Shown: positions 1-64,000 of the stretch, one piece after another
Layout of the letters: the number at the start of each line of letters is the position of its first letter
Position numbering within the stretch: position 1 is the stretch's first letter
Source of the DNA: an uncultured Clostridia bacterium
GTDB taxonomy: Bacteria; Bacillota; Clostridia; Christensenellales; Borkfalkiaceae
DNA length: 64,000 nucleotides
Assembly: GCA_947570625.1 (NCBI GenBank)
Contig: CANOUP010000003.1
Location: 19,239-83,238, forward strand
Direction of reading: 5' to 3'
Translations under genes and position numbers: made by a program
Notes under the pieces: generated by a model
The model's input: only the letters and a program-made list of their open reading frames with translations
The model's database searches: none
What the model was told of the DNA's origin: nothing

Positions 1-780
1 AATATCGGAACGGCAAAACCAACTGTAAGCGAAATGAGGGGAGTTAAGCATCATCTTGTCGATATTGCCGAGCCGAATGAAAATTACAGCGTTTCGGATT
101 ATATGAACAGCGCGGAGCCCATAATCGAAAATTTGCTTGCCGATAATAAGACTCCAATAATATGCGGAGGAACGGGGTTTTATATAAATTCTCTGCTGTT
201 CGATTACAGCTACGGCAAAGTCGGCGCGGACAATGAGGTGCGGGTAAAGTACGACAGGCTTCTAAAAGAAAAGGGCAAAAGTTATCTGTACGATTTGCTT
301 AAAGAAAAGGATTTGCCTACGGCTGAAAAATTGCACGAAAACGATATTAAACGCGTAATCCGTGCATTGGAAATTTTCGATGTGAGCGGTAGAAGAAAAT
401 CCGACATCAACGATTGCGGTAAAGTTAAGCGGGAATACTGCGCGGTTGCGGTAAATTACCCGCGCGAAGAGCTGTACGAAAGAATAGATAGGCGCGTTGA
501 CCTTATGTTTGAGTGCGGACTTGTTGAAGAGGTTGAGCGGTTATTTAATAGCGGTATCGATGAAAATTGTCAATGTATGCAGGCAATAGGCTATAAAGAA
601 GTGCTTCAAAGTTTAAAAAATGAAGATTTGAAAAGTAATATGCGTGACATAATAAAGCAAAATACGCGCCGTTATGCAAAAAGGCAGATTACATTTTTCA
701 AAAAATTACCTAACCTTGTTTGGTTAAATCCCGATGAAGCTAACGCGGAAAATGTTTTGAGGCTGATGAATGAAGAGTGA
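1..780 (+). CDS. miaA: tRNA dimethylallyltransferase, 5' end outside the window
   Basis: Frame 1 is open from base 1 (NIGTAKPTVSEMRGVKHHLVDI...), matching the conserved MiaA DIGTAKPT / GVxHHLID region. The remainder is the 34..780 ORF. Confidence 0.9.
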   Translation, partial: NIGTAKPTVSEMRGVKHHLVDIAEPNENYSVSDYMNSAEPIIENLLADNKTPIICGGTGFYINSLLFDYSYGKVGADNEVRVKYDRLLKEKGKSYLYDLLKEKDLPTAEKLHENDIKRVIRALEIFDVSGRRKSDINDCGKVKREYCAVAVNYPREELYERIDRRVDLMFECGLVEEVERLFNSGIDENCQCMQAIGYKEVLQSLKNEDLKSNMRDIIKQNTRRYAKRQITFFKKLPNLVWLNPDEANAENVLRLMNEE

Positions 781-2005
781 ACAATTAATTGAAAAATGCG
801 AAAACAGTTTAAAGGATAAATTTAAACTCATAGACGAAATTGCCTATTATAACCAGATAAAGGTTATTAATGCTTTTAAAGAAAACAGTGTTGCGGTAAG
901 GCATTTTAACGGAACGACCGGTTACGGATACGACGACGAAGGGCGCGCCTGTCTGGGGAAATTATACGCTTGCGTTTTCGGCGCCGAAAGCGGTATAGTT
1001 TCTCCTCATATAGTTTCGGGGACACACGCGTTGACGGTCGCGCTATTCGGCCTGTTGCGCCCCGGTGACGAATTGCTATGTCTTAGCGGTATGCCTTACG
1101 ACACGTTGAAAGACGTGCTTTTGAAAGAAAACAGCGGTTCTTTAAAAGACTTCGGCATTGAATTTAAGTACTGTGATTTGAAAGACGGGAAATTCGATTT
1201 CGATAAAATAAAGAAAAGCTTTAACGAGAAAGTTAAAGTTGTGTATATCCAGCGTTCGCGCGGTTATGAACTCAGAGATGCATTTTCGTGCGAAGAAATA
1301 GGTTTTGCCTGTAAATTCGTAAGAGCGCTTGGATTTGAAGGCTGTATTTTCGTGGATAATTGTTACGGTGAATTTGCGGAGAAAACCGAGCCTTCGCAAT
1401 TCGGAGCCGATATAATCGTCGGGTCTTTAATAAAGAATCCCGGAGGAGGGCTTGCGCCTAACGGGGGGTATATCTGCGGTAAGGAAAAATACGTCGATTT
1501 AATAGGGAAAAGACTTACCGCGCCGTCAATCGGGCTTGAAGTCGGGTCCTATTCGGAAGGATACCGCAACTTTTATCAGGGGCTGTTTATGGCTCCGCAT
1601 ACGGTGGCGCAGGCGCTGAAAAGCAGTTTATTGATAGGCCGGGCTATGTCTGAACTGGGATATAAAAATTTTCCCGATTTGGATAAGATGCCTTATGATA
1701 TCACGAGAGCTATCGAATTCGGCGACGCGGAAAAAATGATTGATTTTATCAGGGAAATTCAGTATTCTTCGCCGATTGACGGTTTTGTTTGCTGTGAACC
1801 GTGGGAGATGCCGGGATACGAAGATAAAATAATTATGGCGGCGGGTACTTTTGTTTCGGGCGCTTCGATTGAACTGTCGGCGGACGGTCCCGTCAAACCG
1901 CCTTACGTAGCCTATTTTCAGGGCGCTTTGACTTACGAACACGGAAAATATGCGCTTTTGAGAATATTGAATAAGCTTTTAGGGGTGCGGTTAAAAACGG
2001 AATAA
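770..2005 (+). CDS. PLP-dependent methionine gamma-lyase-family protein (YnbB / aluminium-resistance-like)
   Basis: 411-aa ORF overlapping the miaA stop by 11 nt. The N-terminal pattern HFNGTTGYGYDDEGR and the position downstream of miaA are typical of the YnbB family (recalled, not searched). Confidence 0.7.
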   Translation: MKSEQLIEKCENSLKDKFKLIDEIAYYNQIKVINAFKENSVAVRHFNGTTGYGYDDEGRACLGKLYACVFGAESGIVSPHIVSGTHALTVALFGLLRPGDELLCLSGMPYDTLKDVLLKENSGSLKDFGIEFKYCDLKDGKFDFDKIKKSFNEKVKVVYIQRSRGYELRDAFSCEEIGFACKFVRALGFEGCIFVDNCYGEFAEKTEPSQFGADIIVGSLIKNPGGGLAPNGGYICGKEKYVDLIGKRLTAPSIGLEVGSYSEGYRNFYQGLFMAPHTVAQALKSSLLIGRAMSELGYKNFPDLDKMPYDITRAIEFGDAEKMIDFIREIQYSSPIDGFVCCEPWEMPGYEDKIIMAAGTFVSGASIELSADGPVKPPYVAYFQGALTYEHGKYALLRILNKLLGVRLKTE

Positions 2006-2033
2006 TCGAAGATATGAAAATGTTTGCATAAAT

Positions 2034-2066
2034 AAAACAGGACGGTTAATTTAACCGTCCTGTTTT
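2034..2066. terminator. Bidirectional intrinsic terminator between the ynbB-like gene and groEL
   Basis: Perfect hairpin aaaacaggacggttaa/ttaaccgtcctgtttt, with an A-run on the left and a T-run on the right. Confidence 0.8.
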
Positions 2067-2080
2067 ATTTATTTTATTGC

Positions 2081-3712
<1,632 letters not shown>

Positions 3713-3728
3713 TCAATATCTCCTTAAA

Positions 3729-4013
3729 TTATTCGACAATAGCCAGAATATCGCTCTGACGTATTATCGTGTATTCTTTATCGTCGACTTTAACTTCCGT
3801 TCCGCTGTATTTTGCAAGCAGAACTTTATCTCCGACTTTTACCTGCATTTTGATTTCTTTTTCGTCGACAGTGCCTCCGGGACCGACAGCTACGACAACG
3901 CATTCCGCGGGTTTTTCCTGCGACGCGGAAGTAAGGTATAAACCGCTCTTTGTCTTTTCTTCAGCTTTAAGTCCTTCTACGACAACCTTGTCGAATAAAG
4001 GTTTGATTTTCAT
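3729..4013 (-). CDS. groS: Co-chaperonin GroES
   Basis: 94 aa, MKIKPLFDKVVV...; lies immediately upstream of groEL on the minus strand. Confidence 0.97.
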   Translation of the reverse strand: MKIKPLFDKVVVEGLKAEEKTKSGLYLTSASQEKPAECVVVAVGPGGTVDEKEIKMQVKVGDKVLLAKYSGTEVKVDDKEYTIIRQSDILAIVE

Positions 4014-4158
4014 AGTAATTCCTCCGAAAATTTGTTACTTTTTAATACAGCTATTTTATAAACTTATCAAAATTAAATAAAACATAATATTGTAAAAAAT
4101 TGCTTTTTAAGAAAAATTATGTTACACTGTATTCAACAGTTTAAAGGGATACTTTTCT

Positions 4159-4611
4159 ATGGATAAATGGGATAAAAGATTTATGGATATGACTGTTCAA
4201 ATCGGCGAATGGTCAAGTTGTTATCAGCAGAATAGGCACGTGGGCGCGGTGATAGTCAAAAATAAGCGTATCATAGCCACGGGCTATAACGGTGCGCCTC
4301 AGGGCATTAAAAGCTGTGCCGATAAAAAAGAGTGCATGCGTAAACAGCAGAATATCGAAAGCGGAACAAGACACGAGCTCTGTTACGCCGTTCACGCCGA
4401 ACAGAACGCAATTATACAGGCGGCGAGAGTGGGGTGCAGTGTAGAAGGTTGTACGCTCTACTGTACTCACCAGCCCTGCGTTATATGCGCCAAAATAATA
4501 ATCAATTCGGGTATTGCCCGCGTGGTTTACAAGGAAGGTTACCCCGATGAGTTTTCTCTCAGGCTTTTTGAAGAAGCAGGCGTAAAACTCGAAAAATATT
4601 CGGAAGAGTAA
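4159..4611 (+). CDS. comEB: dCMP / cytidine-deoxycytidylate deaminase family protein (ComEB-like)
   Basis: Zinc-binding motifs HAEQNAI and PCVICAK; 150 aa. Confidence 0.85.
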   Translation: MDKWDKRFMDMTVQIGEWSSCYQQNRHVGAVIVKNKRIIATGYNGAPQGIKSCADKKECMRKQQNIESGTRHELCYAVHAEQNAIIQAARVGCSVEGCTLYCTHQPCVICAKIIINSGIARVVYKEGYPDEFSLRLFEEAGVKLEKYSEE

Positions 4612-4634
4612 TTAAAAAAATTATAGGAGAAGTT

Positions 4635-5156
4635 ATGAATAATCCTGTCGTCACGATAGAAATGCAAAACGGTAAAATTATCAAGGCGGAACTGTATCCC
4701 GATAAGGCGCCCAACACGGTAAATAATTTTATAAGCCTTATAAAAAGCGGATTTTACGACGAACTCACCTTTCACAGAATAGTGAAGGGGTTCGTAATAC
4801 AGGGCGGCGACCCTGCCGGTATGGGATACGGCGGTCCCGGATACTGCATTAAAGGCGAATTCAGTCAGAACGGATTTAAAGCCAACGATATAAAGCATGT
4901 GCGAGGAGTTCTTTCTATGGCGCGCAGTACTCCGTACGACAGCGCGGGTTCGCAGTTTTTTATTATGCACGAAAACTCTGCTTATCTTGACGGACAGTAC
5001 GCGGGTTTCGGCAAAGTTATCGAAGGTATGGAAGTCGTGGACGAAATTGCGTCGGTCAATGCGGACAGGCAAGGCTATCCTTCGGTTCCCCAGATAATGA
5101 AAAAAGTAACGGTTGAAACTTTCGGCGTCGATTATCCCCAACCTAAAAAATGCTGA
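4635..5156 (+). CDS. ppiB: Peptidyl-prolyl cis-trans isomerase, cyclophilin type
   Basis: FHRIVKGFVIQGGDP and SAGSQFFIMH cyclophilin signatures. Confidence 0.9.
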   Translation: MNNPVVTIEMQNGKIIKAELYPDKAPNTVNNFISLIKSGFYDELTFHRIVKGFVIQGGDPAGMGYGGPGYCIKGEFSQNGFKANDIKHVRGVLSMARSTPYDSAGSQFFIMHENSAYLDGQYAGFGKVIEGMEVVDEIASVNADRQGYPSVPQIMKKVTVETFGVDYPQPKKC

Positions 5157-5169
5157 TACGGAGAAAAAA

Positions 5170-6606
5170 ATGATTGATAATAACGTTTACCAGAATCCTT
5201 TGATTACAAGGTATGCAAGTAAAGCAATGTCGGAAAACTTTTCCGATAACAAAAGGTTTGCGCTCTGGCGTAAACTTTGGATAGCTCTTTCGGAATCCGA
5301 AAAGGAACTCGGTCTGAATATATCCCAATCGCAGATTGACGAGATGAAGAAGTATGCCGAGGATATTAATTTCGAGCTTGCCGAACAGTATGAAAGAGAA
5401 GTGCGCCACGATGTAATGGCGCACGTGAAAGCTTTCGGTGCACAGGCAAAATCGGCTATGCCGATAATTCATCTCGGAGCTACCAGCTGTTATGTCGATT
5501 GTAATTCGGAATTGATTATAATTGCCGACGCGTTGGAGATAATCAAGCAGAAACTTGTCAACGTAATAGATAAACTTCGCGCGTTCGCTCTTAAATATAA
5601 GGATTTGCCTGCGCTCGGATTTACGCACCTTCAACCCGCACAGCTTACAACCGTGGGAAAGAGGGCAACGCTTTGGTTACAGGATTTGGTTATGGATTAC
5701 CATAATCTTATCAACCTTCAAAATTCGTTTAAGCTTCGCGGGGTAAAGGGAACCACCGGCACGCAAGCGAGTTTTATGGAGCTGTTCGAAGGCGACGAGA
5801 AGAAGGTTAAAGAGCTTGAACGGCGCGTTGCGGAAAAGCTCGGCTATAATAAATGTTACGGCGTGACGGGGCAGACGTATCCGAGAAAATTCGATTATAA
5901 CGTCTTGTGCGTGTTGTCGCAGATTGCCCAAAGCGCTTATAAGTTTTCAAACGATATACGTATTTTGCAGAATATGAAAGAGATAGAAGAACCTTTCGAG
6001 AAATCTCAAATTGGATCTTCTGCAATGGCGTATAAGCGCAATCCCATGCGCAGTGAAAGAATAGGCTCTCTCGCAAGATTCGTTATTTCGCTTCCCGTTA
6101 ACAGCGCGGTTACGGCGGGCACCCAGTGGTTCGAGAGGACTCTCGACGATTCCGCAAACAGAAGAATAGTAAATGCACAGGCTTTCCTTGCTCTGGACGG
6201 AATACTGAATATTTATATGAACGTATCAGAAAATCTTGTGGTATACGAAAAAGTAATAGCAAAGCACATCACGGCGGAATTGCCCTTTATGGCTACAGAA
6301 AATATAATGATGGAATGCGTAAAGGCGGGAGGAAACAGGCAGGAACTGCACGAGAAAATCAGGGTGCTTTCTATGGAAGCAGGCAGAAATGTAAAAGAGC
6401 TGGGCAAAGAAAACAATCTTATTGATTTGATAAAAGCCGATGAAACTTTTAATGCAGTCTGCGATAAACTTGACGATATACTCGACGCAAAGAAATTTAT
6501 AGGACGCGCGCCTTCACAGGTAAAGGAATTTATCGAAAACGAGGTTCAGCCCGTTCTCGACGAAAATAAATCCGTACTCGGTCAAAAGGGCGACGTAAAA
6601 ATATAA
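5170..6606 (+). CDS. purB: Adenylosuccinate lyase
   Basis: MIDNNVYQNPLITRYASKAMSENFS..., GSSAMAYKRNPMRSE signature. Start set at ATG 5170 behind ggagaaaaaa rather than the overlapping 5113 start in the ORF track. Confidence 0.93.
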   Translation: MIDNNVYQNPLITRYASKAMSENFSDNKRFALWRKLWIALSESEKELGLNISQSQIDEMKKYAEDINFELAEQYEREVRHDVMAHVKAFGAQAKSAMPIIHLGATSCYVDCNSELIIIADALEIIKQKLVNVIDKLRAFALKYKDLPALGFTHLQPAQLTTVGKRATLWLQDLVMDYHNLINLQNSFKLRGVKGTTGTQASFMELFEGDEKKVKELERRVAEKLGYNKCYGVTGQTYPRKFDYNVLCVLSQIAQSAYKFSNDIRILQNMKEIEEPFEKSQIGSSAMAYKRNPMRSERIGSLARFVISLPVNSAVTAGTQWFERTLDDSANRRIVNAQAFLALDGILNIYMNVSENLVVYEKVIAKHITAELPFMATENIMMECVKAGGNRQELHEKIRVLSMEAGRNVKELGKENNLIDLIKADETFNAVCDKLDDILDAKKFIGRAPSQVKEFIENEVQPVLDENKSVLGQKGDVKI

Positions 6607-6624
6607 ATTTAAGAAAACAAAAAA

Positions 6625-6652
6625 ACAGTTTCGGAAACACCGGAACTGTTTG
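6625..6652 (+). terminator. Hairpin after purB, possible terminator with only a short U-tract
   Basis: 9-bp stem 6625-6633/6641-6649 (acagtttcg / cggaactgt, one G.U pair) followed by only ttt. The island-side repeat begins at 6651. Confidence 0.45.
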
Positions 6653-6667
6653 GCAGGGGAGACACGA
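6651..6667. repeat. Distal att-type direct repeat (copy of the tRNA-Trp 3' end)
   Basis: Exact 17/17 identity to 47567-47583. The next 7 nt match 4/7 (gccgaat versus ttcgaac). Confidence 0.7.
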
Positions 6668-6790
6668 GCCGAATTTTTGGCTAAAATTATGTAAAAACGC
6701 TTAAATTACCTTAAAAAATGGGTAAAAATAGCCCAAAATTGAAAAATAAAGGCTTATAAAAATCAAAATTTAAAAATTTTTTATAAATTT

Positions 6791-6813
6791 TAGTGACACT
6801 CTTGTGTTCACTA
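6791..6813. repeat. Inverted pair of TAGTG(A)ACAC motifs related to the repeats at 47463-47496
   Basis: tagtgacac (6791-6799) and the reverse complement of gtgttcacta (6804-6813). Compare tagtggacac x3 near tRNA-Trp. Confidence 0.4.
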
Positions 6814-7010
6814 TTTTTTTATAAATATTCAATTTTATTATGCAACAATTTAACTGGTTCCCATTGCGGAAATTAAAAAATATTTTGGATTTGAAAATAT
6901 GATAATTCTTTGTGTAAAATTGATTGGTGTGTATTATAATATAAATTGAAAATTATAGAGTAAATTTTATGTCGCAATGTAATGTAAAAATATTTTATAA
7001 GGAATGAAAT

Positions 7011-8699
7011 ATGAATATATTGGAATACACAAAGCAGGATTTATATGCTTTAATGCTTAACGACACTTATAACGATTTTTTTGGGGCAATAAACTTAAAA
7101 GTCGAATTTGATAATGCAGAAAAATACTTAGAATATTATGCGTACAAAGCAAACAAAATTGAGTGTTTGGATGATTTTATTGATTATTTGTTTTTGTGGA
7201 AACAGAGTTTATACATCAATGCACTACCATACATTAAAGATGAAAGAAAGAAGGAGTTTGAACAAGTATATAGACATTTTGAAGAATTGTTTGCTAATTA
7301 TAAAGTAAAAGATGTAATATCATTTGTAAATAATCATTATTTCGAGATATGTGCCAATCAGGTTATTGCATTTGTTTCGTTTTCATTTATAAGCAATAAA
7401 CAAAAAGGCATTGATAAGAGTGTTTTTATTGAGTATGCTCAAAAGCAACCGTATATTTGGTATAGAAATCTAAAAAATCAAATTAAGTATTTATTACTAA
7501 ATAAAGATATAGTTGAAATATTATTTTCACAAGCAAATTTTGATAAGTATATGCTCGGTATGTATGATTTGATGTTTGAGTGCTTATCGATTTTGGCTAA
7601 GTATCCAATTTTCAATTCAATTGTAGAGCAAAATATGCAACGAATTATTGATTTTATGGATTCTATGGAAAAAGAAATTCAACAGGAAAATATTTTTCAG
7701 CACTATTTTGTTTATGAAGATTTTTGTGAGTTTTTACATAAATCAAAACATCCAAAAGCAAATGATAAGATTACTAACTTAAAACAATATGCAATGCTTT
7801 TAGAAAAGGAAATAGCAGACAATGGTCATCATTTTTCGTTTGAAATCAAAGGCAAAGATATTGAAGCGCATATCGGTAAAGTTGAGCCACAGTATGAAAT
7901 TTTACAATTAACGCATACATTTGACAAAGAACAGGATTGTATTATGTCAGTTTTTGAAAATGTAATGAAAAATCAAAATGAACAATCTTCATTAGTTGAT
8001 GTATTTAGGAACAACATACCGCATAACGATTATTTTACGACGTCAAAAATTGAGAAACTTCAACAAACGGTTTCTATTTATATAATAGTGCTTAATCACT
8101 ACATAAGTAAACCCGAAAGACAAAAATTTGTATTTACTTATATTAAATCTGTGATAGGTAGTGTATGTAATAAATTAGGTATTGATTATTTGGAAAATGG
8201 ATTACCTAATGATATTGAAATCATAGAAGCGGCGTTTTATAATTCATTTGAAATTGTAAGTAAAAATCAGTCTCAAGAAAAACAGATAATCCTACAATTG
8301 CTGTGTTATTCTTTAATTTCTTATATTTGTTCTTTTATAGAGAAATTATTAAGAGAAGTATTTATTAAAGAAAATCAAGAGCAAATGTTTATAGATGTGA
8401 ATAGTTTGACGCTCGGAGATTTGCTAAATATAAATAATAAAGTAATGGTAGAAATCTTAGGTTATGAGCAAGTTCGCTGTTTAAGATATTTTTTGCATAT
8501 GGATAATAATGAAGTAGGCGAAAATATAAGGAATAGATTTGCTCATTTTAATGGAGTAACGCCAAAGGATTTTCAGCCCAATACCGTTATTAAAGTTTTA
8601 TGGTTATTGCTTGGTATTGTAAATTCGCTAACATTGCACTATTTAATGACATCGGAAAACTCGGAAAACGAGGAGAATAATACAAACGCAAAGGGTTAA
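7011..8699 (+). CDS. Large alpha-helical protein with a C-terminal HEPN-type Rx4H motif (DUF4209-like)
   Basis: 562 aa. IRNRFAH lies at aa 506-512 (RNRFAH codons 8529-8546), preceded by LTLGDLL...LRYFLH and followed by a hydrophobic helix. This is the pattern I recall for DUF4209/HEPN. The gene is very AT-rich. Confidence 0.6.
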   Translation: MNILEYTKQDLYALMLNDTYNDFFGAINLKVEFDNAEKYLEYYAYKANKIECLDDFIDYLFLWKQSLYINALPYIKDERKKEFEQVYRHFEELFANYKVKDVISFVNNHYFEICANQVIAFVSFSFISNKQKGIDKSVFIEYAQKQPYIWYRNLKNQIKYLLLNKDIVEILFSQANFDKYMLGMYDLMFECLSILAKYPIFNSIVEQNMQRIIDFMDSMEKEIQQENIFQHYFVYEDFCEFLHKSKHPKANDKITNLKQYAMLLEKEIADNGHHFSFEIKGKDIEAHIGKVEPQYEILQLTHTFDKEQDCIMSVFENVMKNQNEQSSLVDVFRNNIPHNDYFTTSKIEKLQQTVSIYIIVLNHYISKPERQKFVFTYIKSVIGSVCNKLGIDYLENGLPNDIEIIEAAFYNSFEIVSKNQSQEKQIILQLLCYSLISYICSFIEKLLREVFIKENQEQMFIDVNSLTLGDLLNINNKVMVEILGYEQVRCLRYFLHMDNNEVGENIRNRFAHFNGVTPKDFQPNTVIKVLWLLLGIVNSLTLHYLMTSENSENEENNTNAKG

Positions 8700-8702
8700 A
8701 TT

Positions 8703-9326
8703 ATGGCTAAATTTGTTACAAGAAACGAAAGAAAAATAGCAATCGCGCGGGCGACGAAAATAGTTCGTGCTGTACAAGAGTATCTTGCGCCGAACTATAA
8801 AATGAATCCGCGATTAGTTGGATCGGCAAGATATAACGCGGTTATTTGTGATGATAGCGGTGTGTATGATATGGACTATCAACTTGTTTTGACTAATAAT
8901 TGCAAGTGTGAGAAGTTCGACGCGGATGTGATTCGTAAAGACTTTTTTACGGCATTTAATGCTGTAAAAAATAAAAATGAAAAAGTGGAGAACTCTACTT
9001 CCGTAATAACTGTCAGAGTTTCAAACAATAGCGGGAAGTTTGATAGCGATAAGGAAATTTTCAGTTTTGATTTTGCAATAGTGATTGAAAATAATCAAGG
9101 CTCATTTATAACGCGGCGAAATGATGATAATCATTGTGTGTGGAATAAATTGCCGAGCAAGAATAGTTACATATACGAAACATATTTTTCGTTAGATTAC
9201 TCTGACCAAAAAACGATTATTGATCGTGTAGTAAATCGTAAAATTAAAGAAAAAGCAAAACCAAAAGATAAGCGCATTGCTTCATCTGTTATATTTATGG
9301 AAGAAGTAAATAAGTTTGGAGATTGA
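8703..9326 (+). CDS. Minimal Pol-beta-superfamily nucleotidyltransferase
   Basis: 207 aa. G40-S41 (from 8820), D56-M-D58 (8868-8876) and a later FSFDFAIV strand give the GS / DxD / D catalytic pattern. The start lies 3 nt after the upstream stop. Confidence 0.6.
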   Translation: MAKFVTRNERKIAIARATKIVRAVQEYLAPNYKMNPRLVGSARYNAVICDDSGVYDMDYQLVLTNNCKCEKFDADVIRKDFFTAFNAVKNKNEKVENSTSVITVRVSNNSGKFDSDKEIFSFDFAIVIENNQGSFITRRNDDNHCVWNKLPSKNSYIYETYFSLDYSDQKTIIDRVVNRKIKEKAKPKDKRIASSVIFMEEVNKFGD

Positions 9327-9328
9327 CT

Positions 9329-9730
9329 ATGACGCCCAAAAAATTATTATATGAGATGACCTATGTAAATGAAAAACAAAGGGCAGAAGCGGAAAAGTAC
9401 ATTGCCTTAAAAGGAATTGTACAATATCGACGTGTCATAGAGTTTTGTCGTTCTCAGGGCGAAATACCTACATACACAAAAGTATCTTCAATGTATCGCT
9501 ATGATAAACGATTGCGGGATACTTTATATATTTATCTTGCGACTGCCGAAGAATTTATGCGTGCTTGCATAGGAAATCAATTTGAAGATAACGAAAGCGG
9601 GTTAATGAAAACTTCAAAATTCATTGCGAAACAAAGACAATATCAATCTGTATCACTAACATTGGAACAATTGACATTGGGTGCTTTAATTGATATGGTT
9701 TTGAGCAAAGGCTTAGACAACAGTTATTAA
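9329..9730 (+). CDS. Abi_2 (AbiD/AbiF) N-terminal-like protein lacking the HEPN half, possibly a truncated gene
   Basis: YRRVIEF... and SSMYRYDKRLRDTLYIYLATAEEFMRACIG resemble the Abi_2 lY.fD.kLR..l...iE block. No RNxxAH motif follows. ATG 9329 is preferred to TTG 9323 (ggag at 9317-9320). Confidence 0.5.
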   Translation: MTPKKLLYEMTYVNEKQRAEAEKYIALKGIVQYRRVIEFCRSQGEIPTYTKVSSMYRYDKRLRDTLYIYLATAEEFMRACIGNQFEDNESGLMKTSKFIAKQRQYQSVSLTLEQLTLGALIDMVLSKGLDNSY

Positions 9731-9918
9731 AAGAGCCAATTTCAATAGGAAGAATGTCAGATATATCTCAAAAATTTGATAAGTATTGTTATGACGGTGT
9801 GAAAATTAAATTAAAGGCAGATATAGAAACGTATGAGTAGTCTTAAATCTATGCTATTCGTTCTAATTCTATCGTAGTGGCACAGCATGGCACATTTTTT
9901 GTGCGGTGGCACACGAAA

Positions 9919-9971
9919 TCCAACTGCTGAGCGGACTTGAACCGCCGACCTCATCCTTACCAAGGACGAAC
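9919..9971 (-). other. tRNA-like 3' fragment (variable-arm hairpin plus T-arm), probable relic att site
   Basis: The minus strand reads gttcgTCCTTggtAAGGAtgaggtcGGCGGTTCAAGTCCGCTcagcagt. It has a class-II-like variable arm and a GGTTCAAGTCC T-loop, but no 5' half or anticodon arm. Confidence 0.45.
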
Positions 9972-10202
9972 CCTAATTTTTGAAAAGGAGTAACCCTAAT
10001 TTAAAAATATGCTAAAACACACAATATATTGTGGTTTTAAGCGGATTTTCTTGTTCTTGATACAATTTCAAAATATTTGCAGATATTTTTTAATTCAAAT
10101 TGTCTGCAAATGTCTGCAATTTTAGAGAATTAGAACGATTTAGAGCGTTTTAGAAAGGTTTAATCATTGTTATTTTTATATTGAATCGTAAATAATAAAC
10201 TT

Positions 10203-10463
10203 ATGATAAATTATGAAAAGGTTTACGTTTCAGTATATCTTAAAATCAATTTAAACGGAATAATGAAACCCGTCGCTGTAGAATGGACGGATGGAAAACG
10301 GTTTGAAATAGAAAAAGTTATAGACGAGCGCAACGCACCGCCCGAACATACCGGAGGCGTGCTTACGAGAAAGTATAAAGTAATTATAAATGGTAAAGAG
10401 AAAATAATTTATTTGGATAAGCAGACAAACAGGTGGTTTGTGGAAAAGCCGTTGTACGATTAA
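10203..10463 (+). CDS. Small hypothetical protein upstream of dinB
   Basis: 86-aa ORF ending 28 nt before the dinB start. No family recognised. Confidence 0.5.
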   Translation: MINYEKVYVSVYLKINLNGIMKPVAVEWTDGKRFEIEKVIDERNAPPEHTGGVLTRKYKVIINGKEKIIYLDKQTNRWFVEKPLYD

Positions 10464-10491
10464 GTACGGCGGCTTTGCTCATACTTTGAAT

Positions 10492-11742
10492 ATGCGAACC
10501 ATTCTGCACAGCGATTTAAATAACTTTTACGCATCCGTTGAGTGCTTGCGTAATCCTGAAATAAGAAACTTCCCCGTTGTAGTTGTTGGAAGCAAAGAGG
10601 ACAGGCACGGAATAGTTCTTGCTAAAAATATGATAGCCAAAGGCTTCGGTGTTAAGACGGGCGACGTATATTGGGAAGCAAAGCAAAAGTGCGGCGGAAC
10701 GCTCGTTGAAGTGCAAGCGGACTTTTCAACTTATATAAATGTTTCAAGAGAAGTTCGTAAAATTTATGAGGACTATGCGGACAGAATAGAAGCCTACGGC
10801 ATAGACGAGTGCTGGCTTGACGTCAGTTCGGGTTTAAAGCTGTTTGGAAGCGGCAGAGAGATAGCCGAAACTATAAGAGAGCGGATAAAGAAAGAAATAG
10901 GGCTTACTGTAAGTATTGGAGTTAGTTGGAATAAGATATTTGCAAAGCTCGGCTCTGATATGAAAAAGCCGGACGCAGTGACAGAAATTACAGCCGAAAA
11001 CTATAAACTAAAAGTATGGACTTTACCCGTGGAAGATTTGCTTTACGTTGGTAAGGCAACGCAGCAAAAACTTAACCGCATGGGCATTAAGACGATAGGC
11101 GACCTTGCCCAAGCCGACGAGCAGACTCTTGTAAATTTACTCGGCAAGTGGGGATATTATCTTCATACTTTTGCTAATGGTAAAGACGAATCACCTGTAA
11201 CTAAAATAGGTGAAGAAGAAGCAATTAAATCCATAGGCAACAGTCTTACAGTTTATAGAGATTTGGTAGACGAAAACGACGTAGAGCCGGTAATTTATCT
11301 GCTTGCGGACAGCGTAAGCGCAAGAATGAGAGAGGCAGGACTGAACAAAGCCCGCACCGTTCACGTCTATGCGAGGGCAAATAATTTGGTGGGGTATCAG
11401 AAACAAGGGAAACTCCCCCGACCTTCCGGCACTATGCAGGCCGTAGCAAAAACGGCATTAAAACTGTTTAAGGAAGTCTATCCGTGGGAGAAGCCCGTGC
11501 GCAGTCTTGGAATATCCGTTTCAGACTTTTTATTCGGAAACGAACAGCTCGATTTATTCGGAGATTTGGAAAAGGACGAAAAGCAGAAGCGGTTGGATAA
11601 TGCAATAGACAAACTGCGGGAGAAGTACGGCAACAACGTGATTCAGGCGGCTATCGTTTATAAAGACCCGAAACTTAAAGATTTGGATATAAAGGGGGAA
11701 CATACAATTCACCCGTATAGCTTTTTCAAAAACAATAAATAA
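10492..11742 (+). CDS. dinB: DNA polymerase IV (Y-family translesion polymerase)
   Basis: MRTILHSDLNNFYASVE..., GIDECWLDV, SIGVSWNKIFAKLGSDMKKPD. Start set at ATG 10492. Confidence 0.92.
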   Translation: MRTILHSDLNNFYASVECLRNPEIRNFPVVVVGSKEDRHGIVLAKNMIAKGFGVKTGDVYWEAKQKCGGTLVEVQADFSTYINVSREVRKIYEDYADRIEAYGIDECWLDVSSGLKLFGSGREIAETIRERIKKEIGLTVSIGVSWNKIFAKLGSDMKKPDAVTEITAENYKLKVWTLPVEDLLYVGKATQQKLNRMGIKTIGDLAQADEQTLVNLLGKWGYYLHTFANGKDESPVTKIGEEEAIKSIGNSLTVYRDLVDENDVEPVIYLLADSVSARMREAGLNKARTVHVYARANNLVGYQKQGKLPRPSGTMQAVAKTALKLFKEVYPWEKPVRSLGISVSDFLFGNEQLDLFGDLEKDEKQKRLDNAIDKLREKYGNNVIQAAIVYKDPKLKDLDIKGEHTIHPYSFFKNNK

Positions 11743-11765
11743 AGCGCACGTTACAAGTGCGCTTT
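11741..11765. terminator. Bidirectional hairpin shared by the convergent dinB and SRAP genes
   Basis: aaagcgcac-gttacaa-gtgcgcttt, overlapping the SRAP stop codon. Confidence 0.6.
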
Positions 11766-12305
11766 TAGTTTTATTTGATTGTCCGTTAAAATGAACCGGC
11801 GGGCAAAGTCCTTATCGTTCAGATAGTAGTCTTTTATATCCTCGCCCACAATGACGGGTATGCGGTTGTGATATTTTTCTACGGGCGGAGTGGACTGTTT
11901 AGTAAGAATAATAAACTTGTTTTCCCCGTCCTCGTTGCGATAAAATCCGCCGAGATATAAAACCTTTCCGTCCAAACGCTCAAAGTAGTACTTATTCTTG
12001 TAAGTATCCCACTCATAAAAACCGCTTGCAGGAATAAGGCATCTTCGCTCTAAAAAGCTCTTGCGGAAGGTCTGTTTATCCGTAACTGTTTCAGCGCGGG
12101 CGTTAATAAGCACGCCTTTACCGTCGAACTTACCGAAGCCCCATTTGGAAAGTATCGGGTGTTTATCTTTTGTAAGAACGGGCATATAGTAAGTAGGGTA
12201 AATATCGCCGAATTTAATCTGAACGTTTCTCTCGCTTTCAGGTAGTTCGCTTAAAATCCGCTCTATATCCTTGTCGTTGCTGTTAAAATGAAATCTTCCG
12301 CACAT
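11751..12305 (-). CDS. SOS-response-associated peptidase (SRAP / YedK family, abasic-site processing)
   Basis: Starts MCGRF (catalytic Cys2). 184 aa with ...INARAET... and ...PASGFYEW.... Confidence 0.85.
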   Translation of the reverse strand: MCGRFHFNSNDKDIERILSELPESERNVQIKFGDIYPTYYMPVLTKDKHPILSKWGFGKFDGKGVLINARAETVTDKQTFRKSFLERRCLIPASGFYEWDTYKNKYYFERLDGKVLYLGGFYRNEDGENKFIILTKQSTPPVEKYHNRIPVIVGEDIKDYYLNDKDFARRFILTDNQIKLKAHL

Positions 12306-12380
12306 ACATTAAGTTTGTTCAGTTTGCAAATATTTATAAAATTACTGAATATTGGCTAAAATTTAATGTGTATAAAAGCC

Positions 12381-12409
12381 TTGACAAATACATATAATAT
12401 AATTATAAT
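12381..12409 (+). promoter_or_regulatory. Consensus sigma-A-type promoter for brnT-brnA
   Basis: TTGACA (12381-12386), 17-nt spacer, TATAAT (12404-12409). The brnT ATG is at 12416. Confidence 0.55.
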
Positions 12410-12415
12410 ATAATT

Positions 12416-12709
12416 ATGGAAGAAATAAGTTTTGAATGGGACGATAATAAAAATACTATAAACAAGAATAAGCATAAAATATCGTTTGAAGAAGCAAAGA
12501 CTGTATTTTATGACGAACAGGCTTTGGTAATAGATGACCCGGAACATTCAGCGGAAGAAGAACGTTTTATTATTCTCGGTTTCAGTACGCAAGCCAATTT
12601 GCTTGTGGTTTGCCATTGTTATCGTTCTGCTGATATGGTAATAAGAATTATATCGGCAAGAAAAGCCACTAAAAACGAAGCAAAATATTACGAAAAGAGA
12701 GGTGACTAA
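12416..12709 (+). CDS. brnT: BrnT-family (DUF497) ribonuclease toxin
   Basis: FEWDDNKNTINKNKHKISFEEA... and RIISARKATKNE are typical of BrnT. 97 aa, overlapping brnA by 8 nt. Confidence 0.8.
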   Translation: MEEISFEWDDNKNTINKNKHKISFEEAKTVFYDEQALVIDDPEHSAEEERFIILGFSTQANLLVVCHCYRSADMVIRIISARKATKNEAKYYEKRGD

Positions 12710-12920
12710 AATGAAGAATGAATATGATTTTTCAAATGCAAGACAAAACCCTTACGTTAAGAAGTTGAAAAAGCAAATTACTATCAACCTTGATAATGAA
12801 ACAATTGATTATTTTAAGAGCCTTGCGCAAAATACGGGTATACCTTATCAAACGCTTATAAATTTGTTCCTTGCAGACTGTGCAAAGAATAAAAAGCAGC
12901 CTACGGTTGCGTGGAACTAA
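12702..12920 (+). CDS. brnA: BrnA-family antitoxin
   Basis: 72 aa, with ...ITINLDNETIDYFKSLAQNTGIPYQTLINLFL.... The toxin-then-antitoxin order matches BrnTA. Confidence 0.75.
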   Translation: MTKMKNEYDFSNARQNPYVKKLKKQITINLDNETIDYFKSLAQNTGIPYQTLINLFLADCAKNKKQPTVAWN

Positions 12921-12940
12921 ATATAAACTAAATTTAAATA

Positions 12941-12972
12941 TAACGGCAGTTTATACTGCCGTTATTTTTTTA
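12941..12972 (+). terminator. Intrinsic terminator after brnA
   Basis: taacggcagt-ttat-actgccgtta followed by a T-run. Confidence 0.8.
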
Positions 12973-12993
12973 TTCTCTGCGCATACTGTCATT

Positions 12994-13809
12994 ATGGCAT
13001 ACAGTTATAAAGGCAGTATAAGTTTCGGGTTTGTGTACATTCCCGTAACCCTGCATAAGATCATAAAAAGCAACGATATCGGTTTTAATATGATAGACAA
13101 AAAGACCAACTGCCGAGTGCAGTATAAAAAAACCTGCGCAGATTGCGGCGGTAGGGAAGTCAAACAGGAAGATATAGTAAAGGGCTTCGAGTACGAGGAC
13201 GGAAAGTACGTTATCTTTGAAGATAAGGACTTTGAAAAGCTGAAATCCAAGAAAGACAAAAATATAACCATTGAAAAGTTTGTTGAACTTGCCGAGGTTG
13301 ACCCTCTGTATTTTGAAACGCCTTACTATGTTGTTCCCACGGGTGCTGAAAAGGCGTTTGTTGTGCTTTTAAAAGCTATGGAGGAAGAGGGTAAAGCAGC
13401 GGTTGCAAAAACAGTATTAGGCAATAAAGAAACGCTTATTTTAATAAGGGCGAAAGACGGGCAGATGCTTTTGAACACGCTATTCTTTGAAGAGGAAGTA
13501 ACCAAAAATCCTGCAAAGGAAATAACCGAAAAGCCGAGCGCCACCGAACTTAAAATGGCAAAGGCAATTATAGAGGGAATGAGTGGAAAATTCGTTCCGT
13601 CCGAATATAAGGACGAATACCGCCAAAAGGTGCAGGAAGCGATAGAGAGAAAGATTGCCGGCAAGCAAATTGTAGCACCCAAAGAGAACGGAACGGCAAG
13701 CGTTTCGAACCTTATGGAAGCGCTTACAAAATCGCTTGAGCTTGCGCAGAAGCCCAAAGCTAAAAAGGCTACACCGAAGAAAACGACGACGAGGAAGAAA
13801 GAGGCGTGA
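12994..13809 (+). CDS. ku: Ku protein (non-homologous end joining)
   Basis: MAYSYKGSISFGFVYIPVTLHK... with a lysine-rich C-terminal tail. Start placed at ATG 12994, downstream of the brnA terminator. Confidence 0.9.
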   Translation: MAYSYKGSISFGFVYIPVTLHKIIKSNDIGFNMIDKKTNCRVQYKKTCADCGGREVKQEDIVKGFEYEDGKYVIFEDKDFEKLKSKKDKNITIEKFVELAEVDPLYFETPYYVVPTGAEKAFVVLLKAMEEEGKAAVAKTVLGNKETLILIRAKDGQMLLNTLFFEEEVTKNPAKEITEKPSATELKMAKAIIEGMSGKFVPSEYKDEYRQKVQEAIERKIAGKQIVAPKENGTASVSNLMEALTKSLELAQKPKAKKATPKKTTTRKKEA

Positions 13810-14723
13810 GCGATTTATTTGAAGAAAAAAATATCTCGCCTATGCTATTGCACGAGGTCAAAAAGCCATTTGATGACGAGGACTATATATACGAATTGAA
13901 GTTGGACGGAATACGTTGCGTGGCTTATATAGAGCCTAAATCGGTATCTCTGCAAAATAAGCGGTTTAAGGAATTGACCCCCATATATCCAGAACTTTCG
14001 GATATTTGCAAGTGCGTTAAAAAGCGTGTAATACTTGACGGAGAGCTTGTCTTTCTGACAGACGGCAAGCCAAATTTTTATGCTCTGCAACGGCGCAGTC
14101 TTATGACGGACAGTTTCAGAATATCGCTTGCGGCAAAGAAAAATCCCGTGCAGTTCGCAGCTTACGATATTATTTATTTTGACGGAAAAGATCTTACGGA
14201 TAAACCGCTTTTGGAGCGTAAAGAAATTCTTTCCGAAAATGTAAGAGAAGGCTTTAATTTAAGCATATCCCGTTGGATAGAAAAGAGCGGCGTTGCCTTT
14301 TTCGAGCTTGCGAAGAAAGAGAACTTGGAGGGCATCGTCGCCAAGAAAAAGGACGGCCTGTATCACATAGGCAAGCGCACGTTGGAATGGATAAAGATTA
14401 AAGTAATGCAGGATGAGGACTTACTTATTTTGGGTTATCAGCCAGACGAAGACGGGAAAGTTAAAGATTTAATTTTAGGTTTCTATGACGATAAAGGCGA
14501 ACTTAAATGCAGGGGGAAAGTTTACCTCGGTGTATCCAAAGCAGAGCAGAAAATCATAGCCGAATTTGCAAAAAAGAACACGGTCAAAATACCGTGGTTC
14601 GATAAATATAAAAACGTAGTGTGGTTAAAACCGCAGCTTGTCGGTACGGCTCATTTTATGCATGAAACTGAAAACGGCGGTATGCGTCAGCCCGTGTGGA
14701 AGGGGTTGAGGGAAGATAAGTAA
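13806..14723 (+). CDS. ligD: ATP-dependent DNA ligase (LigD ligase domain only)
   Basis: ELKLDGIRCVAY (KxDG adenylation motif), 305 aa. The GTG start overlaps the ku stop (GTGA). Confidence 0.88.
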   Translation: MSDLFEEKNISPMLLHEVKKPFDDEDYIYELKLDGIRCVAYIEPKSVSLQNKRFKELTPIYPELSDICKCVKKRVILDGELVFLTDGKPNFYALQRRSLMTDSFRISLAAKKNPVQFAAYDIIYFDGKDLTDKPLLERKEILSENVREGFNLSISRWIEKSGVAFFELAKKENLEGIVAKKKDGLYHIGKRTLEWIKIKVMQDEDLLILGYQPDEDGKVKDLILGFYDDKGELKCRGKVYLGVSKAEQKIIAEFAKKNTVKIPWFDKYKNVVWLKPQLVGTAHFMHETENGGMRQPVWKGLREDK

Positions 14724-14737
14724 ATTTTTTAATAGTA

Positions 14738-14766
14738 TTGACAATAAAGCCGTTTTTTGCTAAAAT
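14738..14766 (+). promoter_or_regulatory. Near-consensus promoter driving the structured element downstream
   Basis: TTGACA (14738-14743), 17-nt spacer, TAAAAT (14761-14766). Confidence 0.55.
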
Positions 14767-14772
14767 AAAAAC

Positions 14773-14945
14773 GCTAAACAAAACTAAATATATTTTTTTA
14801 GAACGAGCATAGTTATTGGTAGAACTATACTCATTTTGTCGCATACTAAAATCTCGTTCTGTGATTTAGTTTTGTTTAGCAACTAAGCGATGAACGGTAT
14901 ATTCTGCGGCGTCGTTCTTCGTAAGAGGAACGGCGTTTTTTGTTT
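14773..14945 (+). ncRNA. Candidate structured small RNA (alternatively a 108-bp MITE-like palindromic element plus terminator)
   Basis: 17-bp perfect closing stem 14773-14789/14864-14880, inner 8-bp stem 14800-14807/14853-14860 and hairpin 14809-14814/14823-14828. A terminator hairpin 14910-14920/14925-14935 with a T-run to 14945 follows. Confidence 0.4.
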
Positions 14946-15013
14946 TAAAATCTCAAAATTAACAAAAATGAATGGGAAATTTTTACTTAATAAAAAGAAA
15001 TTGGGCATCAAAT

Positions 15014-15077
15014 GTCAATGTAGTGTAGTACTGCGTCAATACGGTTTATTGTGGTCGGCCTATAAAAATGTTATAAT
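15014..15077 (+). promoter_or_regulatory. Activator-type operator (two GTCAAT direct repeats 21 bp apart) plus extended -10 TGTTATAAT
   Basis: GTCAAT at 15014 and 15035, TG-T-TATAAT at 15069-15077. The same layout and spacing occur at 31264-31327. Confidence 0.55.
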
Positions 15078-15107
15078 ACAAACAGATTTTGATAAAAAAG
15101 AACATTT

Positions 15108-18100
15108 TTGGATGGTTTTATGGCAGATAAAAAAATACAACGCGGCTTGAATCTTAAAGAATTTAAAAATCCTCCTGCACAATACAGAGGCGCACCTTTT
15201 TGGGCCTGGAATACTACGCTTGAAGAACAAGATTTAAAATGGCAGATAGATAAGTTTAAAGAAATGGGCTTCGGTGGTTTTTTTATGCATACCCGAAGCG
15301 GAATGGCAACGGAATATCTCGGTGAAGAATTTATGCGGCTGGTGCGAGGCTGTGTCGCCAAAGCAAAAGGTAAAGGGATGCTCGCCTATCTTTACGACGA
15401 GGACAGGTGGTCGAGCGGCTCGGCGGGCGGTAAAGTAACAAAAAACAAGGAATACAGACAAAAGACTGTTTGCCTTTCATTAAAAACGCCCGAGGAAATG
15501 CAAAAGCTCTGTGAAAAGGACGAACGTTGCCCCGAGTTTTTAAAAGCTTTCGATATAGTTTTCGATAAAAGCGACAGGCTTGAAAGCTATAAAACCTTAT
15601 CCGTAGACGAAGAAGCCGTGGGCGAAAAGTGGTATGCTTACGTGCTGTTGGGGCGTCGTTCGGGGTGGTATAACGGCTATACGTATCTTGATATGCTCAA
15701 TTCCGAAGCCGTAAGCGAATTTATTATGGTAACGCACGAAGCTTATAAGAAAGAAGTAGGTAATGAATTCGGTAAAACCGTCCCTGCAATATTTACCGAC
15801 GAACCGAATTTCGGCGAAATAAATCCTAAAGCGTATGTGCGCGACGGGCTTGACGCCGAGTTTCCGTGGACGCAACGCTTTGCAACAATGTTTAAAGATA
15901 AATACGGTTACGATATATCCGAAAATCTACCCGAGCTTGTATGGAATTTAAGCAGGAATAAGCCAAGCAAGGTTCGCTACCATTATTATGCGTTTACAAC
16001 CGAGCTGTTTGCGCTGACATACTGCGATAAGGTAGGCGAATGGTGCTCGGGCAACAATATAGATTTTGTAGGACACGTTTTAGCCGAGCCGGAGCTGTAC
16101 AGTCAGATGAGGACGGTTGGCGAATGTATGCGTCATTATAAAAACCTTGATATTCCTGAATCGATATGCTTTGCAATGCGGTTGAATTCACAACGGCTAA
16201 GCAAGCGCAATCGGTCGTTCATCAGGGAGGCAAGAAAGGAATGGCGAGCGAGCTGTACGGGGTAACCGGTTGGGATTTTGATTTTCGGGGTCATAAATTT
16301 CAAGGCGATTGGCAGGCGGCGCTCGGCGTAACCTTTAGAATCCCCCATTTAAGTTGGGTCAGTATGCATGGTTCGGCAAAGCGCGACTACCCTGCAAGTA
16401 TAGGCTATCAGTCGTGTTGGCACACGCAGTATTCGTTCATTGAAAATCACTACGCACGGCTTAATACGGCGTTAACTCGCGGAAAGCCGGTTGTCAACGT
16501 AGCGGTTATTCACCCTATAGAGAGCGCTTGGATAACAAGCGGCGTCCGTGAACTTACCTCTGCGGAAATCAAGGCAATGGATGAAAGGTTCGGCAATTTA
16601 ACGAATTGGTTGTTGCGCGGACATATTGACTTTGATTTTGTAAGTGAAAGCATGCTTCCCGATATGTACAAAAAAAGCGGAAAAGGCTTTAACATCGGTG
16701 AAATGAATTATAAGGCGGTTTTCGTTCCTCCGCTTAAAACCATAAGGAGAACAACGGTTGACGCCCTGTACGGGTTTATCGAAAACGGCGGTAAAGTAGT
16801 AGTGAGCGGCAACTGCCCTGAATGCGTTGACGGCGAAATAAGCGACTACGCCGCACGTTTGTACGAAATAGCCGAAAGTGCGGTATTCTCGGAATCGGAT
16901 ATAATAAACGCCTTTTCCGATGAGCGCGAAGTGGAGATATTAAATCAAAACGGCGGCAGAAAACGTGAAATGATATATACTCTTCGCGCGGACGGTGAAA
17001 ACAAGTGGTTGTTTGTAGCGCATTGCGAAAACATAACAAGGTTAGACGGTTCCGACTACGCCTATGATAAATTGCGCATAAGCGTAAAAGGACTTTATAA
17101 ACCTAATTTATATAATACCTTGAACGGCGAAACCGAGGATGTAGAGTTTTTACATAAAAACGGTGAAACTTTTATTTTAATCGATTGCTTTACTTTGGAC
17201 AGTTTTTTATTTCTTTTAACCCCTTGCGAAAGCGAAACGGCAGGTTCGGTTATAAGTTGCACATACTTAAACGAGAAGCAGTTAAATATTCCCGATTTTG
17301 TAGACTTTGAAATTAAAGAGCCCAATGTTTTTGTGCTCGATATGGCGGAATACTCCCGCGACGGTAAAACGTATTTCCCCCGGGAGGAAATACTGCGAAT
17401 AGATAAAGCGGTACGCGACGAGCTCGAATATCCGCTTGCAAACGGATGCGATACGCAGCCGTGGTGCTTCCCCGAAAAGAAGCCGACCGAATTCGTCTAT
17501 CTCAAATTCAAAATTAAAAGTCAAACGGCGGTATCTTGCCGACTCGGATATGAAAGATTTGAAGATTTATGGTTGAACGGAGTAAAGCTTGAAAAAGCCG
17601 ACGAGGGATATTTTACCGATAAATCTATCAGGACTATGCGCTTGCCGAAGCTCAAAAAAGGCGAAAACGAACTGATAATCCGTACGGCGATAAGCGAGAG
17701 AATCAGCATAGAAAATTATTTTCTTTTGGGGAAATTCGGTGTTTCGGTCTGCGGTTCGTATGCGGAAATTACAAAGCCTGCCGAAAAGCTTGCGTTCGGT
17801 TCCGTCGTAAATCAGAAGCTGCCTTTTTACGGCGCTGAAATAACCTACAAAATACCGTTTGAATGCGAAGACGGCGATTTGACCGTCAACACCGATTACT
17901 ATAACGGAGCTTTAATCGGGGTCAGAATTGACGGCAAAGATGTAGGTAAAATAGTTTTGCCGCCGTATGAAATTACTATACCGAATGTAAAAAGCGGCAA
18001 GCATTTACTTGAAATGACTTTGTATGCAAGTCGTATAAATACCTTTGGCGCACTGCATCTGTGCGTTCCCGTAAGTTGGAAAGGTCCAAATATGTGGTAC

Positions 18101-18202
18101 ACATATGGCAACGGCTGGGCTTATGAATATCAGCTTAAAGACGTGGGGATTATGAAAAAGCCTGTATTAAAATTAAAAAAGAAATATACGCAAGAGCGTT
18201 AA
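15108..18202 (+). pseudogene. Large glycoside hydrolase (GH106-like / jelly-roll family guess) split by a -1 nt frameshift near 16158
   Basis: ORFs 15108..16265 and 16166..18202 read as one protein if a G is restored in cct-g(g)a-atc-gat-atg (..DIPGIDML..). The tail of ORF1 after DIPE looks out of frame. Confidence 0.6.
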
Positions 18203-18221
18203 TATATTTGGAGGAAAATCT

Positions 18222-20057
18222 ATGACAAAATTCAAAAAGGTAGCGGCGACTTCCGTTGCCGTATTGGCTGCGATGTCCGCAACGGCGTTAACCGCCTGTT
18301 CGAATTCAAGAGACGGTTCGCACATTGTCTTTTGTAGTTACGGCGACGAATCGGAGCTTGCAATTTACACCGAAATGGTTGACGAATTTAACAAAACTTA
18401 CGGTGCGGAACACAACATCAAAGTAGACCATACCCCCATAGGCATAACCGGCTATAACAATTATATACAGTCTATGTCAACCGCCCGCAACAGTTATGAC
18501 GTTTGCGTTGTAATCGAGGACAGATTTAAGGCTTGGGCGACAACGGGAATAATCGGTCCTATGGAAGAATACTTCAATGCCGTTACCGATATCGACGTTT
18601 CGGACGTGTTCCCGAATACCGTCAACCGTTTAAGGTTAAACGTGTCGAACAATACGTCGAATTTGAGCGACCCGCTTTACGGAATGCCTCTCGATACCAA
18701 GCCTTCCGCACTCTATTACAACGAGTCTATGTTCAATAAGGCGGGTATAATAATCATAAGCGTAGACGAAGATGATATGGATGCTTGGAACAGAGGGGAA
18801 ATTGCCGATAAACGCGGGCATAAAAAGAGTGACTTTGCCAAATTAAGCAATGTTACCGTTCCCAAGAAGGGTTATTACCGCAGCGTGCGCCCTTATGTCA
18901 GCGGTTTCGAGTGGACAATGCCAGCTTCGGATGAAATTCTCGTATTCAATAACAGGATTCCAATGAACTGGGACGAGATGGAAGATTTGGCAATGATATT
19001 CTCGCCGAGCTCTAACCCCAACGCCGGAAAGGATTTCGGTACCGATTACGGTATGTTCACTGAATGGTGGTTCAATTACGGCTGGGCGGTAGGCGGTAAC
19101 TGCCTGCAAGACCTTTCGGGCGACGGCGAGTGGAACTTCTCGCTTTTGGATTCTACGCCCAACTATATCGTAACGGGCGAAAGCTACACGGGTAAATGGT
19201 CGGGAAAGGTCTATAATACGGGCGAAACGCTTGAACACAACGATAAATTCGATTTGCCCGAGGGAAAGGTTATGACTCCCGACAATAACGGCGGTTATAC
19301 GCTCGACGGGAATAAGCTCGGTATTCGTGCAGACGTGACTGCCGCCGCAACCGACGGAACTCTCGGCGAGCTGCCTTCAACGCGCGATGCGTTTACCCGT
19401 TATTTAAGACTCGGTGCGTCAAAGACAAGCGTTATCGAAAATGCGGGCGGGTTGGATATTGCGCCTAACCCTATTATTTTCAACACGCGTACACGTCAAA
19501 ATTATTGGTACAGCGGAAAAATGGCAATGCTTGTAGATTATTCTACTTACATCGAAAATTTCTCCAAGCAGGCTACAATATATAATTTCGAATGGGACGT
19601 CGCTCCGCTTATTGTATATAAGGAATACACCGAGCCGATGAACCCTAACTGCGATACCGTTAAAATTCAAGGAAAGGAAGCAGGCGAGTGCAACAGTAAG
19701 GCAATGTGCGTGCGTGCCCGTACAAGTACGCAGGTTAAAGAATCGGCGGCTAAGTTTATCAAATGGATGGCAAGTAAGGAAGGACAGAGCCTGCGTGCGG
19801 AGAAGGGACATTTCCCCAATCAGCAAGAGCTTTTGGACAGCATTAAATACAACGGTTACGCGCCTAAAAATATAACTGTATTCAGTGAAAATCTGCAATA
19901 TCAGAGCGCAGGCGACTGGTGGTATTTACCCGACGATATGTGGATAAAGACTTGGGCGACTCCGTTGAACAGTGAAGTGAGAAACGGAACTTTGACTTAC
20001 GATTTGTGGAAGAAAGACGCAATTCCTGACACAAACGAGTATCTCAAAAAATATTGA
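18222..20057 (+). CDS. Extracellular solute-binding lipoprotein of a carbohydrate ABC transporter
   Basis: Signal peptide with lipobox LTAC. 611 aa with a family-1 SBP-like composition. Confidence 0.75.
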   Translation: MTKFKKVAATSVAVLAAMSATALTACSNSRDGSHIVFCSYGDESELAIYTEMVDEFNKTYGAEHNIKVDHTPIGITGYNNYIQSMSTARNSYDVCVVIEDRFKAWATTGIIGPMEEYFNAVTDIDVSDVFPNTVNRLRLNVSNNTSNLSDPLYGMPLDTKPSALYYNESMFNKAGIIIISVDEDDMDAWNRGEIADKRGHKKSDFAKLSNVTVPKKGYYRSVRPYVSGFEWTMPASDEILVFNNRIPMNWDEMEDLAMIFSPSSNPNAGKDFGTDYGMFTEWWFNYGWAVGGNCLQDLSGDGEWNFSLLDSTPNYIVTGESYTGKWSGKVYNTGETLEHNDKFDLPEGKVMTPDNNGGYTLDGNKLGIRADVTAAATDGTLGELPSTRDAFTRYLRLGASKTSVIENAGGLDIAPNPIIFNTRTRQNYWYSGKMAMLVDYSTYIENFSKQATIYNFEWDVAPLIVYKEYTEPMNPNCDTVKIQGKEAGECNSKAMCVRARTSTQVKESAAKFIKWMASKEGQSLRAEKGHFPNQQELLDSIKYNGYAPKNITVFSENLQYQSAGDWWYLPDDMWIKTWATPLNSEVRNGTLTYDLWKKDAIPDTNEYLKKY

Positions 20058-20104
20058 TTGACAAATCGAATAACTTCAAAAAAATAAAATAAGAGGTTAA
20101 TTTA

Positions 20105-22018
20105 ATGAAAAAATTTTTGGTTGGTATTATGGCGGCGGCTCTGTCCGTGTGCGTGGTTGCGGGTTGCGGTGCGAATACCGTTGACGTGTTCAGGCTCGAC
20201 CACTACAACGGCGTAGCGGAGGACGGGGCAACGGACAGCAAGTATTTCTACCGCAACGATTTTTCGCTCATTACGGGTGACTCTCAGGTTATCTGGGTCA
20301 GCGAAGAGCAGGACGATGAATACGGTGGCTACTATTATCAGTACGCTTCTATGTGCGACGGCGTTTTGCTTGAAAATTTCGGCGGCGACGACCCACACCG
20401 TTCGGCAATTACCTGTTTCCGCAGTAAAGATTTAAACGATTGGGAAAAATGCGGAGCAGTAGATAACGGTTTCTCAGTAAGGTTTGAAACGCACGAATGG
20501 CCCGTTTCGGCTTGTTGGGCTCCCGAAACAATATATAATCCCAAAGACGGCAAATATTATATGTTTTTCTCGGCGGAAGCTAATCCAAAGCCTACGGGTA
20601 AAGTGGAGTATGACACGGAAGGTCAGTTGTTTAACAGATTCTTTATGGTAACGTGCGTTTCGGATACTCCCGTAGGGCCATTTAAGCTTTTAACAAGTGC
20701 AAATTACTACGGCGACCCTGAGACCTCAAACCTCAACGGCAAGGTTATAACGAGCAAAAATCCTGCTATAAATCCAAAATTCGATTTGGGACTTGACAGC
20801 TTATTTGCGATAATCGACACGCATCCTTTCTATGACGGCGACGACCTGTACATTTACTTCGTCCGCCATATAAGCGACGATTCGGGTTTCAATTCGGTTT
20901 GGGGTATGAAGATGAAAGATATGCTTTCGCCCGACTATTCCACGGCGCGCTGTCTTATTGTTCCAAACTACCGTTCGGTAGAGTATATCGAGGACAGTAC
21001 GCTCTCGAATATGGATATTAACCGCTATAAGCTGATAGACGAATTCGTTGACCCCGAGGAATACGCAAAGCTCACGGACAAGACGAATAAGGTTTCAAAA
21101 GCCGATTACGGCGAGGAATACCACATTAACGAAGGTCCGTTTATGTGGAAGGATAACGGCAGATATTATCTTACTTATTCTCCGCAGGGCGTCGGCAGGT
21201 TTGGCTATCAGGTAAGGCAGGCGTTGGGGACGTCCCCGCTCGGGAAGTTTGAAAAACCTACGTTAGATCCCGCAACTCTTATGGGTTCGAGCGACACTAA
21301 TACGTCTATGCTCGGTTCGGGACATCATTGCTTTATAGACGGCGGCGCAGGCGATTTATATTGCGTAAGCTGGCCCAACCTCGTTCCTATGACGAACAAT
21401 ATAGACAAGGACGGCAGAGCCTATGCGGTTGACAGAGTTCATTTTATCGAGGACGAAACCTACGGCAGAGTTATGACGGGCGGCCCTACCGACAGCTTGC
21501 AGTATAAACCTTATAATTATACCGGTAAAGTGAACGTTGCTCCCAAGGCTGAGGTTACCGCAACCAATAGCGTAAAAGGAACGGAAAAATATATTAACGA
21601 TGAGGTTGTGGTATTCCGCGAATATTATGCGGATAAGGAATTTGCCTCGGACGGAAAAACGACCGTAACGCTTACGTTTGACCGACCCACCGAAATTTCA
21701 GCCATAATGATATATAACAGTTATGACTACTATTCGGCTTTCGACGGTGTGGACAGCATTTTGTTTTATCTTTCCGAAAAGCCTACCTGGTACACGGCGG
21801 ATAATTATGTGCCCGTGGCGGGTATATTCGATTTGCCTTTCAACAGAGATTATTTCAACGAGCAGGGCAAATATATGAATCAGGGCGGCTCTTCATTGGC
21901 TTCGTTTAACGATATTAAAGTAGATAAGATAGAAATAACAATCAGCAAAAAAATAACTGCGGACCGAGATAATATAATCAAGATTTCAGATATAGTCGTA
22001 TTAGGTAAAGGGGAATAA
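20105..22018 (+). CDS. Glycoside hydrolase family 43 lipoprotein with a C-terminal beta-sandwich module
   Basis: Lipobox VAGC. WAPETIYNPKDGKYYMFFSA and NEGPFMWKDNGRYYLTYS are typical GH43 blades. Confidence 0.8.
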   Translation: MKKFLVGIMAAALSVCVVAGCGANTVDVFRLDHYNGVAEDGATDSKYFYRNDFSLITGDSQVIWVSEEQDDEYGGYYYQYASMCDGVLLENFGGDDPHRSAITCFRSKDLNDWEKCGAVDNGFSVRFETHEWPVSACWAPETIYNPKDGKYYMFFSAEANPKPTGKVEYDTEGQLFNRFFMVTCVSDTPVGPFKLLTSANYYGDPETSNLNGKVITSKNPAINPKFDLGLDSLFAIIDTHPFYDGDDLYIYFVRHISDDSGFNSVWGMKMKDMLSPDYSTARCLIVPNYRSVEYIEDSTLSNMDINRYKLIDEFVDPEEYAKLTDKTNKVSKADYGEEYHINEGPFMWKDNGRYYLTYSPQGVGRFGYQVRQALGTSPLGKFEKPTLDPATLMGSSDTNTSMLGSGHHCFIDGGAGDLYCVSWPNLVPMTNNIDKDGRAYAVDRVHFIEDETYGRVMTGGPTDSLQYKPYNYTGKVNVAPKAEVTATNSVKGTEKYINDEVVVFREYYADKEFASDGKTTVTLTFDRPTEISAIMIYNSYDYYSAFDGVDSILFYLSEKPTWYTADNYVPVAGIFDLPFNRDYFNEQGKYMNQGGSSLASFNDIKVDKIEITISKKITADRDNIIKISDIVVLGKGE

Positions 22019-22023
22019 ATTAA

Positions 22024-25000
22024 GTGAAAAGAAAACCGGTTATTATTTCTTTAATGATGACGTTTGCGTGCGCTTCCGCTTTGGGAGTCGCTACGGGCTG
22101 TAACGGCTGTTCAAGCTGTAACGGAGATAAAAATGCGAATGTAATAGAGAGCAACGACGGCTACAAATGGACGTACACTCAGCCTTTTGTGGACGATATG
22201 GACGACGATATGAAAATCGACGGTAAGCTTGAGGAGTCCCGCTGGACCGAAGGCGGGAAGAAGTGGCTTACGCATACCGAAAAGGATGTTGAATTGCGCT
22301 ATACAACTTCGTTTACGCAGAAGGGGATGTATATTGCAGCCGAGGCAAAGGACCCCGGTATGCAGTGGAATGACACGCGCGATTTTGCCAACAATTCATC
22401 GTTTTATTTCTATATCATTTCCAACAAGGCAACCGAATATCACGCATTCGACTGTATGGGCTTTTATGTCGACGAGTTGAACAGCGCCTGCCGTCAGAAT
22501 TCGCGCTTTGCGGCAAAGGGCTTGCGTACGGAGGTAAACGGTGTACCAACATTAACGGCGGAATTTTTCGCTTCGTGGGAGGCGCTCAACTATACGGTTG
22601 ACAAAGCTACAGGTATGCCCGAAGAGGCAAATTTCCTGCCTCAGTACCGCTACGTAGCGGGAGTTAACTCCACCGAAAATACTTACCTTAAACCTGCGCT
22701 TGCGGAAACGGGCGGAGACAGGGTTAAAAACGCTTACTCGTTCAACGGCGACGGCTACATCAACGTGGACGTTGATGGGGCGGAGCTTGGTAATGCCGTT
22801 ACCGGCTTTGCCAAATCCGACGGCTGGGATTTATCGAATATCAAGGGCGAAAGTAAGAGTATAACGGCAAACAGAGTCGGCGATCAGGCGATATTCTTCA
22901 AGGATATCAATTCTTCGAGATATTCGTATTCCGTTGATATTACTTTCAACGAGTCGTACAACGACGGTATCCCCGCTGTGGGCGTATTCGATATGAAGAA
23001 CGCCGAGGACTTCAATATTATGTGGTTTCACGGCGAAGATATCGCAAACAACAAAAACTCTTACCGCTATTTCCTGCGCGATTTGCATACGGGCAGAAGC
23101 GATACGCAACAGGGCAACTTAGACGTTACAAGCGGGAGTAAGACAATAAAAATCTGCGTCATAAAGGACGATTCCCGTCTTTACTATATTTTCAACGGAA
23201 AGTACGAGTTCGGCGTTGATTTAAATTGGCTCGGCGGGAAAACTATTCCCGGTTTATACACCTTCGGCACGAACGCAACGTTCTCGAATTGGGAGGTTAC
23301 CGACTTTGAGAGCGCAGAAAAAGACGCTCAGTTTAAAGAGCTTTGCGCAACCTATATGCATACCGTAAATATCGACGGCGCCATAACGGGCGGTACGGTA
23401 ACTACTGACAATCTTGCGGTTGCGGTTGGCAGCGACGACAGCGTCAAGCTTTCGATAGCTCCTACGCGCGGCTACGTTTTAACCGATTTTACCTTAAACG
23501 GCGAATCTGCTTACGACAGGGTAATTTCGGAAATGATAGGAGGCGTATTTACTATTACGCCTGACAGGGCGGTGAATATCGGCGCTACCTTCTCGGCGAT
23601 GCCCGCATCCGAAACTCTCCGTATAACGGGTAACGTTAAACGCAGCAACGGCTCGGCTTTGATAGGTATGTCGTACTCGGTACACAGCGAGCAGGAGGCT
23701 AATACCAATATTCTCTATAATTACGGAACTACGACCTCTGCCGGTATATTCGATATCACCGTTTTAAAAGCGGGAACTCATACGATTGGCGGAAAGACCG
23801 TAATTACGGACGGAAAGTATACGCTTACGTTTGACGGTATATTCTCCCGCGGCGACGTTAACAGTATTGTAATAGATACTACGGATGAAAAATTCAGCGG
23901 TCAAAGCTATCACGCCTACGGCGACGTTATACTCAACCCGGTTAAAGCGTTGCAGATGGCGGAAACACCGGACGGCAAAATTCAGACCACGAATTTAAAG
24001 GTTAATCAGTCCGAAAAGTTTTCTTACTTCGTCGGCAACGACGAGGTTACAGGTAGCTTCGAGCTTACTATGACGATTAACGCCAAAAACGACGCGTGGC
24101 CCTGCTACGGTATTACCGTCGAAGACGAAAACAACAACGCCATGTCACTGTTTGCGGCAGGTCCCAAGTATTATCGCATAATGAAAGGCTATGACGGCGT
24201 AAACTATACGCAAGCTGATAAGAGCACGACGTATAAAGACGGAATAAGCAATTTAAAGCTTGTGTACGATGCGAAAAAAGACGTGTTTATGTTCTATGTG
24301 AATGATGTGCTTTTCGATACGCTCAAACGCTCGGATTATCTCACGGGTACAACATTTAAATACGGACCCGTAGGCTATATGGTTGGGGCAGACGGTTATA
24401 CGGGAAACCCCATTACCGACGAAAATCCCTTCGCAACCTTTACCAAACCCGTAATTATCAAAGAATATACACTCAGCTTGCCTACCGGGGCAACGGTGGT
24501 AACTTCCGACGGGACGGCTATCACGGACGGTAAAGTTCCCGTGCTTTCTACGGTTACGGTAACGATACCCGTTTCTGGCAATAATAACTATATGATTTAC
24601 GTTGACGGTATTCCCGTTGCCACTACCAAAGAAGAAGGTAAAATTTCGGCGACGTTCGGTGTTACCGCAAACAGCAGCGTAACTTATGAAGAGGCAAATG
24701 AAATAAGCGGTAGCGTTGCCTTGGGCGATAAATACCCCGCACTTAAAGATAAGCAGTCGCTTAGCGGAGTAGAGGTGTTGTTCGCAGGTGAAAACGGCAA
24801 AGTGGTTTACACGGCGATAACGGATAAAGACGGCAACTTTACCGCATCCTTGCCTGACGGCGCTTTCTATGTGGGAGCCAAGGGTGACTGCCTTGTTTCA
24901 GACAGTATTAGTATAACGGTTACCGGAGGCTTGTCAAACGTAAATCTTACTTTAAACAAGCCCGCGCTTGACGAACAGATTTTCGAAGCCGAGTTGGGTT

Positions 25001-28000
25001 ACGATGCAAAGACGGGCAACTATGTTATAGACGGCGCACACGGACAAAAGGCGGCGGGCTTCCTTGCGGGAGCTTCGCATGAAAACGGCAATTCTTACGT
25101 TGTATCCGTGAAAATGAGCAATCTCGGCAACGATTGGCCGAGCGGCGGTTTCGCAATAGGCAATTCGGCGGATAAGTTCGTCAAATTCGAAATTGTAAAA
25201 TCCACGTCAAATACTTATATTTTAAGAATTAAAGACGAAGTTACAAACGGCGAAGTTTTGTGGTGGTTCAACAACATTACTGAGTTCAATAAGTACAATG
25301 AACTGGATGAGTTTACATTCAAGGTTGTATATGCAAATGGCAACTATTATATCTTCCTCGAAGGCGACTTGCTTGTAACCGTACCCGAAACAACCGCGCT
25401 CGGCGGAACAACTGTAAAATCAGCCGTCGGTAGCGGAAAGACCGTAAAATTAGGACTTTACGGCGAAGAAATCATCACGTTCTCGGAATACGCATATTCG
25501 TATGCCGACGCCGACATCAAGGCTCTTATCGGTCGCACGCTTACTTTGGATTCGGGTTTAACGGCAACAGTAAACGGCACGCCCGTAACGGACGGAGGGG
25601 TACTCTTAGGTAACGAAGTTACTGTTACGATAGACGTTCCCGCAGACAAATATTACAATATAATAGTTGACGGTGCGGCAGTTCCTACCGTAAACGAAAA
25701 CGGCAAAGCAACCGCAAAATTCAAGGTTACGGGCAACCATAGCGTAACGTATTCGATTTCGTATGAAGTCAGAGGCAACGTTACAGGCGGCGACGAGAAC
25801 ACCATTATAACCGTAGCGACAACGAGTGGCGCAATAGTCTACACGAGCAAGGGGGCAACGTTCAGCGCAATGCTCGCAGACGGTAACTACATTGTAACGG
25901 CGCAGGGCACGGATAAGGTTTCAAACGGCGTTAAGTTTACGGTTAACGGAAATGCGGTAAGCGGCATAGAAGTTATGCTGAATAAGCTTACGATAGGCGA
26001 ACAGGTTTACGAGCACGAATTTATTTATAACTCCGCAAACGGTTCGTTCTATGCCGAGCATACGCCCGAAGGCTCGCCTATGTACGGCGGATACTTTAAA
26101 GACTTAACGGTTGAAGAAGGCAAAGACTTTGTATTAGGCGCAACTATGAAAGATATGGGCGCAAGCATGTGGCCTTCAACCGGTTTGCTTGTCGGTACGA
26201 CTAAGGATAAATATGTTCGCTTTGATATAATCCGCAATACGGACGGTAACGTGTTCGGCTTGCAGGTACGCAGTGCAACGGGTAAAGAAACTATTAGTTG
26301 GTTTGATACCGAGCCTTTCACAAAATGGGCTAAGCCTTTCGGTGAAGACGGAACGAAGGAGTTCAAGCTGGAACTTATATATCATAACGGCGTTTATTTC
26401 GTATTCTTTAACGGTGAGCTTGCCGCTAAATACAATGAAAACGACAAAGTATTGGCGGGCGAGACGATTGCGGCGCAAGTAGGCACTGGAGACAGAAAGC
26501 TTGGCGTTTATGCTGAAAGACAGATAAGCTATACCGATTGGGGATATTCTGCGGCTACGGGCGATTTAAATAAATATTTAAGCGCAACTGTAACGGCTAA
26601 CGGAATGACGGTTACGGTAAACGGCAAAGAAATTACGGACGGCAGTGTGCTTTTGGGCGACGACGTTACGGTTTCGGTAGACGTTTCCGCAGGACAGGTG
26701 GTTTCGATACTCGTTGACGGTAAAGCGGTTGAAACTAATATCGAAAACGGGAAAGCAACGGCTACGTTTAAAGTGACCGGCAACCATACCGTAACGTATT
26801 CGAGCGTTTATGCCGTAAGCGGTACGGCAGCGGCGGGCGCAACGGTTACTTTTGCGAATTCGGACGGCAGTATTGCTAAACAGATTACGGCGGAAACGGA
26901 CGGTACATTCAGCGTAACGTTGCCCGACGGCACTTACTACGCAAGTGCAGAAACCGCTGCTGCGGTTTCTGCGGTAACAAAAGTAGCGGTTAACGGCAAT
27001 GCGGTATTCGGATTGGAAATACGGGTTAACCGTGCACTCATTACCGACAAGGTATTTGCGGAAGACTTTAAATTTAGCTATGTTGACGGCTCGTTGTATT
27101 CTTTGCACGACGGCAACGGAACAAATTGGTACGGCGGATACTTTGACGGTGCAACGGTTGCGGAAGGCAAAGATTTTGTATTAAGCGCAACTATGAAAGA
27201 TATGGGAGCAAGCATGTGGCCTTCAACCGGTTTGCTTGTCGGTACGACTAAGGATAAATACGTTCGTTTCAATATAATCCGCAATACGGACGGTGGCGTG
27301 TTCGGCTTGCAGGTACGCAGTGCAACGGGTAAAGAAACTATTAGTTGGTTTAACGTCGGGTCTAAATTTGTCAATCCGTTCAGCGGAGAGGACGGAAGTC
27401 TTGAATTAAAGCTTATTTACCACAACGGTTTATATTCCGTTTACTTCAACAATGTGCTTGCGGCGCAATTTGACGAGACGGCGGCAACATTAAGCGATTC
27501 TTCCGCATCCATAGCGTCGCAGCTTGAAAACGGGGTAAGGAAACTCGGTTTCTACGCCGAGAGGCAAATAACGCTTGTCGATTGGAGTTTTGAAACGACT
27601 GACGTAACAATTCCCGCAGAGGCGAGAGTAAAAGGCTTTGATGGTGTTACGGCGTTTAAATACGATACCGAAAGCGGAGCGTTCAAGAGCGTTTGGAATA
27701 ACAATAACCAACGCAGCGTGACGGATATCGACGTTAAGGACGTACAAGAATGGGTTTGGTCGGCCGACGTTCACGTAATGTCGGATTGGGCATATCCTTC
27801 TGTCGGACTTGCGCTCTACAACGGCGAAAATACCAAAGATTTCATAACTAAAATTATCCGTCTTACGCCCGATGAGACCGAGAGCAATAAAGATTCGCAG
27901 ACCTGTCAGCTTAAAATCGGTACCACCGACTTTGGTGCAGACGCAGGCGGTAACAGCACCCAGCAATGGGTTGATTCCCATAAAACAGCGTTAAAAGACG

Positions 28001-28194
28001 AAGTGCGTATGTCGCTTGTACACGACGCAAACGGCTATTATCTGTTTATCGGAAGTGACCTGGTATGGTCTACTACCGATAATATAGTCGACGGTTGGGA
28101 CAGCGTGCGCCTTGGATTCTTTGCAGAGCAGGAGGCTTCGGTAAGAAATCTTACTTACTCAACCGATATAAGCGGATACAACACAAATACTTAG
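22024..28194 (+). CDS. Giant (2056 aa) modular cell-surface lipoprotein, probably glycan-binding
   Basis: Lipobox ATGC. The N-terminal IDGKLEESRW block is CBM9/DOMON-like. Three tandem about 350-aa modules are followed by a related C-terminal module. Confidence 0.7.
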   Translation: MKRKPVIISLMMTFACASALGVATGCNGCSSCNGDKNANVIESNDGYKWTYTQPFVDDMDDDMKIDGKLEESRWTEGGKKWLTHTEKDVELRYTTSFTQKGMYIAAEAKDPGMQWNDTRDFANNSSFYFYIISNKATEYHAFDCMGFYVDELNSACRQNSRFAAKGLRTEVNGVPTLTAEFFASWEALNYTVDKATGMPEEANFLPQYRYVAGVNSTENTYLKPALAETGGDRVKNAYSFNGDGYINVDVDGAELGNAVTGFAKSDGWDLSNIKGESKSITANRVGDQAIFFKDINSSRYSYSVDITFNESYNDGIPAVGVFDMKNAEDFNIMWFHGEDIANNKNSYRYFLRDLHTGRSDTQQGNLDVTSGSKTIKICVIKDDSRLYYIFNGKYEFGVDLNWLGGKTIPGLYTFGTNATFSNWEVTDFESAEKDAQFKELCATYMHTVNIDGAITGGTVTTDNLAVAVGSDDSVKLSIAPTRGYVLTDFTLNGESAYDRVISEMIGGVFTITPDRAVNIGATFSAMPASETLRITGNVKRSNGSALIGMSYSVHSEQEANTNILYNYGTTTSAGIFDITVLKAGTHTIGGKTVITDGKYTLTFDGIFSRGDVNSIVIDTTDEKFSGQSYHAYGDVILNPVKALQMAETPDGKIQTTNLKVNQSEKFSYFVGNDEVTGSFELTMTINAKNDAWPCYGITVEDENNNAMSLFAAGPKYYRIMKGYDGVNYTQADKSTTYKDGISNLKLVYDAKKDVFMFYVNDVLFDTLKRSDYLTGTTFKYGPVGYMVGADGYTGNPITDENPFATFTKPVIIKEYTLSLPTGATVVTSDGTAITDGKVPVLSTVTVTIPVSGNNNYMIYVDGIPVATTKEEGKISATFGVTANSSVTYEEANEISGSVALGDKYPALKDKQSLSGVEVLFAGENGKVVYTAITDKDGNFTASLPDGAFYVGAKGDCLVSDSISITVTGGLSNVNLTLNKPALDEQIFEAELGYDAKTGNYVIDGAHGQKAAGFLAGASHENGNSYVVSVKMSNLGNDWPSGGFAIGNSADKFVKFEIVKSTSNTYILRIKDEVTNGEVLWWFNNITEFNKYNELDEFTFKVVYANGNYYIFLEGDLLVTVPETTALGGTTVKSAVGSGKTVKLGLYGEEIITFSEYAYSYADADIKALIGRTLTLDSGLTATVNGTPVTDGGVLLGNEVTVTIDVPADKYYNIIVDGAAVPTVNENGKATAKFKVTGNHSVTYSISYEVRGNVTGGDENTIITVATTSGAIVYTSKGATFSAMLADGNYIVTAQGTDKVSNGVKFTVNGNAVSGIEVMLNKLTIGEQVYEHEFIYNSANGSFYAEHTPEGSPMYGGYFKDLTVEEGKDFVLGATMKDMGASMWPSTGLLVGTTKDKYVRFDIIRNTDGNVFGLQVRSATGKETISWFDTEPFTKWAKPFGEDGTKEFKLELIYHNGVYFVFFNGELAAKYNENDKVLAGETIAAQVGTGDRKLGVYAERQISYTDWGYSAATGDLNKYLSATVTANGMTVTVNGKEITDGSVLLGDDVTVSVDVSAGQVVSILVDGKAVETNIENGKATATFKVTGNHTVTYSSVYAVSGTAAAGATVTFANSDGSIAKQITAETDGTFSVTLPDGTYYASAETAAAVSAVTKVAVNGNAVFGLEIRVNRALITDKVFAEDFKFSYVDGSLYSLHDGNGTNWYGGYFDGATVAEGKDFVLSATMKDMGASMWPSTGLLVGTTKDKYVRFNIIRNTDGGVFGLQVRSATGKETISWFNVGSKFVNPFSGEDGSLELKLIYHNGLYSVYFNNVLAAQFDETAATLSDSSASIASQLENGVRKLGFYAERQITLVDWSFETTDVTIPAEARVKGFDGVTAFKYDTESGAFKSVWNNNNQRSVTDIDVKDVQEWVWSADVHVMSDWAYPSVGLALYNGENTKDFITKIIRLTPDETESNKDSQTCQLKIGTTDFGADAGGNSTQQWVDSHKTALKDEVRMSLVHDANGYYLFIGSDLVWSTTDNIVDGWDSVRLGFFAEQEASVRNLTYSTDISGYNTNT
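24466..27600 (+). repeat. Three tandem about 1.03-1.07-kb coding modules inside the giant lipoprotein gene
   Basis: Modules start near 24466 (YTLSLPTGATV), 25534 (RTLTLDSGLTA) and 26574 (YLSATVTANG). The blocks 26119-26304 and 27166-27351 are 177/186 nt identical. Confidence 0.8.
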
Positions 28195-28203
28195 TAGGAG
28201 AAG

Positions 28204-28237
28204 CAACGCCTTTCCTTTGCAGAAAGGAAAGGCGTTG
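28204..28237 (+). terminator. Strong hairpin after the giant lipoprotein gene
   Basis: 15-bp perfect stem caacgcctttccttt-gcag-aaaggaaaggcgttg with a weak T-tract. Confidence 0.6.
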
Positions 28238-28338
28238 TATAATTTGTTATGATTAAGTTTGAGCCCAACAGACATTTTAAGGAAAAGTATTTAAAACTGT
28301 ACGGGCTTGATGAAAATACAAAATAGAGGAATGAGGTT

Positions 28339-30342
28339 ATGGAAAGAAAATTACCTGCGTATCCGTTATTCGTAAAAGACCCCAACTTTTCATTGTGGGC
28401 AATGTGTGACGAACTGAACGGTGCCGATATAAAAACTTGGTACGGCGAAGAAAAGCCCGTTTACGGTTTTTTAAAAACCGAAGAGGGAACTTTTTGCTTT
28501 TTGGGAAATTATGATAGCGTTAAGGCTTATGGAGTTAGTAAAGCCGAACAGCTTTCGCTTGAAGTTACCTCATTTACCACCGATTACGTTTTTAAGGCGG
28601 GCAAAGCCGAAATAAAGGTTTCTTTCGTTTCGCCTTTGCTTTTGACGGATGTTCAAATGCTGTCAATGCCTGTTTGCTATATAAATTACAGCGTTACAGG
28701 TGCAAAAAGCGCAGAAGTTTCGATTTTTCTCAATCAAAAGATTTGTTATAACGCCAAATCGGCTTTGCCGGATAAAAGCGTAAGGGGCGGCGTCGTAAAC
28801 AAAGACGGCTACGAGGCGGCGTTTTTCGGGCTTAAACGGCAATATTATCTTTCCAACAATTTTGACGGAACGGGCGCGGATTGGGGCTATTTCTATCTTG
28901 CGGGCAATAAAGCGTTCATTTGTGATACGGGCGGGCTTGCCGCTTATTTGAGCGCAGGCAATAAAGAGTTTAGTCATTTGGGCGAAGAAAAATATTTAGC
29001 GGCGCTTTGCGGGAAAAGCGGAAGAATAGCAATTGCTTACGACGATATCGTAGCGATAGATTATTTCGGAAGCTTCAAAAAGACTGCATATCTTGAAACA
29101 CATACAATATACGACGCACTTGGCGAAGTAATTTTCGGCGGCGATAAAATCGATGAAAGGCTTGCCGGGTTCGATAAAGACTTAAAGAAAAAAGCCCAAG
29201 AATTCGGTTCGGACTATTATGCTGTTTTAACGGCTGCTTTAAGGCAAAGCATAGCCGCACACAAGCTTGTTTACGACGACGATAAAAATCTTCTTTTCCT
29301 TTCCAAAGAATGTTTTTCAAACGGCTGTATAGCAACGGTAGATATAAGCTATCCGTCTATGCCTCTGTTTCTTTTATACAATACCGAACTTGTAAAGGGT
29401 ATGATGCGTCCTATTTTTAAGTTTGCTAAAATGCCAGTTTGGAAGTTTGCCTTTGCGCCGCACGACGTGGGAACGTATCCTGCTTGCTGCGGTCAGGCAT
29501 ACGGATTGAAATGCGACGGCGGCAAGAACCACGCCGACTATATGAAGCGTGACGGTGCATACGAAACGCATATGCCCTATTACTTGCTTCCCGAAAATTT
29601 CGAACCGTATGATTTTAATATGCAAATGCCCGTAGAGGAGTGCGCCAATATGCTTATAATGCTTGCGGCGTGTTATTGCTATGACGGCGATATTTCATTA
29701 TTCAACGCACATAAAGATTTGTGCGCTAACTGGGTAAATTATCTTGTTGAATATGGATTGAAGCCGGAAAATCAGCTTTGTACGGACGATTTTGCGGGGC
29801 ATCTCAAAAATAATCTTAATCTGTCTATAAAAGCAACTGTCGGTATTGGCGCATACGCAAACTTATTAAAAGGAGCAGGCGATAAAAAGGCGGATAAATT
29901 TTACGACGTGGCGCAAAAGTTTGCTAAAGAAATAATAGATTTTTCAAATAAATTTGCGCATTCTCCCATAACGTGGGATTGTGGAGAGGAGTCGTTTTCA
30001 CTCAAATATAATTTGGCTTTCGACGGTATCTTGGGGCTTAAACTGTTCCCGCAGGAATTCAAAGAAAGAGAGGTAAGCTTTTATCTTGAAAAACTTGAAA
30101 AGTACGGCGTACCGTTGGACAACAGAAAAAGCTACACAAAAAGCGATTGGCTTTGCTGGGTAGCTTCTTTGACGGAAGATAACAAAAAGGCGCAAAAAAT
30201 TATTGCGCCGATTGCGGAATTTTTGATAAGTTCACCCTGCCGCGTACCGTTTTGCGACTGGTACGATACGGTTAGCGGAGCGCAATGCGGTTTTCAGGCA
30301 AGAAGCGTGCAGGGCGGTTGCTTTATTTTGCTGTTAAAGTAA
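28339..30342 (+). CDS. DUF4965/DUF5127/DUF1793 (glutaminase-A-like) putative glycoside hydrolase
   Basis: N-terminal LPAYPLFVKDPNFSLWA pattern and 667-aa length fit this family (recalled). Confidence 0.65.
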   Translation: MERKLPAYPLFVKDPNFSLWAMCDELNGADIKTWYGEEKPVYGFLKTEEGTFCFLGNYDSVKAYGVSKAEQLSLEVTSFTTDYVFKAGKAEIKVSFVSPLLLTDVQMLSMPVCYINYSVTGAKSAEVSIFLNQKICYNAKSALPDKSVRGGVVNKDGYEAAFFGLKRQYYLSNNFDGTGADWGYFYLAGNKAFICDTGGLAAYLSAGNKEFSHLGEEKYLAALCGKSGRIAIAYDDIVAIDYFGSFKKTAYLETHTIYDALGEVIFGGDKIDERLAGFDKDLKKKAQEFGSDYYAVLTAALRQSIAAHKLVYDDDKNLLFLSKECFSNGCIATVDISYPSMPLFLLYNTELVKGMMRPIFKFAKMPVWKFAFAPHDVGTYPACCGQAYGLKCDGGKNHADYMKRDGAYETHMPYYLLPENFEPYDFNMQMPVEECANMLIMLAACYCYDGDISLFNAHKDLCANWVNYLVEYGLKPENQLCTDDFAGHLKNNLNLSIKATVGIGAYANLLKGAGDKKADKFYDVAQKFAKEIIDFSNKFAHSPITWDCGEESFSLKYNLAFDGILGLKLFPQEFKEREVSFYLEKLEKYGVPLDNRKSYTKSDWLCWVASLTEDNKKAQKIIAPIAEFLISSPCRVPFCDWYDTVSGAQCGFQARSVQGGCFILLLK

Positions 30343-30351
30343 AACGGTTGA

Positions 30352-31185
30352 TTATTTTCTTCCGTTTTGCTTAGTGATTTCCTTAGGAGTAACGCCGAAC
30401 TGTTTTTTAAAAAGTCTGTAAAAATAAGACGTATTGTTAAAATTAATTCTTTCGCAAATTTGTTCAATCGAGTAAGAAGACGATTTTAGCAAGGAATATG
30501 CGTATTTCATTTTTTGTTCGTTGAAATAGTCGGTTATTGTTATGCCTATCATTTTTTTAAACGTACGGCAAACGTATTCCTGACTGTACGAAAACGAGTT
30601 GATTATTATCTGCTGATCGGTTTTAAAGTTTTCGGGAGCTGACAATATTGATAAAAGCCTTGATATCCACGCAGGATATTTATTAGATGTAATATTATAG
30701 CTGTGTTCGAGAAAAGCGTTGATTATATAGGTGCAGATTGCGCAGTCTATAACGGCGGTGTTGCCGTCTTCAATTGAAGTAAGCTTTTGGGTAAGAGCTT
30801 CGATGCGGTTTAATTGGTGATTGGAAAGGGTAAAGGTTATTAGTTTACTCGTGTAAAATTCGTCGTACAAATCGGGCGAATAATTATTACAGATTTTTTT
30901 GAAATATTCAGGCTGTATGATTATATCACGATGCATAAAGGTTTTTTCTATCGGTAGAAACGTGTGAGTATTGTTCGGCGTTAAAATAAAAGCGTCTCCG
31001 CAAGAAATGGTTTGTTCTTTACCGTCAAGATAATGGATACATTGACCGTCCAAGACGTAAAAAAATTCAATAAACTCATGGCTATGAAGTCCGGGGTCTT
31101 CATAGCTAAGTATCATCTGTGTATGAACATTTTTATTATCGGTAAATAATTGTTCTATCGTTAAACGATTTTCATTCATAGACAA
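30352..31185 (-). CDS. AraC-family transcriptional regulator (cupin sensor plus HTH)
   Basis: 277 aa. The C-terminal part ...YFNEQKMKYAYSLLKSSSYSIEQICERINFNNTSYFYRLFKKQFGVTPKE is a typical AraC HTH. Confidence 0.88.
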   Translation of the reverse strand: MSMNENRLTIEQLFTDNKNVHTQMILSYEDPGLHSHEFIEFFYVLDGQCIHYLDGKEQTISCGDAFILTPNNTHTFLPIEKTFMHRDIIIQPEYFKKICNNYSPDLYDEFYTSKLITFTLSNHQLNRIEALTQKLTSIEDGNTAVIDCAICTYIINAFLEHSYNITSNKYPAWISRLLSILSAPENFKTDQQIIINSFSYSQEYVCRTFKKMIGITITDYFNEQKMKYAYSLLKSSSYSIEQICERINFNNTSYFYRLFKKQFGVTPKEITKQNGRK

Positions 31186-31263
31186 TTTATAGGTGTCCTT
31201 GACATTATTTCACAACTATTTTATCACAAAAATAACGCAATTGCAACAAAAACTATGTAAAAT

Positions 31264-31327
31264 GTCAATACAGTACAATACTACGTCAATGTGGGACATT
31301 GTATATATTTATAAAAAATGTTATAAT
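31264..31327 (+). promoter_or_regulatory. Second copy of the GTCAAT-N15-GTCAAT operator plus TGTTATAAT promoter
   Basis: GTCAAT at 31264 and 31285, TATAAT at 31322-31327. The spacing is identical to 15014-15077, and it lies in the divergent araC / ABC-permease intergenic region. Confidence 0.55.
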
Positions 31328-31376
31328 ATAAACAGATAATGTAAAAAATTGACAAAAATGCAATTAAGGTGGAATT

Positions 31377-32330
31377 ATGAAATTACTCGCAAAAGCAGGC
31401 TTTAGCAAGCAAATTTTCTTTAAAAAGAAAGAAGCGGTTGTAGGTAAGGGAGAAAAAATACAGGGTTTTTTAATGGCGGTAATACCGTTTATAGGCTTTC
31501 TCGCTTTTACGGCTTTCCCTTTGGGGCTGACGATTTTCGTCAGCTTTACCGATTTACATTCTTACGACCTTACTACCTTGCAATGGTGCGGATTCGATAA
31601 CTACATCAAGTTATTCGGATTGCCGATGTTTAAAGACGCGGTAGTCAATACGCTGTATTTTCTTTTAAGCGTTCCCATAAATTTGGTTTCGCAGCTGTTT
31701 ATTGCAAACCTTTTAAATAAGCCGCTGAATAAAACATTTAAAAAAGTTGCAAGGCTAATACTTTATATTCCTACAATAATAGGCGGTGTTGCGGTCGCGC
31801 TTATTTGGAACTGGATATTAGAACCCAACTATGGTGTTTTCAATTCTTTGCTTTCGGCATTGGGACTTGAAAAAATCGGTTTTACTACTACCAAAGAGTG
31901 GTTTATGCCGTCAGTACTTATAATAAAATGGTGGAGCGCCGGTTTAAACGTATTAATATTTCAGTCTGCTCTTGCAAACGTTGATAATTCGTTAAAAGAA
32001 GCGGCAAGAATAGACGGTGCAAGCGAAAGAAGAATATTTTTCAGCGTAGTCATTCCGCAAATTTCACCTATGATTTTATATACTCTTATGATCGAATGTA
32101 TAGCGGCGTTTCAGGAAATGTCGGTTATGCAAATTATCGCAGGCAACGGCGTTGGACCTTCCAATTCCGCAGTTACCCTTTCATATTTAATGTACCGTAT
32201 GACTAATGAAAACATTTATACCGAAGGTTTCGGACTTGCAAGCGCACTCGGTATTGTTCTCGGTATCGTAGTTATTATAGTATCGGTTACTATAAATACA
32301 ATTTCCAAAAAGTTTGTATCCTATGACTGA
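31377..32330 (+). CDS. Carbohydrate ABC transporter permease (MalF/UgpA-like)
   Basis: Multi-TM protein with the EAA-type loop ...KEAARIDGASERRIFFSVVIP. RBS aaggtgg. Confidence 0.88.
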   Translation: MKLLAKAGFSKQIFFKKKEAVVGKGEKIQGFLMAVIPFIGFLAFTAFPLGLTIFVSFTDLHSYDLTTLQWCGFDNYIKLFGLPMFKDAVVNTLYFLLSVPINLVSQLFIANLLNKPLNKTFKKVARLILYIPTIIGGVAVALIWNWILEPNYGVFNSLLSALGLEKIGFTTTKEWFMPSVLIIKWWSAGLNVLIFQSALANVDNSLKEAARIDGASERRIFFSVVIPQISPMILYTLMIECIAAFQEMSVMQIIAGNGVGPSNSAVTLSYLMYRMTNENIYTEGFGLASALGIVLGIVVIIVSVTINTISKKFVSYD

Positions 32331-32345
32331 TAATAAAGGTGCGTT

Positions 32346-33263
32346 ATGAAGAGTAAGAAATTAGAGAATAATAAACCCGTCAACAAAAAATTAAATAATT
32401 TATTATTGCAAAATAAGACAGGTAAAAAGAAGTATTATATCGGAACCTATGCGCTTGTTTGCTTCTTTATGGCAGTGGTTTTAATTGCGGTATATATTGC
32501 GGTTATTACCTCACTGATGACAAAAGCCGAAGCAAACTTCGTTGAGTTTCATTGGATACCCGAACAGGGCATTTCGTTCAGGGCATATATCGACGCGTTT
32601 ACCAAAGATTATGGCGGAACGAACGTAATGATAGGTTTAAAAAATACTCTTATAATTTATCTTCCGGGAATTATCGTAGGTTTATACGTTTCGGCTGTAG
32701 CGGCATTTGCGTTTGCAAAAATGAAATTCCCCTTTAAAGTTGTCATGTTCGGCATACTGATGGGTACTATGATGATTCCCCAAAATATGAACATTATTGC
32801 CAGAGTGCTTATGTTCGACCAGCTGGACTGGATAGGTACGCCTTGGCCCATAATGATTCCGAGAATGCTTGGAACAATAGGCGTCATTTACTTTTTAAGG
32901 CAGTATTATATGTCTATCCCTAAGGATTTGATAGACGCGGCAAGAATCGACGGATTAAGCTATTTCGGTGTATTCAACAGAATAATGTTGCCTATTTCGG
33001 TATCGCCGCTTTTAATTCAGTTTATTTTCCAGTTTATTGCGGGATATAACGATTATAACGACCCGTTGTACTTTTTGACGAGTAATGCAAATCTGCATAC
33101 GGTTCAGCTTACGCTTGCTTTCCTTGTAGACCCTTACGAACAGGATTGGCCGTTACGTTTGGCGGCTTGTCTGGCGTCGGCGCTTCCTATGTTTTTGCTT
33201 TATTTATTCACTCAAAATCTTATGTTGAAAGGGCTGGATGTGTCTGCGAGTATAAAGGGTTAA
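32346..33263 (+). CDS. Carbohydrate ABC transporter permease (MalG/UgpE-like)
   Basis: ...DLIDAARIDGLSYFGVFNRIMLP... EAA loop; 305 aa. Confidence 0.88.
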   Translation: MKSKKLENNKPVNKKLNNLLLQNKTGKKKYYIGTYALVCFFMAVVLIAVYIAVITSLMTKAEANFVEFHWIPEQGISFRAYIDAFTKDYGGTNVMIGLKNTLIIYLPGIIVGLYVSAVAAFAFAKMKFPFKVVMFGILMGTMMIPQNMNIIARVLMFDQLDWIGTPWPIMIPRMLGTIGVIYFLRQYYMSIPKDLIDAARIDGLSYFGVFNRIMLPISVSPLLIQFIFQFIAGYNDYNDPLYFLTSNANLHTVQLTLAFLVDPYEQDWPLRLAACLASALPMFLLYLFTQNLMLKGLDVSASIKG

Positions 33264-33264
33264 T

Positions 33265-34479
33265 ATGACGGTTAAAGATTATATTATTGAAACTTTTCCC
33301 AAAACTTTAAGAAATGCGGTAAAAGACGAAGATACGTTGTTAGGTTTACCTTATCCGTATACCGTTCCCTGTGCCGAAAGTTATTTTAACGAACTGTTTT
33401 ATTGGGATACTTATTTTACTAATAAAGCTCTTATCATAGCGGGCGATTTTAAACAGGCTAAAAATAACGTGCTTGATATTGCGGCATTGATAGAAAGGTT
33501 CGGATATATGCCGAACGGCAGTAGAACGTATTTTTTAAAACGTAGTCAACCGCCGTATTTTGCGCTTATGGTTGACGATATATATAAGGCGGAAAAGAAT
33601 ACGGCATTTTTAAAAGCGATGTTCCCCGTTATTGAAAAAGAATACGGTTTTTGGATGACAAAAAGAATTTCGGATAACGGACTTAATCATTACTATACCG
33701 AAGAGGACGACGAAAGCTGTAAGGGCTTTTACACCGGTTGCGTTGCGGAACGTATAGGCTTAGACGGTAAAGCCGATTTCGTTAATGCGGGAAGAAATTA
33801 TTTTGCCGAAGCGGAATCGGGTTGGGATTTTACTCCGAGATTCGGAGGAAGCTGCGCGGAATTTAATCCCGTTGACTTAAATTCAAATCTTTACTTATAC
33901 GAAAAACTTTTGTGCGAATACGAAATTTTGCTCAAAACAGGCGATGGGACCAAATGGCGTGAAAAAGCGGAGACGCGTGCGGAACTTATAAACAAATTGC
34001 TTTGGGACAGTGATAAAAACGTTTATAAGGATTACAATTTTAATACGGGAAAACTTTCCGAAACTGTGAGCGCGGCTGCGTTTCAGCCATATTTTGCGGG
34101 GCTTGCGGATAAAGAAAAATCGGTTGGCTTGGATAATTTATTGAAAGAATTGCAATGCGGCTACGGGCTGTTTGCAACGGGTAAAACAAATAAAAAGTAT
34201 CAGTGGGCTTATCCCAACGTATGGGCGCCTTACCACGTCATTGCGGCGGACGGTCTTTTAAATTACGGACTTGTCAAAGAAGCTTTGGCTGTGGCAAATG
34301 AGTATACAAGGTTAATCGAAACTAATTTCGAAAAGACGGGCAAATTATACGAAAAGTATAACGGCGAAACAGGCGGTACGGACGCGGTTTCGGAATACGG
34401 CACTCCCGAAATGCTCGGCTGGACGGCGGGAGCGTATATGTACTTATCTGAATTTATAAAGGAGCACGGCGATGCTTGA
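33265..34479 (+). CDS. Glycoside hydrolase family 37 (trehalase-like), cytoplasmic
   Basis: ELFYWDTYF, SQPPYF, ESGWDFTPRF and YQWAYPNVWAPY match the GH37 signatures. Confidence 0.75.
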   Translation: MTVKDYIIETFPKTLRNAVKDEDTLLGLPYPYTVPCAESYFNELFYWDTYFTNKALIIAGDFKQAKNNVLDIAALIERFGYMPNGSRTYFLKRSQPPYFALMVDDIYKAEKNTAFLKAMFPVIEKEYGFWMTKRISDNGLNHYYTEEDDESCKGFYTGCVAERIGLDGKADFVNAGRNYFAEAESGWDFTPRFGGSCAEFNPVDLNSNLYLYEKLLCEYEILLKTGDGTKWREKAETRAELINKLLWDSDKNVYKDYNFNTGKLSETVSAAAFQPYFAGLADKEKSVGLDNLLKELQCGYGLFATGKTNKKYQWAYPNVWAPYHVIAADGLLNYGLVKEALAVANEYTRLIETNFEKTGKLYEKYNGETGGTDAVSEYGTPEMLGWTAGAYMYLSEFIKEHGDA

Positions 34480-36877
34480 CAAACATTTGACCGTAAAAAC
34501 TTACGGTGCGGCGGATAAAGACAATATTGTTTTTTGGCAGAACTACCGCGTTACGGTTTTGGACGGCAGGCTTTTCAGAATAGAAAGCAATGCGGAAAAT
34601 GAATGGCGGGACAAAGCAACGCAAAGCATCTGGTTTCGCAACGCCGTTAAACAGAGTTTTGAAACGGATGAAACGGGCGGCGTTTTCAAAATTATAACGC
34701 CTTTCGTAACGCTTGTTTTAAAAGAAAATATCGAGGATTGTTTCGTTTGTATGGACGGCGAAAAAATCCCGTTGGACAATAACGGTAATTTGCACGGCAC
34801 TTACCGCACTTTGGATTGCTGCGACGGCGATACAAAGTATGAAAACTGGTTTTACGGTTGCGCTGTTGAAGGAAAAGTTATTTTGGACGACGGGGTATGC
34901 TCGAAAAGAGGCGTTGCCGTTTTGCATGACGAAAGCTCGCTGTCGCTCAACGAATACGGTAAAGTTATTCCCGAGCGTGGAAAGGGTAAAGATATATACG
35001 TTTTTGCTTATGGCAATGATTATCGGGTTGCGGTAAACGCGCTCTATAAAATTACGGGCGCGCCGCCCATGTTGCCGCGTTATGCTCTCGGCAACTGGTG
35101 GTCGAGATTTTATGCGTATACAGCCGACGAATATCTTACGTTGCTCGATAAATTTTCGCAAAGAAATATTCCGTTTACGGTTGCAGCCGTCGATATGGAT
35201 TGGCATTGGTCGGCGGATTTGGATAAAAAGTTCTGTATTGCCGAAAGCGGTAAAAATACCGATTATTACGGCGGTAATAACGGTTGGACAGGTTATTCCT
35301 GGAATACCGGGCTCTTTCCCGACTATAAGCTTTTTTTAAGGGAAGTAAACGACAGAAACTATAAGGTTACGTTAAATGTGCATCCTGCCGACGGCGTCCG
35401 CTTTTTCGAAGATATGTATACAGAAATGGCAGTTGCCTGCGGAGTAAATCCAGATACGGGCAAGAGAATAGAGTTTGACGTTACCGACGATAATTTTATA
35501 AACAACTATTTTTCCGTCCTTCATACGCCGTATGAAAATAGCGGCGTTGCGTTTTGGTGGCTTGACTGGCAACAGGGCGAAAAATCGAAAATAGACGGGC
35601 TTGACCCGCTGTGGTCGTTAAACCATTATCATTTTCTGGATAATGAGAAAAACGGGAAAAAACCGCTTATACTTTCAAGATATTGCGGCGCAGGTGCGCA
35701 CAGGTATCCCGTCGGATTTTCGGGTGATACCTACGCAACGTGGAAAACGCTTGAATATCTTCCGTATTTTACCGCTACGGCGAGCAATATAGGCTTTACC
35801 TGGTGGTCGCACGATATCGGCGGACATATGTGGGGAGAAACGGACGGAGAGCTTTATTTACGTTCAGTTCAATTCGGCGTATTCAGTCCGATAAACAGGT
35901 TGCATTGTTGCGGCTTGAAAGTCGTAACCAAAGAACCATGGAACTACGGTAACGGTACGGGATTGATTGCGGAAGAATTTTTAAGATTCAGGCATCGGTT
36001 AATTCCGTTTTTGTATACGGCAAACTATTTGACGCATGCGCAAAGCAAACCGCTTGTCGAGCCGCTGTATTACGAATACGCAAGCGAAGAGGCGTATCGT
36101 TATAGGGATGAATATCTTTTCGGAGGGCTTATAGTTGCCCCTGTGACCTCGCCTATAAAAGAAGACGGATACGCCCGCATTAACGTTTGGTTGCCGAAAG
36201 GTAAGTATACCGATATATTTACAAAAGAGGAATACTTTATAGAAACTGCCGGGGGCAAGGAGGGCGTTCTTTTGAGAAAACTCGAAAGTATTCCCGTGCT
36301 TGCTAAGGCGGGTACCGTGTTGCCTTTATCGCTCGATAACGGCAATTCGGTGAAAAATCCTGAAAAGCTTGAAATAAAGGTATATTCGGGAAACGGCAGA
36401 TACACACTCTACGAGGACGGGGAAAACGGCGAGGAATATTTTACCGACTTAGTATTGACCGAAAGCGGAGGGCAAGTTGTCCTCAGCATTTTTGGACACG
36501 GCGACGCCGGAATAATTCCGCGAAACAGGACTTTAAGGATATGCTTTGAAAATATTTACGACGGAGTTGCGGAAGTTTACTGCGGCGGCAAACGCATTGA
36601 TTGCGGCAAAGAGTATTTTGTGAATCTTACCGTTACGGTGAACTATGAACACGGTACGGAAATACGCGTTGTTGCAAAAGACAGGAAAACCGCTTTTGAA
36701 AATATGCTTTACAGAATGAAAAAAATTATGACGGAAGCGGAAGAAAACGTGTTTATCAAGGATAAATGGTATAACGAATTTATTAGGGCGGAAAACGCGT
36801 GCAAACTCGAAGAGCTGATAGTAAGTTCCGAACTTAAAGAAGTTATCAAAACCAAACTGAAAGAGATATTTTTTTGA
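34472..36877 (+). CDS. Glycoside hydrolase family 31
   Basis: FWWLDWQQG, GFSGDTYATW and WSHDIGGH motifs; 801 aa. Confidence 0.8.
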   Translation: MLDKHLTVKTYGAADKDNIVFWQNYRVTVLDGRLFRIESNAENEWRDKATQSIWFRNAVKQSFETDETGGVFKIITPFVTLVLKENIEDCFVCMDGEKIPLDNNGNLHGTYRTLDCCDGDTKYENWFYGCAVEGKVILDDGVCSKRGVAVLHDESSLSLNEYGKVIPERGKGKDIYVFAYGNDYRVAVNALYKITGAPPMLPRYALGNWWSRFYAYTADEYLTLLDKFSQRNIPFTVAAVDMDWHWSADLDKKFCIAESGKNTDYYGGNNGWTGYSWNTGLFPDYKLFLREVNDRNYKVTLNVHPADGVRFFEDMYTEMAVACGVNPDTGKRIEFDVTDDNFINNYFSVLHTPYENSGVAFWWLDWQQGEKSKIDGLDPLWSLNHYHFLDNEKNGKKPLILSRYCGAGAHRYPVGFSGDTYATWKTLEYLPYFTATASNIGFTWWSHDIGGHMWGETDGELYLRSVQFGVFSPINRLHCCGLKVVTKEPWNYGNGTGLIAEEFLRFRHRLIPFLYTANYLTHAQSKPLVEPLYYEYASEEAYRYRDEYLFGGLIVAPVTSPIKEDGYARINVWLPKGKYTDIFTKEEYFIETAGGKEGVLLRKLESIPVLAKAGTVLPLSLDNGNSVKNPEKLEIKVYSGNGRYTLYEDGENGEEYFTDLVLTESGGQVVLSIFGHGDAGIIPRNRTLRICFENIYDGVAEVYCGGKRIDCGKEYFVNLTVTVNYEHGTEIRVVAKDRKTAFENMLYRMKKIMTEAEENVFIKDKWYNEFIRAENACKLEELIVSSELKEVIKTKLKEIFF

Positions 36878-36889
36878 TAAAAGGAGAAA

Positions 36890-38251
36890 ATGATGGCAAG
36901 CGTTAGACTAAAGGACATATGCAAAGTTTATCCCAACGGACTCGAAGCGGTAAAAAACTTCAATATGGAGATAGAAGATAAGGAGTTTATCGTTTTTGTC
37001 GGTCCTTCGGGATGCGGTAAATCCACGGCTTTAAGGATGATTGCGGGACTCGAAGCCATAACATCCGGCGAACTTTATATAGGCGACAAGCTTGTAAACG
37101 GAGTCGAACCGAAGGACAGAGATATTGCGATGGTGTTTCAGAATTATGCTCTGTATCCGCATATGACTATTTATAACAATATCGCATTTGGTTTAAAAAT
37201 CCGTAAAGTTCCCGTACCCGTACTTGATGAGCAAGGAAATGAAGTTTACGAAACGGATTATAAAAAAGTTAAAGAGCTTGAAAGGTATTTGTCAAAGCTC
37301 AAAAAGTATAAAGAAAAGTCTAATGAGATAATCCCCGAGCTTGAACAGGCTATAATAAATACCGAAAACGAGTTAGAATATTATAAAGCCACCCCGCAGA
37401 AAAAAACTGTTTTGAAGCGGATTCCGAAAGCCGAGATAGACAGAAAGGTAAGAGAAGCTGCCGAAATTCTCGGTATAACGGATTATTTAAAAAAGAAACC
37501 GAAAGAGATGTCGGGCGGACAAAGGCAAAGAGTTGCGCTCGGAAGAGCGATAGTAAGGCAGCCCAAGGTGTTTCTTCTTGATGAACCCCTGTCTAATCTG
37601 GACGCAAAGTTGCGTACGTCTATGCGTGCGGAAATTTCCAAATTGCATAATAAACTGCAAACAACGTTCATTTACGTTACTCACGACCAGGTTGAGGCCA
37701 TGACTATGGGTACAAGAATAGTAGTTATGAAGCTCGGCGTCGTTCAGCAAATCGATACTCCAAGCAATCTTTACAACTATCCTGCAAATAAATTTGTCGC
37801 CGGGTTTATAGGTACTCCGCAAATGAATTTTTTTAACTGCAAGCTCTTGAAAAACGGTGCAGAAATAATGATAAATTTCATAGATGCGGACATTTCATTT
37901 ACTGTACCCCAAAAAACTTTAAGCCACATTAATTCCGATTATTTCGACGGAACGAAGTCCGTAATACTCGGTATAAGGTCGGAGCATATTTCAATCGAAA
38001 AGAACAAATATCCGCACAAAGCAAAATGCCAAGTTTCATTTATTGAAGATTTGGGAATAGACTGTCAGTTGTACGGCGATATAAACGTCAATGGCGTGGA
38101 CAGTATTACAGAAAGTCCCACTAGACTTGTGTTGAAAGCGCCCGCAGGCACAAAATTTAATACGGGTGATATTAAGGAAGTTTACTTCGATTTGAAAAAT
38201 ATACATCTGTTCGATGCGGAAACAGAGCATACCCTTAGGGTTGACAAATAA
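36890..38251 (+). CDS. MsmX/MalK-type sugar ABC ATPase carrying an about 70-aa helical insertion
   Basis: [27 protein letters not shown] and VTHDQ. An insertion at about 37214-37420 lies between FGLKIRK and [10 protein letters not shown]. Confidence 0.88.
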
Positions 38252-38734
38252 ATGATAGATTTATATGAAGATATCAATATCGTAAAAATTCAATTTAAAA
38301 AAAGGTGCAATATAGCAATTTGTATTACACTTTCTATAATATCCTTAGCCGCTTGTATTCTTTTAACCGTTTTCGTTACACACAATAATAAAACGGTTAT
38401 GCTTGCCGTGACTTGTGTAGTTGCGGTTACGGGCGGCTGGTTTATTATAGCCGATATTATGTTGGCGATTTTACCATATAAATATTTGTTGAGGCATATA
38501 GAAGCCGTCCGAAGCTATGTAAAGGTTCCCGACTGCGGGCAAGTGGACGGGATTAAATATATGACTGTAAACAAGTGGCTGTCCGCTTATGAAGTAACGG
38601 TTACAGAGAATGGTGTTAAGAATATTTTTTTGTGGAACACGGCAGCGGGAGGGTTAAGCATAAAAGTCGGCGACAAGGTCAAAATTGTCAGCGCAAACCG
38701 CTTTATTATCAGTTGCGAGGCGGTATATGAATAA
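38252..38734 (+). CDS. Hypothetical membrane protein (2 predicted TM segments)
   Basis: 160-aa ORF directly abutting the upstream stop. Two hydrophobic segments are visible. Confidence 0.5.
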   Translation: MIDLYEDINIVKIQFKKRCNIAICITLSIISLAACILLTVFVTHNNKTVMLAVTCVVAVTGGWFIIADIMLAILPYKYLLRHIEAVRSYVKVPDCGQVDGIKYMTVNKWLSAYEVTVTENGVKNIFLWNTAAGGLSIKVGDKVKIVSANRFIISCEAVYE

Positions 38735-39329
38735 AAAGTATTCTGCCTTACGGCGTCTTTTGTCGGTATGGTATTTATTTTTAGGTTGGCTTTTGGCTGT
38801 TATTTTTGTTTTCGGGCTCATTTACGGTCTTCGCACCGCATACAGAGCAAATGAACAGATTTCGGTTTTCATTGCTGCGGAGAGCGTAGAAAACGAGCGT
38901 CTTGAAGCTTTATTAAATGAAAACAGACCGTTATATCTTGCAAATATAAAACTTAACTATTGCACTTCGTTAAGAAACGAAACTATTTATAATGTTAATT
39001 GGATGCAGGCGACCACGCTTGCAACCGATATATATGTGTTGCCCGAAAGTAAAATTTCGGCGCAAGCCTGCAACGCTTATTTTTTACCGATTACCGATGA
39101 GTTTATTAAAAATAATTTTATCAAAACTGACCGACTGATATTTGATGAAAATATTTACGGATTAAAAATAAACCAAAACAAGGACAACGGCTTAATAAGT
39201 TTCTCGGACGAAAATTATTATGTTTGTTTCGGTAGACATTGCGGTCATTTGGGTTTGGGCTCTGCTAACGACGGCGCAATCGAAATAGCGAATTGGTTTT
39301 TAAACGGTATGGGAGAAGAATATGCCTGA
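38727..39329 (+). CDS. Hypothetical membrane-anchored protein
   Basis: Start at ATG 38727 (ATGAATAA overlap with the upstream stop). One N-terminal TM segment. Confidence 0.5.
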   Translation: MNKKYSALRRLLSVWYLFLGWLLAVIFVFGLIYGLRTAYRANEQISVFIAAESVENERLEALLNENRPLYLANIKLNYCTSLRNETIYNVNWMQATTLATDIYVLPESKISAQACNAYFLPITDEFIKNNFIKTDRLIFDENIYGLKINQNKDNGLISFSDENYYVCFGRHCGHLGLGSANDGAIEIANWFLNGMGEEYA

Positions 39330-40098
39330 TATTACGGTAGAAAATCTGACAGTAAATTATGTGTCGAATAAAAAGAGCGTAACGCTTGCATTGGATAACG
39401 TTTCCGTAAAATTTTATTCAAATAAAATAAATGTTATCGCTGGTAGCTCGGGTTGCGGCAAAACAACTCTTTTAAAGACTATAGCCGGCTTAATAAAAGA
39501 ATCTTCGGGAAATATATATTTTGATAACGTCAACGCAAGACAACTGACAATTCAAGAGCGTAATTTATCCTATGTTTCGCAGAATTACGTTTTATTCCCG
39601 CATAAAACAATTTATGATAACATAGCTTTTCCCTTAAAGATTATGGGTGCGCCGAGAGAAGAAGTTGACGCAAGGGTAATCGAGATTGCAAAAAGCCTTG
39701 ATTTGACGGCGTGTCTTACCCGTAAGCCAAAGCATATTTCAGGCGGTCAGCAGCAACGCGCCGCACTTGCCCGTGCGCTCGTAAAAAGACCGTCGGCGTG
39801 TCTTATGGACGAACCGCTTTCAAATCTTGACCCTGAACTAAGAGGTGAAGCCCGCAAGTTAATAAAAAGTGTGTTCGATAAATGCGGAATGACGGTAATT
39901 TACGTTACGCACGATTTCAGAGAAGCATTAGCGCTTGCGGATAATCTCATTATTATGGACGGCGGACAAGTTGCGGTATCGGGCAATCCTGCGGCGGTTT
40001 ATGCGAGCGATAATGCGGTTGTTCACGGATTGATTGAAGGAAGTAAAGCGGATTTTTCCGAATTTGCTAAAAAGACTGATTATGAAGAAAAAAATTAA
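39322..40098 (+). CDS. ABC transporter ATP-binding protein (NBD only)
   Basis: [28 protein letters not shown] and VTHD. 258 aa with no MalK-type regulatory domain. Confidence 0.85.
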   Translation: MPDITVENLTVNYVSNKKSVTLALDNVSVKFYSNKINVIAGSSGCGKTTLLKTIAGLIKESSGNIYFDNVNARQLTIQERNLSYVSQNYVLFPHKTIYDNIAFPLKIMGAPREEVDARVIEIAKSLDLTACLTRKPKHISGGQQQRAALARALVKRPSACLMDEPLSNLDPELRGEARKLIKSVFDKCGMTVIYVTHDFREALALADNLIIMDGGQVAVSGNPAAVYASDNAVVHGLIEGSKADFSEFAKKTDYEEKN

Positions 40099-40933
40099 AG
40101 TAGCCGAAAGCGATTTTTTACCTGAAATGTTACCGAAAAACAGAAAAGAAGTGTTTTTCGATTGCTTAAAAATGAGATATCCCGTCTTTTTATGGGCGGG
40201 AATCGTGTTGTTTTTGTTTTCATTGCCCGTATGTTTATTGCTTTTATTTCGGGATTTTCAAATATACGGATTATATGCGTCTTTTCAAAGCGGTGGAATA
40301 AACGAAAACGAATTGTCGGTTGCCATTACATCGTATAGAGTGTCGTTTACCCTTGCACAAATAATTGCGTTACCTATATTCGGCTTAGGGCTTGCGGGAG
40401 TTATTAAAGTTTTGCGTAGGTTAATTTGGGGAGAAGGGATATTTTATTCGGCAGACTTTAAAGACGGTATTAAAGAAAACGGTTTAAGATACGTGATTTT
40501 GTTTGCTCTTGCGGGCGTAATAATTTCACTTTGCGTTTTTATTGAAACGTATATGTCGGATGCGGGAAATCCCGTGCGATATATTTTGTTTGCAATTTTG
40601 ATTATACTTTTGCTGCCTGCAATGCTATATATGTTGTCGCTGACCGCTATTTATAATATAAAAGCGTGGGGATGTATAAAAAATTCATTTATTTTATATG
40701 TGAAAACTTTTCCCGTAACAGTTTTATTTGCTTTGATATTGGCTGCGGTTTATTTCGGATTACTTTTTATTCCTAATTTAACGGTAAAATATATTTTAAC
40801 ACCGATTTTAATTGTTTTTGCATTGCCGCTATTTATAACGGCGTGGCTTCTTTACAGTTGCAGGATTTTTGATAAATTTATAAACAAGGAACATCATCCC
40901 GAATATTACAATAAAGGAATCGGAGGGATTTAA
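40082..40933 (+). CDS. Polytopic membrane protein (possibly YesL/DUF624-like)
   Basis: About 6 hydrophobic segments. Start at ATG 40082, overlapping the upstream gene by 17 nt. The family assignment is tentative. Confidence 0.5.
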   Translation: MKKKIKVAESDFLPEMLPKNRKEVFFDCLKMRYPVFLWAGIVLFLFSLPVCLLLLFRDFQIYGLYASFQSGGINENELSVAITSYRVSFTLAQIIALPIFGLGLAGVIKVLRRLIWGEGIFYSADFKDGIKENGLRYVILFALAGVIISLCVFIETYMSDAGNPVRYILFAILIILLLPAMLYMLSLTAIYNIKAWGCIKNSFILYVKTFPVTVLFALILAAVYFGLLFIPNLTVKYILTPILIVFALPLFITAWLLYSCRIFDKFINKEHHPEYYNKGIGGI

Positions 40934-40942
40934 AGGAATAAT

Positions 40943-42250
40943 ATGAACTATTATTTGGCAATCGATATCGGGGCATCAAGCGGACGACATATCGTCGGTT
41001 GGCTCGAAAATAACGAAATAAAAACGGACGAGGTGTACCGTTTCCCTAACGGTATGAAGAAACAAAACAATCATCTCGTTTGGGACATCAAAAGCCTTTT
41101 TGAACACGTTAAAAAGGGTATCAGAGCGGCGCATAAAAAATATCCGTATATCGCTTCGATTGCAATAGACACTTGGGGTGTTGACTACGTCTTATTTACA
41201 GACAGCAGAGAGATAACGCCTTGTTTTGCATATAGAGATAATCGCACAGAAGCGGTTATAGACGAGGTACACGACAAAGTGCCTTTTGAGGAATTGTATG
41301 AAAGAACAGGTATACAGTTTCAGCCATTCAATACTGTGTATCAGTTTTACGACGATTTAAAGCGTAAGCGTTTGGATATGGCTTCGGACTTTTTAATGAT
41401 ACCCGAATATCTTAACTATATGCTTACGGGCGTGAAAATGCACGAATACACCAACGCCACAACGACGGGTTTGGTAAACGCAAAAACGAAAGAGTATGAT
41501 AGAGAGATAATAGAAAAGCTCGGATTCCCTATGCAGTTATTCGGAAAACTATATCAGCCGGGAACGAGCGTGGGTATGTTAAAACCCGAAATTGCTATTG
41601 CCGTAGGCGGGCAGACGGAAGTCGTTTTGTGTGCTTCTCACGACACGGCAAGCGCAGTCGAGGGTATACCTATGGACGGTGACAGTCCGTATATTTCAAG
41701 CGGAACCTGGTCGCTGTTGGGGCTTAAAGTGCCTGATGCAATCACGGACGAGAATAGCAGAAAAGCCAACTATTCCAATGAGGGCGGCGTAGGTTATACC
41801 CGCTATCAGAAGAACATTATGGGTATGTGGGTAGTCAATCGTTTGCGTGATGAACTCTGTCCTGATAAACCTTTCCTGCAAATCGTGGAGGAAGCAAGAC
41901 AAAGTATGTTCAATGATTACGTTTACGTAAACGATAACTTATTTGTTGCGCCGAAAAGCATGAAAGAAGCGTTCGACAAATGGCTTGAAAACGAAATAAT
42001 AAAACCGCAAACCGAAAGCGATTATTTCTGTTGTGCCTTTATAAGCCTTGCAATCAGCTATATGAACGCATTGGACGAATTAAAGAAGAACAGCGGAAAA
42101 GATTTTGATACACTTTACATAGTAGGCGGCGGAGCAAAGAACAGCTTGCTAAACGAATTAACGGAGCAAGTTTGCAAAATAAAAGTGAAAGCACTTCCCA
42201 TTGAAGCTACGGCTATCGGGAATTTGAAAATACAAATCGGGAGGCAATAA
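40943..42250 (+). CDS. rhaB: Rhamnulokinase
   Basis: FGGY-family kinase (YLAIDIGASSGRHIVG...) directly upstream of rhaA and rhaD. Confidence 0.85.
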   Translation: MNYYLAIDIGASSGRHIVGWLENNEIKTDEVYRFPNGMKKQNNHLVWDIKSLFEHVKKGIRAAHKKYPYIASIAIDTWGVDYVLFTDSREITPCFAYRDNRTEAVIDEVHDKVPFEELYERTGIQFQPFNTVYQFYDDLKRKRLDMASDFLMIPEYLNYMLTGVKMHEYTNATTTGLVNAKTKEYDREIIEKLGFPMQLFGKLYQPGTSVGMLKPEIAIAVGGQTEVVLCASHDTASAVEGIPMDGDSPYISSGTWSLLGLKVPDAITDENSRKANYSNEGGVGYTRYQKNIMGMWVVNRLRDELCPDKPFLQIVEEARQSMFNDYVYVNDNLFVAPKSMKEAFDKWLENEIIKPQTESDYFCCAFISLAISYMNALDELKKNSGKDFDTLYIVGGGAKNSLLNELTEQVCKIKVKALPIEATAIGNLKIQIGRQ

Positions 42251-42251
42251 A

Positions 42252-43484
42252 ATGTACGATTATGCAAAGAAAGTATACGCGGAATACGGTGTGGATACCG
42301 AAGCCGCGCTTGCAAAACTTAAAGATATTCCCGTGTCAATCCATTGTTGGCAAGGGGACGACGTAATAGGACTCGACGGTGGCGGTACAGCATCGGGTGG
42401 TATTCAGACAACGGGCAACTATCCGGGCAGAGCAAGGAATTTCGACGAACTCAAAGCCGATATCAAGAAAGCGTTCTCGCTTATGCCGGGGACAAAGCGT
42501 TTGAATTTACACGCAAGCTACGCGGTAGGCGCAACGGTTGACAGGGATAAATACGAGCCTAAACATTTTAAGGCTTGGGTCGATTTTGCAAAAGAGATAG
42601 GCTTGCAGGGCATTGACTTTAACCCCACGATGTTTAGCCATAAAAACGTAAAGGATGGTTTGACATTATCTTCGCCTGATGAGATTATAAGAAAGTTTTG
42701 GGTAGAGCATTGCAAGGCTTGTTTGAAGATTGCAGAATACTTTGCAACCGAAATGAACAGCCATTGCCTTGTAAATATTTGGATACCCGACGGATTTAAG
42801 GATGTACCCGCAGATAGACTTACGCCGAGATTAAGATTAAAGAAATCGTTGGACGAAATACTGTCTTGCGGTTACGATAAAAACAAAGTGATAGTAGCGG
42901 TAGAGAGCAAGGTGTTTGGGATAGGCGTTGAAAGCTACACCGTAGGCAGTAACGAGTTCTATCAGAACTATGCGGCAAAGAACGGTATCTGCTGTCTTTT
43001 GGATAACGGACACTATCATCCGCTTGAATATGTCAGCGATAAAATTCCTGCGCTTTTAGCGTTCTATGATAGAGTTGCCTTGCACGTTACAAGAGGTGTG
43101 CGTTGGGATAGCGACCACGTTGTATTGTTAGAGGACGAGCTTAAAGAGATTGCAAAAGAGATTGTTCGTAACGACGCAACCGAAAAGGTTATGATAGGTC
43201 TTGACTATTTCGATGCAAGCATTAACCGCCTTGCGGCGTGGATCGTTGGACAGCGCAATATGCAAAAAGCATTATTATGGGCGTTGTTGCAACCAAACGG
43301 TAAACTCAAAGCGTTGCAGGACGAAAGCAACTTTACCGAACTTATGGTATTGCAGGAAGAACTTAAAACCTTACCGTTTGAAGCGGTATGGGCAGAGTAT
43401 CTTAATCGTCAGAAAGTGGCGGGCGCAAATTGGTACGGGCAAATCAAAGAATATGAAAAAACAGTATTAAACCATAGGAGCTAA
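42252..43484 (+). CDS. rhaA: L-rhamnose isomerase
   Basis: IHCWQGDDV, GGIQTTGNYPG, SNEFY and VRWDSDHVVLL align closely with E. coli RhaA as recalled. Confidence 0.95.
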   Translation: MYDYAKKVYAEYGVDTEAALAKLKDIPVSIHCWQGDDVIGLDGGGTASGGIQTTGNYPGRARNFDELKADIKKAFSLMPGTKRLNLHASYAVGATVDRDKYEPKHFKAWVDFAKEIGLQGIDFNPTMFSHKNVKDGLTLSSPDEIIRKFWVEHCKACLKIAEYFATEMNSHCLVNIWIPDGFKDVPADRLTPRLRLKKSLDEILSCGYDKNKVIVAVESKVFGIGVESYTVGSNEFYQNYAAKNGICCLLDNGHYHPLEYVSDKIPALLAFYDRVALHVTRGVRWDSDHVVLLEDELKEIAKEIVRNDATEKVMIGLDYFDASINRLAAWIVGQRNMQKALLWALLQPNGKLKALQDESNFTELMVLQEELKTLPFEAVWAEYLNRQKVAGANWYGQIKEYEKTVLNHRS

Positions 43485-43486
43485 CT

Positions 43487-44302
43487 ATGTCAGAACTTTT
43501 TACAAATATACCCTTCGTCAAAGAATTGGCTGCAACGGCAGACAATATGTATCGTCTTGGCTGGGACGAGAGAAACGGCGGCAATATCAGTTACTTGATT
43601 CCCGAAGAAGAAGTAGCGGCGTATCTCGACATACACCACGTTAAAAGAACGATACCGCTCGGCTTTAATGCCAAAGAGCTTGTCGGCAAATATTTTCTCG
43701 TTACGGGAACGGGCAAGTATTTCAAAAACGTAAACGGCGATCCCGAAACAAATCTTGGTTTATTCCGTATTGCAAAAGACGGACAGAACGCAGAGCTTTT
43801 ATGGGGTTATGCGGACGGTGGTAAGTTTACGAGCGAACTTCCTGCACACCTTATGAGCCATATCGAAAGATTAAAGGTAGATCTCGAAAACAGAGTGATA
43901 ATGCACACACACCCGACGAATCTGCTTGCAATGACTTACGTTCACGAACTCGATACGAAGAAGTTTACCCATACGCTTTGGCAGATGAGTACGGAGTGTA
44001 TCGTTGTATTCCCCGACGGAGTGGAAGTTTTACCGTGGATGCTTTGCGGCACGAATGAAATCGGCGTTGCAACGGCAGAAAAGATGAAATCGGCAAGGGT
44101 AGTCGTATGGGCATTGCATGGAATATACGGCTCAGGTAAGACGCTCGATGAAACTTTCGGTCTTATCGAAACGGTAGAAAAGGCGTCGGAAATCTTTATC
44201 AAAACAGCGCACTTGCCGAGATTGAACACAATTACGGACAGTCAGTTAAAAGAGCTTGCAGGTCTTTTTAAGGTTGAGGTAAGAAAAGGGATATTGTCCT
44301 AA
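43487..44302 (+). CDS. rhaD: Rhamnulose-1-phosphate aldolase
   Basis: GWDERNGGN, TSELPAHLMSH, TECIVVFPDG and HGIYGSG match RhaD. Confidence 0.93.
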   Translation: MSELFTNIPFVKELAATADNMYRLGWDERNGGNISYLIPEEEVAAYLDIHHVKRTIPLGFNAKELVGKYFLVTGTGKYFKNVNGDPETNLGLFRIAKDGQNAELLWGYADGGKFTSELPAHLMSHIERLKVDLENRVIMHTHPTNLLAMTYVHELDTKKFTHTLWQMSTECIVVFPDGVEVLPWMLCGTNEIGVATAEKMKSARVVVWALHGIYGSGKTLDETFGLIETVEKASEIFIKTAHLPRLNTITDSQLKELAGLFKVEVRKGILS

Positions 44303-44309
44303 TAAATAC

Positions 44310-45293
44310 ATGGAAGAAAGTAAAAAAGCAAAAACGAACACCGCTAATTTGGTACAGAACTATATCGGCATAGATATAGGCGGTACAACAATTAAAGGCG
44401 CAATTATTAACCATAGCGGAGATATACTTCGGGAAGCGAGAATTGAAACGAGTGCAAAAGGCGATGGCGAAGGTTTGAGAAACAATGTCGTTGCGCTTGT
44501 CAATGAAATGGTAATGGGGTACGGCGGTTTCAAATCTTCGTTCGGCGGAATCGGAATAGGTTGCCCCGGACTAATTGACAGTAAGCGCGGTATGATTGTT
44601 TTTTCGGGAAATCTCGGATTAAATTATTATCCGCTCGGAAGTGTGGTATCGGATAGTCTTGGAATGTCCGTCAAGGTTACGAACGACGCTAACGCCGCAG
44701 CTTTGGGAGAAGCTAAATTCGGTGCGGGTAAAAAGTATAAAGACAGTATACTGATAACGCTTGGAACGGGCGTAGGCGGCGGAATTGTTGTTGACGGAAA
44801 GCTGTTTGAGGGCGGAAGTTCGGCGGGAACTGAAATAGGGCATACTGTTATCGTTGAGAACGGAGAACCTTGTACTTGTGGAAGAAAAGGTTGTCTTGAA
44901 GCGTATTCATCCGCAACAGCGCTAATCCGCAAGACGAAGGAAATTATGCAGGAAAACGAAGATTCCGCTATGTGGAAAAAATATAATCTCAAAATGGTTT
45001 CGGGCAAGACTGCGTTCGATTATGCCGAAACGGACGAAGCGGCAAAAAGTGTTGTGGATTGGTACGTTAAATACCTTGCCTGTGGCGTTACCAACCTTGC
45101 AAATATATTCCGTCCGCAAGTGGTTATGCTCGGCGGCGGTGTGGCGGCACAAAAAGATAAACTCACAAAACCCGTTCAGAAGCTGTTGGACAAACAAATT
45201 TTTGCGGGGCAAGGATACGCAGGTGTTAAAGTAGTTACCGCTTCGCTTGGTAATAAAGCGGGCGTTTACGGAGCGGCAGCTTTGAATATGTAA
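44310..45293 (+). CDS. ROK-family sugar kinase (glucokinase-like)
   Basis: IGIDIGGTTIKG and the zinc motif GHTVI...CTCGRKGCLE. Confidence 0.85.
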   Translation: MEESKKAKTNTANLVQNYIGIDIGGTTIKGAIINHSGDILREARIETSAKGDGEGLRNNVVALVNEMVMGYGGFKSSFGGIGIGCPGLIDSKRGMIVFSGNLGLNYYPLGSVVSDSLGMSVKVTNDANAAALGEAKFGAGKKYKDSILITLGTGVGGGIVVDGKLFEGGSSAGTEIGHTVIVENGEPCTCGRKGCLEAYSSATALIRKTKEIMQENEDSAMWKKYNLKMVSGKTAFDYAETDEAAKSVVDWYVKYLACGVTNLANIFRPQVVMLGGGVAAQKDKLTKPVQKLLDKQIFAGQGYAGVKVVTASLGNKAGVYGAAALNM

Positions 45294-45318
45294 AAAATTT
45301 TTTGAGAGGTAAAATAAA

Positions 45319-46467
45319 ATGTCAAACAGAATAGTATTAAACGAAACAAGCTATCACGGCGCAGGCTGTATCAAGGAAATTGTAGGGGAAGTGCAAAGAC
45401 GAGGACTCAAAAAGGCGTTTGTATGTTCAGATCCCGACCTTGTAAAATTTAAGGTTACGAATAAGGTTTTGGACGTCTTAAAGAGTGCGAATCTTGCGCA
45501 CGAGCTTTATAGCGATATTAAACCCAATCCCACGATAGAAAACGTGCAGTCGGGCGTTGCTGCCTATAAAAAGAGCAAGGCAGATTATATTATTGCAATC
45601 GGCGGCGGATCTTCAATGGACACCGCAAAGGCAATCGGCATTATAATAAACAATCCCGAATTTGAGGACGTGCGCTCGTTGGAAGGCGTTGCGCCTACAA
45701 AGAAAGCTTCCGTACCAATTATCGCTGTTCCCACAACGGCAGGTACGGCTGCGGAAGTTACCATTAACTACGTTATAACCGACGTTGAGAAAAAGCGCAA
45801 GTTCGTGTGCGTTGACGTTCACGATATACCCGTAGTAGCAGTAGTTGACAGCGATATGATGAGTACAATGCCCAAAGGCTTAACCGCCGCAACGGGTATG
45901 GATGCGCTTACCCACGCAATAGAGGGTTACATTACCAAAGGCGCGTGGGAAATGACCGATATGTTCCACTTAAAGGCTATTGAAATTATTTCAAAATCAT
46001 TACGCGGCGCGGTTAACGGCGAAAAGGACGGAAGAGAGGGCATGGCTCTCGGTCAGTACGTTGCAGGCATGGGCTTTTCCAACGTGGGGCTGGGCATAGT
46101 TCACTCTATGGCGCACGCTTTGGGTGCGGTATATGATACGCCGCACGGCGTTGCAAACGCAATACTGCTGCCTACGGTTATGGCTTACAATGCGGAAGCC
46201 ACAGGCGAAAAGTACCGCGATATAGCAAAGGCAATGGGCGTTGCAAACGTTGATAAAATGGGCTTGACCGAAGCAAGAAAAGCCGCATGCGAAGCGGTTG
46301 CCAAGCTATCCAAAGACGTAGGTATTCCGCAGGACTTAAAGGGGATTGTCAGGGAAAAGGATATAGATTTCCTTGCACAGTCCGCAATGGACGATGCTTG
46401 CCGTCCGGGTAATCCCAAAGAACCTACGAAAGAAGATATTGTAAAACTTTATAAATCATTGTTATAA
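45319..46467 (+). CDS. fucO: Lactaldehyde reductase (Fe-dependent 1,2-propanediol oxidoreductase)
   Basis: Strong resemblance to E. coli FucO throughout (IINNPEFEDVRSLEG, PTTAGTAAEVTINYVITD, GMGFSNVGLG). Confidence 0.92.
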   Translation: MSNRIVLNETSYHGAGCIKEIVGEVQRRGLKKAFVCSDPDLVKFKVTNKVLDVLKSANLAHELYSDIKPNPTIENVQSGVAAYKKSKADYIIAIGGGSSMDTAKAIGIIINNPEFEDVRSLEGVAPTKKASVPIIAVPTTAGTAAEVTINYVITDVEKKRKFVCVDVHDIPVVAVVDSDMMSTMPKGLTAATGMDALTHAIEGYITKGAWEMTDMFHLKAIEIISKSLRGAVNGEKDGREGMALGQYVAGMGFSNVGLGIVHSMAHALGAVYDTPHGVANAILLPTVMAYNAEATGEKYRDIAKAMGVANVDKMGLTEARKAACEAVAKLSKDVGIPQDLKGIVREKDIDFLAQSAMDDACRPGNPKEPTKEDIVKLYKSLL

Positions 46468-46491
46468 TAATCTGACACAATACTGAAGACT

Positions 46492-46704
46492 ATGGAAACA
46501 CTAAGGAATAACGAAGCTAATAACACAGAAAAAAGCCATATCCGTTGTCCAAGATGCGATAAGGAGATTTTTCAAGCAGTCGCTATGACTGAATGTATAG
46601 TTAAATGCAATAAATGTCATAGACGATATTTGATAAATGCACAAGACGGTAGTGTTTCCATTATATTATTAAGAAAACCAAAAGACGAGAAAGGAAGCGT
46701 GTGA
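46492..46704 (+). CDS. Small zinc-ribbon protein, phage Mu Com-like
   Basis: CPRC...CNKC paired cysteines, 70 aa. It lies in the AT-rich right arm of the island. Confidence 0.5.
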   Translation: METLRNNEANNTEKSHIRCPRCDKEIFQAVAMTECIVKCNKCHRRYLINAQDGSVSIILLRKPKDEKGSV

Positions 46705-46718
46705 TGCGCTTCCTTTTT
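46691..46718 (+). terminator. Intrinsic terminator overlapping the end of the Com-like ORF
   Basis: aggaagcg-tgtgatg-cgcttcct followed by tttttt. Confidence 0.7.
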
Positions 46719-46968
46719 TACATAAAAACAATTTTATAGACAATAAGTGCCAAAATATGCAGTTATAATTTTTATATAATGAGCATAAGCACCAATGTGT
46801 GTAGTATAGCACAGTCATAAGCCTTGAAAGACAGGATAGGGAGTGTGTGTACTTATGACAAATTATTAGATGCACGACAACTTAATATTTTACTGTAATA
46901 TAATCTGAATCCGCAAAAATAAGCGAGTAGAGTTTGAGCAGGGCTAAACCTTTAATAGACAAATAGTT

Positions 46969-47313
46969 TTGCCCAAAAATCTCGTTAATATTTTAAAAGA
47001 GTATAAAGTTATATGTGAGCAAGAATATGATTTTGCAGAAAATAATTTTGTGTTTGGCGGAAAATTTCCTTTATCATCTCAAACAGTTAGACGAAGATTA
47101 AATGAGTATGCCGATAAAGCAGGAGTAAAAAGGATAAGAGTACACGATCTGCGTCATTCTCATGCATCCTTACTAATTAATAAGGGACAAAATATATTAA
47201 TTGTTTCTCAAAGACTTGGACACAGTGATATAACCCAAACTTTAAATACATACAGTCATTTGTTCCCAAATGTACAAAAGCAAATTATAGACGCAATAGA
47301 TTTAGAATTATAA
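46969..47313 (+). pseudogene. Tyrosine recombinase / phage integrase, C-terminal catalytic fragment only
   Basis: HDLRHSHASLLI and GHSDITQTLNTYSHL (HxxR, H and Y catalytic residues). Only about 114 aa with no ATG start. There is an in-frame TAA 21 nt upstream, and too little room (265 nt) for the N-terminal domains. Confidence 0.8.
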
Positions 47314-47315
47314 AA

Positions 47316-47343
47316 AAAGCACTTTTAATAAAGTGCTTTTTTT
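47316..47343 (+). terminator. Intrinsic terminator after the integrase fragment
   Basis: aaagcactt-ttaata-aagtgcttt followed by a T-run. Confidence 0.7.
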
Positions 47344-47462
47344 AAATTGAAAATTTTTAAGAAATACGACATTGGATTGACTTTACTAAAAGAATTTGAT
47401 AAAATCAAAACAGTTTGGTAAATGAATAAAAAATGAATAGTAATTTTATCAAAAAAATAGTT

Positions 47463-47496
47463 TAGTGGACGCTTTAGTGGACACTTTAGTGGACAC
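47463..47496. repeat. Three tandem 12-bp repeats TAGTGGAC(G/A)C(TT), candidate integrase arm-type sites
   Basis: tagtggacgc at 47463, tagtggacac at 47475 and at 47487. They lie 70 nt from the tRNA-Trp 3' end. Confidence 0.6.
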
Positions 47497-47566
47497 TTGA
47501 TTAACAAGTACTATATTTAGTGTAACAAAAACGCTCACACCACAACATATTGTGATATGAGCGCAT

Positions 47567-47641
47567 TGGCAGGGGAGACACGATTCGAACATGCAACCGA
47601 CGGTTTTGGAGACCGCGACTCTACCGTTGAGCTACTCCCCT
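47567..47641 (-). tRNA. trnW: tRNA-Trp (anticodon CCA), CCA end encoded
   Basis: The minus strand folds by hand as AGGGGAG-TA-GCTC-AACGGTA-GAGT-C-GCGGT-CTCCAAA-ACCGT-CGGTT-GCATG-TTCGAAT-CGTGT-CTCCCCT-G-CCA (75 nt). Confidence 0.9.
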
Positions 47642-47706
47642 AAGGCTTTAAAACGTGTAGATTATATAACATTAAATCAGTTTAGTCAACTGTTTTCGGA
47701 GAATTT

Positions 47707-48504
47707 ATGAAAAAACAATTCAAGCTCGGAGTAATTGGATGCGGTTTTTGGGCGCAAACAATATTAAAGGGAATCGTACTGTCGGACTTTTTACGCGGAA
47801 AGAAAATACTTGTCTGCGACACTTCGGAAGAAAAGCTTGAAGAAGTGCGCAGTCTCGGTGTGCGTATGTGTGCAGATTACAGAGCCGTAGCGCAAAATTG
47901 CGAGTATGTTTTGTTTGCGGACGATTCTGTACGTATAGACGGGCTCAACGGCGCAAAGTTTGAAAAAGTAATTTGCGCTGTTCCGAATTTGAGGAAAAAC
48001 ACGGTTAAAAATTACTTGGGAACGGGTACGGTAAAAGTTGCAAGGTGTGTACTGAATTTGCCTTGTTCTATCGGGAGCGGTACTGTCGGTGTCGATATGA
48101 CGGATTTCAATAAATCGGTTGACGATACCGAATTTATAAGCAACGTATTGAATTGTATAGGAACGGTTTTAAGCGTAGACGAAAGCAAAATGGATGCCGT
48201 TGCAGGTTTAAGCGGAAACGGAAGCGCATATGCGCTTATGTTTTTAGATGCGCTCATCGACGGCGGTGTAAACGGAGGGCTGTCTAAAAACGAGGCTAAA
48301 ATTCTAGCGGTTCAAACATTGCTCGGTACTGCCGAACTTGCGGAACACGGCGAGAAAACGCTTGCAGAACTTACTATGCAGGCGTGTAAGGGAAGCGCCG
48401 TTATGGAAGCAGTGAAGGTATTGGAGCAGAACAATTTCCGCAAAACGGTTTCAGAAGCCGTTGCCGAGTGTATCAAACGAACGAAAGAGTTATCCGCGAA
48501 ATGA
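47707..48504 (+). CDS. proC: Pyrroline-5-carboxylate reductase-like protein (divergent)
   Basis: The C-terminal P5CR dimerisation-like region is GSAYALMFLDALIDGGVNGGLSKNEAKILAVQTLLGTAEL. The N-terminal Rossmann motif GVIGCGFWAQ is atypical. Confidence 0.6.
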   Translation: MKKQFKLGVIGCGFWAQTILKGIVLSDFLRGKKILVCDTSEEKLEEVRSLGVRMCADYRAVAQNCEYVLFADDSVRIDGLNGAKFEKVICAVPNLRKNTVKNYLGTGTVKVARCVLNLPCSIGSGTVGVDMTDFNKSVDDTEFISNVLNCIGTVLSVDESKMDAVAGLSGNGSAYALMFLDALIDGGVNGGLSKNEAKILAVQTLLGTAELAEHGEKTLAELTMQACKGSAVMEAVKVLEQNNFRKTVSEAVAECIKRTKELSAK

Positions 48505-48947
48505 AAAAAGTAACTTTATATACCGACGGCGCCTGTTCGGGGAATCCGGGAATAGGCGGTTGGGGTGCAGTTCTGATGTATTTGGGGCATGAAAAAAGGA
48601 TATCGTCGGCAGTCGAGGAAACCACCAATAACAGAATGGAAGTTACAGCCGTAATTGAAGGGCTTAAATGCCTTAAAGAGCAATGCGAAGTAGACGTTTA
48701 CAGCGATTCGGCTTATACGGTTAACGCTTTCAAAAAAGGCTGGATTTTCGAATGGGAAAAATACGGTTGGCGAAAAGCTGACGGCAAACCGCTTCTTAAC
48801 GCCGATTTATGGCAGGAACTTTATTCTTTGTCAAGATTTCACAGGCTCAACTTTATAAAAGTCAAAGGTCACGCAGATAATGAATATAATAATATTTGTG
48901 ACAAACTGGCGACTTCTGCAATAAAAAATTTTAAAACGCAATTATAA
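48501..48947 (+). CDS. rnhA: Ribonuclease HI
   Basis: [25 protein letters not shown]..., TNNRMEV and [9 protein letters not shown]. ATGA overlap with the proC-like stop. Confidence 0.92.
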   Translation: [148 protein letters not shown]

Positions 48948-48985
48948 TTTATTTCGCAATTATATATAATATTATTGTATAGGCG

Positions 48986-49888
48986 ATGGTAAATTTTTAT
49001 AACGTTTTAAAACACTTGGTTAATATTTTGGCGGCGGTGCTTTTCGGTGCTGTTGCCTTTGTTTTTACGGCTTACGGTCTGGCTTATAAAAGCCTGCCGT
49101 TTATAACCGAAAATTTTATGGTTTTGATTTCTGTATCGGCAGGAATAACAGGTGTTCTGACGTTAGTCTATATAATGCTTTACGTTTTCGGAAAACAGGC
49201 ATTATACCGTCTGGTAATGTGTACTTTGATTTTTTTGGCAATTTTCGGCGCGGTGTTTTTTACTATCTGCGCTACGGGAATTATAACAAAAATCAACAGC
49301 ATACAGGCGCTCAGGGATTACATTGCGCAGTTCGGAAACTGGGCAGTGTTCTGGTTTATAGCTTTTTGCTTTCTTCAAGTCGTCGTTTTGCCTGTGCCCG
49401 GTTCTGTTACCGTCGCGGCGGGCGTGGCGTTGTTCGGACCGTTCAAATGCGCCGTTTACAGTTTTATCGGAATAGTTGCCGGTTCGATAGTCGCGTTTGC
49501 AATAGGCCGTTGGATAGGCTATAAAGCTGTAAAATGGATTGTGGGCAAAGATTCGCTGGATAAATGGCTGGAAAAGCTGAAAAATAAAGATTATCTCATA
49601 CTGTCGATTATGTTCTTACTGCCGATGTTTCCCGACGATATACTGTGTTTTGTGGCGGGGCTGTCGTCGATGACGTGGCCGTATTTTCTGGTAATGATAA
49701 TAGTTACGCGAGCTATATCAGTTCTTACGACGGCTTATTCGATAGGTTTTATTCCGTTCAATACATGGTGGGGGATACTGATATGGGGAATAATAGCCGT
49801 CTTAATTGCAGTTTTGTTCTGGCTAGTGTGCAGATATTCGGACAGAATCGACGGTTTCATAAAGAATAAACTCAAATTGAAAAGGTGA
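48986..49888 (+). CDS. TVP38/TMEM64 (DedA-related) family membrane protein
   Basis: Multi-TM protein with a VLPVPGSVTVAAGVALFGP core. Confidence 0.7.
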   Translation: MVNFYNVLKHLVNILAAVLFGAVAFVFTAYGLAYKSLPFITENFMVLISVSAGITGVLTLVYIMLYVFGKQALYRLVMCTLIFLAIFGAVFFTICATGIITKINSIQALRDYIAQFGNWAVFWFIAFCFLQVVVLPVPGSVTVAAGVALFGPFKCAVYSFIGIVAGSIVAFAIGRWIGYKAVKWIVGKDSLDKWLEKLKNKDYLILSIMFLLPMFPDDILCFVAGLSSMTWPYFLVMIIVTRAISVLTTAYSIGFIPFNTWWGILIWGIIAVLIAVLFWLVCRYSDRIDGFIKNKLKLKR

Positions 49889-50018
49889 CTTTAAGAGTCA
49901 TCTTTTTTATTTGTCTGCAAATAAAAATAAATTTGATAAATTTATATCAATTTACTTGCTTTTGAAATTATTTATGATAAAATGATATATGTAGGAAATT
50001 GGCATTTAGGAGTAATAT

Positions 50019-51395
50019 ATGGATAAAATAAACTTATTGCAACAGCGCAAGCAAAAAGTTTTGCAAATCGGCAAAGATATCAGAAAAGATATTGAAAGCC
50101 TAATCGACGAGGATAGTTTTGTTGAGTTTTCCACTTTCAGCTTTTCCGAAAACGAATTTTACGGCGAAGAAGCGGAAGGTGAAGGCGTAGTAACGGGTTT
50201 TGCTACGATTGACGGCTATCCCTTTTATATTGTCGCCCAGAACGGCGCCGTATTATCGGGCGGGGTCAGTAAGGCGAATTGTGAAAAGATTGCAAAATGT
50301 CTGAACCAGGCAGAAAAATCATCGACGCCCGTTATTTATCTTCTGTCGTCCCTCGGCGTCAGAATCGGTGAAGGTGTCAATGTGCTCGAAGGTCTTGCGT
50401 CGCTTATTCTCAAAGCTTCACAGCTCAAAGGTACGGTTCCTCAGTATCTTGTCGTAAACGGCGAGGTTTACGGTCAGCTTGCTTTGCTGTCGGGACTGTG
50501 CGATTTTACGTTCTTTCTTGAAGGCAAAAGCGTGCTTACGGCAAACAGCCCGCTTGTTATTTCGGCAAAGAGCGGGGTGAATTTAAAGAATACCGAAGTG
50601 GGCGGGGCCTCTGCGCTTAAAAATGCACAGCTTTGCTCTTTTACGGTTAAAAACATTTCCGATGTCAAGGAAAAAATCGTTAAAATCAACGAGTTGCTTT
50701 TATCTGCCGTTACTGAGAATGAAGATTTGAACGTTTCCTGTCCTCAGCTTGATAAAAAGGCGGATTATAACGCTATATTAAAAGTTTTTGACGATAACAG
50801 CGTTGTCGAAATCGGCGGGACATATGCGCAGGAAGTCAAGTGCATTCTTGCGCGCATAGGCGGAATTGCCGTTGCGGTTACTGTATTCGACGGAAAAGAC
50901 GGGGTTAAGCTCAACGCACAGAACGTAAGAAAACTCAAAGACTTTGCCGAATTTGTCTGCTGTTACAATCTGCCTTACATAACGTTTGTTAATACGCTCG
51001 GAATTCAGGCGGATATGACGGTAAACGATAGCCTTGTTATTAAAGAATTAGGCGAATACGTTTCACTGCTCGACTGTATCGACAGCGGAAAGATATCCGT
51101 TATATACGGCAAAGCCGTCGGTCTCGGTTATACAGTTTTCGGTGCTAAGAATATGGGTTACGACTATTCTTTTGCCTTCGCCGATGCAAAAATAGCATTA
51201 TTTGACAGTGTGCAGGGCGCGGAAATAGAGTTTGCGTCCGAAAAGAAAGCGGATAAAGAAAAACTTGTAATTAAATATGCCGACGAAAATTCAGACCCCA
51301 TCAATGCGGCGAAGGGCGGTTATATAGACAATATAATTCAGCCTTCGTTTGTAAGACAATATTTAATCGCTTCGCTTCAAATGCTTATAAAGTGA
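50019..51395 (+). CDS. Acyl-CoA carboxyltransferase subunit (MmdA/GcdA-like decarboxylase alpha)
   Basis: Carboxyl-transferase-like sequence, 458 aa, first gene of the decarboxylase operon. Confidence 0.7.
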   Translation: MDKINLLQQRKQKVLQIGKDIRKDIESLIDEDSFVEFSTFSFSENEFYGEEAEGEGVVTGFATIDGYPFYIVAQNGAVLSGGVSKANCEKIAKCLNQAEKSSTPVIYLLSSLGVRIGEGVNVLEGLASLILKASQLKGTVPQYLVVNGEVYGQLALLSGLCDFTFFLEGKSVLTANSPLVISAKSGVNLKNTEVGGASALKNAQLCSFTVKNISDVKEKIVKINELLLSAVTENEDLNVSCPQLDKKADYNAILKVFDDNSVVEIGGTYAQEVKCILARIGGIAVAVTVFDGKDGVKLNAQNVRKLKDFAEFVCCYNLPYITFVNTLGIQADMTVNDSLVIKELGEYVSLLDCIDSGKISVIYGKAVGLGYTVFGAKNMGYDYSFAFADAKIALFDSVQGAEIEFASEKKADKEKLVIKYADENSDPINAAKGGYIDNIIQPSFVRQYLIASLQMLIK

Positions 51396-51402
51396 GGATA
51401 AA

Positions 51403-51759
51403 ATGTCAGCTCAGTTATTGTCTTTAATAAATCAGGAAGGAAGTTTGGGGATAGGAGAAGCCTGTCTGTATGCGCTTATAGGCTTTTTGATAATTTTTCT
51501 CGGTATATCCCTTATAATTTGTATAATATGGCTTATAGGGCTTGTTTTAAGAAAAACAAATAACCTCGAATTTCTTACCCGTATCGGTAAAAAGAAAGCA
51601 CAAAAGTCTTATTCCGCAAAGGAAGATGTTACGGAAACCAACGGCGGAAACGATGTTCCGGATGAAGTCAAGGTTGCAATCATGGCGGCGATAATGGCTT
51701 ATTACAGCGCGGAAAAACCCGAATGCGAATTCAAAGTTAAAAGGATAAAAAGAATTTAA
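51403..51759 (+). CDS. OadG-family small membrane subunit
   Basis: N-terminal TM segment and a C-terminal VKVAIMAAIMAYYS block. Confidence 0.65.
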   Translation: MSAQLLSLINQEGSLGIGEACLYALIGFLIIFLGISLIICIIWLIGLVLRKTNNLEFLTRIGKKKAQKSYSAKEDVTETNGGNDVPDEVKVAIMAAIMAYYSAEKPECEFKVKRIKRI

Positions 51760-51772
51760 GGAGAATATATAA

Positions 51773-52132
51773 ATGCGTAATTTTATTGTAACAATAGACG
51801 GTAAAAATTATTCCGTAGGCGTTGAAGAAGTGGGAGAGAGCGCAAACGTAACGCAAATCGCTCCTGTTAAAGCGCCCGTACAGACAGAAACCAAGTCATC
51901 TGCGCCTAAAATTTCCGCTGACGGTGAAAAGGTTTTGTCGCCGTTCCCCGGCTTGATTAAAAGTCTTTTGGTTGCCGACGGAACTTCCGTTAAAAAAGAC
52001 CAGCCTATAATGGTTTTGGAAGCTATGAAAATGGATAACGAAATTACTGCTCCCTGCGACGGAAAAGTCACTTTCGGCGTTGCTAAGGGCGCAAATGTAG
52101 ATACAAACGCAGTATTGGCGGTTATCGGCTGA
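51773..52132 (+). CDS. Biotin carboxyl carrier protein
   Basis: EAMKMDNEI biotinylation motif. Confidence 0.88.
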   Translation: MRNFIVTIDGKNYSVGVEEVGESANVTQIAPVKAPVQTETKSSAPKISADGEKVLSPFPGLIKSLLVADGTSVKKDQPIMVLEAMKMDNEITAPCDGKVTFGVAKGANVDTNAVLAVIG

Positions 52133-52143
52133 GCGGAGGAGCT

Positions 52144-53583
52144 ATGCAACAAAGTTTACTTGTAAACTTTGGCGAGATATTTACAAATCTTTTCAACGAT
52201 ATGGGATTTGTTCAGGGAAACTGGCAGAACTATGTAATGCTGTTGATTTCTTTTGTGCTTATGTATCTTGCCATTGTTAAAAAATTTGAGCCCATGCTTT
52301 TGCTTCCGATAGCGTTCGGTATGTTTCTCATTAACATACCCGGCGCCGAAGCGGTGCTATGGGGAAGATACACCACTCCGGATACTTCTTTGAATATCGG
52401 TAAAAACGGCGATATAGAGTATGTCGCGGTGTATGTTTACAACGGAGCGAGAATTTATCTCCGCGAAGGATTCTTAACCGACGGAGTAGTAACGTACTTT
52501 AAATCGTTAGCCGATTTGAACGGCGGTATCACGTCTACAATGAATGAAGTCGACTTCAACGCGCTGTATTCATTCGAAGGATACATACAGGGCAATGTTG
52601 TCAACGGTGTGACGGAGTTTATCGACTCGATAGTTATGAGTCACACGTACGAGTCCGTAACTAACCGCGGATTATTGTGGTATCTCTATTTCGGCGTTGA
52701 AAAAGTTATTTATCCGCCTTTGATTTTCCTTGGAATAGGCGCAATGACGGATTTCGGTCCGCTGATTGCAAATCCGAAGAGTATGCTTATCGGCGCAGGA
52801 GCACAGCTGGGTATATTCGTTGCGTTTATTCTTGCATCTGTACTGGGCTTTTCTGCGGCGGCCGCGGCTGCTATCGCGATTATAGGCGGTGCGGACGGTC
52901 CTACGGCGATAATGGTTACGTCAAAGCTTGCGTCGGACTTAATACCCGCAATCGCTATTGCCGCATACTCGTATATGGCGCTGATTCCTATTATACAAAA
53001 ACCGCTTATGCGCGCGCTTACCACCAAAAAAGAGAGAATGATAAGAATGAAACCTCTCCGTCAGGTAAGCAAACTTGAAAAAATTCTGTTCCCGCTTGTC
53101 GTAACGCTTGTTGTCGGTATTATTCTCCCCGAATCGATAACGCTTTTAGGTATGCTCATGCTAGGCAACCTGTTCAAAGAATCGGGCGTTGTCGACAGAC
53201 TTTCCACGCAGGCGCAGAACGGACTTATGAACACGATTACGATTTTCCTCGGTATATCCGTAGGCTGTAAAGCAAAGGGCGAAATGTTTTTAAGCGTAAA
53301 TACGCTTGCTATTATCGCGATTGGTTTGTTTGCTTTCGTAATCGGTACAATCGGCGGTCTGCTTGTCGCAAAAGTTATGTGCAAGCTTACCAAAGGGCAA
53401 ATCAATCCGCTTATCGGCTCCGCGGGTGTTTCCGCTGTTCCTATGGCGGCGCGAATATCCGAGGATGTAGGAAGGGAATATGACCCTCAGAATCATTTGC
53501 TTATGCACGCAATGGGACCTAACGTAGCGGGTGTAATCGGTTCGGCAATAGCGGCAGGCGTACTGCTTGCATGTTTCGGATAA
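52144..53583 (+). CDS. Na+-translocating decarboxylase beta subunit (OadB/MmdB/GcdB)
   Basis: Polytopic protein with IIGGADGPTAI. 479 aa, with an extra hydrophilic segment after TM2. Confidence 0.85.
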   Translation: MQQSLLVNFGEIFTNLFNDMGFVQGNWQNYVMLLISFVLMYLAIVKKFEPMLLLPIAFGMFLINIPGAEAVLWGRYTTPDTSLNIGKNGDIEYVAVYVYNGARIYLREGFLTDGVVTYFKSLADLNGGITSTMNEVDFNALYSFEGYIQGNVVNGVTEFIDSIVMSHTYESVTNRGLLWYLYFGVEKVIYPPLIFLGIGAMTDFGPLIANPKSMLIGAGAQLGIFVAFILASVLGFSAAAAAAIAIIGGADGPTAIMVTSKLASDLIPAIAIAAYSYMALIPIIQKPLMRALTTKKERMIRMKPLRQVSKLEKILFPLVVTLVVGIILPESITLLGMLMLGNLFKESGVVDRLSTQAQNGLMNTITIFLGISVGCKAKGEMFLSVNTLAIIAIGLFAFVIGTIGGLLVAKVMCKLTKGQINPLIGSAGVSAVPMAARISEDVGREYDPQNHLLMHAMGPNVAGVIGSAIAAGVLLACFG

Positions 53584-53598
53584 ACAGTAATAATTATT

Positions 53599-55038
53599 AT
53601 GGTGAAAAATATGGAAGGTAAAAAACTTTTAATAACCGATACAATTTTACGTGATGCGCATCAGTCACATGCCGCGACGCGTATGAAATTCGAAGATATG
53701 GAAGAGATGCTTCCGCTTCTCGATGAAATAGGTTACTATTCTCTCGAAGCATGGGGCGGTGCAACGTTCGATTCCTGTTTAAGATTTTTAAATGAAGACC
53801 CGTGGGACCGGCTTAGGAACTTAAAGAAATATCTTAAAAAGACTCCTATACAAATGTTGCTCCGCGGACAGAATCTGCTCGGATACAGACATTATGCAGA
53901 CGACGTGGTCGAAAGCTTTGTCGACAAATCGATTGAAAACGGAGTTGGAGTAATAAGAGTTTTTGACGCTCTTAACGACCCTCGAAATCTTGAAACTTCA
54001 ATCAAAGCCATAAAAAAATACGGCGGTGGTGGAAAATGCATCTGCGAAGCGGCCATTTCTTACACTACGAGTCCCGTACATACTACCGAATATTTTGTCA
54101 ATCTTGCAAAACAGCTTGAAGAAATGGGTGCGGATAATATCTGTATAAAAGATATGGCGAATCTGTTATTGCCCTTTACTGCGTACGACGTTGTAAGTAA
54201 GCTGAAAAAAGCATTGAAGCCGGAGACGAAGGTGCACCTCCATACTCACAATACATCGGGTACAGGTGATATGATAAATCTCATGGCTATACAGGCGGGC
54301 GTTGACATTGTCGACTGTGCGCTTTCACCGCTCGGAAACGGTACGTCCAATCCCGCGACGGAACCGCTCGTTGCTACGTTAAAAGACACTCCTTACGATA
54401 CCGGTATCGATATACAGAAGCTGTTACCGATTGTCACGCACTTCAATAAGGTTGCGGATAAACTTGAAAAAGACGGTTTCCTTAACCCGAAGGTGCGCAG
54501 AGTCGATATCAATACTCTGCTATATCAGGTTCCGGGCGGAATGCTTTCAAATCTTATGAATCAGCTTAAACAGGCAGGAAAGGAGGAAAAACTTCTTGAA
54601 TGTCTTGCGGAAGTTCCCGAAGTAAGAAAGGATTGCGGTTATCCTCCGCTTGTAACGCCGTCGAGCCAGATAGTAGGAACACAGGCGGTCTGGAACGTGC
54701 TTCTCGGCAAGTATAAGACGATTACTGCTCAGTACAAGGATTTAATTTTGGGTAAGTACGGCGCTGTTCCAGGCAAGGTCAGTTCGGAAGTTACGAAAAT
54801 GTGCACGGCGCACGGAGAAGAAGTAATAACCTGTCGTCCTGCGGATTTAATCGAAGACGAAATGCAGACGCTTACCGATAAAGTTAAAGCAGACGGTTAT
54901 TACGAAAAAGCAGAAGACGTTCTTTCGTATGCGCTTTTCCCCGAAGTTGCAACAAACTATTTCAAATGGAGAAAGGCAAACAGAACGGGAGTTGACGGCG
55001 ACCTTGCTTCCAATCCCGATAAGGTATATCCCGTCTGA
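53599..55038 (+). CDS. Oxaloacetate decarboxylase alpha / pyruvate carboxylase 5S-type carboxyltransferase, no biotinyl domain
   Basis: ITDTILRDAHQSHAATRM and HLHTHNTSGTG. Confidence 0.85.
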   Translation: MVKNMEGKKLLITDTILRDAHQSHAATRMKFEDMEEMLPLLDEIGYYSLEAWGGATFDSCLRFLNEDPWDRLRNLKKYLKKTPIQMLLRGQNLLGYRHYADDVVESFVDKSIENGVGVIRVFDALNDPRNLETSIKAIKKYGGGGKCICEAAISYTTSPVHTTEYFVNLAKQLEEMGADNICIKDMANLLLPFTAYDVVSKLKKALKPETKVHLHTHNTSGTGDMINLMAIQAGVDIVDCALSPLGNGTSNPATEPLVATLKDTPYDTGIDIQKLLPIVTHFNKVADKLEKDGFLNPKVRRVDINTLLYQVPGGMLSNLMNQLKQAGKEEKLLECLAEVPEVRKDCGYPPLVTPSSQIVGTQAVWNVLLGKYKTITAQYKDLILGKYGAVPGKVSSEVTKMCTAHGEEVITCRPADLIEDEMQTLTDKVKADGYYEKAEDVLSYALFPEVATNYFKWRKANRTGVDGDLASNPDKVYPV

Positions 55039-55053
55039 TGAAATTAATTGACA

Positions 55054-55090
55054 ACGGCGTGAGCTTTATGTTCACGCCGTAAGGTTTTTT
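55054..55090 (+). terminator. Intrinsic terminator after the decarboxylase operon
   Basis: acggcgtga-gctttatgt-tcacgccgt followed by aaggtttttt. Confidence 0.7.
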
Positions 55091-55093
55091 ATT

Positions 55094-56314
55094 ATGAAGA
55101 ATGTAGCTGTAATCGGCGGAGGCGCGGCGGGATTGACGGCCGCGTACGCCGCGGCAAAAAACGGCAATAATGTAACCGTTTTTGAAAAAAACGATAAATG
55201 CGGTAAGAAGATTTATATTACGGGCAAAGGCAGATGCAATGTAACTCACGACTGTTCGCCGGAAGAATTTCTATCCAATGTCGTAAATAATGCTAAGTTT
55301 TTAACCGGTTCTATTTATAATTTTTCGCCCGAATCTACAGTCCGATTTTTTGAAGAGGGCGGTCTAAGACTTAAAACAGAGCGCGGTGCGAGAATATTTC
55401 CTGTTTCCGATAAAGCAAGCGATGTTACCAAATGTTTAGAAAATTACTGTAAAAAGTTTAATGTAAACTTCAAATTTAACGAAAATGTACTTAAAATTAC
55501 CATTTTAAATAGTACTCTATCTGGCATAATAACGACAAAAGGTATATATTTGTATGACAGTGTAATTGTCTGTACGGGCGGGCTGAGTTATCCTTCGACG
55601 GGTTCGACAGGCGACGGATATAAATTTGCGTGTCTTGCCGGACACAAAATCGTGCCGTTGAAGCAGGGGCTTTGCGGTTTAAACATTAAGGGTAATTATT
55701 GTAAGCCGTTGCAGGGATTAACGCTGAAAAACGTAAAGTTAAGCTTATGTGTCAATAATAAAAAAACAAGGGAATTGTTCGGGGAAATGCTGTTTACGCA
55801 TTTCGGCGTTTCTGGTCCTTTGATATTGTCCGTTTCAAGTCTTATTAACAGGCTCGATTTAAACAGTGTCAGAATTTCAGTCGATTTGAAACCTGCTTTA
55901 ACCGCAGAACAGCTCGACAGACGTATTCTCAGGGATTTCGAAGCGAATAAAAACAAGACGGTTTCCAACTGTCTTAAAGAGCTTTTGCCTGCGGGTATGA
56001 TTAGTGAAATTTTAAAGCGGAGCGGTATTCCGCCCGATTGTAAAGTCAATGCCGTAACGAAGAGCGAAAGAGCGGTTTTATTGACAACCATCAAAAATTT
56101 TGATATATTGGTTGAGTCTTTACGCGGTTTCGATGAAGCTATTATTACTTCGGGCGGGGTCGACGTCAAAGAAATTAACCCTAAAACTATGGAAAGCAAA
56201 CTTGTAAAAGGATTGTATTTCTGCGGTGAAGTACTTGACGTAGATGCTTTTACTGGCGGGTTTAATCTACAAATAGCCTTTTCGACGGGCTTTACCGCAG
56301 GCAACAGCATATAA
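55094..56314 (+). CDS. HI0933/YhiN-family NAD(FAD)-utilising flavoprotein
   Basis: VAVIGGGAAGLTAAYAAAKNG dinucleotide fold; 406 aa. Confidence 0.8.
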   Translation: MKNVAVIGGGAAGLTAAYAAAKNGNNVTVFEKNDKCGKKIYITGKGRCNVTHDCSPEEFLSNVVNNAKFLTGSIYNFSPESTVRFFEEGGLRLKTERGARIFPVSDKASDVTKCLENYCKKFNVNFKFNENVLKITILNSTLSGIITTKGIYLYDSVIVCTGGLSYPSTGSTGDGYKFACLAGHKIVPLKQGLCGLNIKGNYCKPLQGLTLKNVKLSLCVNNKKTRELFGEMLFTHFGVSGPLILSVSSLINRLDLNSVRISVDLKPALTAEQLDRRILRDFEANKNKTVSNCLKELLPAGMISEILKRSGIPPDCKVNAVTKSERAVLLTTIKNFDILVESLRGFDEAIITSGGVDVKEINPKTMESKLVKGLYFCGEVLDVDAFTGGFNLQIAFSTGFTAGNSI

Positions 56315-56326
56315 AAGGATGAAATT

Positions 56327-57334
56327 ATGAAAGCAATAAGAGGGGCAATAACGGTCGATGCCGATTCGCCCGAGGAAATAAGAAAAAGCGTAAAAGAGCT
56401 TTTGGATACCTTAAAAAATAGGAACTGTTTAACGGATAGTCAGATAATCTGTATAATGTTTTCGAACACGCAGGATATCCGTTCGTACTATCCTGCGAAG
56501 GCGGGCAGAGAAGCGGGATATGTGTCATGTGCGCTGTATTCTTCTGTGGAGCCAGAAATAGACGGTTCACTTGAAAAATGCATACGCGTAATGATACTTG
56601 CCGATACCGACAGGTTGCCCGAGCATGTCTATTTAAAAGACGCGCAAAATCTGAGAAGGGATATTTCGCATAAACTTAATATTGCAATAGACGGACCTGC
56701 GGGAAGCGGTAAGAGCACCGTTGCAAAAATTATATCGGAAAAATTCGATATTCTTTATCTTGATACGGGTGCAATGTACCGTGCGTGCGCTTTGGCTTGT
56801 CTGCATAACGGCATAGACGTAAAAAACCAGACGGCGGTCGGAGAATTATTGAAGAAAACTGAAATTTCCGTTGAATACAGGGACGGATTACAGGTAACAA
56901 AGATTAACGGCAAAGATGTATCGGCTGAAATACGCACGCCTGAAATATCTATGTCGGCATCGGCAGTCTCCGCGCTTAAATGCGTCAGGGAAGAAATGGT
57001 CAGAATTCAGCGCAAGATAGCCGAAACGGGGTCGTGCGTTCTGGACGGGCGGGATATCGGAACCAACGTCCTGCCCGACGCCGAATATAAATTTTTCCTT
57101 ACTGCATCGCCGGAGGTCAGGGCGGAGCGACGCCTTAAAGAAAACAGACTTAAGGGCATAGAGCAGTCTTTTGAAGCAGTGCTGAACGAAATCAAACAGC
57201 GCGACAGTCAGGATATGGAGCGTACGATTGCTCCCCTTGTCAAGGCTTCCGACGCCGTGGAAATCATAACCGATGCTATGAACGCGGAAGAAGTTGCGGA
57301 TTCGATAATAAATTATATTCAGAGAAAAATATAA
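56327..57334 (+). CDS. cmk: Fusion protein: AroH-type chorismate mutase (N-terminal) plus cytidylate kinase (C-terminal)
   Basis: MKAIRGAITVD...YPAKAGRE...KCIRVMIL aligns to B. subtilis AroH as recalled. IAIDGPAGSGKSTVAK begins the Cmk part. Confidence 0.8.
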   Translation: MKAIRGAITVDADSPEEIRKSVKELLDTLKNRNCLTDSQIICIMFSNTQDIRSYYPAKAGREAGYVSCALYSSVEPEIDGSLEKCIRVMILADTDRLPEHVYLKDAQNLRRDISHKLNIAIDGPAGSGKSTVAKIISEKFDILYLDTGAMYRACALACLHNGIDVKNQTAVGELLKKTEISVEYRDGLQVTKINGKDVSAEIRTPEISMSASAVSALKCVREEMVRIQRKIAETGSCVLDGRDIGTNVLPDAEYKFFLTASPEVRAERRLKENRLKGIEQSFEAVLNEIKQRDSQDMERTIAPLVKASDAVEIITDAMNAEEVADSIINYIQRKI

Positions 57335-57990
57335 TGGCAAAACAGAAAAAGCAGAAGCTTAATAAGTTTGAGAAATGGTTCAGAACTCTTCATCGGTGGG
57401 AGCGTATGTTTTACCGTATATGGTTTCCTTATAAAAAACACGGACACACCGACCCGTACGACGACAGACCTTATATTTTCGTCGGAAATCATTACAGCCT
57501 TTTCGACGTTGTTTTTACTGCGGTGGCAACTACCAAGCCTGTGCACTTTATTGCAAAAAAGGACTTGTTTGAAAAAGGTTTGATGAGAAAATTCGTGCTT
57601 AAATGCCAGTGTATTCCCGCTAACCGTGACGGCACCGACGTAAAGACCGTTATGCAGGCAATGAAATATCTGAAAGGCGGAGAATCAATTGTAATTTATC
57701 CCGAAGGCACGCGCAATAAATCAAAAGAGATATTTTTGCCGTTTAAAGGCGGGGCGGCGGCGATTTCGATAAAAACAAAAACCCCCATCGTTCCCGTAGT
57801 TCAGGTCAAAAAGATTAGGTTTCTGCACAGATCGCACGTAATTTACGGCGAGCCTATCGAGTTTTCGGAATACTATGACAAAAGACTTTCGGAAGAAGAT
57901 ATTGCAATATGCGAAAATATGCTTCGCGAGAAAATGCTGGAACTGTATTGCGAGTTGAAAGATATTGCTTCTAAAAAGAAGAAGAAATAG
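57334..57990 (+). CDS. plsC: 1-acyl-sn-glycerol-3-phosphate acyltransferase
   Basis: GNHYSLFD (HX4D) and IYPEGTR motifs. Confidence 0.85.
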   Translation: MAKQKKQKLNKFEKWFRTLHRWERMFYRIWFPYKKHGHTDPYDDRPYIFVGNHYSLFDVVFTAVATTKPVHFIAKKDLFEKGLMRKFVLKCQCIPANRDGTDVKTVMQAMKYLKGGESIVIYPEGTRNKSKEIFLPFKGGAAAISIKTKTPIVPVVQVKKIRFLHRSHVIYGEPIEFSEYYDKRLSEEDIAICENMLREKMLELYCELKDIASKKKKK

Positions 57991-57993
57991 AGT

Positions 57994-60090
57994 ATGGAAA
58001 TTTTTGTCGCAAAAAACAGCGGGTTTTGTAAAGGAGTAGAATACGCTGTAAATACAGCCCTCGGTCTGGATTCAAAAAACGCTTATATCTTAGGCGAAAT
58101 AATCCACAACGCCGACGTTGTCAGGGCGATAAAGGATAAGGGTCTTAAAGTCGTCGAAAGGATCGAAGAAGTTCCCGACGGAAGCACTCTTGTTTTCCGT
58201 TCCCACGGCGTTCCCCGCGATTATTACGCCGAGTGCTCTAAGAGGAATATCAAAGTTATCGACTGTACTTGCGGGTTTGTCAAGCGCACGCAGAAAATCG
58301 TAGACGAACAAAGCTCGCTCGGAAAATTCATCGTTATTGCAGGTGAACCTACCCATCCCGAAGTTATAGGGTTATTGGGATGGTGCAAAAGCCATGCGGT
58401 AGTTTTGAATAATCCTGAAGATATTCCGCAGTATCTTGCCGAAGAAAGTCTGTGTATAGTAAGCCAGACAACGTTTTCGGCAGAAAAATTCGAAAAAATT
58501 ATAAAAAATATTAAAAAACTGTGTGAAAAAACAGTTGCTGTTTTCAAGACGATTTGTTATACTACTATCGAACGGCAAAAAGAAACCGAAAAACTTGCGT
58601 CAAAGTGCGAAGCAATGCTTGTAGTCGGCGGGCTCAACAGCAGTAACACCAACAAATTATACGAGATTGCTTTAAAAAATTGCAGTAATGTTTTTCGGCT
58701 TTCGAACGCTGAAAACATGGATTATTCCAAAATAAAAAAATTCAAAAGTGTAGGTATTGTTTCAGGGGCGTCAACCCCGAATGCGCAAACCCGGGAGGTT
58801 CTCTTAAAGATGGAAGAAAACACAGAAGTTAAGGCAACGAATTCAATGGCGGATGTAGTTGCTAAAATCGACAACGAATCGAAGTTCAAGAAAGGTCAGA
58901 TTGTTCAGGCTACGATTTCGCAAGCCAACGACGACGGCTTGCAGATATTACTGCCTTTCTCAAAGAAAGAAATAGCTTTGAGCAAAGATGAACTTGATTG
59001 CGATGAGTACAGCGCCGACAGCTATGTCGAAAAAATCGGCGAGTCTATCGATTTGCTTGTAGTTGAGCTTAAGCCCAGTCTCAAATTGTCCCAGAAAATG
59101 ATAAGGACTTTGAAAGAGGAAGAAGCTTTGAGCGCCGAGATTGAAGCGGGAAAAGAATTTTCCGTCGTATGTACAGGCACCAACAAGGGTGGACTTGTAT
59201 CTCAGCTCGGTACTTTCTCGGTATTTGTGCCCGCCAAAGAAATCCGTCCCGGTTTTGTAAAAGATTTGTCTAAATACGAAGGTAAAACGCTTCGTTTGCG
59301 CGCTCTTGAAATAAGAAAGACGGGAAGAAAAGAAATCATTGCATCCCAGCGCGTTATTTTACAGGAAGAGCACGAAGTAAAAGAAGCCGCCAAGCTTGCT
59401 AAAGAAGAAGAATTTTTCGCGAATATCGCAGTAGGCGATATCGTCGAAGGCAAGGTAGAGAGAGCTACCAATTTCGGCGCGTTTGTTTCTGTTAACGGTT
59501 TTGACTGTCTTGCGCATATTTCAGACCTTTCCTGGACGGGCGTGGATTCCGTAAAAGACGTTCTCGAAATAGGCAATACTTACAAATTTAAAGTGCTTAA
59601 AATCGACAAAGAAAATAAAAAGGTTTCTATCGGCTATAAACAGCTTCAACCCCAGCCTTGGGAACTTGCCGAAGGTAAATACGAAGTCGGCGAAGTTATT
59701 CACGGCAAGGTTGTAAGAATCGTTCCTTTCGGCGCGTTCGTTGAAGTTGAAAAAGGAATAGACGGACTTGTTCACGTTTCTCAGATTTGTTATGAGAGAA
59801 TAGAAACGCCTTCAACGGTTCTCAATGTCGGCGACGAAGTCGATGCGAAAATAATCGCGCTTGATACTTCGGCAAAGAAAATGAACCTCTCCATTAAGGC
59901 AATTCTTCCCGAACCCGAAAGGGCTCCCCGTGCAAATAAAAATGCAAACGGTGAAGATGGCGAAGATAAGCGTAAGTCGCGCTTCACAAGAAGAGCGTCA
60001 AACAACGATGACGAGCTTTCTACATGGAGCGAAGGAAGCATTTCCGGAACTTCGATTGCAGATTTGATTGCAAGCCAGAAGAAAAACTAA
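57994..60090 (+). CDS. ispH: IspH (LytB) fused to ribosomal protein S1-type repeats
   Basis: The N-terminal part is 4-hydroxy-3-methylbut-2-enyl diphosphate reductase (GFCKGV...). Several S1 domains follow (GAFVSVNGFDCLAHISD, GAFVEVEKGIDGLVHVSQ). Confidence 0.88.
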   Translation: MEIFVAKNSGFCKGVEYAVNTALGLDSKNAYILGEIIHNADVVRAIKDKGLKVVERIEEVPDGSTLVFRSHGVPRDYYAECSKRNIKVIDCTCGFVKRTQKIVDEQSSLGKFIVIAGEPTHPEVIGLLGWCKSHAVVLNNPEDIPQYLAEESLCIVSQTTFSAEKFEKIIKNIKKLCEKTVAVFKTICYTTIERQKETEKLASKCEAMLVVGGLNSSNTNKLYEIALKNCSNVFRLSNAENMDYSKIKKFKSVGIVSGASTPNAQTREVLLKMEENTEVKATNSMADVVAKIDNESKFKKGQIVQATISQANDDGLQILLPFSKKEIALSKDELDCDEYSADSYVEKIGESIDLLVVELKPSLKLSQKMIRTLKEEEALSAEIEAGKEFSVVCTGTNKGGLVSQLGTFSVFVPAKEIRPGFVKDLSKYEGKTLRLRALEIRKTGRKEIIASQRVILQEEHEVKEAAKLAKEEEFFANIAVGDIVEGKVERATNFGAFVSVNGFDCLAHISDLSWTGVDSVKDVLEIGNTYKFKVLKIDKENKKVSIGYKQLQPQPWELAEGKYEVGEVIHGKVVRIVPFGAFVEVEKGIDGLVHVSQICYERIETPSTVLNVGDEVDAKIIALDTSAKKMNLSIKAILPEPERAPRANKNANGEDGEDKRKSRFTRRASNNDDELSTWSEGSISGTSIADLIASQKKN

Positions 60091-60105
60091 TTTAACTTTA
60101 AATGC

Positions 60106-60145
60106 AAAGGGAGCAACATTCAGTTGCTCCCTTTAAATATTTTTG
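60106..60145 (+). terminator. Intrinsic terminator after ispH-S1
   Basis: aaagggagcaac-attca-gttgctcccttt followed by T-rich sequence. Confidence 0.75.
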
Positions 60146-60213
60146 TTTCAGTTTAATGCGGTAAAAATACGTTTATATAAATTATGATTTATTTTACGTT
60201 AAAGGAGTATGTT

Positions 60214-62001
60214 ATGAAACGCGAAGGCAATATAAAAATTTCAAGCGAAAATATGATGCCGATTATAAAGAAATGGCTATATTCGGATAAGGACATCTTT
60301 TTAAGGGAAATTGTTGCAAACGGAATCGACGCTATTACCAAATATAGCAAGCTTGTAAAAATGGGCGAAGCCGAAAATAACGGCACGGAATATTGCGTTA
60401 AAATTTTCGTAGACAAAAAAGCGAAAACGCTTACAGTCGAGGATAACGGTATCGGTATGACCGAAGAAGAGGTCGAAAATTATATTACGCAGATTGCTTT
60501 CTCGGGCGCTTCCGACTTTCTTTCAAAATACGAGAAGGCGGGAGGTGACGGGATAATAGGTCATTTCGGTTTAGGTTTTTATTCCGCATATATGGTTTCG
60601 GAGAACGTGGAAATATTCACGAAATCATATAAAGACGTTCCCGCTGTTCATTGGGAGTCAGACGGCAACGCAACATACAGTATCGAAGAATGCGACAGAA
60701 AAGACCGCGGTACGAAAATCGTAATGCATATTTCCGCGGAAGAGAAAGAGTTTCTCGAAGAGAGCACAATAAAAGAACTTGTAAGAAAATACTGCTCTTT
60801 TATGCCCTTTAACGTATATGTTTCGTACAAGGGTGACGGCAAGGACGAGCCGTTAAATTCAACTTTGCCCCTCTATGCGAAAAATCCCAAGGATTGCACG
60901 GACGAGGACTATAAAAAGTTTTACCGCGATACGTTTATGGATTTTAACGAACCTATATTCTGGGTGCACCTGAATATGGATTATCCTTTCAATCTTAAAG
61001 GTATTCTTTATTTCCCTAAGGTTAAAAACAAACTCGAACTCGAACGCGGTAAAGTCAAACTTTATTGTAATCAGGTATTTATTGCCGATAATATCAAAGA
61101 AGTTATACCCGAATTTTTAATGCTTCTCAACGGCGTTATCGACTGTCCCGATATTCCGTTAAACGTATCGCGCAGTTTCTTGCAGAACGACAGGGAAGTT
61201 CAGAAAATAAGCAAACATATTACAAAAAAAGTTGCAGAAAAATTAACTTCTTTATTTAAAAACGATAGAGAAAAATATAATACTTGCTGGGAAGATACGT
61301 CCAACTTTATTAAATTCGGCTGTATAAAGGACGAAGAATTCTATAATAAAGTTAAAGACATCATAATCTATAAAGATTTGGACGGCAATTTTGTCAATTT
61401 CAAAGAGTTGCTTGGGGAAGAAGAAATCAAGGAACCCAAGACGGTTTATTATGCTTCCGACGAATTACAGCAGGCGCAATACATTAAAATGTTTAAAGAC
61501 GCAGGGCTTAAAGCAATACTGTGCGACACGTTTATCGACCCTCATTTTTTAAGCTTTATCGAATATAAAACTCCCGATAAACTTAAATTTATGAGAATAG
61601 ACGCAGACATTGACGGCGCGTTGAAGGACGGCGACGGCGCCGAGGACAGCGTTCTTGCTGAAATTTTCAAAAATGCGATAGGCGACGATAAAGTGACGGT
61701 CAAGTTTGAAAAGCTGAAAAGCAATGTGCCTGCTTTGATAATAGCAGACGAGTTTATGCGCCGTTATGCCGAAATGGGTCAGCTTTACGGAATGTCAAGC
61801 GGAGATATCGCCAAAACAATGATTGTAAACATTGCAAATCCTTTAATCGGCAAGCTTAAAGATTTAAGCGAAGAAAAGCAAAAGTTTGTTGCAGGATACG
61901 TCTATTCGCTGGCGTTGCTTTCTTTCAAAAAGCTTGAAGCGGAGGAACTCGATAAATTTATCAATGCAAATCTGACGTTGCTTGAAGATTATGTAAAGTA
62001 A
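60214..62001 (+). CDS. htpG: Molecular chaperone HtpG (Hsp90)
   Basis: YSDKDIFLREIVANGIDA and EDNGIGMT. Start at ATG 60214 behind aaaggag. Confidence 0.92.
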   Translation: MKREGNIKISSENMMPIIKKWLYSDKDIFLREIVANGIDAITKYSKLVKMGEAENNGTEYCVKIFVDKKAKTLTVEDNGIGMTEEEVENYITQIAFSGASDFLSKYEKAGGDGIIGHFGLGFYSAYMVSENVEIFTKSYKDVPAVHWESDGNATYSIEECDRKDRGTKIVMHISAEEKEFLEESTIKELVRKYCSFMPFNVYVSYKGDGKDEPLNSTLPLYAKNPKDCTDEDYKKFYRDTFMDFNEPIFWVHLNMDYPFNLKGILYFPKVKNKLELERGKVKLYCNQVFIADNIKEVIPEFLMLLNGVIDCPDIPLNVSRSFLQNDREVQKISKHITKKVAEKLTSLFKNDREKYNTCWEDTSNFIKFGCIKDEEFYNKVKDIIIYKDLDGNFVNFKELLGEEEIKEPKTVYYASDELQQAQYIKMFKDAGLKAILCDTFIDPHFLSFIEYKTPDKLKFMRIDADIDGALKDGDGAEDSVLAEIFKNAIGDDKVTVKFEKLKSNVPALIIADEFMRRYAEMGQLYGMSSGDIAKTMIVNIANPLIGKLKDLSEEKQKFVAGYVYSLALLSFKKLEAEELDKFINANLTLLEDYVK

Positions 62002-62005
62002 ATTT

Positions 62006-62030
62006 GCGCGGTTAAAAACCGCGCTTTTTT
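62006..62030 (+). terminator. Intrinsic terminator after htpG
   Basis: gcgcggtt-aaa-aaccgcgc followed by tttttt. Confidence 0.8.
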
Positions 62031-62136
62031 GTTTGCCATAAATGGAAGAATTTACAAAATAATTCAACTTTTTTCTGTTTGTGTATTGAAAAATGGTTTT
62101 ATTTATGTTAAAATAGTTAAGGTATAGCGGTGGGAT

Positions 62137-63996
62137 ATGACAAACGAAATTCGCCTTGAAAGCTTTCATAATAAGACTGATGGTTTTTTGTACGAATTTT
62201 TCGGTTGCCATAAAGTTGAGGATAACGAATACGTATTCAGAGTATGGGCACCGCACGCCGATAATGTCAGCTTAATCGGTACATTCAACGGCTGGGACGA
62301 AGGTTGCAGTGTTATGCGGAAGATGTCTGACGGTGAAAGTTTTGAAATTACCGTCAAAGCATCTGAAGGCGACAGTTATAAATTCTGTATTTTTACCGCC
62401 GACGGAAGAAAGCTGTATAAAACCGACCCGTTTGCTTTTTTATACGGATACCCGGACTGTTCTTATGCAAGAGTATATAATTTACCTGAAAAGGCTCCTA
62501 AGGTTTACCGCAATCCGGGTATCGGACAACCTATAAATATTTACGAAGTAAATTTACTTTCCTGGAAACGTCATAAGGATAAGTCATATTATTCTTACGC
62601 TGACCTTGAAAAGACGCTTGTACCGTATGTAAAGGCAATGGGATACACCCACGTCGAGTTTATGCCGGTCACCGAATTTCCGTTTGACGGCTCATGGGGT
62701 TATCAGGTTACGGGTTATTTCGCCGTTACTTCCAGACTCGGCACGCCCGAACAGTTCAAAAGCCTTGTCCGCGCTTTTCACAATGCAGGTATAGGCGTTA
62801 TACTCGATTGGGTTCCCGCTCATTTTCCAAAGGACGATTGGGGATTATACGAGTTCGACGGTCAACCGCTCTATGAATGTCCTTTGTGGGACAGAATGGA
62901 ACATACAGGGTGGGGCACAAGAAAATTTGATTTCGGCAGAAATGAAGTCGACAACTTCTTATTGTCGTCAGCCTTATTTTTCCTTGAATACTACGGCATT
63001 GACGGGTTCAGGGTCGATGCCGTTGCTTCAATGCTTTATCTCGATTACGATAAAGAATACGGAAACTGGACTTCTAATATCTACGGCGATAACAGAAATC
63101 TGGAAGCAATTGAATTTTTGAAAAAGTTCAATATTGCGGTAAAACGGTATTTTCCCGATACGCTGAGTATTGCCGAAGAATCGGCGGTTTATCCTAATTT
63201 AACAAAGCCTGTCGAAAACGGCGGTCTCGGGTTCGACTATAAATGGAATATGGGGTGGATGAACGACGTGTTGTTTTATTGCCGTCAGGACCCTTATTTC
63301 AGGAGTCATCACCATAATAAGCTAACGTTCTCGATGGTGTATTCGTTTTCGGAAAATTTTATTTTGCCCGTTTCTCATGACGAAGTCGTTCACGTGAAAG
63401 GGTCTGTAGTAAATAAAATGCCGGGCGACTACGATAATAAATTTGCAGGTGAAAGAGCGTTTCTCGGTTTTATGTATGCTCATCCCGGTAAAAAACTCAA
63501 CTTTATGGGCTATGAAGTTGCCCAGTTTAAAGAATGGGACTATACTTCGGGCATTGAATTTTTTTTGAAGAAGTTCGACAAACACCGCAAGATGAGCGCG
63601 TTTGTAAAAGCTTTGAACTTTTTTTATGCCGTAAATAAGCCTTTATACGAAATAGAGGACAGTTGGGAAGGTTTTAAGTGGATTGTCGTAGACGATAAAT
63701 ACAATAATCTGATAGCTTTCGACAGGTATTCGCGCGACGGACAAAGTATTACGGTCATAATTAATTTTTCAGGCATAGATATTAACGGTTACAAAATAGA
63801 TATAGAAGAGGGCAGTTACCGCATTGTTTTTAATTCGGACAGTAAAAAGTTCGGCGGTAACGGAACGCTTAAAAAGAGAATATTTAAAACGATAAAAAGC
63901 GGACAGTACGGGAAACACTGTATTTATGTAGACGTTCCCAAACTGACCTGCATTTATTTAATAAAGAATACAATTTTGGGGGATTCAAAATGCTAA
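62137..63996 (+). CDS. glgB: 1,4-alpha-glucan branching enzyme
   Basis: GH13 branching-enzyme motifs: GVILDWVPAHF, GFRVDAV, IAEES and SHDEVVH. Confidence 0.92.
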   Translation: MTNEIRLESFHNKTDGFLYEFFGCHKVEDNEYVFRVWAPHADNVSLIGTFNGWDEGCSVMRKMSDGESFEITVKASEGDSYKFCIFTADGRKLYKTDPFAFLYGYPDCSYARVYNLPEKAPKVYRNPGIGQPINIYEVNLLSWKRHKDKSYYSYADLEKTLVPYVKAMGYTHVEFMPVTEFPFDGSWGYQVTGYFAVTSRLGTPEQFKSLVRAFHNAGIGVILDWVPAHFPKDDWGLYEFDGQPLYECPLWDRMEHTGWGTRKFDFGRNEVDNFLLSSALFFLEYYGIDGFRVDAVASMLYLDYDKEYGNWTSNIYGDNRNLEAIEFLKKFNIAVKRYFPDTLSIAEESAVYPNLTKPVENGGLGFDYKWNMGWMNDVLFYCRQDPYFRSHHHNKLTFSMVYSFSENFILPVSHDEVVHVKGSVVNKMPGDYDNKFAGERAFLGFMYAHPGKKLNFMGYEVAQFKEWDYTSGIEFFLKKFDKHRKMSAFVKALNFFYAVNKPLYEIEDSWEGFKWIVVDDKYNNLIAFDRYSRDGQSITVIINFSGIDINGYKIDIEEGSYRIVFNSDSKKFGGNGTLKKRIFKTIKSGQYGKHCIYVDVPKLTCIYLIKNTILGDSKC

Positions 63997-64000
63997 GAAA

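Follow-up and report, generated by a model that had tools for sequence, protein, structure and literature searches.

A genomic island at the 3' end of tRNA-Trp, probably non-autonomous, in an uncultured gut Clostridia bacterium

In the 64-kb stretch of DNA analyzed here (the window), the last bases of a tRNA-Trp gene recur 40.9 kb away from that gene, next to a hairpin that follows purB. This locus raises the question of whether the interval between the two copies entered the chromosome as a mobile element and, if so, what kind of element it was and whether it can still move.

The tRNA-Trp site with and without the island

Within the window, the 17-mer TGGCAGGGGAGACACGA occurs at 6651-6667 and 47567-47583 only, even when two mismatches are allowed, and none of 100 shuffles contained a copy. 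The preceding T is also the same at both copies, so the identity extends to 18 bp. ARAGORN and Rfam placed a single tRNA-Trp(cca) on the minus strand, at 47567-47641; the plus-strand 17-mer thus shows the tRNA 3' end in reverse complement, covering the 3' strand of the T-stem, the acceptor, and CCA. A preliminary description of this DNA had reported a 17-bp repeat of the tRNA-Trp 3' end at both ends of the interval, which these searches bear out. The layout given there also stands when it is read in the direction of the tRNA (tRNA, tandem repeats at 47461-47498, integrase fragment at 46969-47313, cargo, partial tRNA copy), with the correction that the tRNA lies on the minus strand. A promoter-like site for tRNA-Trp matches 11 of 12 consensus positions at 47689-47661 on the minus strand. 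Islands associated with tRNA genes sit at the tRNA 3' end and have a direct repeat that restores the tRNA, which is the arrangement seen here. The features of the two ends are as follows.

6623-6650, no strand assigned: hairpin after purB, a native bidirectional terminator (folding of both strands and the empty-site sequence)
6651-6667, minus: distal att core, a partial tRNA formed by the 17-bp copy of the tRNA-Trp 3' end; left island boundary
6668-7010, no strand assigned: AT-rich, non-coding distal arm
46957-47313, plus: 3' fragment of a tyrosine integrase gene (PF00589 match at 46969-47313)
47461-47498, plus: three tandem 12-bp repeats, TTTAGTGGACAC (12 bp x 3.2)
47531-47564, minus: element-borne hairpin, 15-bp stem followed by a U-run (folding)
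47567-47641, minus: intact tRNA-Trp(CCA), whose last 17 nt (47567-47583) are the proximal att core

The window was compared with metagenome contigs of the same species. In at least four of them (L002, L003, L007, and L010, in which the right-flank pyrroline-5-carboxylate-reductase-like [P5CR-like] protein is identical to that of the window), the purB hairpin runs straight into tRNA-Trp and the 17-mer is present once. These empty sites equal the left flank plus one core copy plus the tRNA, base for base, so the whole 40,916 bp is an insertion; the junction of purB terminator and tRNA-Trp that the preliminary description had predicted for relatives is thus found in these four contigs. The same site is occupied by the island in at least 16 other contigs, including L001, L006, and L011 to L022, and the island is therefore present or exactly absent among strains of one species. 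Part of it, at 95% identity, also occurs in another lineage (L127), whose contig ends before the flanks. An excised circular (attP) junction was not found in the collection searched, which apparently lacks this species.

The empty sites also show the native terminator. Without the island, the purB hairpin abuts the tRNA-Trp 3' end, and its long U-run (U8) lies on the tRNA strand; in the island strain this hairpin is 40.9 kb away from the tRNA. The suggestion in the preliminary description that integration had truncated the purB U-tract is contradicted by the empty sites, in which the hairpin is unchanged and adjoins the tRNA 3' end.

The flanks of occupied strains are 99.94 to 100% identical to those of the window, whereas those of empty-site strains differ by 0.4 to 1.8% (left flanks 98.2 to 99.4% identical) and represent several diverged lineages; island bearers are thus nearly clonal, and empty-site strains are diverse. 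This pattern bears on two other histories. In the first, which we consider unlikely, homologous recombination across the purB and tRNA-Trp flanks, rather than site-specific integration in this lineage, brought in an island that already occupied this site in a donor, either another strain or a sibling species. In its favor, all occupied strains share an identical integrase truncation, and distant taxa with integrase stubs at the same tRNA make donors with preformed islands plausible. However, SNP density shows no rise toward the junctions, and divergence from empty-site strains is no higher there than in the distal flanks (L003 has no SNPs over the final 1.1 kb on the left and a single SNP over the first 1 kb on the right), which speaks for site-specific insertion over import of divergent flanks; moreover, in L127, the only other lineage seen to carry part of the island, the contig stops short of the flanks. 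In the second, which appears quite improbable, the ancestor of the species already carried the interval, and precise excision by the integrase removed it from empty-site strains. Recombination between the identical 17-bp cores would give exactly the observed empty site, but empty-site strains comprise several diverged lineages while bearers are nearly clonal, a single gain is a simpler account than several separate losses, and no copy seen retains a working resident integrase.

The island ends and the integrase remnant

Both ends of the inserted island carry presumed arm-type sites. In the distal arm, two arm-type-like sites in inverted orientation, TAGTGACAC (6791-6799, plus) and TAGTGAACAC (6804-6813, minus), match the repeat unit of the right arm. 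The motif TAGTGNACAC occurs three times in the window against 0.24 expected, each time at one of the two island ends, and matching TAGTG(N)ACAC sites are likewise found at both ends and nowhere else. We presume that the integrase binds the TTTAGTGGACAC repeats as the arm-type sites of the proximal arm; the same repeat architecture is present in L029, L035, and L044. Between these repeats and the tRNA, the element hairpin (-23 kcal/mol, z = -5.7) starts 3 nt past the CCA of tRNA-Trp and is conserved in L029, L030, L035, and L044. At its center is a family-conserved palindrome, CACAAYATATTGTG, that occurs only beside the two tRNA-derived sequences. Presumably, this hairpin is a replacement terminator that the island supplies to tRNA-Trp.

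An integrase gene does lie beside the tRNA-proximal junction, but only as a 3' remnant. As the preliminary description had reported, the open reading frame is reduced to its last 114 codons; its homology spans 118 residues, corresponding to residues 302 to 419 of the 419-aa integrase of contig L044, and the first 301 codons are absent from the whole 64-kb window. The stub keeps the HxxR (HDLRH) and Tyr (LNTYSH) motifs and lacks the arm-binding domain, the core-binding (SAM-like) domain, and the first catalytic Arg box (TGxRxGE), all of which are present in L044. An active tyrosine recombinase (PF00589) requires a complete catalytic domain (first Arg box, Lys, HxxR, His/Trp, and Tyr) and a core-binding domain, which the stub does not have. 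All island-bearing contigs examined have a truncated integrase, which makes it reasonable to call the island not autonomously mobile. The earlier term "immobilized" is too strong, as both att sites and their arm-type sites are intact.

The full-length L044 integrase has Arm-DNA-bind_4, SAM_3, and Phage_integrase domains and adjoins a tRNA-Trp, with tandem repeats, hairpin, and tRNA in the same order as in the window. Its neighbors encode ArdC-N, DUF3846, YodL, methylase, and primase-polymerase proteins, and these accessory genes point to an integrase family found on elements resembling integrative and conjugative elements (ICEs) or integrative and mobilizable elements (IMEs), here called ICE/IME-like elements. 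No conjugation genes were present in the 10 kb of the L044 element that could be seen, and it shares no protein with the island besides the integrase. Stubs 78 to 79% identical to that of the window lie at the same tRNA locus in distant taxa (their P5CR-like flank protein shares only 32% identity with that of the window), and the carbohydrate gene clusters that abut these stubs differ.

It is very improbable that the 114-codon stub is retained as a functional short protein, for example as an att-site binder or one that affects tRNA expression. Its reading frame is intact, non-synonymous divergence between the stubs of the window and the L029 lineage is only 0.17 with synonymous sites saturated, and homology starts at residue 302 in both lineages. 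A low non-synonymous divergence is, however, also expected if intact integrases diverged and were then recently truncated; a single 90% cluster of the L029-type stub holds versions of 76, 80, 83, 87, and 107 aa, which indicates ongoing decay, and database integrase fragments have many different truncation points. The absence of the first catalytic Arg box and of both DNA-binding domains also speaks against a retained function.

Cargo and composite structure

The cargo amounts to about 35 genes, listed here with the internal relic described below.

7011-8699, plus: 562-aa protein with a weak C-terminal DUF4209 match
8703-9326, plus: 207-aa protein with no family match
9323-9730, plus: truncated Abi_2/AbiD-like gene
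9875-10155, minus: unrecombined attP-like relic of a second integrative element
10203-14723, plus: DNA-damage tolerance and repair module, including an 86-aa open reading frame
10438-11742: Y-family polymerase
11751-12305, minus: SRAP
12416-12709: BrnT
12711-12920: BrnA
12907-13809: Ku
13806-14723: ATP-dependent ligase with a LigD ligase domain
14890-40933, plus: glycan-utilization cluster
40943-46467, plus: rhamnose catabolism genes
46492-46704, plus: 70-aa Cys-rich open reading frame with a weak Cys_rich_KTR match, followed by a hairpin; either cargo or part of the mobile arm

The 562-aa protein contains an RNRFAH motif (Rx4H, HEPN-like), read from the sequence, and is a candidate for a defense- or toxin-like function. 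In the 207-aa protein, a GS...DxD pattern suggests a minimal nucleotidyltransferase. Compared with other island-bearing strains, the window has a 994-bp deletion at 9708 that removed the 3' end of the Abi_2/AbiD-like gene and most of a 280-aa open reading frame. The "defense" cargo of the preliminary description comes down to weak Abi_2/AbiD matches, HEPN-like Rx4H motifs, and the BrnT/BrnA toxin-antitoxin pair, and we keep the label only tentatively. Homologs of the 86-aa open reading frame (L072, L073, and L092) and of the polymerase (L083) lie a few kilobases from related integrases.

The glycan cluster encodes GH106-like, GH43, GtaA-like, trehalase-like GH, and GH31 enzymes, of which the GH106-like gene is frameshifted in the window at about 16157. 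It also encodes a solute-binding protein, a 2,056-aa surface protein, an AraC regulator (minus strand), two ABC permeases, MalK-like and other ABC ATPases, and membrane proteins, one of them frameshifted at 38662. The adjacent segment carries genes for a rhaB-like kinase, RhaA isomerase, and a class II aldolase (RhaD-like), together with a ROK protein and an Fe-alcohol dehydrogenase (lactaldehyde-reductase-like); the rhamnose proteins are 87 to 93% identical to those of a rhaBAD locus in a different, non-island genomic context.

GC content is 29 to 31% in the arms, 42.7% in the interior, and 42 to 44% in the host flanks. Tetranucleotide signatures are atypical in the arms, and that of the interior is slightly less host-like than those of equal-sized host chunks. 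The composition agrees with the AT-rich arms and host-like interior noted earlier; the GC content of the interior is that of the host, and composition alone therefore does not show the interior to be foreign.

At the left boundary between AT-rich arm and host-like interior lies the attP-like relic. It consists of GTGGCACA-type repeats (9877-9913); a 43-nt 3' fragment of tRNA-Thr(GGU) at about 9925-9967, inside an Rfam tRNA match at 9922-9991 and with non-tRNA sequence on both sides; a hairpin with CACAATATATTGTG (10020-10033), the same palindrome as beside tRNA-Trp; and 10-bp tandem repeats (10096-10155). At 17 of 20 loci, a 27-mer from this relic coincides with the T-arm and acceptor of a genuine tRNA-Thr(GGU) gene. 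The presence of a tRNA-Thr-type relic inside the island indicates that the island is a composite.

That the interval is a prophage remnant is the least probable reading: its integrase fragment matches PHROG integrase families, and the 280-aa and Abi-like open reading frames match PHROGs of unknown or moron function, but no capsid, tail, terminase, portal, or lysis genes were found in the 40.9 kb, the ArdC-N, DUF3846, YodL, and methylase genes that flank the intact integrase relative are typical of conjugative elements, and the relic 27-mer had no match in a viral contig collection.

Origin, class, and meaning of the island

We conclude that 6668-47583 is very probably a genomic island that entered the 3' end of tRNA-Trp(CCA) by site-specific recombination and is now a non-autonomous composite resembling a cis-mobilizable element (CIME). 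Integration is read here from its end products, and we infer the mechanism from them. An arm-binding tyrosine integrase would have catalyzed entry, with exchange within the 17 to 18 bp of identity between the element attP and the tRNA end. This recombination would have rebuilt the tRNA next to the integrase arm, left the partial tRNA copy 40.9 kb off beside the purB hairpin, and set the element-borne hairpin, a putative terminator, directly after the tRNA. The element would also have decayed, with its integrase reduced to the last 118 residues and its conjugation, mobilization, and replication genes lost, and a second element targeting tRNA-Thr would have left its unrecombined attP-like relic inside. 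Occupied strains are all nearly clonal, so arrival in an already decayed state and decay after integration both fit. Excision or transfer would occur only if a related integrase acted in trans.

The island fits the definition of a CIME, an integrative element that has decayed but retained its att sites. Identical 17-bp cores and cognate arm-type TAGTG(N)ACAC sites at both ends give it the att properties of this class (attL and attR retained), and integration and transfer functions have been lost: residues 1 to 301 of the integrase are gone, and Pfam searches found no relaxase, coupling protein, T4SS, mobilization, or replication genes among the island open reading frames. It therefore lacks the conjugation module of an ICE, and with both att sites intact it may still be mobilizable by a related integrase in trans. 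CIMEs derived from ICESt1/ICESt3-type elements of Streptococcus thermophilus are defined in PMC5704250 (citing Pavlovic et al. 2004 and Bellanger et al. 2011). Like these, the island combines intact attL and attR, lost integration and transfer genes, adaptive cargo, signs of accretion into a composite, and integrase relatives on ICE/IME-like elements; cis-mobilization is putative. Unlike them, it targets the tRNA-Trp 3' end rather than fda, resides in uncultured gut Clostridia, and contains an unrecombined tRNA-Thr attP-like relic instead of the same att repeated by tandem accretion.

Two further kinds of element invite comparison. Among islands with P4-like or lambda-like tyrosine integrases, such as the Yersinia high-pathogenicity island (tRNA-Asn) and Escherichia coli pathogenicity islands (tRNA-Sel/Leu), the tRNA 3' end target, the short repeat restoring the tRNA, the integrase beside it, strain-variable presence, and integrase decay (frequent in the class) are shared features. 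The present island differs in an integrase family with an N-terminal Arm-DNA-bind_4 domain, typical of Firmicutes elements, in metabolic and DNA-repair rather than virulence cargo, and in its host-like interior GC. Mobile polysaccharide-utilization loci (PULs) occur on integrative elements in gut bacteria, such as the ICE-borne PULs of Bacteroides. As in those, a large glycan cluster with its own regulator and transporter sits in a strain-polymorphic integrative element; in contrast, the transporters are of the Gram-positive ABC type rather than SusC/D, and the carrier is decayed. Only rhaBAD has close homologs elsewhere, and these are outside islands; interspecies transfer of the whole island is putative.

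A broader reading, which we offer tentatively and do not regard as likely, is that the tRNA-Trp locus is a lineage-wide landing pad in gut Christensenellales-like Clostridia, where stub scaffolds swap modules across distant species. One integrase family would insert repeatedly and decay to a scaffold of att sites plus integrase stub, which would persist where deletions are barred from a presumably essential tRNA; such scaffolds might carry and exchange glycan and DNA-repair modules, with intact relatives such as the L044 element mobilizing them in trans. The stubs of distant taxa, the differing carbohydrate clusters beside them, and the intact att sites of the island are consistent with this.

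The island is a genuine but ordinary genomic island and does not reveal a new mechanism. Its exact junctions and empty-site controls make it usable as a marker of a clonal sublineage. To the decay-and-accretion model it adds Trp att sites that have been used, a Thr attP relic that has not, a tRNA terminator presumably supplied by the element, and integrase stubs recurring at the same tRNA in distant taxa. For this uncultured gut bacterium, it represents a strain-level gain of about 35 genes for rhamnose and complex-glycan use, Ku/ligase NHEJ, a translesion polymerase, and defense-like functions, and it is an example of niche-relevant carbohydrate genes moving in Gram-positive gut anaerobes.

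Insertion of the island at tRNA-Trp

The 17-mer TGGCAGGGGAGACACGA is present twice in the window, at 6651-6667 and 47567-47583, and there are still only two copies when up to two mismatches are allowed. Its absence from 100 dinucleotide-preserving shuffles and the exactness of the junctions rule out a chance repeat, and the direct repeat of the tRNA-Trp 3' end reported in the preliminary description is thus upheld. Because a T precedes both copies, the identity is in fact 18 bp. The window contains a single tRNA gene, tRNA-Trp(cca), which ARAGORN and Rfam place on the minus strand at 47567-47641. This corrects the strand given previously and means that the plus-strand 17-mer is the reverse complement of the tRNA 3' end, including the CCA. 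The proposed layout was also borne out when read in the direction of the tRNA itself, with a hairpin as an added feature: tRNA, hairpin, tandem repeat, integrase open reading frame (ORF), cargo, and partial tRNA copy. The features of the two arms are as follows.

47531-47564, minus strand: element-borne hairpin with a 15-bp stem (-23 kcal/mol, z = -5.7) and then a U-run, starting 3 nt past the CCA
47461-47498: tandem repeat of TTTAGTGGACAC (12 bp x 3.2) in the right arm
46969-47313: 114-codon ORF encoding the C-terminal part of PF00589
6791-6799: TAGTGACAC in the left arm, beside an inverted copy of TAGTGNACAC

We looked up contigs that encode exactly the pyrroline-5-carboxylate reductase (P5CR)-like protein of the right flank (47707-48504) and found two configurations. 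In four contigs (L002, L003, L007, and L010), the P5CR-like gene lies 185 bp after purB, and alignment showed that these empty sites consist, base for base, of the left flank of the window, a single 17-mer, and the tRNA-Trp body. Three contigs (L001, L006, and L022) are occupied, as are at least 16 contigs found via the 562-amino-acid (aa) protein of the left arm, all at the same place and with the same junctions. Flanks of the island-bearing contigs are 99.94 to 100% identical to the window, whereas those of the empty-site contigs differ from it by 0.4 to 1.8% and also differ among themselves. SNP density does not increase toward the junctions; in L003, for example, the 1.1 kb that end at the left junction are free of SNPs, and the 1 kb that follow the right junction have one. 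The simplest reading is that one sublineage gained the 40,916 bp once, in a site-specific event. The island interpretation had predicted empty sites in which the purB terminator runs straight into tRNA-Trp, as found here, and the checks named in the preliminary description for refuting an island likewise came out in its favor.

The empty sites also bear on termination. There, the purB hairpin directly adjoins the tRNA CCA; what follows it is UUUUUUUUGUUUU on the tRNA strand (-11.8 kcal/mol) and only UUUGG on the purB strand. Since the same short U-tract is found in the empty sites, it is native and was not cut by integration, contrary to the earlier suggestion of a truncated purB terminator. 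Insertion leaves this native purB-side terminator 40.9 kb from tRNA-Trp. The central palindrome of the 47531-47564 hairpin is kept in L029, L030, and L035, three of the distant loci with integrase stubs described below, and in L044, a relative with an intact integrase. We infer that this hairpin is a tRNA-Trp terminator brought by the element.

The integrase remnant and its relatives

As previously described, the integrase is reduced to a 114-codon remnant. It aligns to residues 302 to 419 of the 419-aa integrase in L044, a metagenome-assembled genome (MAG) labeled uncultured Eubacteriales, in which Arm-DNA-bind_4, Phage_int_SAM_3, and Phage_integrase domains are present. The first 301 residues left no trace in the window in tblastn searches with four full-length relatives; with no match outside 46957-47310, an N terminus lying elsewhere in the window, for instance after insertion of cargo into the integrase gene, is rejected. 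The 562-aa and 280-aa arm proteins are not convincing as degenerate integrases, because the matches are weak (PDB 2KHQ, E = 0.0098; BLASTP to the L044 integrase, E = 0.15). The stub retains HDLRH and the catalytic Tyr (LNTYSH) and is 100% identical across all island-bearing contigs. Without the first Arg box and either DNA-binding domain, it cannot be an active recombinase.

The intact L044 integrase adjoins tRNA-Trp with the same architecture as in the window: three or four tandem repeats (TTTTAGGGCCAC), a strong hairpin centered on CACAATATATTGTG, and the tRNA 3' end. The 9 kb upstream of it encodes ArdC-N, DUF3846, YodL, three DNA methylases, and a primase-polymerase helix-bundle protein, a set that we take to be typical of conjugative or mobilizable elements, unlike phage. 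None of these genes is common to L044 and the island. The L044 integrase is also preceded by a 98-aa ORF, a putative excisionase.

The decamer TAGTGNACAC occurs three times in 64 kb (0.24 expected), with two copies in the right-arm repeats and one, inverted, in the left arm at 6804-6813. The presence of TAGTGNACAC and TAGTGACAC in the arms thus provides cognate arm-type-like sites at both ends of the island, and the att cores at both ends are identical. The circular attP junction would read ...GAGCGCAT-TGGCAGGGGAGACACGA-GCCGAATTTT..., and a 34-mer spanning right end, core, and left end had no match in JGI metagenome contigs. This negative carries no weight, since ENA, Logan, and NCBI are the only data in which the species is seen. 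The island had been called probably immobilized. The inactive stub agrees with this, but the word itself needs correcting, given the intact cores and the arm-type-like sites at both ends.

Related stubs with 78 to 79% amino acid identity adjoin tRNA-Trp in distant taxa, where P5CR, RNase H, and a VTT-domain gene come next. This P5CR is only 32% identical to that of the window. Truncated integrases of this family are found beside tRNA-Trp in L029 to L034 and L043 (stub at 10001-10345), in L035 to L038, and in L048, and the carbohydrate clusters that abut the distant stubs differ (GH67/DUF4838/melibiase or GH94/GFO-IDH-MocA). The nearest named carriers are Candidatus Coproplasma stercoravium and uncultured Clostridiales/Christensenellaceae MAGs. 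Between stubs, synonymous sites are saturated and pN is 0.17; they therefore diverged while still functional and underwent separate truncations. Similarity to the full-length integrase does begin at residue 302 both in the window (46957) and in the L029/L043 lineage (L029:9989), with unrelated DNA upstream, as a shared ancient truncation or a functional stub would have it. Database fragments, however, show many other breakpoints and variants in continuing decay, which speaks against both readings, and the common start is probably due to chance, helped by a conserved internal Met. Independent truncation could plausibly recur if, assuming an essential tRNA-Trp, deletions of element DNA cannot reach into the tRNA gene; the tRNA-adjacent 3' end of the integrase gene would then be the part that survives.

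Several of these loci have further features. An extra SUKH/SMI1_KNR4 (immunity-protein-like) gene lies between the stub and tRNA-Trp in L029 (10523-10960) and is missing in L030 to L034, representing small-scale turnover in the att-proximal arm. About 7 kb to the right of tRNA-Trp, a few kilobases past the P5CR, RNase H, and VTT-domain genes, L029 to L035 carry a separate full-length 356-aa integrase with phage-like helix-turn-helix (HTH) genes. Some of these contigs place it beside Met-gamma-lyase and miaA, with an order that is inverted compared with the window; this site is a second integration hot spot with local rearrangement. A full-length integrase in L046 (2384-3760) is 61 to 65% identical, and 135 nt beyond it lies part of a tRNA-Trp 3' end that has the opposite relative orientation, with non-tRNA sequence and GTGACAC-like motifs around it. 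This arrangement may represent the attP of an excised or plasmid-like form, or else a family member that is organized differently.

A tRNA-Thr relic and composite structure

The description of AT-rich arms around a host-like interior was accurate: GC is 27 to 35% in both arms, 42.7% in the interior, and 42 to 44% in the flanks. A second att-like region lies at the left compositional boundary. At 9922-9991 on the minus strand, the Rfam tRNA model gives a subthreshold match (20 bits), with a good fit confined to the anticodon arm, T arm, and 3' acceptor strand. In 17 of 20 metagenome loci, a 27-mer taken from the match coincides exactly with the T arm and acceptor of a genuine tRNA-Thr(GGU) gene. 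Identity to these genes extends over ~43 nt between the anticodon stem and acceptor position 71, and since non-tRNA sequence lies on either side, the fragment looks like an unrecombined attP rather than a chromosomal junction. Bordering it are GTGGCACA-type repeats (weak statistics), 10-bp tandem repeats, and a hairpin containing CACAATATATTGTG, a palindrome found elsewhere only beside tRNA-Trp (0.05 expected). The same relic, joined to left-arm sequence, recurs at 95% identity in JGI contig L127, where the internal deletion is a different one.

A sensitive Rfam scan of the whole island revealed no other internal tRNA relic, and the island contains no integrase for a tRNA-Thr-type element. The island is a chimera of at least two integrative-element lineages, with the Trp att used and the Thr att unused. 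The left compositional boundary thus has a structural correlate, and no comparable relic lies at the right one (about 46480). Tetranucleotide correlation of the interior with the host is slightly below that of equal-size host chunks (for example, r = 0.90 versus at least 0.945 for 15.6 kb), consistent with an origin in a related genome.

Cargo and classification

The left arm (7011-9840; L011:10001-13826 in another island-bearing contig) carries a cluster of four genes encoding 562, 207, 216, and 280 aa, with almost no family matches. The 562-aa protein has a weak DUF4209 match and RNRFAH, and the 216-aa protein has RNRVGH; both motifs are Rx4H (HEPN-like). The 207-aa protein matches no family and has a GS...DxD pattern like that of minimal nucleotidyltransferases (MNT). 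The cluster could be an uncharacterized HEPN/MNT-type defense or toxin-antitoxin module. The defense cargo announced previously is plausible, with weak Abi_2/AbiD matches, the Rx4H motifs, and a BrnT/BrnA pair giving it weak support. At 9708, the window and L017 lack 994 bp (L011:12699-13692) that are present in L011, L012, L013, and L018; the deletion cuts an Abi_2/AbiD-like gene that comes after the 207-aa gene and takes most of the 280-aa ORF.

In the repair module, an 86-aa ORF accompanies a Y-family polymerase; SRAP, BrnT/BrnA, Ku, and a LigD-type ligase make up the rest. In other genomes, related integrases lie a few kilobases from homologues of this ORF (L072, L073, and L092) and of the polymerase (L083). 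Genes for glycoside hydrolases, an ABC importer, an AraC regulator, and a 2056-aa surface protein make up the carbohydrate part (~26 kb). Next come rhaB and rhaA, together with genes for a rhaD-like aldolase, a ROK protein, and an Fe-alcohol dehydrogenase. Compared with other island-bearing strains, a GH106-like gene of the window (a single 1027-aa gene in those strains) has lost 1 bp at 16157, and a 358-aa membrane-protein gene has gained 1 bp in an A-run at 38662; these changes are either real pseudogenization or assembly errors. Within the surface-protein gene, segments at 25660-27351 repeat at 1047-bp spacing, and one 223-nt pair is 92% identical, a sign that domain repeats were duplicated recently.

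The RhaA 90% cluster has 221 members versus 1 for GroEL of this organism. So large a cluster could mean that the whole island occurs in other species, but the context examined was a different, non-island rhaBAD locus (L039 to L042), to which RhaB, RhaA, and RhaD (40943-44302) are 87 to 93% identical. The cluster sizes and this non-island locus suggest that the rha genes recently spread between species.

No relaxase, coupling protein, type IV secretion system, replication, or phage structural genes were detected in the island. A Cys-rich ORF at 46492 was considered as a possible gene of an integrative and conjugative element (ICE); it resembles only a small ORF located behind rhaD in another species, and weakly so (E of about 0.07), and it may belong to the cargo or to the mobile arm. 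By gene content, the island is neither an ICE nor a prophage. It fits the concept of a cis-mobilizable element (CIME), for which cis-mobilization is putative and derivation from an ICE or an integrative and mobilizable element is only partly supported. Collectively, this is a clean, well-controlled case with an informative anatomy, and its biology matches what a mobile-element specialist would expect. A broader proposal, which we consider rather unlikely, is that the tRNA-Trp locus would serve as a landing pad across the family and that glycan and repair modules would be shuttled in trans by decayed scaffolds.

What the first reader, a model, noticed from the sequence alone, without database searches (positions are those of the whole stretch)
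7011..9730. AT-rich three-gene cassette (HEPN protein, nucleotidyltransferase, Abi_2-like ORF): candidate uncharacterised defence or abortive-infection module
Three co-directional ORFs are packed with 3-nt and 2-nt gaps, which suggests one operon. They sit at the distal end of a tRNA-linked island. On lines I counted by hand the DNA is roughly 20-30% G+C, against about 40-57% in flanking genes. The domain combination is a large helical protein ending in a HEPN-type RNRFAH motif, a minimal Pol-beta nucleotidyltransferase with a complete GS/DxD/D pattern, and an Abi_2 N-terminal-like ORF. HEPN RNases paired with minimal NTases are the logic of type VII HEPN/MNT toxin-antitoxin systems, and Abi_2 is a known abortive-infection family. 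Here, however, the HEPN partner is about four times larger than a HepT toxin, the gene order is reversed, and the NTase has an extra C-terminal region. I cannot match this to any named defence system from memory.
Basis: partly seen in the sequence, partly recalled or inferred. Interest (0 to 1): 0.85.

Follow-up and report, generated by a model that had tools for sequence, protein, structure and literature searches.

The report
Decayed HEPN and nucleotidyltransferase defence cassette
This AT-rich cassette joins a large predicted RNase gene to the deletion-damaged remains of an apparently undescribed two-gene pair, a small cGAS-like nucleotidyltransferase that always sits next to an AbiF-type RNase; the pair looks like a new phage-defence or toxin-antitoxin module, but it is broken in this genome.

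Summary
The three ORFs, their 3-nt and 2-nt gaps, the low G+C and the quoted motifs are all real. The cassette is not a three-gene unit, though.

- **Deletion.** Sister strains (99.98% identical) carry four genes, A-B-C-D. This window has a clean 994-bp deletion that removes the HEPN half of gene C and most of gene D.
- **Conserved pair.** The conserved functional pair is B plus C, not A plus B. B is a 207-aa nucleotidyltransferase whose closest relatives by fold and profile are CD-NTase/CBASS cyclases. It lies next to a ~216-aa Abi_2 (AbiD/F-type) HEPN protein in 55 of 55 evaluable loci, in either gene order. These loci sit in defence islands, and one is in a gut phage. All catalytic residues are conserved.
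- **Gene A.** A (562 aa) is a divergent DUF4209-class HEPN protein. It occurs alone, upstream of B-C, or downstream of B-C.
- **Databases.** Pfam, NCBIfam and PADLOC do not recognise B or the B-C pairing.
- **Most likely mechanism (inferred).** C is an AbiF-like RNase toxin held in check by B. A is an independent sensor-plus-HEPN effector.

In this window only A and an orphan B remain intact. I rate it a new variant of a known kind, of moderate to high interest.

The parts
6607..7010 (+). AT-rich (24% G+C) spacer between the purB stop and gene A. It holds a promoter-like site (6891-6920) and an AAGGA ribosome-binding site before the ATG.
   Evidence: The spacer is identical in the sister strains but is not conserved upstream of A genes in other contexts. 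There is therefore no sign of a conserved upstream ncRNA.
7011..8699 (+). Gene A: a 562-aa all-helical protein. It has a variable N-terminal ~440 aa and a C-terminal DUF4209-class HEPN domain. It is intact here.
   Evidence: ORF; 18 relatives; invariant R507, N508, H512; 9/11 members hit DUF4209, best E 3.3e-5; the window protein scores 17.3 bits against a cut-off of 22.3. AF2 pLDDT 79, all alpha; local Foldseek matches to HepT HEPN toxins, prob 0.92, TMt 0.6, E>1; the C-terminus is more conserved than the N-terminus.
8337..8648 (+). HEPN (DUF4209-like) domain of A, residues 443-546. The R507-N-R-F-A-H512 motif lies at 8529-8546.
8703..9326 (+). Gene B: a 207-aa minimal CD-NTase-like nucleotidyltransferase. 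G40-S41 is at 8820-8825, D56-x-D58 at 8868-8876 and D123 at 9069-9071. It is intact here, but its partner is broken.
   Evidence: invariant residues. AF2 pLDDT 83. Foldseek top hits are CdnB, CdnE, DncV and CdnD, E 1e-7 to 1e-5, TMq 0.5-0.57; a SMODS hit at 1e-3 in one member. PADLOC CBASS 'Cyclase' hits at 8.5e-8 and 7e-6 in distant members; 437 clusters, nearly all 200-230 aa; 67/67 keep G, S, D, D, D.
9329..9730 (+). Gene C remnant: the first ~127 codons of an Abi_2 (AbiD/F-type) HEPN gene, followed by 7 out-of-frame codons and a stop. The HEPN motif R151-N-x3-H156-H157 is missing.
   Evidence: alignment with the 216-aa homologues. (deletion); 22.5 bits, below the 25.6 cut-off; the full-length allele scores 30.6 bits, above the cut-off. 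R-N-x3-H is kept in 79/79 full-length C proteins.
9707..9708 (.). Junction of a 994-bp deletion relative to the sister strains (L028 12699-13692), with 2 bp of microhomology (AA).
   Evidence: The truncated protein is on record from 4 contigs.
9709..9840 (+). Remnant of gene D: the last 43 codons and the stop of a 280-aa gene with no family match.
   Evidence: the translation RLRQQLLKEPISIG...ETYE* equals the C-terminus of D in L028. D has no match in Pfam, PADLOC, NCBIfam or PDB sequences.
9921..9969 (-). The 3' half (anticodon stem to acceptor end) of a tRNA-Thr(GGU), present as a remnant.
   Evidence: The intact gene sits at the equivalent place in L025 (9557-9632, minus strand). Neither ARAGORN nor Rfam calls a tRNA here.
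9970..10154 (.). Conserved non-coding 'arm' with the palindrome CACAATATATTGTG (10020-10033) and TGCAA repeats. It is most likely the end (att junction) of an integrative element.
   Evidence: It is ~70% identical, in inverted orientation, to the DNA directly after A in L001-L004 and directly after C in L006.

Best explanation
The locus is a horizontally acquired, partly decayed defence cassette built from two separable modules.

**Module 1: gene A.** It is a single-protein effector with a variable ~440-aa helical N-terminal region and a conserved DUF4209-class HEPN RNase domain. By inference it is auto-inhibited until the N-terminal part senses a phage cue. It then cleaves RNA and aborts infection.

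**Module 2: the B-C pair, with D in this clade.** C is a trimmed AbiF-type (Abi_2) HEPN RNase. B is a minimal CD-NTase-like nucleotidyltransferase encoded next to it. By inference, B keeps the intrinsically toxic C inactive through its nucleotidyl-transfer activity. It would do so either by modifying C or by making a nucleotide product that occupies C. B thus takes the place of the ncRNA antitoxin of classical AbiF systems and plays the role MntA plays for HepT. Infection would relieve this control.

**State in this window.** A 994-bp deletion has removed the catalytic half of C and nearly all of D. Module 2 is therefore dead and B is an orphan. A is intact.

**What is shown and what is inferred.** Shown: the gene anatomy, the deletion, the family and fold assignments, the strict B-C adjacency, the conservation of catalytic residues, and the defence-island context. 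Inferred: RNase activity, the direction of regulation (B restrains C), the trigger, and the independence of A.
For: **Deletion and decay**
- The window differs from sister strains (99.98% identity) by one 994-bp deletion.
- There is a second, independent deletion in L052.
- A B-C deletion fusion, P0087, is on record from 20 contigs.

**B-C as the unit**
- All 10 loci from the species-representative genomes and every metagenome locus with enough flank have the two genes adjacent (55/55 evaluable).
- The order is B then C in the near clade and C then B in the distant clade. Gaps are a few nt, or the genes overlap.
- C falls into 45 clusters at 90% identity and 19 at 60%.
- One pair lies in a complete gut phage genome.
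- 67/67 B proteins keep G40, S41, D56, D58 and D123. 79/79 C proteins keep R-N-x3-H.

**B is CD-NTase-like:**

**C is Abi_2**
- The full-length allele passes the Pfam cut-off.
- The nearest solved sequence is 8vz6 'Abi family protein'.
- C is one HEPN domain with no extra sensor domain.
- AbiF/AbiD-type toxins are toxic on their own and are neutralised by a cis-encoded ncRNA (PMC13064643, PMC12373285). Here only 2 nt separate B from C, so there is no room for such an RNA between them.
- HepT/MntA gives the precedent of an NTase that neutralises a HEPN toxin (PDB 7ae9 and 7ae6, titles). Hailong gives the precedent of an NTase acting as a negative regulator through an oligonucleotide product (PMC13434031).

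**A is separable**
- A occurs alone next to Pycsar and SLFN_AlbA_2 genes and alone in L005.
- A lies upstream of B-C in five lineages.
- A full-length homologue (hhalign prob 99%, E 6e-18) lies downstream of B-C in Paracholeplasma vituli.
- L016 and L012 share ~98-100% identical B, C and D, but their A proteins are only 61% identical. This indicates that the A gene has been exchanged.
- The N-terminus is more variable than the HEPN domain.
- Sensor-plus-HEPN single proteins such as HepS and RAZR are established defences (PMC13434031).

**Defence context of neighbours:**
Against: - No biochemical or phenotypic data exist for any member.
- B's nearest relatives are signal-making CD-NTases, not MNT antitoxins. 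That fits a signalling model at least as well.
- C lacks the Tyr of the HepT Rx4HxY motif that MntA modifies.
- Three loci (L075, L077, L090) show B split by a frameshift while C is intact. Two of the three shifts lie in a T-run or an (AT)n repeat, so they may be assembly errors. If they are real, B is not an essential antitoxin.
- A's DUF4209 hit is below Pfam's cut-off for the window protein, and the fold evidence for its HEPN domain is only local.
- A sits 3 nt from B and is linked to B-C in two gene orders, so it may not be fully independent.
Confidence: 0.5

Rival explanations
1. A minimal CBASS-like or OAS/RNase L-like signalling pair. B is activated by infection and makes a nucleotide second messenger. 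The messenger switches on the HEPN RNase C, and possibly A where it is present.
For: - B's best structural matches are all CD-NTases: CdnB, CdnE, DncV and CdnD, at E 1e-7 to 1e-5.
- Distant family members hit PADLOC CBASS 'Cyclase' models at 8.5e-8 and 7e-6. One member hits Pfam SMODS at 1e-3.
- The catalytic triad is invariant.
- A gene order that can flip, and a defence-island setting, are both usual for CBASS.
- An NTase plus a HEPN RNase is the logic of OAS and RNase L (PMC13434031).
Against: - B is about 100 aa shorter than any CD-NTase matched (207 aa against 271-389 aa). It keeps only three C-terminal helices.
- C is a single 216-aa Abi_2 HEPN domain with no SAVED, CARF, STING or other sensor domain.
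- The window's own B hits no cyclase or SMODS model.
- The AbiF-type toxins that have been characterised are constitutively toxic and need an inhibitor, not an activator (PMC13064643).
Confidence: 0.25
2. The 562-aa HEPN protein A is the toxin or effector and B is its MNT-type antitoxin, a reversed and enlarged type VII HEPN/MNT system. The Abi_2 ORF is an accessory.
For: - A and B are 3 nt apart and co-directional.
- A-B-C is conserved in five lineages.
- An A homologue also accompanies B-C in Paracholeplasma.
Against: - A stands alone in L001-L004 and L005.
- B occurs without A in L019-L027 and L034-L043. None of the 78 metagenome loci fetched with C holds an A relative.
- B is always next to C.
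- B is not MNT-like.
- L016 and L012 carry nearly identical B-C-D blocks beside A proteins only 61% identical, so the A gene has been exchanged next to a conserved block.
Confidence: 0.08
3. One obligate multi-gene system. A, B, C and D work only together, for example with A as sensor, B as transducer, and C and D as effectors. Loci with fewer genes would be other variants.
For: - The gaps are tight (3, 2 and 14 nt) and all genes share one direction.
- The B-C-D block is conserved at 86% identity or more in four contexts.
- A is linked to B-C in two gene orders.
Against: - D is confined to one close clade.
- Many B-C pairs have no co-directional neighbour within 200 nt on either side.
- Third genes next to B-C are highly varied: an SF1 helicase, HamA, R-M subunits, Metallophos and a 220-aa RNxxxH protein.
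- A occurs alone.
Confidence: 0.07
4. A selfish addiction module or plain genomic debris. The genes stabilise the mobile element that carried them, or do nothing, and give the host no phage protection.
For: - The cassette sits beside an att-like tRNA-Thr remnant.
- Homologues lie beside integrases and recombinases.
- Decay is repeated: two deletions in this species, the P0087 fusion and the frameshifts.
Against: - Catalytic residues are conserved throughout.
- The pair persists across 19 clusters of C at 60% identity and in both gene orders.
- Neighbours are mostly defence genes rather than only mobility genes.
- Addiction and defence are not mutually exclusive for TA-like modules.
Confidence: 0.1

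Closest known systems
AbiF/AbiD (Abi_2, PF07751) type III toxin-antitoxin / abortive-infection systems
   Same: Gene C belongs to the same HEPN family. The full-length allele passes the Pfam cut-off. It shares the RYDKRLR...Y.YL..EE and RNxxxHH motifs. The nearest solved sequence is 8vz6 'Abi family protein'. It is a small toxin-like RNase on mobile elements and in a phage.
   Different: C is about 216 aa, against 300-340 aa for AbiF. There is no space for the upstream ncRNA antitoxin. A nucleotidyltransferase gene is always adjacent instead. In this window the catalytic half of C is deleted.
Type VII HEPN/MNT toxin-antitoxin (HepT/MntA)
   Same: A small HEPN RNase is encoded next to a Pol-beta-superfamily NTase. 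In the near clade the NTase comes first. Enzymatic neutralisation of the toxin is the most economical model.
   Different: The HEPN protein is Abi_2, not HepT/DUF86. It has no Tyr after the Rx4H motif. The NTase is CD-NTase-like, not MNT. The gene order is reversed in the distant clade.
Type I CBASS (CD-NTase plus effector) and the eukaryotic OAS-RNase L pathway
   Same: B has a CD-NTase-like fold and weak cyclase/SMODS profile matches. The layout is two genes in defence islands. An NTase plus a HEPN RNase mirrors OAS and RNase L.
   Different: B is about 100 aa shorter than known CD-NTases. C has no recognisable nucleotide-sensing domain. PADLOC does not detect the window's B.
DUF4209 / C6orf70-type HEPN proteins, and single-protein HEPN defences (ApeA, HepS, RAZR)
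   Same: A has a C-terminal HEPN domain with an invariant R-N-x3-H motif that matches DUF4209. It has a large, variable N-terminal region and occurs alone in defence islands.
   Different: A falls below Pfam's cut-off (17.3 bits against 22.3). Its N-terminal region has no match in the PDB or BFVD. The family is tiny (18 proteins). No member has been tested.
Hailong (HalA/HalB)
   Same: It is a two-gene system in which an NTase acts as a negative regulator of a toxic effector through a nucleotide product (PMC13434031). This is a precedent for B restraining C.
   Different: The Hailong effector is a membrane channel, not a HEPN RNase. No homology between B and HalB was tested or seen.

Membership tests
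Type VII HEPN/MNT TA (HepT/MntA) | Toxin of the HepT/DUF86 HEPN family with an Rx4HxY motif | tested here: not met
   A hits only DUF4209 and C hits only Abi_2. Neither has a HepT-like hit. The motifs are RNRFAHFN in A and RNKVGHHNF in C, with no Tyr at +2.
Type VII HEPN/MNT TA (HepT/MntA) | Antitoxin is a minimal nucleotidyltransferase (MNT/NTP_transf_2, about 100-140 aa) | tested here: not met
   B has no Pfam NTase hit. It is 207 aa. The Foldseek top 23 hits are all CD-NTases, and no MNT appears in the top 50.
Type VII HEPN/MNT TA (HepT/MntA) | The antitoxin nucleotidylylates the toxin | not testable with these tools
   This needs mass spectrometry of C co-expressed with B.
CBASS | A CD-NTase (SMODS / PADLOC Cyclase) enzyme | tested here: inconclusive
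   Fold match to CdnB, CdnE and DncV at E 1e-7 to 1e-5, TMq 0.5-0.57. PADLOC Cyclase hits occur for distant members only (8.5e-8 and 7e-6). SMODS hits one member at 1e-3. The window's B hits none. Its length is 207 aa, against 271 aa or more.
CBASS | Effector with a nucleotide-sensing domain (SAVED, STING, CARF and the like) or a known CBASS effector type | tested here: not met
   C carries only an Abi_2 HEPN domain.
CBASS | Synthesis of a cyclic oligonucleotide signal | not testable with these tools
   This needs biochemistry.
Abi_2 (AbiD/AbiF) type III TA | Abi_2 domain at or above the Pfam cut-off, with the HEPN R-N-x3-H motif | tested here: not met
   The window's C scores 22.5 bits against 25.6 and lacks the motif because of the deletion. 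The intact allele in sister strains meets both criteria (30.6 bits; R151, N152, H156).
Abi_2 (AbiD/AbiF) type III TA | A cis-encoded ncRNA antitoxin directly upstream of the toxin gene | tested here: not met
   Only 2 nt separate B and C. Gaps are a few nt, or the genes overlap, in the other loci. There is no Rfam match in 6500-10300. An RNA elsewhere in the locus was not excluded.
DUF4209 (C6orf70-type) HEPN family | Match to PF13910 at or above the cut-off | tested here: inconclusive
   The window's A scores 17.3 bits against 22.3 (E 5e-3) over the full model, 1-88/89. 9 of 11 family members hit, best E 3.3e-5. The Paracholeplasma homologue hits at E 0.01.
DUF4209 (C6orf70-type) HEPN family | Conserved Rx4-6H catalytic motif in a four-helix HEPN fold | tested here: met
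   R507, N508 and H512 are invariant down to 21% identity. The segment is helical in the AF2 model. There are local Foldseek matches to HepT toxins, prob 0.92 and TMt about 0.6, although E>1.
Defence island / mobile-element cargo | Homologues recurrently flanked by known defence or mobility genes in unrelated genomes | tested here: met
   Neighbours include Pycsar, SLFN_AlbA_2, AIPR, AbiH, HamA, HsdR/HsdM, DUF4365, HipA, PIN/Phd, integrases and recombinases. The window itself has a tRNA-Thr remnant and an att-like arm.

The most novel reading that the evidence does not exclude
B is an enzyme that manufactures the antitoxin. It would synthesise, without a template, a short oligonucleotide that is either free or primed on protein. 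That oligonucleotide would occupy the RNA-binding groove of the AbiF-like HEPN protein C, in the place where classical AbiF systems hold their genome-encoded ncRNA. Phage nucleases, nucleotide depletion or shut-off of B would remove the plug and release the RNase. This would be a hybrid of Hailong logic and type III TA logic, arising in the protein family ancestral to Cas13.
Probability: 0.12. Interest if true: 0.85.

Novelty: new variant of a known kind. Interest (0 to 1): 0.6.

Why it matters
AbiF-type HEPN proteins are reported to share a common ancestor with the RNA-guided nuclease Cas13. So far they are known to be controlled by a small RNA encoded upstream.

A whole clade of these proteins turns out to be strictly coupled to a cGAS-like nucleotidyltransferase instead. 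The coupling holds in 55 of 55 evaluable loci, in either gene order, with every catalytic residue kept. It is seen in Bacillota, in Acholeplasma relatives and in a gut phage. This would be a new way of controlling a HEPN toxin.

It would also give a compact two-gene system in which to ask a directly testable question. Does a minimal CD-NTase-like enzyme act as a signal maker, as in CBASS and OAS/RNase L, or as an inhibitor, as in MntA and Hailong?

The partner NTase is invisible to Pfam, NCBIfam and PADLOC. Such loci are therefore probably annotated at best as single-gene 'Abi2' hits.

The 562-aa protein adds an untested bacterial representative of the DUF4209 HEPN class.

For this particular genome the practical message is more modest. 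The pair is already broken by a deletion.

Tried and rejected
- **PADLOC 'Csm3' hit for A** (E 8e-5). Rejected as compositional: the AF2 model of A is all alpha, whereas, from general knowledge, Csm3 is a RAMP-fold protein rich in beta strands.
- **Weak Pfam hits for B and C** (DUF3823, Raf1_N, MACPF and others). All are below the cut-offs and inconsistent across members.
- **Conserved ncRNA upstream of A**, as in AbiF or AbiV. Upstream regions from eight contexts share no similarity, and there is no Rfam match.
- **att direct repeats around the cassette.** None were found.
- **The 521+207+174+217-aa gene run upstream in L007.** It looked like a paralogous cassette but shows no BLAST similarity.
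- **The 499-aa gene after B-C in L043.** It is a Metallophos protein, not an A relative. The 220-aa gene after B-C in L040 has an RNxxxH motif but no significant relation to A.
- **Long proteins containing a B domain** (P0265, P0312). They are B-B tandems, not C-B fusions.
- **Searches that returned nothing.**
  - PDB sequence searches with the A, B and D profiles.
  - Scans of the viral contig collection for A and B.
  - A plasmid search for B.
  - Global fold searches for A against the PDB and BFVD, which found no significant whole-protein match.
- **Organism name.** It could not be obtained: the exact-match clusters carry no names.

Full report
**1. The observation**

Three co-directional ORFs lie at 7011-8699 (A, 562 aa), 8703-9326 (B, 207 aa) and 9329-9730 (C', 133 aa from the ATG). 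The gaps between them are 3 nt and 2 nt.

G+C is 27.5% for A, 34.5% for B and 34.6% for C'. It is 43.5% for the flanking purB and dinB genes and 41.8% for the whole window.

They are R507-N-R-F-A-H512 in A, and G40-S41, D56-x-D58 and D123 in B.

All three ORFs have homologues elsewhere. They are genes, not chance ORFs in AT-rich DNA.

Two parts of the description do not hold as written.
- The only tRNA that ARAGORN finds is tRNA-Trp at 47567-47641.
- The third ORF is not a naturally short gene.

**2. The cassette is decayed**

The exact A protein is encoded on other contigs of the same species, at the same site between purB and dinB. Those contigs carry four genes: A (562 aa), B (207 aa), C (216 aa) and D (280 aa).

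The window is 99.98% identical to them, apart from one clean 994-bp deletion. It corresponds to L028 12699-13692, and the window junction is at 9707/9708 with 2 bp of microhomology.

The deletion removes C residues from about 128 to 216. That stretch includes the HEPN motif R151-N152-x3-H156-H157. It also removes all but the last 43 codons of D, which are still readable at 9709-9840.

The truncated protein is on record from four contigs. Other lesions occur in the same family:
- a second deletion, running from the middle of A into D, in L052;
- a B-C deletion fusion, P0087, on 20 contigs.

**3. Gene A**

The family is small: 18 proteins in a 5.8-billion-protein search.

R507, N508 and H512 are invariant down to 21% identity. 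Nine of eleven members hit Pfam DUF4209 over the whole 89-position model, with a best E of 3.3e-5. The window protein itself scores below the cut-off, at 17.3 bits against 22.3. DUF4209 was classified as a HEPN family (the C6orf70 type) by Anantharaman et al. 2013 (PMC3710099).

The AF2 model is all alpha (pLDDT 79). It has no significant global match in the PDB or BFVD. Its C-terminal part matches HepT HEPN toxins locally, with prob 0.92 and TMt about 0.6 but E>1.

The HEPN part is more conserved than the first 440 residues.

**4. Gene B**

Pfam and NCBIfam give nothing for the window protein. The evidence for its fold comes from elsewhere.
- The AF2 model (pLDDT 83) matches bacterial CD-NTases (CdnB, CdnE, DncV, CdnD, CdnC) at E 1e-7 to 1e-5 and TMq 0.5-0.57. 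Cid1 and MiD51 come lower, and no MNT antitoxin appears in the top 50.
- Distant family members hit PADLOC's CBASS 'Cyclase' models at 8.5e-8 and 7e-6.
- One member hits SMODS at 1e-3.

A profile search of 1.84 billion cluster representatives finds 437 clusters at E<=1e-3. Nearly all are 200-230 aa, and a few are B-B tandem fusions.

B is therefore a distinct, trimmed, CD-NTase-like nucleotidyltransferase family, not an MNT.

**5. Gene C**

The full-length allele passes the Pfam Abi_2 cut-off (30.6 bits against 25.6). It gives a weak PADLOC AbiD hit. Its nearest solved sequence is 8vz6 'Abi family protein'.

C is a single HEPN domain of about 216 aa, shorter than AbiF.

**6. Which genes belong together**

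B was used to fetch loci from the species-representative genomes: 10 loci from Christensenella, Clostridia, Bacilli, Acholeplasma and Paracholeplasma. C was used to fetch 78 metagenome loci. HMMs of A, B and C were then run over all ORFs.

- In 55 of 55 loci with at least 650 nt on both sides, B and C are adjacent.
- In 22 of the 33 shorter loci the partner is still visible.
- The order is B then C in the near clade. It is C then B where C is 32% identical or less.
- C falls into 45 clusters at 90% identity and 19 at 60%.
- 67/67 B proteins keep G, S, D, D, D, and 79/79 C proteins keep R-N-x3-H.
- A complete gut phage genome (PV036423.1) carries a C-B pair.

A behaves differently. It is absent from all 78 metagenome loci.
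- It occurs alone next to Pycsar and SLFN_AlbA_2 genes, and alone in L005.
- It lies upstream of B-C in five lineages.
- A full-length homologue (hhalign prob 99%, E 6e-18) lies 17 nt downstream of B-C in Paracholeplasma vituli.
- L016 and L012 share about 98-100% identical B, C and D, but their A proteins are only 61% identical. This indicates that the A gene has been exchanged beside a conserved block.

D is confined to one close clade. Many B-C pairs have no co-directional neighbour at all.

The unit is therefore B-C. A is a separable module that sometimes travels with it.

**7. Context**

Neighbours of the homologous loci include:
- Pycsar, SLFN_AlbA_2, AIPR and AbiH;
- Hachiman HamA;
- type I R-M subunits HsdR and HsdM;
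- DUF4365 (twice) and Metallophos (twice);
- a recurrent SF1 helicase of about 911 aa;
- HipA and PIN/Phd toxin-antitoxin genes;
- integrases and serine recombinases.

In the window, the cassette is followed by the 3' half of a tRNA-Thr(GGU) at about 9921-9969 on the minus strand. The intact gene sits at the equivalent place in L025.

After that comes a conserved arm of about 190 nt, with a palindrome and TGCAA repeats. The arm recurs at about 70% identity, inverted, directly after A in L001-L004 and directly after C in L006.

This looks like the junction of an integrative element. I did not resolve which side of the junction is the element.

**8. Mechanism**

Published work gives the background.
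- AbiF/AbiD-type HEPN proteins are toxic and are neutralised by an ncRNA encoded directly upstream (PMC13064643, PMC12373285).
- HepT toxins are neutralised by the NTase MntA (PDB 7ae9 and 7ae6, titles).
- Hailong uses an NTase as a negative regulator through an oligonucleotide product (PMC13434031).
- Sensor-plus-HEPN single proteins such as HepS and RAZR are established defences (PMC13434031).

The C subfamily has no room for an upstream RNA and no sensor domain. It always has an active-looking NTase beside it. My best reading, which is inferred, is that B restrains C enzymatically and that infection lifts the restraint.

The main rival is a CBASS-like or OAS/RNase L-like signalling pair. 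B's kinship with CD-NTases favours that model. C's lack of a ligand-sensing domain counts against it.

One caveat bears on the restraint model. Three loci show a frameshifted B next to an intact C. Two of the three shifts lie in a T-run or an (AT)n repeat and may be assembly errors.

A is most simply an independent, auto-inhibited HEPN effector.

In this window only A and an orphan B are intact.

**9. Novelty and score**

The superfamilies are known: Abi_2 HEPN, DUF4209 HEPN and Pol-beta/CD-NTase-like NTases. So is the general logic of an NTase paired with a HEPN protein.

The new element is the strict coupling of a minimal CD-NTase-like enzyme to an AbiF-type HEPN protein. I found no description of this pairing in the paper searches. 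PADLOC, Pfam and NCBIfam do not recognise B. DefenseFinder could not be run.

I rate it a new variant of a known kind, with interest 0.6.

Noticed in passing
window 9921-10154: A remnant of the 3' half of tRNA-Thr(GGU) lies on the minus strand. It is followed by a conserved non-coding arm of about 190 nt, with the palindrome CACAATATATTGTG at 10020-10033 and TGCAA repeats. The same arm (~70% identity, inverted) follows A in L001-L004 and follows C in L006. It is probably an att junction of a family of integrative elements that target tRNA-Thr.
   Followed up: partly
window 10203-14723: To the right of the arm lies a block of genes: an 86-aa ORF overlapping the start of a Y-family polymerase (IMS/DinB), an SRAP gene on the opposite strand, a BrnT/BrnA toxin-antitoxin pair, then Ku and an ATP-dependent DNA ligase. 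The block may itself be mobile-element cargo. The annotation is taken from the identical sister contig.
   Followed up: no
L132 3235-4504 (phage NatCom_17901, PV036423.1): A complete 57-kb human-gut phage genome carries a C-then-B pair. The Abi_2-like protein hits at E 4e-44 and the NTase at E 3e-23 against the family HMMs. Both genes are annotated there as hypothetical proteins.
   Followed up: partly
P0265, P0312: These proteins consist of two B-type NTase domains in tandem. The first copy in P0265 has lost the third catalytic Asp, which suggests that B works as a dimer that may be asymmetric.
   Followed up: no
L073, L075-L078, L091, L099 (downstream of B-C): A recurrent SF1 helicase of about 911 aa (AAA_30, UvrD_C_2) follows the B-C pair in seven loci, down to 27% identity. 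It could be a third component in that clade.
   Followed up: partly
L040, L061-L063, L065, L066: A conserved ~220-aa protein with an NLRNKMVH (RNxxxH) motif follows B-C in this Acholeplasma-like clade. This would make a second HEPN-like gene next to the pair, as A is in the window. Its Pfam hits (HEPN_LA2681, HepT-like) are only weak.
   Followed up: partly
L075, L077, L090: B is split by a frameshift while C is intact. In L090 the shift is a 2-bp loss in an (AT)n run, and in L077 it is a T7/T8 run. These may be assembly errors or real slippage. The distinction bears on whether B is an essential antitoxin.
   Followed up: partly
L052 (same species as the window): A second, independent deletion of about 2.7 kb runs from the middle of A into D (L028 10497 to 13175). 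The cassette is therefore being lost repeatedly in this population.
   Followed up: partly
L007 2809-6436: A run of 521-, 207-, 174- and 217-aa genes lies just upstream of the A-B-C cassette, and another 521-aa gene lies downstream. It mimics the cassette's size pattern but has no BLAST similarity to it and no Pfam hits.
   Followed up: partly
window 47567-47641: This is the only intact tRNA in the 64-kb window (tRNA-Trp, minus strand). It is unrelated to the cassette.
   Followed up: no
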